Virus record (IMG/VR): IMGVR_UViG_3300003320_000969
Location: 1 to 33,822 of that record
Length of the DNA stretch: 33,822 nucleotides
Source of the DNA: a virus
Direction: 5' to 3' (one strand)
A model generated the notes under the pieces. That model was not told where the DNA came from, ran no database searches, and worked only from the letters and a program-made list of their open reading frames with translations. Of this stretch, positions 1-33,822 are shown one piece after another (the first letter of the stretch is position 1; every line of letters starts with the position of its first letter). The translations under genes and the position numbers were made by a program.

Positions 1-151
1 GATGTCAATAAGCCTTTAATTATTGACCAAGTCAGAAAAGCATTGGCAACTTCTATTCAATCTAAATATGTTTTAGAAAATATAACGCCGCTGGTTGACC
101 CAAACAATAAAATATATTCCGATCCCGTATCCGTTCGAAATGCTATTGAAG
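1..151. repeat. Left copy of an exact 151-bp terminal direct repeat, identical to 33672-33822. This is an assembly overlap of a circular or circularly permuted molecule with a unique length of 33,671 bp.
   Basis: Compared base by base. The string gatgtcaataagcctttaattattgaccaagtc... at position 1 restarts at 33672 and runs unchanged to the last base of the window. Confidence 0.95.
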
Positions 152-402
152 TATTGAAGACATGGTCTAATGAAAGAGCGAAATTCTTAACCGATGTGGT
201 TAAAAAAGGCGTCGATGTTAATTTTAAACCTTATGAAAATAAATCTAACACCAATACAAAAAATAGCTCAAATTCTTCTGAGCAAAAAATATATTTTTCT
301 CCAATATTGGGAAAAAAAATAACTCAAAAAGATTTAGAACATACCGCTGATCAGAATGGACTTAGTATAGATAAAGTAAAAAGTGATTTTGGAATAGAAT
401 AA
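1..402 (+). CDS. 3' part of the wrap-around gene 32733..33671+1..402 (1341 nt, 446 aa in total). Putative internal virion/ejection protein, P22 gp20-like by size and position.
   Basis: Frame 1 is open from base 1 and is the same frame that is open from the ATG at 32733 to the window end. The TAA stop is at 400-402. The TTG start at 43 in the ORF track is an artefact of linearisation. Confidence 0.75.
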   Translation, partial: DVNKPLIIDQVRKALATSIQSKYVLENITPLVDPNNKIYSDPVSVRNAIEVLKTWSNERAKFLTDVVKKGVDVNFKPYENKSNTNTKNSSNSSEQKIYFSPILGKKITQKDLEHTADQNGLSIDKVKSDFGIE

Positions 403-2198
403 TGGCTATAGATTTATATAAAGAATATGGGATTATGCCTGATAAATCAGAAAAACCAATAGATTTATATGCCGAGTATAATTCGAAACTTAATCCATTA
501 GAACAAATCAAAAAAGATGTACTTAATCGCCAATCTCAAAGTGAACGTATGGGAAAAGACGTTTTAGCAGGCTTAGGAAACTTTGCTATTAATTTGGCTA
601 ATTCTCCTTATAATATTGCAAATGCATTGGCTTCCCATGGGATAATAAATGAAAAAACAGCAAATGCTATCCCTCGTACTTCAAAATATGATTTTAATAA
701 AATACTTGGCATTAATGAACCCAGTTTAAAAGACAAGCTTATACAAGGTGCCGCCCAATATGCCCCTTATGGCATCGGAGGAGAAGCTTTACTAGGTGCT
801 AAATTATTATCCCAAGGAATCCCAGAAGCGTCGCTGGGCGCTCGGTTAGCAAATCAAGCGCTGAGTGGTGGTGCATTTGGATTAACGCAAGAGAAAAGCC
901 CTTTTGCAGGTGCTACTTTAGGAGCTATAACAGCGCCTGTAGGAGAATTAGGCATAGGTGCTATAAAGGGAGGCGTGAGCCATTTAGGTAAGTATGCCGC
1001 AAGTGGATTAAACCAATCGATAGGTAAATCTTTAGAGAACATAAAAAATTTAACTAATCAAGAAGCATTTGATAAAGCTTATGCTAATTATTTAAATAAA
1101 AAAGCCACCGAAAACGCTTTATGGGAACAACTACCCTATCAATCTGCGTTAGTAGATTTAACAGGGACTAAATTTAATAATAACTCTTATAAAGAAGAAT
1201 TGGCAAAAGTATATCGCGATTTATTTAACAAATCTTCACAACAGCCTGCTGAAAAAAGATACAACGAAACATCTTTGTCTTTATTAGATGATTACATAAA
1301 TAAAAGTAAACATAATACTTTTACAAGTGCTTTACAACATTATAAATCTTTAAATAGAGATTTCGAAAATGAACAAGTTTTAGGTAAGAGCCAACCCTTT
1401 AACACTGTTAATTTAGCCAGAAAAAAAATGAAGGAAACTATTCAGAATAATATTAGTAATAATGGATTGAACGATACTATTGGCGAATTGTGGAATGCAG
1501 CAAATAAAGCGACTCAAGAAAAAAATCAATTATTTCACGATTTAATAGGCCAAACTGGTAAAAATAAACACAGTAGCTTTTTGGCCTATACAAAAAATGT
1601 TAACCCTTATGCCGAAAAAGGTAATTTTATTTATGATTATACGCCGAAATCAAGAGCGGAAGGTACTGCTCGAATGCAACAATTTATTAACATGATTGGC
1701 AATGAACAAGAAGGGAAAGACTACTTAAAACATGCTTACTTTAGTGACGCATTAAAAACAAAAGGGATAGATACGAATGAATTTCTAAATAAGTATAATA
1801 AATTAAGCAATGAGCAACAAAAAATATTATTTAATAAAGACGAAATTAAAGATATTAATGCGCTTAATAATATTTTAGAAAAAAATCCAAAAGCTTTGGA
1901 AAAAGATCATTACGCTCAAAGTATTATGAAGCATGTTATTCCTATTGGGATTGGTGGTGCTGTAGGAAGTATATACCATCAACCTATTTTAGGAGCTATG
2001 GCGGGAAGTGCGTTAAACCCAGCATTACATGCTTCAATGGAAGGAATATTTAGTAAACCATCCATTCAACGATTTTACACTAATTATTTCACTGGAGGTA
2101 AATCTCCGGTTTCGGAAATGTTAGCAAATTCATTACGCAGAGGGCTGCCGGCAACTCTATTACCTGCTGAGGAACAAATAATAAATAAAAATGATTAA
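402..2198 (+). CDS. Putative internal virion/ejection protein, 598 aa (P22 gp16-like by size and gene order)
   Basis: Long ORF whose ATG overlaps the upstream stop (TAATG). It has Gly/Ala-rich hydrophobic stretches (GGAFGLTQEKSPFAGATLGAITAPVGELGIGAIKGG and IPIGIGGAVGS). It is the third of three consecutive genes of 233, 446 and 598 aa lying before the tail fibre, as with P22 genes 7, 20 and 16. Confidence 0.55.
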   Translation: MAIDLYKEYGIMPDKSEKPIDLYAEYNSKLNPLEQIKKDVLNRQSQSERMGKDVLAGLGNFAINLANSPYNIANALASHGIINEKTANAIPRTSKYDFNKILGINEPSLKDKLIQGAAQYAPYGIGGEALLGAKLLSQGIPEASLGARLANQALSGGAFGLTQEKSPFAGATLGAITAPVGELGIGAIKGGVSHLGKYAASGLNQSIGKSLENIKNLTNQEAFDKAYANYLNKKATENALWEQLPYQSALVDLTGTKFNNNSYKEELAKVYRDLFNKSSQQPAEKRYNETSLSLLDDYINKSKHNTFTSALQHYKSLNRDFENEQVLGKSQPFNTVNLARKKMKETIQNNISNNGLNDTIGELWNAANKATQEKNQLFHDLIGQTGKNKHSSFLAYTKNVNPYAEKGNFIYDYTPKSRAEGTARMQQFINMIGNEQEGKDYLKHAYFSDALKTKGIDTNEFLNKYNKLSNEQQKILFNKDEIKDINALNNILEKNPKALEKDHYAQSIMKHVIPIGIGGAVGSIYHQPILGAMAGSALNPALHASMEGIFSKPSIQRFYTNYFTGGKSPVSEMLANSLRRGLPATLLPAEEQIINKND

Positions 2199-2255
2199 AC
2201 CATTAAGAAATATTTAATAGTTTAAAAATGACCATTTTGGAAAAGGATTTTAAAA

Positions 2256-4580
2256 ATGGGGCTAAATCCAAATTACATGCTTGCACCAAGCTTGCAAGAA
2301 TATTTTGTCGATAAAGACACCGGACTTCCTTTGGCTGGAGGAAAAGTATATTTTTATGAAGACGACGCAAGAAGTGTGTTAAAGCCAGTTTATGAAATTT
2401 CGGGTACACCGCCCAATTATGTTTATACGGTTTTACCTAACCCAGTAACGCTTACAGCAAATGGGACATTCTCCGATGGATCAGGTAACGATATATTGCC
2501 TTATTATTATCCTTTTGATTCTAGTGGTAATATTCAGCTTTACTATGTAGCTGTCTATAATTCAAACGGTGTATTTCAATTTAGTCGAGAAGGTTGGCCA
2601 AATTTCACTGATGAAGCAGTTAATAGCGATAATGAAGTTACAAATTTTGTACCGAACGGTCAGTTTTTAATTCATAATAATATTCCTGCAACCAGTGCTA
2701 ATGGCAATGTTGTTGGTAAAATTTCTGCAACGACAACAATTCTTGGCGATGGCGGATGGTCATATGTAAGAACGAGTAATACGCCAACCGATATTATTAC
2801 TTTTACTACCTTTACTTCGAGTAATCCAGGATATACTTCTACTCCTCGTTATGCATTGCGTTTTCAATGTCAGGTAGCGAATTCAGATACTCAAAAAGAT
2901 ATAACGTTAACATTCCCAGATGTTAACAAATTTTCATCATCAACTCAGTTATACAACTTATATTTTGAAGCTCAATCTTTAACGGGAGCCGACTTAAATA
3001 ACATCCAAGTTTTGATCATTAAAAATTACGGAACGGGGGGGAGTCCCACTTCTCCTGTCACCATTAATGTTTCATCGGTTGCTTTTTTATCCAACAGTGT
3101 TAGTAAATTTAATGTGCCTTTACTATTCGGAACAAATGCAGGAGCCGTTTTTGGAACAAATAATGATGATACTGTTTCTATTGTTTTAAGATTCCCAGCA
3201 AGTACTACATTTATTGTAGAAATGACCAATTTTGCATTGACTATAAATGACGCCACTTTATCATCGTTTCCTGTTCAAACAAATTCTCAGCAGCTTTATG
3301 CTTCTACGTGTGGTGCAGCTCCTACCCCTGATCCAAATGGACAAAGTATAGGGCTTTACGTTATTTCTACTAACGCGGGCTGGACTTATGATACTGGAGG
3401 AGTTGGAAATATCATTTCTACTATCAATACAACGGCTCCATTTGGATGGCTAAATTGCGATGGAACTCAATATTTAACAACTGGTTATTCGTCGGATGGG
3501 ATCCCTTATTCCAGGCTTCAAGCTAAATTGTGGATAAATTCTATTTCATGTCCGATGTTTGGGACTGGTACTAATTTTGGTACGTCCGTTTTATTGTCGG
3601 ATAATTCTATATTAATAACAACAAATAAAACTGGAAGTGCTACGGCTTCATCTGCAGGAACAACTACTTTTACCGTTTCTACTATTCACACCGGCGGAAA
3701 TTATAATTTAAAAGCTTATGTTGTTGCCTCTAATGCTGTAGAAGTACAATGTAATAGTGTAGGATTTGTTAATGCGCCAACTGCTGGTACTACAGCCTTT
3801 AGCGTCAGTCAATCAGCGGACAATAACAGTGCTACAAAAAATAATTATTCTTTTTCTTTTGCTGCTTTGCCTTCAGCTGGGGAATGGTTTGGTATTAGCA
3901 ACCAATCTACTGATTATTATATATGGTTTAAAGTTGATGGCAGTGGGGCAGATCCAGCGCCTGGCGGAAGAACAGGGATTCTGGTCAGTATAAAATCAAC
4001 TTATAACACAAATGATTTAGCAATCATCTTAGCAAATGTGATTTCTGGCGCCCAGCAAACGAGTATTATTACTGTATCGGGAGCAAGTATTAGCGATAGC
4101 CAATATTTTTCATTTTTTACAAGTACGCCTGCACAGTTCAACCCTTGGTATAATGTTACTGGTTCAGCTACAGCGCCTGCTACCAGTGGTACTAATATTC
4201 AGGTAAATATTACCTCGGGAGATACAGCAGCTCAAGTTGCGAGCAAAACAGTCATTGCAATTAATAACTATTATTTTGCGGTACCCGATTTAAGAGGATA
4301 TTTTATTCGTGGATGGAACAATGGTTCGAGCGAAGATCCAAATGCAAGCTCACGATTGCCACTTAATAAAGTTAGCTATTTTGGTGATTTAGTAGGAACA
4401 TTAGAGTTTAACACCTATACGGCCCACGTTCACTCTAGTGTGGGTTCTAATACGCAAACCGCAACCTCTACTAATTTTCAATACACTAATAGTTCTGGAA
4501 GTAATGTTTTAACTTCTGTTGCCGGTTATGCGGAGACACGTCCAGATAATATTTCATTGAATTACATTATCAAATATTAA
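2256..4580 (+). CDS. Tail fibre / receptor-binding protein, 774 aa, with tail-collar motifs
   Basis: AAAGGA RBS upstream. The tail-collar (PF07484-type) signatures APFGWLNCDGTQY (about aa 397) and FAVPDLRGYFIRGW (about aa 677) are present. Composition is Ser/Thr/Asn/Gly-rich and beta-like. The N-terminus PLAGGKVYFYEDDARSVLKPVYE is typical of fibre/spike N-termini. Confidence 0.8.
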   Translation: MGLNPNYMLAPSLQEYFVDKDTGLPLAGGKVYFYEDDARSVLKPVYEISGTPPNYVYTVLPNPVTLTANGTFSDGSGNDILPYYYPFDSSGNIQLYYVAVYNSNGVFQFSREGWPNFTDEAVNSDNEVTNFVPNGQFLIHNNIPATSANGNVVGKISATTTILGDGGWSYVRTSNTPTDIITFTTFTSSNPGYTSTPRYALRFQCQVANSDTQKDITLTFPDVNKFSSSTQLYNLYFEAQSLTGADLNNIQVLIIKNYGTGGSPTSPVTINVSSVAFLSNSVSKFNVPLLFGTNAGAVFGTNNDDTVSIVLRFPASTTFIVEMTNFALTINDATLSSFPVQTNSQQLYASTCGAAPTPDPNGQSIGLYVISTNAGWTYDTGGVGNIISTINTTAPFGWLNCDGTQYLTTGYSSDGIPYSRLQAKLWINSISCPMFGTGTNFGTSVLLSDNSILITTNKTGSATASSAGTTTFTVSTIHTGGNYNLKAYVVASNAVEVQCNSVGFVNAPTAGTTAFSVSQSADNNSATKNNYSFSFAALPSAGEWFGISNQSTDYYIWFKVDGSGADPAPGGRTGILVSIKSTYNTNDLAIILANVISGAQQTSIITVSGASISDSQYFSFFTSTPAQFNPWYNVTGSATAPATSGTNIQVNITSGDTAAQVASKTVIAINNYYFAVPDLRGYFIRGWNNGSSEDPNASSRLPLNKVSYFGDLVGTLEFNTYTAHVHSSVGSNTQTATSTNFQYTNSSGSNVLTSVAGYAETRPDNISLNYIIKY

Positions 4581-4603
4581 CCATGTTTAAAAGGATTTAA
4601 TAT

Positions 4604-4969
4604 ATGGCACAAGCAACACAATTTTTATATCAACGTGATCAATCTGGATGGCCAAGTCCTGCCTTAGAGCCAGCAAATCATATTTGGGGCGTGCAACTTT
4701 CTACGGGCGTAGAACAACACGTCACTTTATCTGGAATACCGAACGATAATATTTTTCATCTTCGGTTTTCTTATCAAGATGATGCAGATGTATTTGTTGG
4801 GGTAAATGTAACTGCTGCTGCTCCCACTGGCACTTTAGGTGCTGTTAATGCTGAAAGAAATCCTCCTGCAATAAGAGTGCAAAATGGAGATAAAATTAGT
4901 TTAATTACGACAACTGCGACTGCTTATGTGACGTTTGCTTTATTTGGAAGTCGAGTAGTTAATTCGTAA
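4604..4969 (+). CDS. Hypothetical protein, 121 aa, immediately downstream of the tail fibre (possible fibre accessory or structural protein)
   Basis: ORF with AAAGGA RBS (catgtttaaaaggatttaatatATG). No recognisable motif. Confidence 0.65.
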   Translation: MAQATQFLYQRDQSGWPSPALEPANHIWGVQLSTGVEQHVTLSGIPNDNIFHLRFSYQDDADVFVGVNVTAAAPTGTLGAVNAERNPPAIRVQNGDKISLITTTATAYVTFALFGSRVVNS

Positions 4970-4975
4970 CAATGG

Positions 4976-5000
4976 AATTAATTAAAGTTTTTAATTAATT
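4976..5000 (+). terminator. Weak all-A/T hairpin downstream of 4604..4969
   Basis: AATTAATTAAA (4976-4986) pairs with TTTAATTAATT (4990-5000) across a 3-nt loop, followed by TT. The stem has no G:C pairs, so stability is low. Confidence 0.25.
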
Positions 5001-5047
5001 TTAGTTGCTAATTAAAGATATCGTTAATATTTAATTAAGGAAAAAAT

Positions 5048-5209
5048 ATGAATTTATTAATAGAAATGACTATAGAAAAAGTTGTTGAATATATCATCCA
5101 ACAAATTATTGAACGATATGGGCACAATATTATTTCTGCCGATCAAATCGAAAAATTAGTTTCTGCGTTTGCTCAAGAAATAAGCACAGAACTTCAAAAG
5201 AAGCAATAG
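5048..5209 (+). CDS. Small hypothetical protein, 53 aa, below the ORF-track size cutoff
   Basis: Hand translation gives MNLLIEMTIEKVVEYIIQQIIERYGHNIISADQIEKLVSAFAQEISTELQKKQ. An AAGGA RBS lies 8 nt upstream and the TAG stop is at 5207-5209. Confidence 0.5.
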   Translation: MNLLIEMTIEKVVEYIIQQIIERYGHNIISADQIEKLVSAFAQEISTELQKKQ

Positions 5210-5236
5210 AAATATTAATCCATAAGGAATAACCAT

Positions 5237-5383
5237 ATGCCATTAGTAAAAGGTAAAAAAGCACGTACCCGTAAAGGCTTTGCAGAAAATATTGAAAGAG
5301 AAATGGCAGCAGGAAAGCCACAAAAACAGGCTGTAGCCATTGCGTATTCAGAAGCAAGAAGTTCTAAAAAGAAGAAAAAATAA
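5237..5383 (+). CDS. Small basic protein, 48 aa, resembling the short conserved phage/bacterial family with the motif GKP.KQAVAIA.SEA
   Basis: Hand translation gives MPLVKGKKARTRKGFAENIEREMAAGKPQKQAVAIAYSEARSSKKKKK. An AAGGAA RBS is upstream and the TAA stop is at 5381-5383. It lies antisense to track ORF 5130..5357, which I consider spurious. Confidence 0.55.
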   Translation: MPLVKGKKARTRKGFAENIEREMAAGKPQKQAVAIAYSEARSSKKKKK

Positions 5384-5413
5384 CTATTATCTTACGTAAT
5401 CCATAAAAAAATA

Positions 5414-5429
5414 GCGCCCCGAAGGGCGC
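5414..5429. terminator. Bidirectional rho-independent terminator between converging transcription units
   Basis: GCGCCC (5414-5419), loop CGAA, GGGCGC (5424-5429). An A-run lies upstream on the + strand, which is a T-run after the hairpin on the - strand. The hairpin sits between the + gene ending at 5383 and the - gene ending at 5530. Confidence 0.7.
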
Positions 5430-5529
5430 AAATAATGGATAGTCGCAAAATACGCCGAGAAGGCGTTAAATTTTATTCTAGCCTTTAAAATCAATTAGTC
5501 AATAAAATTGACTATCTATTTAGCTTTAC

Positions 5530-5766
5530 TTATTTCTTTTTATGGGCAGATTTTGCTTTGTGATGAGGACCTTTATGATGCGGTTCTTTTTCTGCTCGTT
5601 TAGCATGTTCCATATATTTCATCGCTTCATGATGATGATGGGCAGCTTTTTCCATATGCTTTTCATGGTGATGTGCCGCTTTTTCATGATGATGAGCAGC
5701 TTTTTTAATATGGTGCTCAGCTTTTTTGTGGTGAGCAGCTTTATGATGTTCAGTTTTGGTTTTCAT
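5530..5766 (-). CDS. Histidine-rich basic protein, 78 aa with 23 His, containing repeated KAAHHH(H)E units. Putative metal-binding protein.
   Basis: Sequence is MKTKTEHHKAAHHKKAEHHIKKAAHHHEKAAHHHEKHMEKAAHHHHEAMKYMEHAKRAEKEPHHKGPHHKAKSAHKKK. An AAGGA RBS lies about 10 nt upstream. There is no signal peptide or TM segment, and the gene is followed by the 5414-5429 terminator. Confidence 0.7.
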   Translation of the reverse strand: MKTKTEHHKAAHHKKAEHHIKKAAHHHEKAAHHHEKHMEKAAHHHHEAMKYMEHAKRAEKEPHHKGPHHKAKSAHKKK

Positions 5767-5794
5767 AAGATTAATTCCTTTTAAATGAATTTAA

Positions 5795-6949
5795 TTAAGA
5801 GGTGAAATAGAACCCGCTTACAGTAATATCAGTTGTAGAACTAATATTGGTAATTGCCATTGTGGTGGAAGCCGCCGAAGAATTGGCATTTTCTAAAATA
5901 TTTAGATAAGTTTGCCCATGGGCTACACGACCTACAATGAATAAAGTGCTTGCATCAATAGTACAATTTTGCACCAATGCAGATCCAACTGAATCAAGCG
6001 CCGTTGTATTTACAGATGCAACTGGCAATCCGGTGATTTGCAATTGCCCACTTGCCGCACCGATTGTAAGTGCAGTTAATATTAAACGTCCATAATAATA
6101 TACAACGTTTCCTATGCGGGTATATTCACCTACTTGAAACGAATAAGTCACCGAAGTTGGATTCGCGCTTGAACCTGCCAAAGCGGGAGTCCAAGTGCCA
6201 GTGACATAGGTGCTTAAAACACTTCCGCCAAAAGTTATGCTTGTCGCAGTAGCAGCACCAAGAGTCGGGGTTACCAAAGTAGGAGAAGTAGAATTAACTG
6301 GAACGCCTGTTCCTGTAGGCGTTGTCCAAGTTCCTAATGCGGAGGCACCTCCTGACACATACATTTGTCCGGAAGTTCCAGTACCGGCATTTTGGAAATT
6401 ACCTGTGGCAGTTGTTCCACCTGCAAGCAGTCCATAAGCGGTTGTTGTAGAAAGGCCGGTACCGCCATTTGGAACTGTTAGTGGAAGGGTAGTAGTGCTT
6501 GCAATCGTAATTGAACCGGCACCATTACTGACTGATATTCCCGTACCACCGGTTAATGTTGCCGCGACAGGGGAAGCGCCTGTTGAACCGACTACCAATT
6601 GGCCGTTTGTTAAAGGACCTTTCCACGTTGGGACGCCGGCAGATGTTGTTGTCAATACAGCGCTATTGACACTTGGCGGCAAAACATCGGCAGATACTGC
6701 TAAAGTAATTACACCATTTGAAAAAGAGGGAAGAAATACGTTATAAGTCCCAACAGTTGCAGGCGGATTGTATCCATAATACATATCGATAATATCAGTT
6801 GGATTAATGGTATATCCTAACAAATTACCTGAATTTAAATATCCGGCGGCGGTTACTGTTGCTAAATTATCTGTAGAAATGATTTTTAATCTACGGGGTT
6901 CGTCACCGATTTGACCTGGCACATCGGTGGTAATACTTACGATAGACAT
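5795..6949 (-). CDS. Second tail-fibre-like protein, 384 aa
   Basis: Gly/Thr/Ser-rich, with the fibre-type motif LPLTVPNGGTGLSTTTAYGLLAGG followed by GTGTSGQMYVSGGASALGTWTTP. It has its own AAGGA RBS and is oriented opposite to the main structural operon. Confidence 0.7.
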   Translation of the reverse strand: MSIVSITTDVPGQIGDEPRRLKIISTDNLATVTAAGYLNSGNLLGYTINPTDIIDMYYGYNPPATVGTYNVFLPSFSNGVITLAVSADVLPPSVNSAVLTTTSAGVPTWKGPLTNGQLVVGSTGASPVAATLTGGTGISVSNGAGSITIASTTTLPLTVPNGGTGLSTTTAYGLLAGGTTATGNFQNAGTGTSGQMYVSGGASALGTWTTPTGTGVPVNSTSPTLVTPTLGAATATSITFGGSVLSTYVTGTWTPALAGSSANPTSVTYSFQVGEYTRIGNVVYYYGRLILTALTIGAASGQLQITGLPVASVNTTALDSVGSALVQNCTIDASTLFIVGRVAHGQTYLNILENANSSAASTTMAITNISSTTDITVSGFYFTS

Positions 6950-7087
6950 TCCTTGTCATCCTTTTAAGTAATTAAATGAAAGTTTTCATATTTAAATGAA
7001 GGCGATCATTATTTCCTATCCCGAGTATAACATAAATAGAAAAAAAATAAACAGTATAGAAATGCGAAAATATAGAGATGGTAGTAA

Positions 7088-7112
7088 TAAAAAAAGCAGC
7101 CCAAAGGCTGCT
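7088..7112 (-). terminator. Rho-independent terminator of the leftward early operon
   Basis: On the - strand, AGCAGCC / loop TTTG / GGCTGCT is followed by a run of 7 T. This lies 72 nt downstream of the SSB-like gene stop. Confidence 0.75.
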
Positions 7113-7183
7113 TTCGAGGTAGTCATTTTGCATGATTTGAGATTTCTCTCTATTTGTAGAAAATTTTATCTTTTTGGGTTTAT

Positions 7184-7615
7184 TCAAAAAGGCAAGTCAT
7201 CATCTACAAAGGCGCTATTATCTTTAGTTTGAGTATTAAAGTCTAGAGAAATTTTAATATAATCTGCGATTTTGTTTCTAGCAGGGTAATCACCGCTTCT
7301 TTCTACGCCAATTTTACATTTCCCAGTTTTTTTCTCACAATCAAAAGGTGATAAATTTCCTGCATTATATTGCTTTTGTAGATTTGTTGAATCACAAAAT
7401 TTTTTTATCTTATAAAGCGCAGAAGGCACAAGATAGTCATTTAAATATATTTCTTTTCCTGTTTTATCGTATATTTTATTGGTGAGCTTTATCATGGGAT
7501 TTCCAGTTGATTTAGAGATGGCATTTTCTGCTTTAACAACTTCAAAATCATATATCCCTGGATCCAATAGGTTAAGTAACTCAGTGTCCGATTTAGGGGT
7601 AAAAATTAAGTTCAT
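7184..7615 (-). CDS. DUF669-type single-stranded DNA-binding protein with a canonical acidic SSB C-terminal tip
   Basis: The C-terminus is ...AFVDDDLPF (compare E. coli SSB DDDIPF). The gene lies immediately downstream of a Sak4-like ATPase, as DUF669 genes typically do. I chose the ATG at 7615 (MNLIFTPKSD...) because a perfect AAGGAG sits 7 nt upstream; the track start at 7636 is a TTG. Confidence 0.7.
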   Translation of the reverse strand: MNLIFTPKSDTELLNLLDPGIYDFEVVKAENAISKSTGNPMIKLTNKIYDKTGKEIYLNDYLVPSALYKIKKFCDSTNLQKQYNAGNLSPFDCEKKTGKCKIGVERSGDYPARNKIADYIKISLDFNTQTKDNSAFVDDDLPF

Positions 7616-7671
7616 AGGTCTTCTCCTTGGTTTCAAATAGATTTTGGCATACTTGATATACTGACTTATTA

Positions 7672-8523
7672 TTAAGCCGCTTTATCTTGAAATTTGCTTT
7701 TCATAAAGTTAATACATTTTTGTATATCTGCTTTTTTCATATACTCAAAAGATTCAACTTCAAATTTCTTAAACCATTTTATGACGATTTCTTCGGGCTC
7801 TTTAAAGAGTTCAATTAAATGTTTAATTTCTTTTATTTCTTCTTCTGAGGCCAATATTTCTTCTACAGCATCGCGTTCTAATTCTTCTCTCCCGTATCTT
7901 TTTGCGACTTCTTCATAAGAAAATGGGAAAGTTTCACCATCTGGAAAAGCTTCTATTCTAGATTTTTTTATAATACCAACTCTATCTTGGCCGCGTTTTT
8001 GAATTTCAAAGACTAAATCAAATAAGTAATCTGCCTTTTTATAACAGTCAAAGGTCTGCCCAAGGATAGACATATTTTGCCCATATTCGTTTTTAGCATG
8101 TGCGGTTATAATAACATTCATGTCCAGCCTAAGCAGAAGATTAAATAAAACGCGTATTTTTTTGTCCGCTTCGGAATAATGTCTTCCGAAATCAGTCCCT
8201 ACTTTTAAAGCCGACTTATCTAATAAATCATTATAAATAATGGTGAGTGGATCAATAATTAACGTTTTATATTCGTGTTTTTCTGTTAACAATGCCTTCA
8301 CTTCTGCCATTAAATCATCAAAATCACTTGTAGGATAATATACGCCATTTGCTTTGTTTAACAAATGAACATATTGATTGTTCTCAGCGCCTTTTTCCGT
8401 ATCTATTAGATAAGGTCTTGGGAATTGGATAGCTGCTGTTGTTTTACCAACGCCTGCTTTACCATAGAAAAATGCTTTTAATCTCTTTTTAACCGCAATT
8501 GGTTTTACTGCTCTAAGTGTCAT
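7672..8523 (-). CDS. Sak4-like RecA-fold ATPase (AAA_24 family), a recombination/annealing protein
   Basis: Walker A is FYGKAGVGKTTAAIQF and the Walker B-like motif is KTLIIDPLT. The size (283 aa) and the pairing with the DUF669 SSB fit the family. Confidence 0.75.
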   Translation of the reverse strand: MTLRAVKPIAVKKRLKAFFYGKAGVGKTTAAIQFPRPYLIDTEKGAENNQYVHLLNKANGVYYPTSDFDDLMAEVKALLTEKHEYKTLIIDPLTIIYNDLLDKSALKVGTDFGRHYSEADKKIRVLFNLLLRLDMNVIITAHAKNEYGQNMSILGQTFDCYKKADYLFDLVFEIQKRGQDRVGIIKKSRIEAFPDGETFPFSYEEVAKRYGREELERDAVEEILASEEEIKEIKHLIELFKEPEEIVIKWFKKFEVESFEYMKKADIQKCINFMKSKFQDKAA

Positions 8524-8623
8524 AATTTACCTCATACATTTACTACGTTTACAATAATGCTCATTTAAGAGCTTCCTAACAAATCCCTATTAGGCACTCT
8601 TTCGAATGCCCAGTAGGCATGTG

Positions 8624-8812
8624 TTAATTGATGCTAGATATAACGTTAAATAAAGTAATGAAAAGCAATACCAACGTAATAGAACCTAAAATATTTTCAA
8701 TTAGGTTGGCGATTTTATTTTTATTCTTTATTCTTTCGTTTTTTTCAACATAGTCTCTTAGAATCGTGGGTTCGATACTATAAAGTACTTCTTTATTGAT
8801 TAACGTATCCAT
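8624..8812 (-). CDS. Small protein, 62 aa, with a C-terminal transmembrane segment
   Basis: The ORF overlaps the upstream gene stop by 13 nt. The hydrophobic tail is ILGSITLVLLFITLFNVISS. Confidence 0.5.
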   Translation of the reverse strand: MDTLINKEVLYSIEPTILRDYVEKNERIKNKNKIANLIENILGSITLVLLFITLFNVISSIN

Positions 8813-9201
8813 TCTAATATTTCTCCTGTTTCTTGATTAAAAAATGGGCTAAATCCTTCGTCGTACATAGATTCATTAAAACGATGGGTATAATTTTCTT
8901 CTAGTAACAAATCAAAATATTCCTCAAAACGCTCGTAAAGGCATTCTCTGAGTTGTTTTTGTAAGTTAATTTCAGAAGATTTATCTTGAGAAAGAAGATA
9001 TTTGATTACAGACTGATTGGCCTCAGTGGATAAAATGACTTCGGTATCATAATCAAAAGCTTCTAAACATAGATTTGAAAACCAGTCTTTTTGATGGGTA
9101 TTTAGAGAGTTGAATTCTTTAGGCCGATATAAAGATATGATATCGTCTACATAGTTTCTGATCTTACTAGAAGAAGAAATCGCATAGGGCAACATATTCA
9201 T
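8800..9201 (-). CDS. Acidic hypothetical early protein, 133 aa
   Basis: The ORF is translationally coupled to the upstream gene (TAATG overlap at 9201). It is Glu/Asp-rich, with no motif recognised. Confidence 0.6.
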   Translation of the reverse strand: MNMLPYAISSSSKIRNYVDDIISLYRPKEFNSLNTHQKDWFSNLCLEAFDYDTEVILSTEANQSVIKYLLSQDKSSEINLQKQLRECLYERFEEYFDLLLEENYTHRFNESMYDEGFSPFFNQETGEILEWIR

Positions 9202-9482
9202 TAGTTAACTCCTTTTAACTGATGACGGCTTAAAGTATGTTTTATCTTTGATGGATAAACAAAACCTGAAAATTGAAGTAAATCAATCATTTCAAAGTCA
9301 TTCCTTGACTTTGCTTCTTCAATAATTATATCAACATAAAGATTATAAAGTCTTCTGTTATTTGTGGTTTGTATATTTTTAGAACAATCTGTATACCCAT
9401 ATTTAAATAACCAATCTGCAAGAAAATATTTATTTTCATCGAAATCTTGGTAATCGAGATTTGTTGTGTTGTTAAGTGACAT
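9201..9482 (-). CDS. Hypothetical early protein, 93 aa, first gene of the leftward operon
   Basis: ORF with an AGGAG RBS (aaaacaggagtcattgcATG on the - strand), directly downstream of the predicted leftward promoter. Confidence 0.6.
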   Translation of the reverse strand: MSLNNTTNLDYQDFDENKYFLADWLFKYGYTDCSKNIQTTNNRRLYNLYVDIIIEEAKSRNDFEMIDLLQFSGFVYPSKIKHTLSRHQLKGVN

Positions 9483-9534
9483 GCAATGACTCCTGTTTTA
9501 GTATTAAATAATGTATTTTAAGTTAATTGAAATT

Positions 9535-9563
9535 AATTTACTATATTTTACAAATTACGTCAA
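9535..9563 (-). promoter_or_regulatory. Predicted sigma70-type leftward early promoter
   Basis: On the - strand: TTGACG (+ coordinates 9563-9558), 17-nt spacer, TAAATT (9540-9535). It lies upstream of 9201..9482. Confidence 0.5.
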
Positions 9564-9582
9564 GTTTTTAATTTTAAACTGT

Positions 9583-9610
9583 TTGATCTTTGCTAAAAAA
9601 ATGCGATAAT
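9583..9610 (+). promoter_or_regulatory. Predicted sigma70-type rightward promoter for the XRE regulator and replication genes
   Basis: TTGATC (9583-9588), 16-nt spacer, GATAAT (9605-9610) preceded by TGC, which gives an extended -10-like context. The RBS CAGGAGA lies before the ATG at 9637. Confidence 0.5.
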
Positions 9611-9636
9611 GCTTAAATCTACACAGGAGAGCATAT

Positions 9637-9891
9637 ATGAGAAGATCAAAAAAACCTGTCGCTGTCGATAAAACCCCAGGGTTATTGCTGCGAAACTTAA
9701 GATTTAAAGTCGGCCTAGAACAAAAAGAATTTGCCCGAAAAATCGGGTGTTCTTCAGCATTAGTATCGAAATGGGAAACGCATAATATGAAAATAGCTAA
9801 TCCAATCCATGTAAAAAAAATAATCGATATTTTTAAAAAATATGGAATAGAATTAAAAGTTGAAGATTTAAGGCCAGATTTGACTTTATAA
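9637..9891 (+). CDS. XRE/Cro-type helix-turn-helix transcriptional regulator, 84 aa
   Basis: HTH_3-like segment LRNLRFKVGLEQKEFARKIGCSSALVSKWETHN. The gene is placed at the divergent promoter region. Confidence 0.8.
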   Translation: MRRSKKPVAVDKTPGLLLRNLRFKVGLEQKEFARKIGCSSALVSKWETHNMKIANPIHVKKIIDIFKKYGIELKVEDLRPDLTL

Positions 9892-9951
9892 TTGAAAGTC
9901 AATAAATATTATTATTAAAAATTAATTTTATTATTAAATAATGGATTGAGC

Positions 9952-10485
9952 ATGAATTCCGATGATACTATTCGACTTACGATGACCATAGAAGGTCATT
10001 GCATAAAAAATGATAATAACTTTTCATTTTTAAAACATAAAACATTATCTACCGATATCGATTTTCAATTTAACGAAGATGATTTCCATAATTTTTGTTT
10101 ACAAATGAATGAAGAAATGAATCAATATATTATTAATCTAAAGGAAGATTATTATTTAAAACATAATCATTTACTCAAAGAAAGCCAAACAATAGGGGAT
10201 AAAAATATGCGAGCATTAGCAGCCGGAGAATGGGCAAGATGGAACCAAAATTCTAATGAAAAAAAGGCGGAATGGTTTGATATAAGAGAAGAACAACCGT
10301 TGATAGATCAAAGAGTCCTTATCTGGACAAATAATAGATATTATTTTGGGCATTTAAAATGTTATGACGTTTTGTCCATTGATAATTTTGATTTTGATGG
10401 GGTTTATTTAGGATCTATTTTTTGGATGCCATTGCCGATATTTTGTCCTCCTCCTCTTAAGCCAGAACATGATATAGGTGTTTAG
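9952..10485 (+). CDS. Hypothetical protein with a DUF551-like C-terminal domain
   Basis: C-terminal pattern AEWFDIREEQPLIDQRVLIW ... IFWMPLPIF, compared with the DUF551 signature W.s..d.LP......vlv ... W.PlP. The ATG at 9952 is preferred over the TTG at 9946. Confidence 0.6.
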   Translation: MNSDDTIRLTMTIEGHCIKNDNNFSFLKHKTLSTDIDFQFNEDDFHNFCLQMNEEMNQYIINLKEDYYLKHNHLLKESQTIGDKNMRALAAGEWARWNQNSNEKKAEWFDIREEQPLIDQRVLIWTNNRYYFGHLKCYDVLSIDNFDFDGVYLGSIFWMPLPIFCPPPLKPEHDIGV

Positions 10486-10623
10486 CGTTTGCTCATTATT
10501 TTTATTGCAGATAATATTATGCAACTTTGGAGTTAATATTGGTGAGTTTTTTTGATGCATATTGTGTAATTTTAGTTATTATTATTTTCGGTCATTTTTT
10601 TTAAAATTTTGGTAGGGATTCTT

Positions 10624-11505
10624 ATGAATTTTGAATATGACTTATTATCTTTCATGTATGAAAAAAATGTAAAGATAATCGGTCATATTGACCTATCGGA
10701 TGATAGTTTCCAACGTTTTGCGTTACAAGGCAAAAATCCACATAAAAAAGATGCTTTTGTTTATATCATCGGCCAATGGGACGGCGCTATATTTGGCGAT
10801 TGGTCGCAAGGAACTTGCTATTCGTGGTGGTATAAAAATTCTATTAAAACCCCAATAGAAAGGCGTTTTATTATACAAGAAGCTAAAAAAAAACAAGAAG
10901 AACAACGGGCTATCTATGTGGAAGAAGCTAAAAAAATATATTCAGATAGTTCATTTCATATTGATCATCCTTATGTAAAAAAAAAGAATATTATTCCTTA
11001 TTTAGCTAAACAATTTAAAAATATTTTAGTTATACCTCTTCATGATTGTTTTAATTCTTTACAGTCTTTGCAATTTATTTGCCCTGATGGAACAAAAAGA
11101 TTCAAATCTGGCACTTCCCCAAACGGAAATTATTTATTATTAGGATCTCCTCTTGAAAAAAAGGTTTTTTTATGCGAGGGTTATGCCACAGGATGTAGCT
11201 TACATCAAGCATATGGACTTGCGGTTGTCTGTGCATTTTCCGCACATAATTTAATTAAAGTGGCTGCCATTATAAGGGATTTATATCCTGATTATACATT
11301 AATTATTGCTGCTGATAATGATATTTATGGGAAGGAGAATGTAGGTTTAAAAAGCGCTGAGGAAGCAGCAAAGATTTCAAAATCTCTAATTTTTTATCCG
11401 ATTTTTTCGGAAGAAGATAAAGAGATAATGGATAAACCCAAAGACTGGAATGATTTTCAGATTCTTTATGGCATTGAAGCCATTAGAAAAGAATTCATTC
11501 CCTAA
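10624..11505 (+). CDS. Toprim-domain DNA primase
   Basis: Toprim catalytic motifs are VFLCEGYATGCSLHQA (conserved Glu) and LIIAADNDIYGKENVG (DxD). I chose the ATG at 10624 (GGGA 7 nt upstream) rather than the TTG at 10609. Confidence 0.75.
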   Translation: MNFEYDLLSFMYEKNVKIIGHIDLSDDSFQRFALQGKNPHKKDAFVYIIGQWDGAIFGDWSQGTCYSWWYKNSIKTPIERRFIIQEAKKKQEEQRAIYVEEAKKIYSDSSFHIDHPYVKKKNIIPYLAKQFKNILVIPLHDCFNSLQSLQFICPDGTKRFKSGTSPNGNYLLLGSPLEKKVFLCEGYATGCSLHQAYGLAVVCAFSAHNLIKVAAIIRDLYPDYTLIIAADNDIYGKENVGLKSAEEAAKISKSLIFYPIFSEEDKEIMDKPKDWNDFQILYGIEAIRKEFIP

Positions 11506-11567
11506 GATTGTGGAAACCGCCCAGTTTTACTTTCTTAACTTTGGATTTATCCATATAGGAACACAAG

Positions 11568-13100
11568 ATGAATGATATAACAGATTTAACAAAAAATCAA
11601 AATACTGAATCAAAAAAAATCGAAAATATAGAAAAAGTTGAAATTTTTAAAAAAACCGCCGTCATTACTTCTTTTGCTGAATATAAAGAAAAAAATTCCC
11701 CGATCCCCTTAACAGAAAAAATAGAGAAAGAAAATATTTTCCCGGTGGATGATCTAGGCGATTCGCTAAAAGATTTGGTTTTAGATTTAAACCATGTTTT
11801 ACAAGCCTCTTTACCCATTTGTGCACAAAGTGTACTTTCCTCGTTAGCATTAGTCTTTCAAGCACATGCGAATGTTGCGATTAATGATTTAATTAAATTT
11901 CCGTTGTCCAATTTTTTCATAACAATTGCTGGTTCTGGCGAAAGGAAATCTACGGTGGAAAATGCTGTATTATTTCCAATTCATAAATTTCAATCAGAAG
12001 CTCGAAAACAATATACCCAGGATTTAAAAAAGTACAAGGTTGATTGTTTGGCTTATGGAAGAGATATAAAAAAAGGGCTTATTTTAAACGAACCCGAAAA
12101 ACCTATAAAACCATTGATTATTACCGAAGAACCTACTTATGAAGGATTAGTTAAAAACTTAGAAATAAACCGTGGATGCATGGGTATATTTACCGATGAA
12201 GGCGCTCGTTTTTTGAACAGTTATGCCATGACTAATGAAAACTTGACAAAGACCTTAGCTGGCCTAGCCAATATCTGGGACGGTAAAAGTATTTCACGGT
12301 TTCGAATTTCGGAAGAATCAGAGATTATTTATAATCGGCGTGTTTCCATGCATTTAATGATGCAAAAGAAAATATCAGAAAAGCTTATCTATAATGCCGC
12401 GATTGAAGACCAAGGTTTCCTTGCAAGGTGTCTCATTAGCGCGCCGCCTAAGAAATTTGGGGATTTAAAATTTATTGATAACCAGAATATTAAAAGCAAA
12501 CCATCTTATAATAAATTTGCTGACAAAATATACAGCTACATCAGCAAAGATGTACCGATTGTTTATGGCACTCGTAATGAACCCAATTTAAGGGATATCG
12601 GGCTTAATAGAGAAGCTTTTTATGTCGTTAATGATTATTTCTACAATGACCTCCAGCATCGCGTAAAAGGCGATTATGCGCCTATAGAGAAGCTTATAGC
12701 CAAGGGGATGTCTCATATTTGTCGTTTGGCGGCAATATTAGCCCTCTATGAAGATTTTAATGCACAAACCATAGAAGCTAGGCATGTTATGTCTGGGATA
12801 GGGTTGTTTAATTATTACACTGAAGAGGCGCTAAGGTTATTTTCTTATACTTTAAACAGTATTGATAACACAGATATCCAAGAAAAATTGCAGCTTGCTC
12901 AAGTCTTATCCGATTTTTTAACGGCTTACTCACGTAAAAATAATACCGATGAACTCACTTTTAGAAATATCATTCGATATTGTCCGTATAAAATCAGAAA
13001 CAAAGAGATTTTACTAGAACTATTAGATATTTTGGCAACCCATGACCATATCGAAATGCTTGCGCCAAATAAATACAAAATTAATACCTCCGTTGCTTGA
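11568..13100 (+). CDS. DUF3987-family replicative helicase-like protein, partner of the primase
   Basis: P-loop-like ITIAGSGERKSTVENAV, then IFTDEGARFLNS and NIWDGKSISRFR, which are typical of DUF3987. The gene lies immediately downstream of the Toprim primase and upstream of the iteron array. Confidence 0.7.
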   Translation: MNDITDLTKNQNTESKKIENIEKVEIFKKTAVITSFAEYKEKNSPIPLTEKIEKENIFPVDDLGDSLKDLVLDLNHVLQASLPICAQSVLSSLALVFQAHANVAINDLIKFPLSNFFITIAGSGERKSTVENAVLFPIHKFQSEARKQYTQDLKKYKVDCLAYGRDIKKGLILNEPEKPIKPLIITEEPTYEGLVKNLEINRGCMGIFTDEGARFLNSYAMTNENLTKTLAGLANIWDGKSISRFRISEESEIIYNRRVSMHLMMQKKISEKLIYNAAIEDQGFLARCLISAPPKKFGDLKFIDNQNIKSKPSYNKFADKIYSYISKDVPIVYGTRNEPNLRDIGLNREAFYVVNDYFYNDLQHRVKGDYAPIEKLIAKGMSHICRLAAILALYEDFNAQTIEARHVMSGIGLFNYYTEEALRLFSYTLNSIDNTDIQEKLQLAQVLSDFLTAYSRKNNTDELTFRNIIRYCPYKIRNKEILLELLDILATHDHIEMLAPNKYKINTSVA

Positions 13101-13101
13101 T

Positions 13102-13142
13102 AAAGGGTGGCGCCCAAAATCACATGTTGGGCGCCACCCTTT
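13102..13142. terminator. Strong bidirectional terminator hairpin
   Basis: AAAGGGTGGCGCCCAA (13102-13117) pairs perfectly with TTGGGCGCCACCCTTT (13127-13142) across a 9-nt loop. It lies between converging genes. Confidence 0.8.
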
Positions 13143-13171
13143 GGTTAATTATTTATATATTTCAATAAAAA

Positions 13172-13435
13172 TTATAAATTTTTCAATTTATCTATGATTT
13201 CAAGCAAATTAGATTCAGCAGTAGAATGATGATGCACAAAAAATTTTCTAATCATGTCTAAAACAGAAAATTGCTCTGCTTGACTCCATTTATAAGATTT
13301 TTTAACCATATTTTTAACGCCATCATCAGCTAAATCTTCAAGTGATATAACGCCAAAATTATCCATAATATCGCTAGCAATCCTGTAGGGTGCTCGACAA
13401 TCCACACTTGATCCGTAAACATTTAACAAAATCAT
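13172..13435 (-). CDS. Hypothetical protein, 87 aa, adjacent to the iteron array
   Basis: The ORF starts at the ATG at 13435. The same frame stays open upstream to about 13555, into the first iterons, but I found no ATG/GTG/TTG there. Confidence 0.45.
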   Translation of the reverse strand: MILLNVYGSSVDCRAPYRIASDIMDNFGVISLEDLADDGVKNMVKKSYKWSQAEQFSVLDMIRKFFVHHHSTAESNLLEIIDKLKNL

Positions 13436-13532
13436 CCATTCATTTTCGCTAAGAGTTGGAAGAGAAGATTGGGAAAGCCATTTTAATTTTTCAAATGCGT
13501 TATTTATTTCGTGTATTTTTATTTTAAGAAGA

Positions 13533-13938
13533 GTGTCGCAATAAGTGTCGCAAACCTATTAAAAACATAAGTTATTGATTTTAAAGGTGTCGCAACTCAA
13601 TTTAGGCGATTTTGTCGCAGGATTTTTGTCGCAGGACGTACAGAGTATGTGAAAACGTATATTTTTGGTTTAAATTATAACCATTTAGTATAATTTATAA
13701 ACAAATTGCATAATAAATGTGCGTCGCTAAATTTCAGCGACAACTCTGCGACTTGTTGCGACAATTGCGACGCTTAGTGTAATAATAATATACAAATATA
13801 TATAATAATAGTATATATATTATACATATTGTATATTTATTATACAACTATTATCATATAGAAAGGATAGGGTAGCAATCATTGCGACAAATTTACGTGT
13901 CGCGCAATGTCGCAATAGGTGTCGCACGAAGTGTCGCA
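13533..13938. repeat. Iteron array of about 15 copies of core GTCGCA / TGCGAC, often extended to GTGTCGCA. Putative replication origin or partition/operator array.
   Basis: Forward copies end at 13540, 13552, 13594, 13619, 13633, 13914, 13926 and 13938, with variants at 13722-13727 and 13899-13903. Reverse copies are at 13747-13752, 13757-13763, 13766-13771 and 13883-13889, with a variant at 13737-13741. The spacing is irregular and the region is non-coding. Confidence 0.8.
13781..13860. other. About 80 bp of almost pure A+T between the iteron clusters, a candidate DNA-unwinding element
   Basis: Sequence is aataataatatacaaatatatataataatagtatatatattatacatattgtatatttattatacaactattatcatata, containing repeated ATTATACA and TATATA motifs. 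Confidence 0.55.
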
Positions 13939-14071
13939 ATGCTGTCTATGCGTATTGTTTTTAAAATGTACAATTTATATTTGGTGGGTTATGTATAATT
14001 TTTTTACTTTTGGATTACAATATTGGATTTTGAAATTCGTTACATGGACATGAAATTTACAAGGATTATGT

Positions 14072-14215
14072 ATGGATTTATCGACTTGGGTTTTGGCTAT
14101 CCCATTTTTCCTTTTGATCATTCCTGCTGGAATTATATTGTTTGCGGTTTTCTATCATGGATGGAAACTAATCCGCGCCGTTTATCGAGAGATTATGGCT
14201 GTTATTAGACTTTAG
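14072..14215 (+). CDS. Candidate small membrane protein, 47 aa with a single TM (holin-like candidate). This is an alternative frame to track ORF 14023..14208.
   Basis: Hand translation gives MDLSTWVLAIPFFLLIIPAGIILFAVFYHGWKLIRAVYREIMAVIRL, with TAG at 13 nt past 14202 (14213-14215). This looks far more protein-like than the Cys/Trp/Tyr-rich product of the track frame. No clear RBS. Confidence 0.3.
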   Translation: MDLSTWVLAIPFFLLIIPAGIILFAVFYHGWKLIRAVYREIMAVIRL

Positions 14216-14395
14216 CGACTAATTAATTTAACTGCGCAATTAAAATACAATGTATTAAATGAACACTATTAATAAATTAAATATATTAATAAACTATTTT
14301 TAATAGATATTGTATTTAATCAATAAAATTCCCTAACTTGTTTATCAACCTTTTTATATCTTGTATAATTCGCCTTTTTAGCAAAAGGATTTGCA

Positions 14396-14773
14396 ATGTC
14401 GAACGTTATTATGACCGCGCAAGAATATCTTGCTGGTTTGAAAGAAGATCAAGAGCAAGCAACCTTCGTTCAATTCCTGGAACAAAAGGGGGAGCTATTT
14501 TACCATGTTCCTAATGGTGGATTTAGACATCCTCGTGAAGGCGTTAAACTTAAGAAACAAGGCGTCAAAGCGGGAGTTCCCGATATATGCATATGCGCCA
14601 TGAGAAAAGGCTTTGGTGGCCTTTATATTGAGTTTAAAAGGCGTAAAAAATCCATTGTTTCTGAAAGGCAAAAAGAATGGATTGAAAACTTGCGTCAAGC
14701 AGGTTATAAAGCAGAAATTGCAGCAGGGTATGATGAAGCGGTTAAAATATATACAAGCTATATTCAAGATTAA
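14396..14773 (+). CDS. VRR-NUC domain nuclease
   Basis: Signature HVPNGG ... GVPDICICAMRKGFGGLYIEFKRRKKSIVSERQKEWIENLRQAGYKAEIAAGYDEAVKIY, showing the PD-(D/E)xK-type D...E.K pattern of VRR-NUC. AAAGGA RBS upstream. Confidence 0.8.
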   Translation: MSNVIMTAQEYLAGLKEDQEQATFVQFLEQKGELFYHVPNGGFRHPREGVKLKKQGVKAGVPDICICAMRKGFGGLYIEFKRRKKSIVSERQKEWIENLRQAGYKAEIAAGYDEAVKIYTSYIQD

Positions 14774-14798
14774 TAAGAATAATAAGAAGAGAAGAAAA

Positions 14799-15362
14799 AT
14801 GAGCTATTTTGACGAAGTAATAAAGACTGTTTTAAAGAATGAAGGTGGCTATGTTAATAACCCGGTCGATAGTGGCGGACCCACAAACTATGGCATATGC
14901 TGGAAAACCGTTTGCAGTTTAGATCCGGAAAAATTATCCTTGTATGGATTTAATACACCACTTACTTTTAAAGTTATTGAAAACATGACTGAAACCCAAG
15001 CAAAAGCCTTTTATAAGGGCGAATTTTGGGATAAGGCGCAATTTTCTAATATATTAAATCCATCTATATGTGCGGCCATATTTGATATGTCGGTTAATGC
15101 GGGTATATTAGAAGCGATTAAATGTGTACAAAGGGCATCTAATGCTGTCCATGGAGATTTAATTCTTAAAGAAGATGGGATCTTAGGAGTTAAAACTTTA
15201 GTTGAAATTAATCTCAATGGCCAATCCATGGATAATCATGGTAATGCGCTCTTATCAGCATTTAGATCTGAAAGAGCAGGTTTTTATCGATATTTATGCG
15301 CCAAGCATTCAGCATATAAAATATTCTTAGAAGGTTGGATAAATAGAGCTTATAAAACGTGA
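14799..15362 (+). CDS. Endolysin of the GH108 N-acetylmuramidase type with a C-terminal peptidoglycan-binding region
   Basis: The N-terminal signature LKNEGGYVNNPVDSGGPTNYGI is the GH108 hallmark. I chose the start at ATG 14799 (MSYFDEV...). The 62-aa upstream extension in the track overlaps the VRR-NUC gene. Confidence 0.8.
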   Translation: MSYFDEVIKTVLKNEGGYVNNPVDSGGPTNYGICWKTVCSLDPEKLSLYGFNTPLTFKVIENMTETQAKAFYKGEFWDKAQFSNILNPSICAAIFDMSVNAGILEAIKCVQRASNAVHGDLILKEDGILGVKTLVEINLNGQSMDNHGNALLSAFRSERAGFYRYLCAKHSAYKIFLEGWINRAYKT

Positions 15363-15385
15363 ATATAAAATTATTTTTAAAACTA

Positions 15386-15413
15386 TTGACTTAAGACTTT
15401 AATATTTTACAAT
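15386..15413 (+). promoter_or_regulatory. Near-consensus sigma70-type promoter downstream of the endolysin gene
   Basis: TTGACT (15386-15391), 16-nt spacer, TACAAT (15408-15413). Confidence 0.45.
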
Positions 15414-15415
15414 GA

Positions 15416-15520
15416 ATGCTGGTGTTACCCTTTGCAAGATCCCACTATTTAATGCCAGTACTATTTATTGTGATGATAACTATTGCTGGCATTAAATTAT
15501 TCTTCTTCATTAACGCTTAA
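15416..15520 (+). CDS. Candidate 34-aa hydrophobic peptide, or alternatively a small RNA, lying between the promoter and the terminator
   Basis: Hand translation gives MLVLPFARSHYLMPVLFIVMITIAGIKLFFFINA. No obvious RBS. The same region contains an 11-bp inverted repeat, TTTAATGCCAG (15448-15458) / CTGGCATTAAA (15486-15496). Confidence 0.25.
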   Translation: MLVLPFARSHYLMPVLFIVMITIAGIKLFFFINA

Positions 15521-15533
15521 ATTTATGTCTAGC

Positions 15534-15565
15534 CCCAAATCAATTTTTGATTGGGACGTTTTTTT
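15534..15565 (+). terminator. Rho-independent terminator on the + strand
   Basis: CCCAA(A)TCAA / TTGATTGGG hairpin (15534-15555) with one bulge, followed by ACG and a run of 7 T (15559-15565). Confidence 0.6.
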
Positions 15566-15572
15566 AACTTTT

Positions 15573-16025
15573 TTATTCTAAAAAATCTGGACGATAACAC
15601 CAGTGAGTGATTTTTGCCGTTTCTTCATACTCTTTTAATTCAGCGGGCAAAATCCATTTCCATTTTTCCGGGCTATATATTGCTGTAGAATAAAAATCTG
15701 TGCCTTCGTCATATCTTTCATCGACACATCTTACAATTACCCATTCAGAGTAAGTCCCTGGCAAATAGTCTTTAACACTGATCCATTTTGAAATTTTTGT
15801 CATGTATGCAATTTCTTTACCAGTTCTTTCATAAACAACTTCTTCAATGTTATCTATTTTTTCATTGAGTTTTTCTTCAAGGTCGCCTAGACATCCCATA
15901 AAACCATTTCCTTCGTCCATGTCAGCCTTGAATTGTTTAACCTTAATTTCTAAATCTAATCTGGCAACAGCTCCTTCTAACTTCGCAACACGCTTTGCTA
16001 AATTATTAAAATCTTCATCAATCAT
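15573..16025 (-). CDS. Protein with an N-terminal coiled coil and a DUF551-like C-terminal domain, 150 aa
   Basis: ISKWISVKDYLPGTYSEWVIV ... ITHWCYRPDF matches the DUF551 pattern. It is the last gene of the long leftward accessory operon. Confidence 0.65.
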   Translation of the reverse strand: MIDEDFNNLAKRVAKLEGAVARLDLEIKVKQFKADMDEGNGFMGCLGDLEEKLNEKIDNIEEVVYERTGKEIAYMTKISKWISVKDYLPGTYSEWVIVRCVDERYDEGTDFYSTAIYSPEKWKWILPAELKEYEETAKITHWCYRPDFLE

Positions 16026-16076
16026 ACTGTATCTTCTTTTGTTAAAAAACCTATGTTTTTGTCATCAATGATTTAT

Positions 16077-16367
16077 CTAATCAAAATAATGTTGATCGGA
16101 AATATAAGGCAGCATTCCTTTAGCAACACTGGATAGTGTATCGACACATAAAAAATACTTTTTATCTCCGGGGTATGCTTCATTTTCGACGTTTTTTAAA
16201 AAATGATAGGTTGCCGCAGCGACAAGATTTGAAATAGTAAGATTTGTCATAGAAAACAAATTTCCTATCGGGATTTCTTTGTTTTCATCCCAATACTTTT
16301 TTATTTCATTTGATAATATACGGCATAACTCATCCGCCTTTTTTGTCAGTTCTTCGTCACTCAGCAT
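16077..16367 (-). CDS. Small hypothetical protein, paralog family member 1, 96 aa
   Basis: By eye roughly half of the residues are identical to 16405..16695. Shared blocks are YWDENKEIP, ISNL, YHFL.N.E.E.YPGD.KYF.CVD and VAK.MLP. Confidence 0.7.
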   Translation of the reverse strand: MLSDEELTKKADELCRILSNEIKKYWDENKEIPIGNLFSMTNLTISNLVAAATYHFLKNVENEAYPGDKKYFLCVDTLSSVAKGMLPYISDQHYFD

Positions 16368-16404
16368 TTTATATACTCCTTTTACCTACAATAAATTTCG
16401 TGTT

Positions 16405-16695
16405 CTATGTTTTTAAATTACCGGAAATATAAAATGGTAACATGTCTTTAGCAACTCTGCACATATCATCCACACATGCGAAATACTTGTTATCTCCCGG
16501 ATAGTCTTCATGTTCGGCATTTTCTAAAAAATGATAGATTATCGTCGCGATAAGATTTGAAATAGCGACGTGGATAATAGGAAAATAATCTTCCAGAGGT
16601 ATTTCTTTGTTTTCATCCCAGTAATTGTGTATTTCTTTTAATAGTATGCGGAATAACTCAGATGTCTTTTCCCCATATTTTTTTTTACTCATCAT
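16405..16695 (-). CDS. Small hypothetical protein, paralog family member 2, 96 aa
   Basis: Tandem duplicate of 16077..16367 (see shared blocks there). Similarity is also visible at the nucleotide level, for example aaaaaatgatag and agatttgaaatag. Confidence 0.7.
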   Translation of the reverse strand: MMSKKKYGEKTSELFRILLKEIHNYWDENKEIPLEDYFPIIHVAISNLIATIIYHFLENAEHEDYPGDNKYFACVDDMCRVAKDMLPFYISGNLKT

Positions 16696-16903
16696 GCATA
16701 GTTTCCTCTTTCATTAAAACGCCTATTGTTTCATTATCAACATTAGTATCTGATTCTAAATCATGTAGAGTTCTAATATGCGCAATAGCTCCACGTATTA
16801 AAGTCCGCGTCGGTGAAGCTTTTTGATAAAGAGAGCTTATTCCATTTAATTTATTTAATACATCCTGTAGCATTTCAAGTCTATGTTTTTTTAATTCATT
16901 CAT
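16685..16903 (-). CDS. Hypothetical protein, 72 aa
   Basis: The ORF overlaps the downstream gene start by 11 nt. No motif recognised. Confidence 0.5.
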   Translation of the reverse strand: MNELKKHRLEMLQDVLNKLNGISSLYQKASPTRTLIRGAIAHIRTLHDLESDTNVDNETIGVLMKEETMHDE

Positions 16904-16942
16904 TATAGGATACCTTTACCGTAAGAAATACCGGAACAATTA

Positions 16943-17239
16943 TTATTTAATAAAATGGAATAAAGTTTGAAGACCGCCTAAGATTGTGACAGCAAAAAAA
17001 ATCATTCCGCCAATGGACTTATACATACGAATTTCTAATTTATTTAATTCATTTTTTAGGTCATTTTTAGTTGATATTTCTAATGCCTTTAGATCTGATT
17101 TTGTGGCTAGTTGATTCGTTGTGAGTTCACTTAAAATCTCACTAATAGCCTCTGCTTGTGTTTCAGCTGCTTTTGGCTCTACTCCTGCGTTCTTAAGTTT
17201 GTTGGCAAACGCCAATGTATCAAACGTTATTGCTGTCAT
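16943..17239 (-). CDS. DUF1640-like coiled-coil protein with a C-terminal TM segment, 98 aa
   Basis: ITFDTLAFANKLKNAGVEPKAAETQAEAISEIL...LATKSDLKALE matches the DUF1640 pattern. The TM tail is IGGMIFFAVTILGGLQTLFHFI. The start is taken at the internal ATG at 17239 (MTAITFDT). Confidence 0.6.
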   Translation of the reverse strand: MTAITFDTLAFANKLKNAGVEPKAAETQAEAISEILSELTTNQLATKSDLKALEISTKNDLKNELNKLEIRMYKSIGGMIFFAVTILGGLQTLFHFIK

Positions 17240-17282
17240 TTTTACAATCTCTTTATTGTATATATGTATTATCACAAATTAA

Positions 17283-17552
17283 TTAGTTTTCAGAAATAAT
17301 AATTTCCAGTTGACTTTTAGTAAGCTTGCATATTTTATCAACCAAAGCAAAATGATTTTCAGTGAATTTCGGTGTTTTTTTAAAGCAATTATAGATTAAT
17401 TCAGCAGTAAATATTGAAATAGCGGTGCTGATTATCAAGTACACCTGTAATATATGCATTTCTTGGTTTTTATCCATAAACTTTTTTGATTCCTCTGTTA
17501 GAACCCTATGGAAATCAATAGCTTTATCTATCATTTTTTCTTCATCAATCAT
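17283..17552 (-). CDS. Small hypothetical protein, a distant third member of the 16077/16405 paralog family, 89 aa
   Basis: It has the same length class and layout. AIDFHRVLTEESKKFMDKNQEM...ISTAISIFTAELIYNCFKK...HFALVDKICKLTK aligns with ELCRILSNEIKKYWDENKEI...TISNLVAAATYHFLKN...YFLCVDTLSSVAK. Confidence 0.55.
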   Translation of the reverse strand: MIDEEKMIDKAIDFHRVLTEESKKFMDKNQEMHILQVYLIISTAISIFTAELIYNCFKKTPKFTENHFALVDKICKLTKSQLEIIISEN

Positions 17553-17610
17553 GCTTTATACTCTCTTTATTGCATATATCTTATATTATAGGTCAATCAT
17601 TAAAAACACA

Positions 17611-17790
17611 TTAAATTCTTATGCCAAATTTTTTAAAAAACCGCTTTACTTTATAATACATCTTTTGCGTTTCTAACTGCTCATGGATAGCATGAATGAT
17701 AAAACAATATACAGCGTGATGATCATTCAAACAAAATTCATTTATTTTCATCATGGTTTCATCTTCTATTTTTATCGTTATTTCGTACAT
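17611..17790 (-). CDS. Small hypothetical protein, 59 aa, below the ORF-track cutoff (possible ribbon-helix-helix-like protein)
   Basis: Hand translation gives MYEITIKIEDETMMKINEFCLNDHHAVYCFIIHAIHEQLETQKMYYKVKRFFKKFGIRI. A strong AAGGAAGAG RBS lies directly upstream. Confidence 0.5.
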   Translation of the reverse strand: MYEITIKIEDETMMKINEFCLNDHHAVYCFIIHAIHEQLETQKMYYKVKRFFKKFGIRI

Positions 17791-17815
17791 TTCTCTTCCT
17801 TACGTATAAATTAGG

Positions 17816-18097
17816 CTATAATGAATCTAAAGAGTCTAAAGAGTCTAAAGGTTCATCGGAAAATAACCCATCATTGCATGCTAATTTACTCATATTTTCT
17901 TCCCTTAATTTAACAAATTCTTTGTATTCAATATTAGACATTTTTTCAAGAATTTTTGTTGTTTCTGACTCAATACAATCAAATATAAAATCAGAAACTT
18001 CGGCAGCATTGTTATTAAATAGAGCTAATAAAGCTTGGTATGAGCCATCATTAATAGTAACTACCAACTGGTTGGTTTCAGTTGTAATGTTTATCAT
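17816..18097 (-). CDS. Acidic hypothetical protein, 93 aa, ending in three LDS repeats
   Basis: The ORF overlaps the upstream stop by 4 nt. The C-terminus PLDSLDSLDSL is encoded by the 9-bp tandem repeat. Confidence 0.55.
   Translation of the reverse strand: MINITTETNQLVVTINDGSYQALLALFNNNAAEVSDFIFDCIESETTKILEKMSNIEYKEFVKLREENMSKLACNDGLFSDEPLDSLDSLDSL
17823..17849. repeat. Three tandem copies of a 9-bp unit (gaatctaaa gagtctaaa gagtctaaa)
   Basis: Read directly. It lies within the 3' end of 17816..18097. Confidence 0.9.
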
Positions 18098-18384
18098 AGA
18101 CCATCTTCTTTTTTGATTATGACGTTTAGTAGATCTTGAAAATCAGCTTTTTGAGCATAAAGAATAATCAAGCTCAGTACTTTACTACAATTGAGCTTAA
18201 TTTCATAATTCTTATTAAGATATTCTGTCAAATTGTTTAAATAAATACTGATGTCTTCTTGAAGCGAAAAGCATCTGTTAACGCTTTTTTTGTGTATTAA
18301 CCCAAGTTTTTTCTTGATACCGTCTTCTTTTTGTGTAGGGATATTTTTTATAGACATTTGTTCAGCGTTGGTTAGTTTAGACAT
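18094..18384 (-). CDS. Putative partition adaptor / centromere-binding protein, the small partner of ParA (type Ib-like), 96 aa
   Basis: The call rests on position only. The start overlaps the parA stop by 13 nt, the protein is small and basic (KKKLGLIHKKSVNR), and no ParB HTH motif was recognised. Confidence 0.4.
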   Translation of the reverse strand: MSKLTNAEQMSIKNIPTQKEDGIKKKLGLIHKKSVNRCFSLQEDISIYLNNLTEYLNKNYEIKLNCSKVLSLIILYAQKADFQDLLNVIIKKEDGL

Positions 18385-19142
18385 AATATTTCCTCCGTTA
18401 GGCTAAATAAATCATTTGTTCCTTTACAGCTTTTATTGTACTTATAAACAGGCATATTCCTTATCTTAGCTTGATTAATATGTTCATCTTGACGAATAAT
18501 TGTTTCTAAGACATGACCTTCCTTGTATAAATCATTTAGATTGTTTTCTATATACTCATTGGTTATAGATTTTCGAATATCTTTTTTGTTTCTTACAATT
18601 TTAAATATGTACTTATCAAACTCTTTCACTTCATTAATAACATGAAATAAATCGCTTATACCCTGGATAGAATCTTTTTCATAAGTAACCGGTATTAAAA
18701 TAATATCCGCACAATAAATAGCATTTATGGTTAATTCACCAAGTGTTGGGCAACAATCAATTACGCAATAATCTAAAGGCTCCTCTATCTTAGATAAAAT
18801 ATTGTACAAGTAAGTTTCTCTTTTTATTGCATTAGCTAGATGCCTTTGTGCCATCGCTAAATGAATATCAGCGGGTATTAGCATCAAATTATTTCCAATA
18901 TGGAATATGGCGTTTTTTATCATATGGGTAACTGTTTTCGATCTAGCCATTTGAAGCACGCTGCTCATAAATAATTGCGAAGGTTCAAATTCATGGACTA
19001 AGCCATGGCTCGCATTTGCACTGGGGTCAAAGTCTATTAAAAGTGTTCGTTTGCTTTTCCACGACAGAAAATAGGCCAAATTATAAGCAATCGATGTTTT
19101 TCCTACGCCGCCTTTTTGATTAATAACCGCTATTTTTTTCAT
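18372..19142 (-). CDS. parA: ParA/Soj-family partition ATPase, 256 aa
   Basis: The deviant Walker A is MKKIAVINQKGGVGKTSIAYNLA. Other motifs are LLIDFDPSANAS and YCVIDCCPTLG (Walker B region). Confidence 0.85.
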   Translation of the reverse strand: MKKIAVINQKGGVGKTSIAYNLAYFLSWKSKRTLLIDFDPSANASHGLVHEFEPSQLFMSSVLQMARSKTVTHMIKNAIFHIGNNLMLIPADIHLAMAQRHLANAIKRETYLYNILSKIEEPLDYCVIDCCPTLGELTINAIYCADIILIPVTYEKDSIQGISDLFHVINEVKEFDKYIFKIVRNKKDIRKSITNEYIENNLNDLYKEGHVLETIIRQDEHINQAKIRNMPVYKYNKSCKGTNDLFSLTEEILCLN

Positions 19143-19144
19143 GA

Positions 19145-19576
19145 TTAATGCACCACAGGATTATTAGGCAAAACATATTTGTTAACAAAAACTTCGCTAA
19201 GCGTTATTATTAACGATATGATGTCTTCTGCAGACATTTCATGTGTGTTAACTGTTTTCACTAAATTTTTCTGAGTACGCTTTTTTCTTTTAATGTTAAT
19301 AAATTCTTCCAACATCTTTATTTTTTCTTTTTTTATACAGGTTTCATCTTCTAACGTTACATTCTTAATGCCGTATTTTTTGATTTTTATATTTATAATT
19401 GTTGCCGCTGTTATCATTTCATAAATATTATCTTGAAACGAAGAAAATATATTACATAAATCAATTTCCGCCATGCACAAATTTCTTTTTAGGTCAAAGA
19501 ATTGATGTATTTTTTTCATGGTTTCTTCGTATTGTTGCTGCATATCGGCTTCAATATCTGGTTCAATCTTTTGCAT
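19145..19576 (-). CDS. Hypothetical protein, 143 aa, first gene of the parA operon
   Basis: The ORF ends 2 nt before the parA start. No motif recognised. Confidence 0.55.
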   Translation of the reverse strand: MQKIEPDIEADMQQQYEETMKKIHQFFDLKRNLCMAEIDLCNIFSSFQDNIYEMITAATIINIKIKKYGIKNVTLEDETCIKKEKIKMLEEFINIKRKKRTQKNLVKTVNTHEMSAEDIISLIITLSEVFVNKYVLPNNPVVH

Positions 19577-19674
19577 ATTTAACCCTTGATTTATAGAAAG
19601 GCTATATAATAATATTAATTTATATTATTTTGCAATAATATTTATTATTTTTTATTAAAAAATATTATTTTATA

Positions 19675-19703
19675 TTGACATTTATAGAAGAACAGCTAAT
19701 AAT
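19675..19703 (+). promoter_or_regulatory. Predicted sigma70-type promoter for the Zn-ribbon / terS / relBE unit
   Basis: TTGACA (19675-19680), 17-nt spacer, AATAAT (19698-19703). An AAAGGA RBS precedes the ATG at 19736. Confidence 0.5.
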
Positions 19704-19735
19704 TTGATGTTTTTCTTTAATAAAAGGATTTTTTT

Positions 19736-19954
19736 ATGACAGAAGTTATTGTTTGTCCTTCTTGCAGAGGGCAAAAAGTTATTTTAGGGCTTGGAATGAT
19801 GGAGCAAGATTGTATAAAATGCGATGGAATAGGATATTGTGAAATAGAAAAGAAACCGAATAAAGCATCCCCGTTTCATTCAATGAATAATCCAGAAGAA
19901 GAATTGCATATTAAAAGACGCGGGCGTCCAAAAAGAATAAAAAACAATGATTAA
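19736..19954 (+). CDS. Small zinc-ribbon protein with an AT-hook-like basic tail, 72 aa
   Basis: CPSCRGQKV ... CIKCDGIGYC is a DnaJ-type CxxCxGxG pair. The tail KRRGRPKRIK has a GRP AT-hook core. Confidence 0.65.
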   Translation: MTEVIVCPSCRGQKVILGLGMMEQDCIKCDGIGYCEIEKKPNKASPFHSMNNPEEELHIKRRGRPKRIKNND

Positions 19955-20408
19955 AAAGAATTTAGATACCGCTTTAGACATCTTAGACAAGATCCCAGAA
20001 ACATCTCGGCCCATAAAAAAAAGGCACCATGTTTTTTGTGCAGTGTATGCGAGAAGCGGGGATGGTTTAGAAGCGATGAGGGAAGCTGGTTATCCACAGA
20101 CCAGTATTACTTTCCCCAATTTAGCAAGGCTATTAAATAAAAATTATATCCAAGAAGAAGTTGCCAAGCACCGTGAACGGCTTTCAAAGCTTAATACGTT
20201 AACCTATGAATATAAATTGTCAAAACTAGCCGATGGTATTGATTATTATTGTGATAAAAAAGAGTACATATTCGCTGCCAAATTAATAGAAATAGCTAAC
20301 AAAATGCAAGGCCATAATGCGCCTGATAAGCACTTAAATGTTAATGCAGCAGTCAGCTTTGACAAGATTAAGAAAAAATTAGAAGAATTAGAATATAAAG
20401 AATACTGA
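19947..20408 (+). CDS. terS: Terminase small subunit (Terminase_2-like)
   Basis: HVFCAVYARSGDGLEAMREAGYPQTS ... ARLLNKNYIQEEV matches the pattern F...Y...gn...A...AGY.....a.....LL.n..v. The size is 153 aa. Confidence 0.65.
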   Translation: MIKKNLDTALDILDKIPETSRPIKKRHHVFCAVYARSGDGLEAMREAGYPQTSITFPNLARLLNKNYIQEEVAKHRERLSKLNTLTYEYKLSKLADGIDYYCDKKEYIFAAKLIEIANKMQGHNAPDKHLNVNAAVSFDKIKKKLEELEYKEY

Positions 20409-20430
20409 TCGTGGCTATTTTGTGATATAC

Positions 20431-20450
20431 TTGTATTACATGTAATACAA
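20431..20450. promoter_or_regulatory. Perfect 20-bp palindrome, the likely operator of the relBE module
   Basis: TTGTATTACA|TGTAATACAA ends 2 nt before the antitoxin ATG. Confidence 0.55.
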
Positions 20451-20452
20451 AA

Positions 20453-20677
20453 ATGGTTATAAATATGATATCAATTAGATTGCCTTCTGAAATTGAAGAA
20501 AGGCTAAATAATCTCGCAAAGAAAACCGGCCGTACAAAGACTTTTTATGTAAAAGAAGCCGTCGTCAATCATTTAGAAGACTTAGAGGATATCTATGACG
20601 CTTTAGAAAGGCTTTCTAAGCCAGAAAAGTTATGGACGTTACAAGAAATAAGCAGAAGTATTAATGTGGCAGATTAA
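20453..20677 (+). CDS. relB: RelB/ParD-type ribbon-helix-helix antitoxin
   Basis: ISIRLPSEIEERLNNLAKKTGRTKTFYVKEAV is a typical RHH N-terminus. The gene overlaps the toxin gene by 14 nt. The start could alternatively be the ATG at 20465. Confidence 0.8.
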   Translation: MVINMISIRLPSEIEERLNNLAKKTGRTKTFYVKEAVVNHLEDLEDIYDALERLSKPEKLWTLQEISRSINVAD

Positions 20678-20927
20678 TTGGACTGACTCAGCTAAAAAAG
20701 ATTTTAAGAAGTTAGATTCTAAGCTTCAAAAAGATATAATAAAATATTTAAAAGATCGCATTGTCAAAAGTGATGACCCGCGCCAATTTGGAAAACCGTT
20801 ATCCTATGATAAATATGGGTTATGGTGCTATCGGGTGCAAAAAGCTAGAATTATTTGTTGTATTGAAGATGATGCGCTTATTGTTATTGTTGTTAAAGTT
20901 GGGTATAGGAAAGATGTCGATATATAA
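20664..20927 (+). CDS. relE: RelE/ParE-superfamily toxin
   Basis: WQINWTDSAKKDFKKLDSKLQKDIIKYL ... GLWCYRVQKARIICCIEDDALIVIVVKVGYRKDV matches the family pattern. The size is 87 aa. Confidence 0.8.
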   Translation: MWQINWTDSAKKDFKKLDSKLQKDIIKYLKDRIVKSDDPRQFGKPLSYDKYGLWCYRVQKARIICCIEDDALIVIVVKVGYRKDVDI

Positions 20928-20956
20928 TAAATATTTGCAGAATGCTAAGGATAGAA

Positions 20957-21067
20957 ATGAAAAAATTAATACTTATTAAAATATCAATGTATATTTTTTG
21001 GTTTATTATTCTGGCATATTTTTATATGTTTTTTTCGATACTAATCAATTATAGTTTAAAGTTTTAA
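20957..21067 (+). CDS. Candidate 36-aa hydrophobic peptide directly downstream of relE
   Basis: Hand translation gives MKKLILIKISMYIFWFIILAYFYMFFSILINYSLKF. AAGGA (20947-20951) lies 5 nt before the ATG, and the TAA stop is at 21065-21067. Confidence 0.3.
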   Translation: MKKLILIKISMYIFWFIILAYFYMFFSILINYSLKF

Positions 21068-21097
21068 ATTGATTTTAAAGGTTTAAGCTGAGAAATT

Positions 21098-21253
21098 TTA
21101 TAAGGCGCATTCATTTTCGCGCATCATTTCTTTTATATTGTCAATATCTTTTTTTAATTGGAAATAATATTCTTCGATTTCATTAATCCTTTCCATTAAA
21201 ACATTGAAATGCTTAAGCATCAGCAAATAAGTAGTATCGTCCTTGGTTTTCAT
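21098..21253 (-). CDS. Small coiled-coil protein, 51 aa, below the track cutoff; last gene of the terL-portal unit
   Basis: Hand translation gives MKTKDDTTYLLMLKHFNVLMERINEIEEYYFQLKKDIDNIKEMMRENECAL. An AGGA RBS lies about 8 nt upstream. Confidence 0.45.
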   Translation of the reverse strand: MKTKDDTTYLLMLKHFNVLMERINEIEEYYFQLKKDIDNIKEMMRENECAL

Positions 21254-21274
21254 TCTTAATCCTGTTTGTAAAAT

Positions 21275-21484
21275 TTACTTTTTCTTTTTAAGAACTTTAT
21301 TTGCTTTAGCATCAATCTTGGCTTTTGCACTTTCGCTAAGCTTTCCTTTTTTTACCATCTGTGTTGCACGGGCTTTAGCATTGGCAGCTCTTGCAGGAGT
21401 ATCTACCGGGTACTTTCTTTCTGCTGGTAAAGCAAATTCTGATTTAGGCAGCGCATTTCTACGTTTTGTTGTTATTTTTGCCAT
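21275..21484 (-). CDS. Small basic conserved phage protein, 69 aa
   Basis: MAKITTKRRNALPKSEFALPAERKYPVDTPARAANAKARATQ resembles the recurrent phage motif LP.s.FA.p..R.yPi.d..h.rnA.ar. A perfect AAGGAG lies 7 nt before the ATG at 21484, so the start at 21508 in the track is too long. Confidence 0.6.
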   Translation of the reverse strand: MAKITTKRRNALPKSEFALPAERKYPVDTPARAANAKARATQMVKKGKLSESAKAKIDAKANKVLKKKK

Positions 21485-21488
21485 ATTA

Positions 21489-23630
21489 TTACTCCTTAAT
21501 ATTTTCAATTGCTTCTTTTGTTAAACGATGCGCAAGCTCTGTTGATTCATTAATATGTCTATGGCGCATATCAATGGTTTTCATTGCTAAATCTACGGCT
21601 GCTCTTGCTCTTTCGGCATCTGCCTTATCTAATTTAACCATGTCATCAAGTTCTTGGCCTTGGACTTGTGCAGTGGCTTTAACAGTATCGTTATCGGCCT
21701 TTTGTTTTTCAACGCTAAGCTTCCCTAATTCTAAATTATGTTGTGCTTGAGACATTTGAATTTCATTGACGGTCTTGAGCCGATTTGTTTGAGCATTTAT
21801 CATAGCAGGATTATTTTGCATAGCAAGTTGTTGTTGCTGCATGGCCATTTGTTGTTGTTGCGCTTGTTTTTGCATAAACATTTGCGCGCGTTCTTTAAGT
21901 GCATCTACGCCGCGTACTTCAAAGTTATCAAGAATGATGTCAAGTCCTTCGGCATTAATGAATTGCGAGAAAATCTGAGAAGATTGACTCATGGCTATAA
22001 TTTGGTTTAATGCCCTGGATTTTTGTATGCCAAAGCTTACGCCTGCTTCAACTTTAACTTTAAATGCATTACTATCATAATTTAAGTCGATCGATTCAGG
22101 ATGATTTGGATCATTAATGCGCTGGTATTTTCGATTGCCTTCTGGCGTAATAATCGGCAATGTTCTTGGCGTAATATAATACTTTGGAATTAAGTCAACA
22201 ATAATGTTGGCAAGCTGCGTTAAAGAAGTCATCAAATTTACAACGTAAGGCATTGCTGAAGCGTTGGATTGTGTTGCGCCTTCAACAATGGCTACCCCTG
22301 ATAATTGATTATCATTAATTCCAAGGGCTGCATCATAAGCCCCCAAAATAGTTTGCATAAGACTAGAGCCATTTAAGAATGATTGCATGAGCTCTGGAGG
22401 TGCTCCTACACGTGGTATTTCTTGAGGAGGGGGCACAGGTTGCGTAGGGTCATTATCATTAAAAGCTTTATAAACAAGTGTATTGGCTATCTGGACATTT
22501 GTATAAGCGCTTAAATATTCTGGCTCATCCGGTAAAGATTCTTTAGCAACTTTAAATTTGTGCTGGATCATGTTCTCGATTTCATTACAGATGGTTTGTC
22601 CGGCAAAGTTAATCATTTTTTGGATACCCTTAGCATGGTAGGCATATGGTCTAGTTTTTTGTTCGGTTTTACCACCCATGTCCTCTTGTACAAATACAGA
22701 GTTACCGTCTACAAATATCAACGGAAGGTATTTATAATCCGTTTCTACAAATTCTAAAATTTGATTTTCCACAAACCGATAACGATAAATGATTTCATTT
22801 TCTGTATCTCTTGGTTTTCCTTTTATTTCGGGCGGTGCTTGTAAAATGCCAGATTGTTCCCATTTTTCTAAAAACTTTTTGTATGCATCCATTCGCATTA
22901 TCTGACCGTCCGTGAGTTGGACAATTTTAAATTTCTTTTTCTTTTTATAATAAAAATCGCAAACTAATATAACGTCTTTTTTACCGTCATTATATTGCCA
23001 GTTGAATGAACTTAAATAATTAGAACCACCTAAATTTTCTACTTTTACATCAGGGTATTTTCTTTTAAATTCATTTTTATAAATCGGAAATATTTCATAG
23101 CAATAAGCGCCATCCGCTTTATGCGGATCTCGGGCTAACGGATCAAATCCGCATAAATTCGGGTCAAAAGTTCTTTTCCACTTAATAACTTGATTAAAGC
23201 TCATTTCATGGGCATATTCAGTCCAGATTTTCCAAACACTAAATCCGCCGCCTAGAGTGTCTGTATAAGTATTAAACATAGTGCCGTTTTTTTGAGCTTC
23301 GTAAATGATATGCCTAATATGGTTTTCTACAGCTTTAATGACTTGTGGATCGACTTGAGCGCCATCATCGGATTCTGTGGTAATTGCAGGTTCTTGCTTA
23401 GAAAACTCACCCCGTAAGCGGCTAATGTAAGCTTCAATAATATTAAATTCTATTTCGGGTTTATTTAATGCGGTCAATACGGTTTTATCGGTTCCGGTAA
23501 GTGCCGTATCAAATACAAATTTATTATATTCCGCAAATGTTCTATAGTTACCTTCAAAATATTGATAGCTATCAACAACACATTCTTTCAGATAAGAAAG
23601 CATATCTGTATGCTTTTTTGCAATTTCCAT
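21489..23630 (-). CDS. Portal protein, P22 gp1-like, 713 aa
   Basis: The size is close to the roughly 725 aa of P22 gp1 and the gene lies directly downstream of terL. The long C-terminal Gln-rich helical extension (MFMQKQAQQQQMAMQQQQLAMQNNPAMINAQ..., about 130 aa) is reminiscent of the P22 portal barrel. Confidence 0.75.
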   Translation of the reverse strand: MEIAKKHTDMLSYLKECVVDSYQYFEGNYRTFAEYNKFVFDTALTGTDKTVLTALNKPEIEFNIIEAYISRLRGEFSKQEPAITTESDDGAQVDPQVIKAVENHIRHIIYEAQKNGTMFNTYTDTLGGGFSVWKIWTEYAHEMSFNQVIKWKRTFDPNLCGFDPLARDPHKADGAYCYEIFPIYKNEFKRKYPDVKVENLGGSNYLSSFNWQYNDGKKDVILVCDFYYKKKKKFKIVQLTDGQIMRMDAYKKFLEKWEQSGILQAPPEIKGKPRDTENEIIYRYRFVENQILEFVETDYKYLPLIFVDGNSVFVQEDMGGKTEQKTRPYAYHAKGIQKMINFAGQTICNEIENMIQHKFKVAKESLPDEPEYLSAYTNVQIANTLVYKAFNDNDPTQPVPPPQEIPRVGAPPELMQSFLNGSSLMQTILGAYDAALGINDNQLSGVAIVEGATQSNASAMPYVVNLMTSLTQLANIIVDLIPKYYITPRTLPIITPEGNRKYQRINDPNHPESIDLNYDSNAFKVKVEAGVSFGIQKSRALNQIIAMSQSSQIFSQFINAEGLDIILDNFEVRGVDALKERAQMFMQKQAQQQQMAMQQQQLAMQNNPAMINAQTNRLKTVNEIQMSQAQHNLELGKLSVEKQKADNDTVKATAQVQGQELDDMVKLDKADAERARAAVDLAMKTIDMRHRHINESTELAHRLTKEAIENIKE

Positions 23631-23677
23631 ATTATATCCTTGCCATCCTTGGCTCTAGATTAATGAATTCAGTTGTG

Positions 23678-25195
23678 TCAAAATGATCGGTTTTGCTTTA
23701 TGTTTTGTAGCCTTATAAAATTTCCCATGATTGTTTTGGCGACTTCATTGTTATAAGATTTTTTACTTCGATTATAGTTGATCGCTAATTTATCTATAAT
23801 ACCACATCTGATCCCATCGTACATTGTATCTGCGATATCATCATGGCGATGTGAATTATTAGCGGTGATGGATTTACAATGATTAATGCACATGGTTGTA
23901 TGTTTGCCATATGTGGGTAAAGATACCAGCCCTTCGCTCACAATATGCTGTATTTCTAAAAATCGGTCAGTTTTACTTTGGATACTTCTTTCGATATCAA
24001 TGATAGTAATCCCTTGCATCTTTTTAAGGACGCTGGATAAAGTTACGCCAGTGCTTTTCTTTTCAATTGCAGCCAACACGGGAGGGCATCGATGACGCAT
24101 AGCCCTGGCATAGAAAGCTAGAAATTCACCTTCTAAATCTTTAGGCTCAATCCAAGTTTGTATACAATCTATCCAATGAATAGCATATTTTTCAATATCA
24201 ATGTCTCGATATTTTATTTTGTAAACGCCAAAATGGCTAAATACTGTGGGGTCATTATACGTTTTGGCTGTTTCGGCAGTATCGACGGTAATAAAAGAAG
24301 TCAGTATTTCTGGTTCTTCGTCATGTAATACAAACCATTCAGGTTTAAAGACACCGCCGCCTGCCGGAAGTGGATCTTGTTGGTGTTGTGCTGCAAAGAC
24401 ATAAGGATGTAGCCTTTTCATTTCTAGCAATTGTTCTCTTGAATGCATGTTGGGATTTAGTGCATTTTCATTTTCATCAAGAGAGGAGAGGGATAATATT
24501 TTCCATCCACCTTCTTTAATTAGGTTTGCCGCCAAGTCATCTTCATGTAATCGTTGTCCAATGAAAATAATCGGCGTTTTACTTGGTGAATTAAGTCGTG
24601 ATAATAAAGTATGGTAATACCATTCGTTAACAGCGGATCTGACAGTGTCAGAATGCACTTCGGTGGGTTTATGTATATCATCAATAATAATAGCACCACC
24701 AAAGCGGTCGCAATTTTGTATTCCCGCTCCACGTCCTGTTATTTCTCCTTCTGCGCCTGCAGCATAAACAGTGCCGCCTTTTGTTGTTTCAAAGTTATGC
24801 TGGGCCGAGGTGTCTTCCGATATTTCCACTTTAAACACATCTTTATATTCAGGCATATTAATAATTTGACGTATGGTTTTTGTTTGTTTTTTAGCCAAAC
24901 CCAATGAATAAGAGACATATAAAAAATTAGAGTCCGGGTATTGGGAAAGCGCCCAGGCAATAAAATGAATTAGTAATTCTGTTTTACCATATCTGGGTGC
25001 GATATTGATGATTAACCGATTGGTTTCTCCTTTAAAGACTTTCATCAATTCTCGGCAAATCGTAATATAATGTGATTCTCGCCCATCTGGATAGCTTAGC
25101 TTAAATTCTCGTCCTGTGCGTAGCTCATAAAATATTCGAGTAAATGTTAGCAAAGATCCCCATAAGTCTTCGGGAATTTTTTTTATACCCTGCAT
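23678..25195 (-). CDS. terL: Terminase large subunit
   Basis: ATPase motifs are INIAPRYGKTELLIHF (Walker A-like), GGAIIIDDIHKP (Walker B) and IFIGQRLHEDDL. The nuclease-domain motif is FITVDTAETAKTYNDPTVF. Confidence 0.85.
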   Translation of the reverse strand: MQGIKKIPEDLWGSLLTFTRIFYELRTGREFKLSYPDGRESHYITICRELMKVFKGETNRLIINIAPRYGKTELLIHFIAWALSQYPDSNFLYVSYSLGLAKKQTKTIRQIINMPEYKDVFKVEISEDTSAQHNFETTKGGTVYAAGAEGEITGRGAGIQNCDRFGGAIIIDDIHKPTEVHSDTVRSAVNEWYYHTLLSRLNSPSKTPIIFIGQRLHEDDLAANLIKEGGWKILSLSSLDENENALNPNMHSREQLLEMKRLHPYVFAAQHQQDPLPAGGGVFKPEWFVLHDEEPEILTSFITVDTAETAKTYNDPTVFSHFGVYKIKYRDIDIEKYAIHWIDCIQTWIEPKDLEGEFLAFYARAMRHRCPPVLAAIEKKSTGVTLSSVLKKMQGITIIDIERSIQSKTDRFLEIQHIVSEGLVSLPTYGKHTTMCINHCKSITANNSHRHDDIADTMYDGIRCGIIDKLAINYNRSKKSYNNEVAKTIMGNFIRLQNIKQNRSF

Positions 25196-25283
25196 TCAGT
25201 GTCCTTGTTATAGTTTATATTATTTCATATTAAAAAATATTAATTACTAATATTAAATATTATTAATTAATACAAATTAATAA

Positions 25284-25310
25284 CGATAATTTATTATCGA
25301 TTATCGATAA
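25284..25310. promoter_or_regulatory. Cluster of ATCGAT-core palindromes in the divergent terL/scaffold control region
   Basis: The inverted repeat is CGATAAT (25284-25290) / ATTATCG (25293-25299). TTATCGA is followed by the perfect 10-bp palindrome TTATCGATAA (25301-25310). A further GTCGATAA lies at 25323-25330. Confidence 0.45.
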
Positions 25311-25337
25311 TTTTTTAGCAAATGTCGATAAAAATTG

Positions 25338-25366
25338 TTGACAATTAAAAAATAATTGTTTATAAA
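25338..25366 (+). promoter_or_regulatory. Near-consensus sigma70-type promoter of the rightward morphogenesis operon
   Basis: TTGACA (25338-25343), exactly 17-nt spacer, TATAAA (25361-25366). Confidence 0.6.
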
Positions 25367-25372
25367 ATATCT

Positions 25373-25581
25373 AAGATCAGAACTTTAGTTACTGTGATGA
25401 AAGGTGGCGATACTGTTCTGGTCTTGATTAAAATTTTTAGCAGACTCCGCTAGAAGTTTTAAATGTAGACCTGTGACAGATAGCAGGGCATACGCAGTCA
25501 TGCGGACAAAATGACCAACACTCGTAGTTCGAGGCACTACCGTCTTGTTCGGGTAAAACAAGGCCAGAAGGAATTTGGCAA
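25373..25581 (+). other. Structured, G+C-enriched leader of about 200 nt between the promoter and the scaffold gene (candidate regulatory RNA element)
   Basis: Stems found by hand are 25375-25383/25415-25423 (9 bp, 1 G:U), 25428-25440/25450-25462 (13 bp, 2 G:U, 9-nt loop), CGCA/TGCG at 25493-25504, GTAGT/ACTAC at 25525-25540, and CTTGTT/AACAAG at 25544-25562, just before the RBS AAGGAA. Confidence 0.4.
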
Positions 25582-26277
25582 ATGGAAAATGTTGAAGGGA
25601 TGCAGCCGGATCAAGATATTTCTGCATCAATTTCTACGCAGCCACAAGTTGCGCAAGAAAAGATGATCCCCCAATCTGAAGTTGACCGTTTGGTTGGCGC
25701 TAAAAAGCATGAAGCTTATGAGCGTGGGCGACGTGAAGCATTAGAAAGACTTCAAGCTGAGCAAGCACCTAGAGCACCTATTCAAGAAACTCAGAACACA
25801 TTCGGTGGAATGCCGCAATTTTCTGAAGATAGAATACGTGATCTAATTGCGGAAGAAGCGCATAAGCGTGCTCAAGATGAAATGGGGAAGCGTATTGTCG
25901 ACGATTTTGTTGGCAAAATGCAATTAGGCCCGCAGAAATATAATGATTTCGAAAAAACCATTTCGGGAATGAATTTACCTTCGATTCCCCACATAGTGCA
26001 GCTGACGCAAGCCCAGGACAATACAGCAGATTTGATGTACCATCTTGGGAAAAACCCAAGTAAATTGGCTACATTTTTAACGCTTGCTTATGCTAACCCT
26101 GAGCTTGCGAATGCTGAAATGCGTGCGTTGTCTCAATCATTGAAACAAAATGAGTTTGGCGCGCGAGTCCCTAATATCAACGAACCACTAAGCCAATTAA
26201 GTCCTTCATCTACTTTAGGGATGGACAGTGGCTCGGAATTATCTAGCTTTAAAAAACAACCGTGGGCTCGGATATAG
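25582..26277 (+). CDS. Scaffolding protein, 231 aa
   Basis: It lies immediately upstream of the coat gene. It is highly charged and helical (EVDRLVGAKKHEAYERGRREALERLQAEQ), and its size is typical of scaffolds. Confidence 0.6.
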   Translation: MENVEGMQPDQDISASISTQPQVAQEKMIPQSEVDRLVGAKKHEAYERGRREALERLQAEQAPRAPIQETQNTFGGMPQFSEDRIRDLIAEEAHKRAQDEMGKRIVDDFVGKMQLGPQKYNDFEKTISGMNLPSIPHIVQLTQAQDNTADLMYHLGKNPSKLATFLTLAYANPELANAEMRALSQSLKQNEFGARVPNINEPLSQLSPSSTLGMDSGSELSSFKKQPWARI

Positions 26278-26367
26278 CCAGCGAGTGTGAGTTAGGTTTG
26301 TTATTTTTATTGAAAGCCATTGCTTCCATAAAAGGATTTTACCAAAAGGATTTTGGGAGCATTGACA

Positions 26368-27702
26368 ATGGCTTTACCTACCAATATTTTAACGCAGGTT
26401 CAAACGTATAACCGAGGCGGTCTTGCGCTACTTAATAACATCAATTGCTTTGTTGCAATTGCAAATAAAAAATTTAAAAACTTTAATGAAATTGAAGCTA
26501 ACTTAGGCTCAGTTGTGAACTTTGATGTGCCTCCAAAGTTTTCATCGGGATACGGGCTTGTTGCTTCATTCCAAGCCGGCGTTCAACGCTTGCAACCTTT
26601 GTCTTGTGACCAAGCTGCTAACGTAGCATTAGATTTTACCGCTCAAGAAAGAATCTTTAATGTCGATAAACCCATGGGGATCGGCAATTACATGGAAACT
26701 TTTGGTAAGGCTGCTATTGCTCAGTTGGGTGCTTTAATAGAGGGTAACATTGCATTAAATTGTAATTCTTCTGTGCCTATCACTACTGTTGTAAACGGGC
26801 AAACAGTTCCGACCGGTGCGTTGCATACTGAATCTGGCCCATGGCGTTTCTTTGGTAATGGCACGAGCCCAATCAATTCTTATACCCAATTAGCGCAAAT
26901 GATTTCAAATTTTAAAGATTTCGGCTCGGTAATTCATGGTATTAAAGTTATTATTCCAAATACCGTTGAGCCGCAAATCGTTGGAACAGGATTGAACCAA
27001 TTTGTTCCGCGTCGAAACGACGAGATTGCTAAATCTTGGGAAGTCGGTGAATTTGGTTATCCGCCAGTCCAATATTATATTTCCAACATGTTGCCTATTC
27101 AAGTAGCCGGAACCTGTGGTAACAGCAAACAGTTATTAACGGTTGTGAGCACAAATGACCCTAGCGGTAATGCGATTACTCAAATTACTTTTAGCGGTGC
27201 TACCATTAATGATGCTAATGCGGTCAAAGCTGGAGACGTTTTCCAATTCAATGACAACGTTTCTGGTCAGCCCAATTTGCGTTTATTAACCTACTACGGA
27301 CAAGTCCCAACTGCACAACCTGTTCAATTCCGTGCAACGGCTAATGCTGCTGCTGATGGTTCTGGTAATGTGGTTGTTAGCGTTCTACCGACATTGTCTG
27401 TCAATAATGTGCAAAACATTTTGATCAACAACAACATCGTAGCGGGTATGCAAGGATATTTTGCACCTACTCATCGTTGCGGGTTAGTTATTGGTGGGGA
27501 TTCTTTCTATTTAGCAATGCCAAAATTACCGAATCAAAGTCCGTTTACGACCGCTAGTGAAACCGACCCAGAAACTGGTGTTTCATTACGTTTGACGACT
27601 GGTGCATTGCTTGGACAAAACCAAAACGCAACTATTCATGATAGCGTTTGGGGTTCAACCATTGTCCCAGATTATTGCATGAGAATTTTGTTCCCTGTGT
27701 AA
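26368..27702 (+). CDS. Major capsid (coat) protein, P22 gp5-like, 444 aa
   Basis: The gene lies after the scaffold and its size is close to that of P22 coat. It is followed by a terminator hairpin, as is common for highly expressed coat genes. The ATG at 26368 has GGGAG 7 nt upstream and is preferred over the TTG at 26353. Confidence 0.7.
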   Translation: MALPTNILTQVQTYNRGGLALLNNINCFVAIANKKFKNFNEIEANLGSVVNFDVPPKFSSGYGLVASFQAGVQRLQPLSCDQAANVALDFTAQERIFNVDKPMGIGNYMETFGKAAIAQLGALIEGNIALNCNSSVPITTVVNGQTVPTGALHTESGPWRFFGNGTSPINSYTQLAQMISNFKDFGSVIHGIKVIIPNTVEPQIVGTGLNQFVPRRNDEIAKSWEVGEFGYPPVQYYISNMLPIQVAGTCGNSKQLLTVVSTNDPSGNAITQITFSGATINDANAVKAGDVFQFNDNVSGQPNLRLLTYYGQVPTAQPVQFRATANAAADGSGNVVVSVLPTLSVNNVQNILINNNIVAGMQGYFAPTHRCGLVIGGDSFYLAMPKLPNQSPFTTASETDPETGVSLRLTTGALLGQNQNATIHDSVWGSTIVPDYCMRILFPV

Positions 27703-27713
27703 CTTTAAGCTGA

Positions 27714-27743
27714 ATGGGCGTTGTCCATGGCGCCCATATTTTT
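27714..27743 (+). terminator. Rho-independent terminator/attenuator after the coat gene
   Basis: ATGGGCG (27714-27720) pairs with CGCCCAT (27731-27737) across a 10-nt loop, followed by ATTTTT. Confidence 0.7.
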
Positions 27744-27799
27744 AAAAGAATATTTACCAAACCGAACATTCGGTAGGGAACCATTAAAAAGGAATTTTT

Positions 27800-28609
27800 A
27801 TGAGTCAGTTAGATCCAATTGTTTTTAACCCTAATCTGTATGCTACCGGTTGTATTGTTAGAAATAATGCGACCACCCCAAATACTAAATTAACCATTAC
27901 TCCTGGCGTTGTAAGAGATATTAATAATGTTATTGATATGAATCTTGGAAATTTTCAAGGCCAAGGAAATCAGGCAATTACTGCTAATTCTAATACTGTC
28001 TTAGATGCAACGGTTAATGGTGCTAATGGATTAGATACAGGTACTTTGGCTGCAAGCACCCCTTATGCAGTTTGTGTTATTGGTGATTCAAGGAATTTAA
28101 TGCCAACTGCAACATTACTTGTAAAATCGCTTGCTAGTGGAGCAGTATTGCCCGCGGGGTATGATTCTTTTAGAATTGTTGGAGCGATGTATACCGACGC
28201 ATCTGCTCATTTTATTTTAGGGTATTGGAGCGGATTTGCTAGTTGGCGTATGTTTATGTATGACGCTCCACAGGCGACATCTGTAACGGCAGGTAACGCA
28301 ACTTCTTATACTGCTGTAGATATCACTTCTTTAGTTGCTCCAGGAGGCGGTGCAGACAATAAATTTAACGTTCTTATTATGACTGCATTAACGCCTTCTG
28401 CTGCTGGCCGTGGTGTTTTCTTGCGTGGAGATGGTGCTACAGGCGATCAGGTCGTCAATTTAGGCCAAGTTACTTCTGTTGTTCTCAATAGTTATAACTG
28501 GGTATCTGCAACATTAGTTGCTGGTGTTTCCACAAAAATTAATTACAAAGTTAGCAATGCTTCCGATGCTGTGGCAATCAATGTTGCTGGGTACATGGTG
28601 GGTATTTAA
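27800..28609 (+). CDS. Virion-associated protein, paralog A, 269 aa; function unknown (decoration, fibre or tail accessory candidate)
   Basis: It is a tandem paralog of 28641..29444. Shared blocks are NN.TTPNTK..I.PG..RD, NLGNF.G.G, NG.NGLD.GTL, YAV..IGDS, P.GYD, TDASAHF, GNAT.YT..D, KINYKV.N.SD.V.I and AG. AAAGGAA RBS upstream. Confidence 0.7.
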   Translation: MSQLDPIVFNPNLYATGCIVRNNATTPNTKLTITPGVVRDINNVIDMNLGNFQGQGNQAITANSNTVLDATVNGANGLDTGTLAASTPYAVCVIGDSRNLMPTATLLVKSLASGAVLPAGYDSFRIVGAMYTDASAHFILGYWSGFASWRMFMYDAPQATSVTAGNATSYTAVDITSLVAPGGGADNKFNVLIMTALTPSAAGRGVFLRGDGATGDQVVNLGQVTSVVLNSYNWVSATLVAGVSTKINYKVSNASDAVAINVAGYMVGI

Positions 28610-28640
28610 TTTTAATGTCTGCTTAGAGTAAGGAAATGAT

Positions 28641-29444
28641 ATGGCTGTTTTTAGCGAATTAGTTACACCGCCCGCACTTACTCTAAGCGGATTGTTCATT
28701 TCTAATAATCCCACGACGCCGAATACAAAAATAAATATTTGGCCTGGTATAGCAAGAGATTTTTATAATCGTGTTCTCATTAATTTAGGAAATTTTTTAG
28801 GAGAAGGTACGCCTACAGTATCTCCTAACTCTACAACTGTTATTGATGTGACAAAAAATGGGATCAATGGCTTAGATCAAGGTACTTTACAACCCAATAC
28901 TGTTTATGCAGTAAGCGCAATTGGAGATTCTACAGGTCGAAATCCGGCAGCTGCAATTTGTTGTAAAGAAGTGAATGACCCTGTAATGCCTTATGGTTAT
29001 GATTGCGTTGCGGCATTAGGGGTAATGATAACTGACGCAAGCGCGCATTTTTTGCCTTGTTATTATCTTGGCGTCTATGATCGTACATTTTTTTATGCCA
29101 CCCCTCAGCCAACTTCCGTTATTAATGGAAACGCGACTACTTATACTTCTATTGATTTATCATCTTTAATCTGGTTAGCCCTATCAGGCGCTAATATTTA
29201 TGTACGTATAGAGTACACACCTGCATCTGCGGGTAATTCGGTATATTTACAGCCGAATGGTTCATCATCCGACATGATTGTTATTCCCGGACCGGTCGCA
29301 GGACAAAAAATTGTTAATTATGTATGGATGCCATCTACGCAAGATGTTCCTGGCTTTGGTGTTCCTAAAATTAATTACAAAGTGACAAATGGTTCAGATT
29401 CAGTATCGATCTATATTGCTGGATTTAAGTCTATTACATTTTAG
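28641..29444 (+). CDS. Virion-associated protein, paralog B, 267 aa
   Basis: See 27800..28609. By eye about 35-40% of residues are identical along the full length. AAGGAA RBS upstream. Confidence 0.7.
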   Translation: MAVFSELVTPPALTLSGLFISNNPTTPNTKINIWPGIARDFYNRVLINLGNFLGEGTPTVSPNSTTVIDVTKNGINGLDQGTLQPNTVYAVSAIGDSTGRNPAAAICCKEVNDPVMPYGYDCVAALGVMITDASAHFLPCYYLGVYDRTFFYATPQPTSVINGNATTYTSIDLSSLIWLALSGANIYVRIEYTPASAGNSVYLQPNGSSSDMIVIPGPVAGQKIVNYVWMPSTQDVPGFGVPKINYKVTNGSDSVSIYIAGFKSITF

Positions 29445-29478
29445 TAAATTACTTATGTTTTAAAGCCAAGGATGGTTT

Positions 29479-30183
29479 ATGGCCTATACAACAACGCAGC
29501 TCATTACCAATTCATTTTATCTTTCCCAAATTGTTAGCCGCGATTTACAAACTGTAAGCGGCGCACAATTACAAGATGGGTTAGATATGCTCAATGCATT
29601 GTTGAATGTAAAATCTGCGCATTCACGATTAATTCCCTATTACCAAGAATATCAGTTTAATGCTGTGCCAAACCAGGAGACTTATTTCGTTCCTAATTTG
29701 GTAGTTGCAGAAACATTGACATTTAACATTGGCCCTGTTCGCTATTCGATGTCGCCAATGAGTCGTAAGCCTTATCAAGGCTCAGGACGTGTCGATAATA
29801 TCGCATCTCTTCCCTTTAACTGGCATTTTGAACGTGGGAAAGGCGGCGGCACTATCTGGCTATACTTCCTTCCTAATACAAATTACCCAATGACTTTATG
29901 GGGTAAATTTGGGTTTACCAATGTTACTTTGGGGCAAGATTTAACTACGGTTTTCGATTTATTTTATATTGATTATTTACGTTATCGATTAGCACAACGT
30001 ATTTGTTCCGAATATGGAATTAATATGAGCCCACAAGCTGAACAAGAATTACGGATATTAGAATCGGAAGTGACCGATGTATCGCCTGCTGATTTGAGTT
30101 TGAATAAGTGTTCATCTTTGGGCGCTACCAGCGGACTAAACTGGGGCGATATAAATATTGGTAGGGGCTATCGTCCAATGTAA
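29479..30183 (+). CDS. Putative head-to-tail adaptor / tail tubular protein A-like protein, 234 aa
   Basis: The call is positional: the gene lies directly upstream of the gp10-like tail-hub gene, with an AAGGA RBS. The overall pattern (N-terminal helical LDMLNALL, central Y..P, C-terminal Y.LA..I..EYG) resembles podovirus adaptor proteins as I recall them. Confidence 0.4.
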   Translation: MAYTTTQLITNSFYLSQIVSRDLQTVSGAQLQDGLDMLNALLNVKSAHSRLIPYYQEYQFNAVPNQETYFVPNLVVAETLTFNIGPVRYSMSPMSRKPYQGSGRVDNIASLPFNWHFERGKGGGTIWLYFLPNTNYPMTLWGKFGFTNVTLGQDLTTVFDLFYIDYLRYRLAQRICSEYGINMSPQAEQELRILESEVTDVSPADLSLNKCSSLGATSGLNWGDINIGRGYRPM

Positions 30184-30214
30184 TTTGGCTTAATTATTTC
30201 CAGAAAGGACTTGA

Positions 30215-31648
30215 GTGCTAATGAAAAAGCTTCAACCTCAAAATTTCATTGATATGCCCCTTAATATTGTTGGATCTTCTACTTTTGGGCGTTATCCCAA
30301 AATTTCCGTAGAAAGAACTTATAATATGATTATATCCGATGGATTTTTAGTGGATTATGCTGGATATAAAAAAGTAGCTACTATAGGGCCCACTGAGCAA
30401 GGAAGAGGCATTTATACCAGCATTCGTTATAATCATATGATTGTTGTAATTGGGAACAATGTGTATGCCGTTGCTTCCAATTTAAATGTTTCATTGATTG
30501 GAACGATCAATACTTTTACAGGGGATGTATTTATTGATGAAAACAATAATAACCAGATTGCGATCTGTGATAAACAAAAATTATATATTTACAATTATTC
30601 TGCGTCTACTTTTCAACAGGTCACTCTGGATTTTACTCCTGGTTATATTAGTTTTCAGGATGGCCGATTTATTGCAGCAGATGTAGGAAATGCTATCTGG
30701 CGCTTGTCGGATGTTGGAAATGGGACAAGTTGGCCTAACGATTCAGCACATGTTGGAACGCTACAAACAAAACCTGATCAAGTGGTCGCTGCGCAAAGAT
30801 TTCCAGGAAGAGGAAATTTGCTTTACGTGTTCGGTCAAACTGTTACGGAATCGTGGCAAGATGTCGGATATCAGCTTTTCCCTTATCAACGCTCTGCGAC
30901 TTTCAACTTAGATTACGGTTGTTTAAATCCAGCAACAATTGCTTATAACGAAAATATTATTGTTTGGTTGTCGGCAAACGAAAAGTCAGGTCCCGCAATT
31001 ATGTTTTCTACGGGTACGGATTTACAACGAATATCCACAGATGGTATCGATTTTGAATTTGCTCAGCTCACGACGCCTACAGATTCTTATGGATTTTTAT
31101 TTAGACAAGACGGTCATTTAATTTATCAAATTACATTTCCCACTGATAATGTCAGTTATATTTATGATTTTAATACCAAGCAGTTTTTTAATGTATGTGA
31201 TACGCATATGAATGCCCATATCGCTAAACGCATTGCTTTTTTCAATGACAATTATTATTTTGTTTCGCTTATAGACGGAAATCTGTACCAAATGAGTACT
31301 AATTATACCGATTTTGATGGCCAAGAAATGCCGCGTATTAGAGTATGTCGAAATATTAGATTGCCAGACACTTCACGATTTAATGTCAATAAAATAACAT
31401 TTACCATCGGACAGGGAACGCAGCCTACAGATACTACTATTCCACAAGCAGTAGATTTATCTATTTCTGTGAATGGTGGGCAAAGTTTTAGTAATATTTT
31501 TAGACAGCAATTAAATCCATATGGGCAGTACGCCAATCGTTTAATTTATTGGCGATTGGGAAATGCAAATGATTTTGTTGCGCAGTTTAGATTTTGGGGA
31601 TTAGGAAGATTTGTTGCTACGGATGGTGTGGCAACTATTTATCAATAG
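30215..31648 (+). CDS. Tail hub / packaged-DNA stabilisation protein, P22 gp10-like, 477 aa
   Basis: The size is close to the roughly 472 aa of P22 gp10. The N-terminus is NFIDMPLNIVGSSTFGRYPKISVERTYNMIISDG and the C-terminus is DLSISVNGGQSF...RLIYWRLGNANDFVAQFRFWG, which parallels gp10 (LSATTDGINYG...VLWKRVGRIRRLIGFKLRV) as recalled. The start is GTG 30215 or ATG 30221. Confidence 0.5.
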   Translation: MLMKKLQPQNFIDMPLNIVGSSTFGRYPKISVERTYNMIISDGFLVDYAGYKKVATIGPTEQGRGIYTSIRYNHMIVVIGNNVYAVASNLNVSLIGTINTFTGDVFIDENNNNQIAICDKQKLYIYNYSASTFQQVTLDFTPGYISFQDGRFIAADVGNAIWRLSDVGNGTSWPNDSAHVGTLQTKPDQVVAAQRFPGRGNLLYVFGQTVTESWQDVGYQLFPYQRSATFNLDYGCLNPATIAYNENIIVWLSANEKSGPAIMFSTGTDLQRISTDGIDFEFAQLTTPTDSYGFLFRQDGHLIYQITFPTDNVSYIYDFNTKQFFNVCDTHMNAHIAKRIAFFNDNYYFVSLIDGNLYQMSTNYTDFDGQEMPRIRVCRNIRLPDTSRFNVNKITFTIGQGTQPTDTTIPQAVDLSISVNGGQSFSNIFRQQLNPYGQYANRLIYWRLGNANDFVAQFRFWGLGRFVATDGVATIYQ

Positions 31649-31660
31649 CAAGGACAGCAA

Positions 31661-31948
31661 ATGATCATACCTAATTTTGAATATACAAAACTGGTTGATG
31701 AAAACGGATATTTAACGCCGCAATGGCAATCTATCTTTCAGCAATTAATTACTGCATTGCAAACCAATTTATCGGATGAAGGATTTTTGCCGCCGCAGCA
31801 GCCTACGACAAACATCGCAACATTACAAACGAGATTTAATGCATCTAGTGCGCCGAGTAATTATTTCGGTGACTTAATTTACGATAGTACAACTGATGAA
31901 TTAAAAGTGAATATTGCAGGAACATTTAAAGTTGTGCAAGTCGTATAA
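31661..31948 (+). CDS. Small virion-module protein, 95 aa
   Basis: ORF in the structural operon with an AAGGA-like RBS. Function unknown. Confidence 0.6.
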   Translation: MIIPNFEYTKLVDENGYLTPQWQSIFQQLITALQTNLSDEGFLPPQQPTTNIATLQTRFNASSAPSNYFGDLIYDSTTDELKVNIAGTFKVVQVV

Positions 31949-32021
31949 ATGATATACAAGTCATAGTATATAGCTGTAGAATTGTATATAATGGATAAAA
32001 CATGTTTAAAGGATTAAACAT

Positions 32022-32723
32022 ATGGATTATGCATCTTATATTCCTGGAGCTAGCGGGATAGCTGGCGGATTGTTTGGATTATTTGGCGGCGGCAGTAAAG
32101 ACCCATCGAAAGCTGCTTCTCCTTATTTCCAGCAAATTCCAAATGCAATATCGCCTTACTATTCTCCATTTATTAATGCGGGAATAGGCATTCAGCCGCA
32201 TCTTCAAGATCAATATGCTGATTTATTAAATCAATACGGCGGTCAATTATCCAGCAATTATTCTACATTAGTGAATAATCCATCAGATGTTTATAATAAA
32301 ATTGCAGGGCAATATCAACAATCTCCTGGATATAAATTTCAATATGACCAAGCGATGAATGCGGCCAATAATGCGGCTGCTTCGGGGGGAATGGCGGGCT
32401 CTCCTCAGCATCAACAACAAGCGGCTACTCTTGCACAGAATTTAGCAAGTCAAGATTTCAATAATTATTTATCTAAGGCTTTAGGACTATACGGAACTGG
32501 CCTTGAAGGTGAGCATCAATTATTTGGCACCGGCTTACAAGGATATCAAAATATTTATAATCAAGGTATTGGTGCCGCAAATTCAATGGCCGAACAAATT
32601 GCTCAAGCATTGGCAGCGCAAGGTTCACTTGCTTATGCTGGACAAGCAAATAAAAACCAAGCGCAAGGTTCTGCTTTAGGAACATTGCTTGGTGGGATCG
32701 GTTCTTTATTTGGAATTAAATAA
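32022..32723 (+). CDS. Putative internal virion/ejection protein, 233 aa (P22 gp7-like by size and position)
   Basis: It has Gly-rich hydrophobic termini (GIAGGLFGLFGGG and LGTLLGGIGSLFG) and a Gln/Ala/Asn-rich core (SPGYKFQYDQAMNAANNAAASGGMAGSP). It is the first of three ejection-protein-sized genes. Confidence 0.5.
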   Translation: MDYASYIPGASGIAGGLFGLFGGGSKDPSKAASPYFQQIPNAISPYYSPFINAGIGIQPHLQDQYADLLNQYGGQLSSNYSTLVNNPSDVYNKIAGQYQQSPGYKFQYDQAMNAANNAAASGGMAGSPQHQQQAATLAQNLASQDFNNYLSKALGLYGTGLEGEHQLFGTGLQGYQNIYNQGIGAANSMAEQIAQALAAQGSLAYAGQANKNQAQGSALGTLLGGIGSLFGIK

Positions 32724-32732
32724 GGAATAAAT

Positions 32733-33822
32733 ATGGCATTTACAGTACCGCAGTTTCCATTATTAACTCCAGCACAAGCTAATCCATATGGTGGTTTATT
32801 CGATTCTATTATTGATGCTTATTCTAAAAGTTTAAGTGCTCGTTATTTACCTGAAACGTTAAAACAATCCTTATTACAAACACAATTAGCTAATCAAAAG
32901 TCTCAAGCTGAACTGCCTTATGCTGCTGATTTAGCAAGAGCCAATGCAGCTTCTCGATTAGCATATGCAAATTATATGCTTGGACCGAATGCCGCTTTAA
33001 AAGGACTAAGCCCCCTTGCGCAAAATCTAGTAGAGCCTTATGCAGTTCCTGCTATACAAAAACAAATTACCGCGCGAGCAAATCAGTTACAACAATCAGG
33101 AGGAGATATTGTCAATACTTTATATCCTTCTGTTCAACAAAGTATTTCTCCGCAAACGGATAATATATCTGAAAATACCAACCCCACTAATGTTCCTCCT
33201 AGAACAATGCACGGCGGATTACCATTGGGTAAATATAGTTCTTTAAGTCAAGACGAACAACGCGGATTAGTTGACCAAGCAGTTGCTTTTGGATACACCC
33301 CTCAACAAGCCGTTGCTTCTTTTAGGAGTGGCGCTGATATATCGCAACTTGCAAAAAATGCTGGTTATAGCGATCAATCGAAATGGCCTGCTCCGGTTTC
33401 ATCTGCTTCTACCGATAATGTTTCTAGCGCTAATCCAGATAATATTAAACAATTGTATGAAGCAAAAATACAAAAAATAACGAGTGACCCAAAAATTAGA
33501 TCACAAGCAATTGAATCACAATTATTAGCAAAGGATATAAACAAAATAAATGTAAAACCATTAGAGGCATTCAGCGGGTTATCAGGAAAAGGAGAGCTTT
33601 TAAAAAATCAATGGAAACAAGCACTTGGTCTGGAACCATCGAAAGAATATAGAGAGTATCAAAAATTTATAGATGTCAATAAGCCTTTAATTATTGACCA
33701 AGTCAGAAAAGCATTGGCAACTTCTATTCAATCTAAATATGTTTTAGAAAATATAACGCCGCTGGTTGACCCAAACAATAAAATATATTCCGATCCCGTA
33801 TCCGTTCGAAATGCTATTGAAG
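32733..33822 (+). CDS. 5' part of the wrap-around gene (continues at base 152 after the overlap is removed; full gene 32733..33671+1..402, 446 aa). Putative ejection protein, gp20-like by size and position.
   Basis: The ATG at 32733 has an AAGGAA RBS. I translated the frame by hand and found it open to the last base of the window. It is missing from the ORF track because no stop lies inside the window. Track ORFs 33040..33246 and 33271..33480 are in other frames of this gene. Confidence 0.75.
   Translation, partial: MAFTVPQFPLLTPAQANPYGGLFDSIIDAYSKSLSARYLPETLKQSLLQTQLANQKSQAELPYAADLARANAASRLAYANYMLGPNAALKGLSPLAQNLVEPYAVPAIQKQITARANQLQQSGGDIVNTLYPSVQQSISPQTDNISENTNPTNVPPRTMHGGLPLGKYSSLSQDEQRGLVDQAVAFGYTPQQAVASFRSGADISQLAKNAGYSDQSKWPAPVSSASTDNVSSANPDNIKQLYEAKIQKITSDPKIRSQAIESQLLAKDINKINVKPLEAFSGLSGKGELLKNQWKQALGLEPSKEYREYQKFIDVNKPLIIDQVRKALATSIQSKYVLENITPLVDPNNKIYSDPVSVRNAIE
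33672..33822. repeat. Right copy of the 151-bp terminal direct repeat (identical to 1-151)
   Basis: See the feature at 1-151. Confidence 0.95.

Follow-up and report, generated by a model that had tools for sequence, protein, structure and literature searches.

A complete P22/Sf6-type podophage genome with partition and addiction genes: a credible candidate phage-plasmid of an uncultured host

How might a short-tailed phage that encodes no recognisable recombinase persist in its host? The question is raised by the whole stretch of DNA analysed here (the window, 33,822 nt). As the preliminary description stated, the window closes on itself, its first 151 nt (1-151) being exactly its last 151 nt (33672-33822), which leaves a unit of 33,671 bp. 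The junction is intragenic: a 446-aa ORF runs from 32733 to the end and on to position 402, which argues for a circle or a circularly permuted genome rather than a physical terminal repeat. By itself, a circular assembly cannot tell a plasmid from a headful-packaged phage. The window is the complete genome of a short-tailed P22/Sf6-type phage of an uncultured host, from an undescribed metagenomic lineage. Its terminal, virion, packaging and tail features are given below, with related contigs denoted by L numbers.

1..151, no strand: terminal overlap, identical to 33672-33822; circular or circularly permuted unit.
402..2198, plus: 598-aa protein, homolog at the equivalent position in L016.
2256..4580, plus: tail fibre, 774 aa, collar-type C-terminus (phrog_1800/327, weak PF07484).
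5795..6949, minus: second fibre protein, 384 aa (phrog_31660).
19736..20408, plus: 72-aa zinc-ribbon/AT-hook protein, then terS (19947-20408; weak phrog_51; homologs are terS of L016, L020 and L044).
21275..25195, minus: terL, portal and 77-aa DUF6582 protein (21275-21508), a block inverted relative to all relatives.
25582..27702, plus: scaffold (25582-26277) and Sf6/P22-type major capsid protein, MCP (26353-27702) (phrog_8865, phrog_283).
27800..29444, plus: tandem paralogs, 269 and 267 aa, with single-copy homologs after the MCP gene in relatives.
29479..31648, plus: adaptor-position protein (29479-30183) and gp10-like tail hub (30215-31648; phrog_578).
31661..33822, plus: 95-aa, 233-aa and 446-aa proteins, the last running through the junction to 402; syntenic homologs in relatives.

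The P22-type morphogenesis set described earlier stands as regards gene types (portal, coat, hub, terminase and fibres) but only in part as regards order, the terL-portal-DUF6582 block lying on the strand opposite to terS and the scaffold-coat genes, unlike in all relatives. Comparison of portal, coat and hub with P22-like proteins, proposed as a check, gave matches for all three. The portal (21489-23630, minus) matches PF16510 (P22_portal) at 1.1e-85, and a profile built from it and its relatives finds the Sf6 (5e-23) and P22 (2e-9) portals in the PDB. The coat protein (26353-27702) matches Sf6 gp5 in the PDB at 2.5e-6, a match that takes in the I-domain entry 6mpo, whilst the hub (30215-31648) matches phrog_578 at 1.5e-51 and a PDB 'stabilization protein' (9vyg)/'needle head' at 3e-5, as well as 7eeq. 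TerL (23678-25195, minus) matches phrog_38 at 1e-85; the assignment of terS (19947-20408) is weak. The 774-aa fibre is 42-59% identical to fibres of L016, L020, L028 and L037, and the 384-aa fibre protein 53-55% identical to those of L044 and L047. No family matches were obtained for the 598-aa protein (402..2198), assigned by position as an internal virion/ejection protein, or for the 95-, 233- and 446-aa proteins, assigned by position as ejection/internal proteins. The adaptor-position protein (29479-30183) had no match. The 269- and 267-aa paralogs received no family assignment; by position they are possible capsid-decoration proteins.

With P22 and Sf6 the window shares the PF16510 portal, the Sf6-type I-domain coat, the gp10-like hub and a headful-type terminase; the gene order running from scaffold through coat, adaptor, hub and ejection proteins to receptor-binding proteins is common to them as well. 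It differs from them in its collar-domain fibres in place of a gp9 tailspike, the inverted terL-portal block, the duplicated extra capsid genes, the lack of a lambdoid early region and of an integrase, and a very low amino-acid identity. The remaining genes and regions are given next.

7184..8523, minus: recombination genes, an AAA_24/Sak4-like ATPase (7672-8523) and a DUF669-like protein (7184-7636) (PF13479 at 2e-21, phrog_124).
9637..9891, plus: Cro/CI-type HTH regulator, 84 aa (PF01381, 24.3 bits against a cut-off of 23; HTH_31), homolog of the L047 HTH_3 gene.
10609..13100, plus: Toprim primase (10609-11505) and DUF3987/YfjI-type helicase (11568-13100) (PF13362, PF13148, phrog_2373).
13436..14395, no strand: origin-like non-coding region, ten TGTCGCA iterons flanking an AT-rich core (13781-13860).
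14396..15362, plus: VRR-NUC nuclease (14396-14773) and GH108 endolysin with PG_binding_3 (14799-15362) (PF08774, PF05838, PF09374, phrog_315).
18094..19576, minus: partition operon, 143-aa ORF (19145-19576), ParA (18372-19142) and 96-aa basic partner (18094-18384) (AAA_31, phrog_164).
19577..19735, no strand: divergent promoter region, AT-rich, containing two imperfect direct repeats of 33 nt; candidate centromere or operator.
20453..20927, plus: RelB-like RHH antitoxin (20453-20677) and RelE/ParE toxin (20664-20927), overlapping by 14 nt (PF05016, PF01402).

ParA (18372-19142, minus) matches AAA_31 at 1e-43 and phrog_164 at 1.6e-52, has the Walker A motif KGGVGKT and finds NF041546 as its best NCBIfam match. 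The 96-aa partner overlaps parA by 13 nt and is homologous to 85-104-aa genes that follow parA in 10 related loci, in agreement with the deviant-Walker ATPase and overlapping small partner recognised previously. For the partner fold there was no match in Pfam, NCBIfam or the PDB, and a single-sequence AlphaFold model had a pLDDT of 64. In real plasmids, the closest genes to this ParA are partition genes of Rickettsia felis pRF (41%) and of Megaira plasmids (38%); a defence-system search returned no match accounting for ParA or its neighbours. The RelBE addiction module was likewise recovered, with RelB at 87.5 bits to NF048017 (cut-off 50) and RelE at 31 bits to TIGR02385 (cut-off 27.9). The supposed primase and helicase-like proteins are indeed a Toprim primase and a DUF3987 helicase (phrog_2249 at 3e-50; PF13148 at 9e-65), whose nearest plasmid-borne homologs lie mostly on Legionella plasmids. 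Adjoining these genes is the iteron array, also reported before: 10 of the 11 copies of TGTCGCA in the window fall within 13534-13938, in both orientations, where 2.8 copies would be expected window-wide and none of 100 shuffles reached 11. Finally, the reported absence of recombinase, transposase and protelomerase genes was upheld. No integrase, resolvase, transposase or protelomerase was matched among the gene-map ORFs in Pfam-A and PHROGs, and searching all six-frame ORFs of at least 30 aa with a local tyrosine-recombinase HMM and XerL returned only noise (best E 0.035).

The same ParA-partner cassette is found in at least 8 related P22-portal contigs of 27-45 kb. L044 and L046-L053, which are of the same portal, terL and MCP lineage as the window and come from independent samples, have it conserved at identities of 38-55%; this recurrence marks it as a function that belongs to the phage and is under selection, rather than a product of chimeric assembly. 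The cassette is a conserved feature of one sub-clade of the lineage, and the element is not unique. Several cassette-bearing contigs also carry a repA-like gene, which in one sub-clade is conserved and lies back-to-back with parA. No tyrosine recombinase was found within 7-21 kb around parA in L044, L046, L047 and L049-L053. Other relatives persist by other means: L037 is an intact relative integrated in Legionella maceachernii ATCC 35300 and L020 has an integrase of its own, so that the lineage is temperate. Moreover, many relatives are binned with bacterial MAGs. In cluster A mycobacteriophages, as reportedly described by Dedrick et al. in 2016, some members integrate and others carry parABS in place of the integrase and persist as plasmids. 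The window's relatives suggest a similar lineage with both integrating and partition-cassette members; a comparison of ParA and integrase over ~20 kb per contig did not show the two to be mutually exclusive. The mycobacteriophages differ in being siphoviruses that infect Actinobacteria and in using a ParB/parS-type system. Among 72,556 PLSDB plasmids there was no relative of the virion module, and thus no cultured example of the plasmid state, a point against a plasmid prophage.

Taken together, a plasmid prophage is the best reading of the window and on balance a probable one, making it a credible candidate phage-plasmid. The reading is supported by the coexistence, in a temperate lineage, of a full virion, packaging and lysis set with a plasmid-type maintenance set (ParA and small partner, RelBE, primase-helicase pair and iteron region) and no recombinase. 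It is further supported by conservation of the cassette in a sub-clade, sometimes adjoining a repA-like gene, and by the nearest plasmid matches being partition genes. The earlier proposal of lysogeny as a low-copy plasmid holds for all of its sequence-level elements, whilst the lifestyle itself is something we infer. As its host, an intracellular member of the Legionellales (Gammaproteobacteria) or a comparable low-GC symbiont is most likely. We propose that the genome would circularise after infection and that the lytic genes would be silenced, either by the 84-aa HTH regulator or by a repressor not recognised here. Low-copy replication could then start from the adjoining iteron/AT-rich origin, fired by the primase/DUF3987 helicase pair; segregation of the copies to daughter cells may be the task of the small Walker-type ParA and the basic 96-aa partner, acting via a putative centromere, and RelE would kill cells losing the element. 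Upon induction, a headful terminase would package the DNA, which would explain why the assembly closes into a circle.

The only regulator recognised is the 84-aa, Cro-sized HTH protein, encoded at the divergent early-region junction (9483-9636), and no CI-sized repressor was recognised in the window; this counts against a plasmid prophage. The preliminary description did not list this gene. The phage could instead be virulent or only pseudolysogenic, with ParA and its partner positioning or segregating replicating phage DNA in a prolonged or carrier-state infection and RelBE serving inter-phage competition or counter-defence. The lack of a recognised CI-sized repressor favours this reading, and no centromere was identified in the window, where the sole candidates are the AT-rich repeats at 19577-19735. 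No lysogen is known either: among the ParA matches listed from 5.8 billion clustered proteins, the only one above 55% identity is the window's own protein and none is from a named cultured isolate. A lytic origin would account equally well for the primase-helicase pair and the iterons. However, low-copy plasmids canonically carry just this toolkit of ParA, a small partner and a type II toxin-antitoxin pair, sister phages have the cassette paired with a repA-like gene, and both the integrated L037 and integrase-bearing L020 and the MAG-binned relatives speak against this reading, which we therefore consider unlikely, if plausible.

Integration by a host recombinase was not considered in the preliminary description. 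Here a temperate phage would use XerL at dif, as LME-1 does, or XerCD, as other IMEX elements do; with the recombinase encoded by the host, no integrase of its own would be needed, and ParA would be active only in a transient episomal phase. Such integration has been proven for LME-1, a podophage of Legionella that lacks an integrase (PMC9765430), and proceeds via a 22-nt dif mimic, AAGTCTGATTATTTTGATAATC (PMC5071653, PMC9765430, PMC12407071). Among our relatives, L038 has a strong dif mimic, ACTAAGTCTGATTA-TTACAG-TAACCAGACTTAGT, with 1 mismatch in 18 arm positions, and L004 has one with 2 mismatches, within a RepO-like ORF as reported for LME-1; only 1 of 100 window shuffles gave 2 mismatches or fewer, and a Rickettsiella massiliensis contig with portal remnants shows a 14-nt identity to Legionella dif. 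Host-recombinase integration is thus implied for L004 and L038. Compared with the LME-1-type site and the XerCD-dif consensus, the window itself shows no such mimic. Against the XerL-dif arms its closest site has 5 mismatches in 18, the level of shuffles, short-arm matches number 17 against 18 expected, and the sole match to the XerCD-dif consensus has 3 mismatches, reached by 18% of shuffles. Moreover, L004 and L038 lack ParA in the region examined whereas the window has it, as though one problem had been solved in two ways, and for the window we regard host-recombinase integration as improbable. LME-1 (~30 kb, temperate; PMC12407071, PMC9765430) infects a Legionellales host and resembles the window in being integrase-less and short-tailed, and in arranging its MCP, extra capsid protein, adaptor and nozzle genes in much the same order. 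It has a T7-like structure and integrates via host XerL at dif, whereas in the window portal and coat are of P22/Sf6 type and ParA/partner and RelBE are present instead of a dif mimic; when the window's proteins were searched against PDB sequences, none of the chains matched was labelled Legionella or LME-1.

That the contig is an artefact, either a phage and small-plasmid assembly chimera or a defective element no longer making virions, is highly improbable: inversion of the terL-portal block relative to all ~40 relatives could be read as misassembly or decay, and GC is lower in the non-structural half (0.28-0.34) than in the structural half (0.35-0.44), but many independent samples have yielded related phage genomes with the same cassette inside them, none of the structural ORFs is truncated, the borders of the 21275..25195 block showed no long inverted repeat, a divergent promoter-like region (TTGACA-N17-TATAAA, ~25339) lies between terL and the scaffold gene, and the contig closes exactly.

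The plasmid-prophage reading places the window in sparse company. To call a P22-architecture phage-plasmid unusual was fair, since podovirus phage-plasmids are rare but known (PMC7969092, PMC11652158, PMC4490671); 'unprecedented' is not justified. A few phage-plasmids among the Podoviridae are listed by Pfeifer et al. (2021; PMC7969092), crAssphage has been proposed as one (PMC11652158), and phage scaffolds of ~37-38 kb with ParA/toxin-antitoxin genes were called putative phage-plasmids in 2015 (PMC4490671). Like the window, the P1, N15 and SSU5 groups (PMC7969092) combine full phage genes with partition, addiction and autonomous replication, without an integrase. They are, however, myo- or siphoviruses of 50-110 kb with cultured hosts, whereas the window is a 33.7-kb P22-type podovirus with no PLSDB match. 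P1 has type Ia ParA/ParB and Cre-lox and N15 a protelomerase; the window has a small type Ib-like ParA and no dimer-resolution recombinase. The F116 community (PMC7969092) and crAssphage Carjivirus communis (PMC11652158) are, like it, short-tailed, with extrachromosomal persistence proposed or shown, but crAssphage is repL-dependent, F116-community members are typed IncFIB, and no sequence relationship to either was found, portal matches in the phage database being at most 25% identical. Also comparable is group G10 of the glacial virome (Bellas et al. 2015, PMC4490671), whose circular phage scaffolds of ~37-38 kb carry ParA and/or ParB, toxin-antitoxin and terminase genes, and in some members integrases, and which match the window's ParA clade in size class and gene logic.

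The first and last 151 nt of the window are identical, bearing out the closure that had been claimed from this exact overlap and leaving a non-redundant unit of 33,671 bp with a GC content of 34.8%. A 446-aa ORF reads through the junction (start at 32733, running to position 402); the overlap therefore points to a molecule that is circular or circularly permuted rather than to one with physically repeated ends. Phages that package by the headful mechanism likewise assemble as circles, and thus closure by itself is no proof of a plasmid. The gene map holds 46 genes, which together account for 88% of the sequence, and neither a tRNA scan nor an Rfam scan of the window gave a match. A complete set of phage morphogenesis, packaging and lysis genes is present on the replicon (portal, terL, terS, scaffold, MCP, hub, fibres and a GH108 endolysin). 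The GC content of the non-structural half (7000-21000) is 0.28-0.34, markedly below that of the structural half at 0.35-0.44.

The three proteins that best define the virion module are the following.

21489-23630, minus strand: portal, 713 aa (PF16510, P22_portal, 1.1e-85)
26353-27702, plus strand: coat protein (phmmer matches to Sf6 gp5 chains 7sp4 and 5l35 at 2.5e-6, and to the I-domain entry 6mpo at 0.0027)
30215-31648: hub, 477 aa (phrog_578 at 1.5e-51; PDB chains named 'stabilization protein' and 'needle head protein')

A profile of the window portal and its relatives, searched against solved structures in the PDB, matched the portals of Sf6 (5e-23) and P22 (2e-9). The comparison of 21489..23630, 26368..27702 and 30215..31648 with P22 gp1, gp5 and gp10, proposed in the preliminary description, thus gave sequence or profile matches to the P22/Sf6 portal, to Sf6 gp5 and to a gp10-like hub, and the 477-aa protein fits a predicted hub of the P22 gp10 type. 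PHROGs searches also found terL, scaffold and two fibre proteins, together with a weak match for terS. No P22-type tailspike was found by Pfam or PHROGs scans, collar-type fibres being present instead; a PDB sequence search with the protein in the adaptor position gave no match, and nothing in the window is similar to a tail tube, sheath or tape measure. The predicted short-tailed, P22/Sf6-type particle is well supported by these matches. In a phage database search the portal was at most 25% identical to those of sequenced phages, and the window is remote from all of them.

The P22-type morphogenesis set that had been described therefore stands for portal, coat and hub, but not for gene order, as terL and portal are inverted. 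A terL-portal-DUF6582 block (21275-25195) lies on the minus strand, with terS and scaffold-coat on the plus strand. In the relatives (~40 loci) terS-terL-portal-scaffold-coat are collinear on one strand, and the window is the exception. Misassembly at inverted repeats around the block was considered and rejected, there being no long inverted repeats and just short AT-rich ones expected by chance. The spacer between terL and scaffold is 386 bp long and AT-rich, with divergent transcription and a promoter-like TTGACA-N17-TATAAA inside. Perfect AT-rich palindromes (arms of 9-10 bp, spacers of 6-7 bp) are found in this spacer at 25260-25283 and in the origin core at 13795-13821; neither matches known dif sites, and both may be operator or origin elements.

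The genes for maintenance and regulation include the following.

18372-19142, minus strand: ParA, 256 aa, deviant-Walker ATPase (AAA_31 at 1e-43 over residues 1-175; phrog_164 at 1.6e-52; best NCBIfam model NF041546)
18094-18384, minus strand: basic partner ORF, 96 aa
9637-9891, plus strand: Cro/CI-type HTH_3/HTH_31 gene, 84 aa, located where the early operons diverge and absent from the preliminary description

The Walker motif KGGVGKT occupies residues 10-16 of ParA, and the partner ORF, which has homologs in 10 relatives, overlaps the 3′ end of parA by 13 nt; the ATPase and its small overlapping partner are thus as first proposed. The layout is that of type Ib (ParF/ParG-like) systems, with a ParA in the range of ~200-260 aa that lacks an N-terminal HTH and is followed by a small partner gene. 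A profile search of the partner against the PDB returned nothing above noise, and its AlphaFold single-sequence model is all-helical with a low pLDDT of 64. The search for a centromere around the par genes turned up only two imperfect, AT-rich 33-nt repeats (19613-19685), which we regard as a candidate. The RelBE addiction module was also recovered: the gene for an RHH RelB antitoxin (NF048017, 87.5 bits, cut-off 50) lies immediately upstream of that for a RelE/ParE-fold toxin (RelE/StbE, TIGR02385, 31 bits, cut-off 27.9; PF05016, 7e-10), with a 14-nt overlap.

The primase and helicase-like proteins reported previously correspond to a Toprim primase followed by a DUF3987 helicase (9e-65), both 5′ of a 960-bp non-coding region. 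The iteron array is likewise real, in that 10 of the window's 11 copies of TGTCGCA cluster in this region on either side of an 80-bp AT-rich core (2.8 copies expected in the whole window; no shuffle reached 11). Primase, helicase and iteron/AT-rich region form a putative replicon, which might support low-copy theta replication. PADLOC gave zero matches when ParA and its neighbours were considered as a defence system, and likewise none for RelBE, the primase, the helicase or the HTH protein. The 84-aa HTH gene overlaps a spurious 115-aa ORF on the minus strand and has its homolog in the HTH_3 gene of L047, a ParA-bearing relative.

On balance, we think that the window probably represents a plasmid prophage, i.e. 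a phage-plasmid. That ParA instead serves a non-lysogenic role is a reading to which we attach a minor, though appreciable, probability. The main rival is integration by a host recombinase, for which we see only a small chance and which has a precedent in LME-1, a short-tailed, integrase-less prophage and the sole isolated Legionella phage, which uses host XerL at dif via a 22-nt mimic (AAGTCTGATTATTTTGATAATC), its attP lying inside repO (PMC5071653, PMC9765430, PMC12407071). As stated in the preliminary description, no recombinase, transposase or protelomerase was found in the gene-map ORFs (Pfam-A and PHROGs). A six-frame search, such as it recommended, was run for tyrosine recombinases on all ORFs of at least 30 aa with Coxiella XerL and a tyrosine-recombinase HMM constructed from 15 recombinases of related loci, and gave noise only.

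For dif itself, an arm pattern was validated on the dif of the Coxiella QpH1 plasmid adjoining xerL and then scanned across the window and its relatives. Two relatives carry dif mimics, which speak for the host-recombinase reading: L038 at 6575-6612 (ACTAAGTCTGATTA-TTACAG-TAACCAGACTTAGT), between two convergent genes, and L004 at 2500-2535 (CACTAAGTCTGATTA-TCACAA-TAACCGGAC), inside a RepO-like HTH ORF, a position akin to that of the LME-1 attP in repO. These sites suggest that a second phage lineage, of P22 type, may also integrate in an Xer-dependent manner. In the window, however, the best match to the Legionella/Coxiella XerL dif has 5/18 arm mismatches, the level of shuffled sequence, although the dif of the true host may differ from these references. 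Shorter dif-arm matches occur there as often as expected, several arm definitions (among them those taken from L038/L004 and from the Coxiella plasmid) all remained at chance level, and a XerCD-dif consensus search of the window gave one non-significant match with 3 mismatches. These results make the host-recombinase reading less likely. Both the L038 and L004 sites are near-palindromic and close in sequence to the XerL dif of Legionella and to the att site of LME-1.

The plasmid-prophage reading gains from the distribution of ParA. Of 2,141 homologs, the best non-self matches are 41-55% identical and many lie on contigs of 34-45 kb. All contexts examined (L044, L046, L047, L048/49 and, from IMG/VR, L050-L053) belong to the same phage lineage, with a P22_portal, terL at 41-69% and MCP at 42-58% identity, and a partner homolog of 85-104 aa immediately 3′ of parA. 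Since the cassette recurs across this lineage, it is under selection in these phages and an assembly chimera is ruled out. An artefact is highly improbable. Moreover, in L046 and L048-L053 a conserved gene of 313-354 aa stands back-to-back with parA (L046 8840-9781; L048 8335-9315), a weak IncFII_repA match being seen in L048/L049 only. The repA-like gene and parA/partner together are a predicted plasmid-style rep-par unit inside P22-portal phage genomes. Among these ParA relatives, a tyrosine recombinase (245 aa) is found in L048 only, with none in the others within the 7-21 kb examined around parA.

Portal-based scans yielded 15 loci in IMG/VR and another 28 in species-representative genomes, with structural modules 30-60% identical; many are contigs of 32-41 kb in Aquirickettsiella, Coxiellaceae and Legionella bins. 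For two relatives the source is an isolate: Legionella maceachernii ATCC 35300 in one case, Rickettsiella massiliensis 20B in the other. The former has an intact copy on a 98-kb contig that abuts a hybrid sensor-kinase gene and is therefore integrated, from which it follows that the lineage is temperate. Helicase homologs on plasmids are mostly on Legionella plasmids, and the nearest ParA relatives on real plasmids are partition genes carried by Rickettsia felis pRF (41%) and by Megaira plasmids (38%). Our best guess is that the host would be an intracellular, low-GC bacterium. PLSDB plasmids gave no match by megablast with 25 kb of the window or by portal tblastn, and there is no cultured plasmid-state relative in PLSDB.

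In a survey of ParA versus integrase (~20 kb per contig), 122 non-structural ORFs near portals included 2 integrases, 2 resolvases and 2 ParA-like genes. Overall, one virion chassis would be paired with an integrase in L020 (PF00589 at 1.7e-31), with a dif mimic in L004 and L038, and with ParA/partner in the window and the rest of its sub-clade. We tentatively advance, as a possibility that falls short of an even chance, that the window is the first complete genome in 'plasmid mode' from an undescribed P22/Sf6-type podophage lineage of Legionellales-like intracellular bacteria. In this lineage the prophage would be maintained by any of three exchangeable means: an integrase, XerL/dif hijack as in LME-1, or ParA/partner, with repA-like or primase-helicase replicons (the window, L044 and L046-L053).

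Phage-plasmids can spread genes by the viral as well as by the plasmid route, and the curated catalogue consists mainly of large myo- and siphoviruses of cultured enterobacteria, podoviruses being few. To our knowledge, LME-1 is the only phage ever isolated from the host group of the window's relatives. The earlier remark that known phage-plasmids are mostly myo- and siphoviruses agrees with Pfeifer et al. 2021 (PMC7969092), who report few Podoviridae and cite the F116 community. Moreover, phage-plasmid status has been proposed for crAssphage (PMC11652158), and circular scaffolds of ~37-38 kb with ParA/ParB and TA genes have been called putative phage-plasmids (Bellas et al. 2015, PMC4490671). 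Given these podovirus and ParA-TA cases the window is no new category, the lineage itself being undescribed, and we consider it a credible further phage-plasmid. A compact P22-type example would broaden the morphological and ecological range of the lifestyle; members of its clade turn up in many metagenomes and are linked to Legionella, Aquirickettsiella, Coxiellaceae and Rickettsiella bins. The relatives offer a natural experiment in which one virion chassis swaps maintenance modules (integrase, Xer hijack, partition); if the lineage is as tentatively advanced above, the phage-plasmid lifestyle would be common in phages whose hosts are obligate or facultative intracellular bacteria. Practical use will stay limited until a host or lysogen has been identified.

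Several smaller observations concern the relatives. A 421-aa recombinase 5 kb from the L. maceachernii prophage (L037) was considered as a phage integrase and rejected, being the XerL ortholog of the host (9e-127 with Coxiella CBUA0010), and no dif-like site was seen at the prophage border within the 22 kb examined. The sensor-kinase gene there abuts the prophage terS directly (recombinase and kinase at L037 1540-2805 and 5003-8321, respectively). The 45.6-kb R. massiliensis contig NZ_AJGC01000004 (L040/L042) holds two separate portal fragments and a 345-aa ParA-like gene, and at one site is identical to the Legionella dif over 14 nt (CTGATTATTTTGAT); it could be a decayed prophage or phage-plasmid remnant. 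Kinship with LME-1 was also considered and rejected, as PDB sequence searches with the window's proteins gave no chain labelled Legionella or LME-1. Within the window, a minus-strand paralog family of 89-96 aa lies at 16077-16367, 16405-16695 and 17283-17552, the first two copies being 74% identical in DNA, and a 78-aa His/Lys-rich ORF with AAHHK-type repeats and no family match lies between the fibre genes (5530-5766, minus strand). Lastly, tandem paralogs of 269 and 267 aa (27800-28609 and 28641-29444) directly follow the coat gene on its 3′ side; relatives carry a single copy there or lack the gene, and in LME-1 this position is taken by its novel head-decoration gene.

What the first reader, a model, noticed from the sequence alone, without database searches (positions are those of the whole stretch)
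13533..13938. Bipartite iteron array (about 15 GTCGCA/TGCGAC cores) flanking an 80-bp A+T block: putative origin
A non-coding region of about 960 bp (13436-14395) contains the iterons in three groups:
- Five forward copies of (G)TGTCGCA at 13533-13633, including the tandem TTTGTCGCAGGA / TTTTTGTCGCAGGA.
- A central group of mostly reverse copies at 13721-13771, including the hyphenated palindrome GCGTCGCTAAATTTCAGCGAC.
- A right-hand group, after about 80 bp of nearly pure A+T with ATTATACA repeats, with one reverse and four forward copies at 13883-13938.

This is the classic iteron-plus-DNA-unwinding-element layout of plasmid and phage origins. It lies directly downstream of the primase and DUF3987 genes. 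The two clusters separated by a spacer recall the ori/crr organisation of satellite phage P4, where the primase-helicase binds repeated octamers. The motif is not one I recognise from a described origin. The binding protein is unknown; candidates are the C-terminal region of the DUF3987 protein, the adjacent 87-aa protein, the XRE protein, or the ParA partner.
Basis: seen in the sequence. Interest (0 to 1): 0.65.

Follow-up and report, generated by a model that had tools for sequence, protein, structure and literature searches.

The report
Iteron replication origin beside helicase gene
Fifteen copies of a short repeat surround an A+T-rich block just downstream of a phage's primase and MCM-like helicase genes; this is most likely the phage's replication origin, and the same kind of repeat array sits next to related helicase genes in many other mobile elements.

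Summary
Twelve of the window's 21 GTCGCA copies, plus three GTCGC[T/G] variants, lie in 13535-13938 (about 0.1 expected). They form three groups around a 91% A+T block at 13780-13860.

The window is a complete circular phage-like genome (151-bp terminal repeat). It carries ParA and a ParE toxin, and no integrase was found.

The origin reading is supported by comparison:
- In 36 DUF3987-helicase loci fetched without regard to any DNA motif, 27 carry a same-strand repeat triplet within 700 bp downstream of the gene. Control regions give 3-4.
- In 23 of the 36 the core is N-T-[C/A]-G-C, the window's type. The usual layout is reverse copies followed by forward copies, as in the window's central and right groups.
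- Two relatives are 96% identical in the helicase body but 63% in the C-terminal winged helix. Their iterons differ by one base in every copy (GTAGCA versus GTCGCA).
- The window protein models as an MCM-like ATPase with a C-terminal winged helix.

The layout works like the SaPI/PICI pri-rep-ori replicon rather than P4 ori/crr. It is a new member of a known kind. The family-wide iteron core appears to be undescribed. No experiment supports any of this yet.

The parts
10609..11505 (+). Toprim-type DNA primase gene (298 aa), first gene of the replication module
   Evidence: Pfam Toprim_3, E 3.8e-8. PHROG 2249 'DNA primase', E 3e-50.
11568..13100 (+). DUF3987 (MCM-like, SF6) helicase gene (510 aa), the proposed initiator-helicase
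   Evidence: Pfam DUF3987, E 8.8e-65. PHROG 2373 'DNA helicase'. AF2 model with pLDDT 88.8. Best Foldseek matches are MCM2-7 and archaeal MCM subunits, E 7e-6 to 1e-3. The family is described as an SF6 helicase with a C-terminal wHTH (PMC4889955), and helicase activity was shown for a PriCT-DUF3987 protein (PMC11724360).
12870..13097 (+). C-terminal winged-helix domain of the helicase (residues 435-510), the proposed iteron reader
   Evidence: In the AF2 model the elements are H435-458, strand 462-464, H465-471, H479-491 and strands 495-499 and 502-505. The domain aligns across the family. In the related pair L244/L245 this domain diverges together with the iteron.
13102..13142 (.). G+C-rich hairpin (19-nt arms, 95% complementary) ending the primase-helicase operon, probably a bidirectional terminator
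   Evidence: Inverted repeat I7. It lies between the helicase stop and the stop of the convergent 87-aa ORF.
13533..13633 (+). Left iteron group: five forward copies of (G/T)TGTCGCA; proposed accessory set
   Evidence: The first two copies abut the truncated 5' end of the 87-aa gene remnant.
13721..13771 (-). Central iteron group: one forward (degenerate) and four reverse copies spaced 11, 10 and 9 bp; proposed left arm of the core origin, pointing away from the A+T block
   Evidence: The same 'reverse copies first, then forward copies' polarity relative to the helicase gene is seen in L245, L268, L223, L263, L269, L275 and L261.
13772..13882 (.). A+T-rich block (82% A+T; core 13780-13860 is 91%); proposed DNA-unwinding element
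   Evidence: ATTATACA occurs twice. No ORF of 25 aa or more that looks real.
13883..13938 (+). Right iteron group: one reverse and four forward copies spaced 10, 12 and 12 bp; proposed right arm of the core origin
   Evidence: (family D2).

Best explanation
This is the replication origin of a circular phage, probably a phage-plasmid, of the 'self-loading helicase' type.

Proposed mechanism:
1. The DUF3987 protein (11568-13100) is an MCM-like hexameric helicase. Its C-terminal winged helix reads the iteron (G/T)TGTCGCAA.
2. The central group (mostly reverse copies, 13737-13771) and the right group (mostly forward copies, 13899-13938) point away from each other. They flank the 91% A+T block at 13780-13860.
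3. Two helicase assemblies are therefore positioned in opposite orientation on either side of the block and melt it.
4. The adjacent Toprim primase (10609-11505) lays the first primers.
5. The left group (13533-13633) is an accessory set, for example for cooperative loading or for copy-number and incompatibility control.

Shown here: the repeat cluster and its layout; the MCM-like fold and winged helix in a model; the family-wide linkage of N-T-[C/A]-G-C-A arrays to DUF3987 genes; and the joint change of iteron and winged helix in one closely related pair.

Inferred: binding of the iterons by the winged helix, melting at the A+T block, loading of two hexamers, and the role of the left group.
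For: 1. Non-random cluster: 12 of 21 GTCGCA copies in 406 bp against about 0.1 expected.

2. Position downstream of a primase plus DUF3987 helicase operon.

3. Motif-independent sample of 36 DUF3987 loci from viral contigs. A same-strand 5-mer triplet spaced 7-12 bp occurs within 700 bp downstream of the gene in 27 of 36. The controls give 4 of 36 inside the gene, 3 of 30 upstream and 3 of 34 further downstream. In 23 of 36 the core fits N-T-[A/C]-G-C. Thirteen of these 36 loci exceed all 200 Markov resamplings.

4. Five of the 36 use exactly GTCGCA: L245, L248, L250, L268 and L274.

5. An independent motif-first search found GTCGCA arrays immediately downstream of DUF3987 genes in L037, L099, L122 (Qipengyuania) and L223; in L106 a GTCGCA triplet lies about 400 bp downstream of the gene, beyond arrays of GTAGCA. 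A P. putida 19-kb plasmid carries five TGTCGCC copies in the same position.

6. The polarity 'reverse copies then forward copies' relative to the gene is shared.

7. L244 and L245: the proteins are 95.9% identical over residues 1-393 but 62.9% over the last 62 residues. Every aligned iteron is GTAGCA in one and GTCGCA in the other.

8. AF2 plus Foldseek give an MCM-like fold with a C-terminal winged helix, as reported for the family (PMC4889955). A DUF3987 protein is an active helicase that binds its primase (PMC11724360).

9. DUF3987 and the primase are the only ORF family shared between the window and the other array-bearing loci.

10. The layout matches experimentally defined SaPI and PICI origins: 5-6-nt iterons downstream of rep, read by a C-terminal winged helix, in two sets in opposite orientation flanking an A+T-rich region (PMC9371898, PMC6092414).

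11. ParA, a ParE toxin and no integrase suggest plasmid-like maintenance, which needs such an origin.
Against: - There are no experimental data of any kind.
- The array starts 430 bp after the helicase stop, beyond a terminator hairpin and a convergent gene remnant. In most relatives it starts within about 100 bp.
- Spacing in the window is 9-14 bp, whereas 9 bp dominates in relatives (91 of 141 close spacings).
- Nine of the 36 relatives show no downstream triplet. E. coli K-12 yfjI and Legionella pLPP yfjI have no array.
- TGTCGCA arrays also occur next to unrelated primase-helicases (VapE, D5-like, AAA_25) and next to a TerS gene. Those helicases have no detectable homologue of the DUF3987 winged helix, so the motif is not exclusive to this family.
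- Cumulative GC skew shows no switch here.
- The A+T block is only the third most A+T-rich 80-bp stretch of the genome.
- No simple residue-to-base rule could be read from the winged-helix alignment.
Confidence: 0.75

Rival explanations
1. It is an origin, but the iterons are read by a protein other than the DUF3987 winged helix. Candidates are the Toprim primase, the 179-aa protein upstream of it (9946-10485), or a host factor.
For: TGTCGCA arrays also lie downstream of primase-helicases from other families (L055 VapE, L071 D5-like, L005 AAA_25). Their C-termini show no similarity to the DUF3987 winged helix. The window primase is related to the primase part of L055 (E 1e-19) and L223. From my own knowledge, GTGTC is a T7-type primase recognition sequence.
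Against: The L244/L245 divergence is concentrated in the helicase C-terminus and coincides with the iteron change. Primases in array-bearing loci are of different kinds or not adjacent. The 179-aa protein has no homologue in the other loci. The non-DUF3987 cases were found by searching 2.9 million contigs for this exact motif, so they may be chance convergence.
Confidence: 0.1
2. It is a partition centromere: the two-part repeat array is bound by the 96-aa partner of ParA (18094-18384), as in parC of R1 or pB171.
For: The element encodes ParA and a small downstream partner. Centromeres of small-ParB systems are also arrays of short repeats in two clusters (own knowledge). No strong repeat array was found next to the par genes.
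Against: The array is 4.4 kb from parA, while such centromeres normally adjoin the par operon. No GTCGCA copy lies near parA. The A+T-rich imperfect repeats and palindromes at 19603-19685, upstream of the par operon, are a better-placed candidate. The same iteron type follows DUF3987 genes across loci that share no other gene with the window.
Confidence: 0.06
3. It is an operator array: a transcription factor such as the XRE protein binds the repeats to control divergent promoters for the 87-aa gene and the rightward lysis and nuclease genes.
For: The array lies between oppositely oriented genes. A few sigma-70-like hexamer pairs fall inside it.
Against: Promoter-like hits do not exceed chance: 9 found against 10.7 +/- 3.1 expected. 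Fifteen sites over 400 bp is far more than typical operators. The XRE gene has its own divergent intergenic region at about 9483-9636. The leftward gene is a truncated remnant. The family-wide linkage is to the helicase gene.
Confidence: 0.05
4. It is a packaging (pac) site read by the small terminase, like the two-part hexamer array of P1 pac.
For: In one group of viral contigs (L075, L020, L087, L067) a TGTCGCA array lies beside a Terminase_2-like gene.
Against: In the window the TerS-like gene (19947-20408) is 6 kb away. Those contigs are short fragments whose replication genes are not visible. The systematic linkage is to DUF3987.
Confidence: 0.03

Closest known systems
SaPI / PICI pri-rep-ori replicons (SaPIbov1, SaPI1, SaPI5, EcCICFT073)
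   Same: A primase gene is followed by a helicase-initiator gene and then the origin. The iterons are short (5-8 nt) and are read by a C-terminal winged helix of the helicase. There are 6-12 or more iterons in two sets of opposite orientation flanking an A+T-rich region, and the helicase loads itself. SaPI Reps come from SF3 or SF6 (MCM-like) helicases yet share this origin layout (PMC9371898, PMC6092414).
   Different: The element here is a full-size phage genome with its own terminase, portal, head and tail genes, and no integrase was found. It is not a satellite island. The array starts 430 bp from the helicase gene rather than immediately after it. There is a third, all-forward iteron group. 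The iteron sequence differs. Whether SaPIbov1 Rep belongs to Pfam DUF3987 could not be checked.
Satellite phage P4 ori / crr with the alpha primase-helicase
   Same: A phage-encoded primase-helicase recognises repeated octamers through a C-terminal DNA-binding domain, and there is more than one cluster of sites (own knowledge; P4 alpha and crr are mentioned in PMC6092414).
   Different: P4 alpha is a single fused primase plus SF3-type helicase, whereas here there are two genes and an MCM-like DUF3987 helicase. From my own knowledge, the P4 octamer is TGTTCACC and ori and crr lie kilobases apart. Here the clusters are 90-250 bp apart around one A+T block.
Iteron plasmids and the P1 prophage replicon (RepA/Rep_3-type initiators)
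   Same: Repeated initiator-binding sites lie next to an A+T-rich unwinding element. Extra iteron groups could act in copy-number control.
   Different: No RepA/Rep_3-type initiator gene was detected in the ORFs scanned. The iterons have an 8-9-bp core at 9-14-bp spacing in mixed orientation, not 17-22-bp direct repeats at about 22-bp phasing (own knowledge). There is no DnaA box in the region. The proposed initiator is the helicase itself.
Archaeal/eukaryotic MCM loading at origins
   Same: The helicase has an MCM-like fold and a C-terminal winged helix. Two opposed assemblies are proposed around the melting site.
   Different: No ORC/Cdc6-like loader is present. Sequence recognition would be by the helicase's own winged helix. 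A DUF3987 helicase was reported to unwind 5' to 3' (PMC11724360), unlike MCM.

Membership tests
SaPI/PICI-type pri-rep-ori replicon | Primase gene followed by a helicase-initiator gene on the same strand | tested here: met
   Toprim primase at 10609-11505 and DUF3987 helicase at 11568-13100, both on the + strand.
SaPI/PICI-type pri-rep-ori replicon | Short iterons located immediately downstream of rep | tested here: inconclusive
   The iterons are downstream and are the next non-coding feature, but they start 433 bp after the stop codon, beyond a hairpin and a truncated convergent ORF. In relatives they start 20-100 bp after the stop.
SaPI/PICI-type pri-rep-ori replicon | Two iteron sets in opposite orientation flanking an A+T-rich region | tested here: met
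   Four reverse copies at 13737-13771 and four forward copies at 13899-13938 flank 13772-13882, which is 82% A+T with a 91% core.
SaPI/PICI-type pri-rep-ori replicon | C-terminal winged-helix domain on the helicase | tested here: met
   AF2 model, residues 435-505, with helix-strand-helix-helix-strand-strand order. The literature reports this for DUF3987 (PMC4889955).
SaPI/PICI-type pri-rep-ori replicon | Rep binds its own iterons and the rep-ori segment replicates autonomously | not testable with these tools
   Only indirect support exists: the iteron and the winged helix change together in L244/L245.
SaPI/PICI satellite island (the element as a whole) | Integrated island with an integrase and master repressor, dependent on helper-phage virion genes | tested here: not met
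   The genome encodes its own TerS, TerL, portal, major head, head-closure and tail-fibre proteins. No integrase was found in the ORFs scanned. The assembly is circular.
P4 ori/crr | Fused primase-helicase alpha protein of the P4/D5 (SF3) type | tested here: not met
   Primase and helicase are separate genes. The helicase is DUF3987 and its best structural matches are MCM proteins.
P4 ori/crr | TGTTCACC octamer iterons in two elements several kilobases apart | tested here: not met
   The iteron is (G/T)TGTCGCAA and all groups lie within 406 bp. The P4 values are from my own knowledge.
RepA-type iteron plasmid origin | Rep_3/RepA-family initiator gene adjacent to 17-22-bp direct iterons, with DnaA boxes | tested here: not met
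   No such family appeared in the Pfam or PHROG scans of neighbouring genes. The iterons are short and in mixed orientation. No DnaA box with one mismatch or fewer lies in 13436-14395.
Partition centromere of a small-ParB (type Ib-like) system | Repeat array adjoining the parA operon and bound by the small ParA partner | tested here: not met
   The nearest GTCGCA copy to parA (18372-19142) is the array itself, 4.4 kb away. Binding is not testable.
DUF3987-linked iteron arrays (class defined here) | Array of N-T-[C/A]-G-C-A cores downstream of a DUF3987 gene, with reverse copies followed by forward copies relative to the gene | tested here: met
   The window shows core GTCGCA and a central reverse group followed by a right forward group. 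The class is seen in 23-27 of 36 motif-independent loci. The window's spacing of 9-14 bp is looser than the usual 9 bp.

The most novel reading that the evidence does not exclude
DUF3987 (MCM-like) helicases of phages, plasmids and islands may share one origin-recognition scheme. Their C-terminal winged helix would read 9-bp-spaced iterons with the core N-T-[C/A]-G-C-A, arranged as opposed triplets (three plus three sites, matching the six winged helices of a hexamer). Specificity would be re-tuned by changes confined to the last 60 or so residues. If so, origins of thousands of uncharacterised mobile elements could be predicted from sequence. These elements would also offer a simple bacterial model of sequence-specific, loader-free MCM-type helicase loading. 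The window would be an A+T-rich, loosely spaced member with an unusually large unwinding block.
Probability: 0.5. Interest if true: 0.65.

Novelty: new member of a known kind. Interest (0 to 1): 0.5.

Why it matters
For this genome, it locates the probable origin and names the probable initiator. That makes a minimal replicon (10609-14075) directly testable for an uncultured, apparently phage-plasmid-like virus with no close relatives.

More broadly, DUF3987 helicases are widespread in phages, plasmids and genomic islands. Their helicase activity has been shown, but none of the 13 papers found that mention DUF3987 appears to describe an origin for them. The recurring N-T-[C/A]-G-C-A arrays, and the natural specificity switch between L244 and L245, give a concrete and cheap experimental handle on how an MCM-like helicase can find and load at an origin without a separate loader.

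Tried and rejected
- DNA similarity of 9500-16000 to GenBank phages and PLSDB plasmids gave no match.
- Close relatives of the helicase in the genome and viral collections: none. The best protein homologue is 34% identical, so conservation in close relatives could not be examined. Distant relatives were used instead.
- Cumulative GC skew has no turning point at 13.5-14 kb and follows gene orientation, so it is uninformative.
- The promoter and terminator scan gave nothing above chance.
- Rfam families and tRNAs: none.
- DnaA boxes: none in the region.
- Repeats near parA: only A+T-rich imperfect repeats at 19603-19685 and no GTCGCA.
- The 87-aa protein as iteron binder is rejected. It is a 5'-truncated remnant of a 140-150-aa family with no link to DUF3987 loci.
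- Looked for a shared C-terminal DNA-binding domain among the DUF3987, VapE, D5-like and AAA_25 helicases that all sit next to TGTCGCA arrays. BLAST and a winged-helix HMM found nothing. Those cases are treated as convergence or ascertainment.
- Looked for a simple residue-to-base code in the winged-helix alignment. None was evident.
- E. coli K-12 CP4-57 yfjI and Legionella pLPP yfjI have no downstream array.
- The SaPI origin papers (PMC3804134, PMC1964853) are not held. Their content is cited through PMC9371898.
- Arrays in L065, L039 and L016 are coding repeats and were discarded.
- The idea that GTGTC acts as a T7-type primase recognition site was not pursued.

Full report
**1. What is in the sequence**

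The region was read directly. GTCGCA occurs 21 times on both strands of the 33,822-base window. Dinucleotide-preserving shuffles give 6.9 +/- 2.8, with a maximum of 15. Twelve of the 21 copies lie between 13535 and 13938.

The 7-mer TGTCGCA occurs 11 times, ten of them here. Adding the variants GTCGCT (13723, 13737) and GTCGCG (13899) gives 15 GTCGC cores in 406 bp, out of 39 in the window. From the density outside the stretch, about 0.11 GTCGCA copies would be expected in 406 bp.

The window has an exact 151-bp direct terminal repeat.

The oriented copies give the consensus (G/T)TGTCGCAA.
- Left: five forward copies at 13535-13633.
- Central: one forward and four reverse copies at 13723-13771.
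- Right: one reverse and four forward copies at 13884-13938.

Between the central and right groups, 13780-13860 is 91% A+T.

Two small corrections apply. The stretch 13436 to about 13530 is the decayed 5' part of the neighbouring gene. And 14072-14215 is a plausible 47-aa membrane-protein ORF.

**2. Context**

The genome is phage-like. It encodes:
- a small terminase-like protein (19947-20408), large terminase (23678-25195), portal (21489-23630), major head protein, head-closure protein and tail fibres;
- a GH108 endolysin and a VRR-NUC nuclease to the right of the array;
- a Sak4-like annealing protein;
- ParA (18372-19142) with a 96-aa downstream partner, and a ParE-family toxin (20664-20927).

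No integrase was found in the ORFs scanned. This makes it a candidate phage-plasmid.

Immediately to the left of the array lie a Toprim primase (10609-11505), a DUF3987 protein (11568-13100) and a G+C-rich hairpin (13102-13142).

Neither the DNA nor the helicase has close relatives in the collections. In PLSDB the distant helicase homologues are mostly on Legionella plasmids (25 of 40 records). This fits the window's low G+C content.

**3. Is the array linked to the helicase gene elsewhere?**

Two independent routes were used.

*Motif first.* Viral contigs were scanned for two adjacent iterons, and 185,579 genomes for three. This returned many loci with dense arrays in mixed orientation.

A DUF3987 profile then found a DUF3987 gene whose 3' end directly abuts the array in L037, L099, L122 (Qipengyuania) and L223 (a Toprim-DUF3987 fusion). 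In L106 a GTCGCA triplet lies about 400 bp downstream of the gene, beyond arrays of GTAGCA. These sequences have 57-65% G+C, and where compared (L037, L099) their proteins are about 28% identical to the window's.

*Gene first.* An alignment of DUF3987 proteins was used to fetch 36 loci from viral contigs without reference to any DNA motif. A neutral detector looked for any 5-mer present three times on one strand at 7-12-bp spacing. Results:

| Region tested | Loci with a triplet |
|---|---|
| 700 bp downstream of the gene | 27 of 36 |
| Inside the gene | 4 of 36 |
| Upstream | 3 of 30 |
| 1.5-2.2 kb downstream | 3 of 34 |

In 23 of the 36 the repeated core fits N-T-[A/C]-G-C. Five loci use exactly GTCGCA: L245, L248, L250, L268 and L274. 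The others use ATCGCA, TTCGCA, GTAGCA, TTAGCA, CTAGCA, ATAGCA, TTAGCC or GGCGCA.

Thirteen of these 36 loci have a top 6-mer count never reached in 200 Markov resamplings.

Copies are mostly 9 bp apart (91 of 141 close spacings). They typically form a block of reverse copies followed by one or two blocks of forward copies, relative to the helicase gene. The window's central and right groups have this same polarity. Its spacing is looser, at 9-14 bp.

A 19-kb P. putida plasmid carries five TGTCGCC copies directly after its yfjI-family gene.

The linkage is not universal. Nine of the 36 loci show no downstream triplet, and neither E. coli K-12 yfjI nor Legionella pLPP yfjI has an array.

**4. 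Who reads the iterons?**

The AlphaFold2 model of the window protein is confident (pLDDT 88.8). It ends in a winged helix at residues 435-505. Its best matches among solved structures are MCM2-7 and archaeal MCM subunits.

This agrees with published work. [quoted passage not shown] A PriCT-DUF3987 protein has been shown to be an oligomeric, ATP-dependent helicase that binds its primase (PMC11724360).

The C-terminal domain aligns across all the loci.

The most telling case is the pair L244 and L245. Their helicases are 95.9% identical over residues 1-393 but only 62.9% over the last 62 residues. Their downstream arrays align copy for copy, yet read GTAGCA in one and GTCGCA in the other.

In an all-against-all comparison of ORFs, the DUF3987-plus-primase cluster is the only family the window shares with the other array-bearing loci.

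- The 87-aa protein is a 5'-truncated remnant. Its homologues are 140-150 aa long. The in-frame homology continues about 25 codons upstream of its ATG and then runs into the first two iterons and two stop codons.
- Neither the XRE protein nor the ParA partner has any comparative link to the arrays.

**5. Mechanism**

The layout matches the experimentally defined SaPI and PICI replicons. In those, pri and rep are followed by ori. The Rep helicase may be SF3 or SF6, depending on the island. It carries a C-terminal winged helix that recognises 5-6-nt iterons. Six to twelve iterons lie downstream of rep, half on each side of a central A+T-rich region, with copies in opposite orientation on the two sides. 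Rep loads itself, probably as two hexamers, and melts the origin without ATP (PMC9371898). [quoted passage not shown]

By analogy, I propose the following. The DUF3987 helicase binds the central and right iteron groups through its winged helix. Two opposed assemblies melt the block at 13780-13860. The Toprim primase then starts synthesis. The left group would be accessory.

The fold, the layout and the linkage are shown here. Binding, melting and the role of the left group are inferred.

**6. Rival explanations**

*Centromere for ParA and its partner.* This is disfavoured. The array is 4.4 kb from parA, no GTCGCA lies near the par genes, and an A+T-rich repeat and palindrome region sits upstream of the par operon.

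*Operator array.* This is disfavoured. Promoter-like sites do not exceed chance, and the leftward gene is a remnant.

*Pac site.* This is suggested only by a group of short contigs where a TGTCGCA array adjoins a TerS-like gene. In the window the TerS-like gene is 6 kb away.

*Another reader protein.* This remains the most serious open point. TGTCGCA arrays also occur downstream of VapE-, D5- and AAA_25-type primase-helicases that lack any detectable homologue of the DUF3987 winged helix. Those cases came from a search of millions of contigs for this exact motif, so I regard them as probable convergence. They do leave room for a different reader, such as the primase.

**7. Comparison with known systems and novelty**

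It works like a SaPI/PICI origin, but the element is not a satellite island. It is not a P4-type ori/crr: the helicase family, iteron and geometry all differ. It is not a RepA-type iteron origin: there is no such initiator, the repeats are short and in mixed orientation, and there are no DnaA boxes.

The window's array is therefore a new member of a known kind of origin.

What appears to be undescribed is the family-wide iteron core and opposed-triplet layout linked to DUF3987 genes. A full-text search found 13 papers mentioning DUF3987. I searched the text of three of them, and none of those describes an origin for it. A search for the motif together with 'iteron' found nothing.

**8. Verdict**

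- Observation: confirmed.
- Origin interpretation: supported by comparative evidence, confidence about 0.75.
- Closest analogue: SaPI/PICI pri-rep-ori.
- Interest: moderate. It would be higher if the family-wide recognition scheme holds up experimentally.

Noticed in passing
window 1-151 and 33672-33822: There is an exact 151-bp direct terminal repeat. The contig is a complete circular (or terminally redundant) genome of about 33,671 bp.
   Followed up: partly
window 13172-13530 (- strand): The 87-aa ORF is a 5'-truncated remnant of a 140-150-aa protein family of unknown function. Homology continues in frame about 25 codons upstream of its ATG, then runs into the first two iterons and two stop codons with no start codon between. 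The left edge of the iteron array therefore looks like a recombination junction. One homologue (L277) sits beside a parA-like gene.
   Followed up: partly
window 14072-14215 (+): A 47-aa ORF with a single hydrophobic span (MDLSTWVLAIPFFLLIIPAGIILFAVFYHGWKLIRAVYREIMAVIRL) follows an AAGGA ribosome-binding site. It lies between the array and the VRR-NUC and endolysin genes and may be a small membrane or holin-like protein.
   Followed up: no
window 18094-19576 and 20453-20927: The genome carries ParA (256 aa) with a 96-aa downstream partner and a 143-aa upstream ORF, and a ParE-family toxin preceded by a 74-aa ORF. No integrase was found. These are plasmid-maintenance features in a genome that has a full virion module, which suggests a phage-plasmid lifestyle.
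   Followed up: partly
window 19566-19690: This is the most A+T-rich stretch of the genome (4 G/C in 80 bp). It has imperfect 33-nt direct repeats and palindromes upstream of the par operon and is a candidate par operator or centromere.
   Followed up: no
window 16077-16695 and 17283-17552 (- strand): Two adjacent 96-aa ORFs are clear paralogues (...WDENKEIP...YPGD.KYF.CVD...), and an 89-aa ORF has a similar pattern. This is a small tandem gene family of unknown function.
   Followed up: no
L244 4001-5650 and L245 4001-5650: These are two near-identical elements. Their DUF3987 helicases differ mainly in the last 62 residues (63% versus 96% identity elsewhere). Their downstream iterons are GTAGCA and GTCGCA at every aligned copy, which looks like a natural specificity switch.
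   Followed up: yes
L252, L254, L262, L248, L274 (first 600 bp downstream of the DUF3987 gene): In several high-G+C relatives, two iteron clusters bracket a conserved stretch of about 400 bp that reads as a small protein-coding gene on the same strand as the helicase. The origin appears to be split around a gene of unknown function.
   Followed up: no
L055 1181-1576; L071 5348-5652; L005 3537-3691: TGTCGCA(C) arrays in mixed orientation also lie directly downstream of primase-helicases of other families (Zn-ribbon-Toprim-VapE; BT4734_N plus D5-like; Toprim-AAA_25). No detectable homologue of the DUF3987 winged helix is present. Whether this is convergence or a shared reader is unexplained.
   Followed up: partly
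L106, first 480 bp downstream of the DUF3987 gene: One locus carries several GTAGCA triplets followed by a separate GTCGCA triplet. Two iteron specificities therefore sit beside one helicase gene.
   Followed up: no
L280 4930-5020 (P. putida plasmid NZ_CP043577): A 19-kb non-mobilisable plasmid with no typed replicon has five TGTCGCC copies directly after its yfjI-family (DUF3987) gene, inside an annotated hypothetical ORF. The helicase may be this plasmid's replication protein.
   Followed up: no
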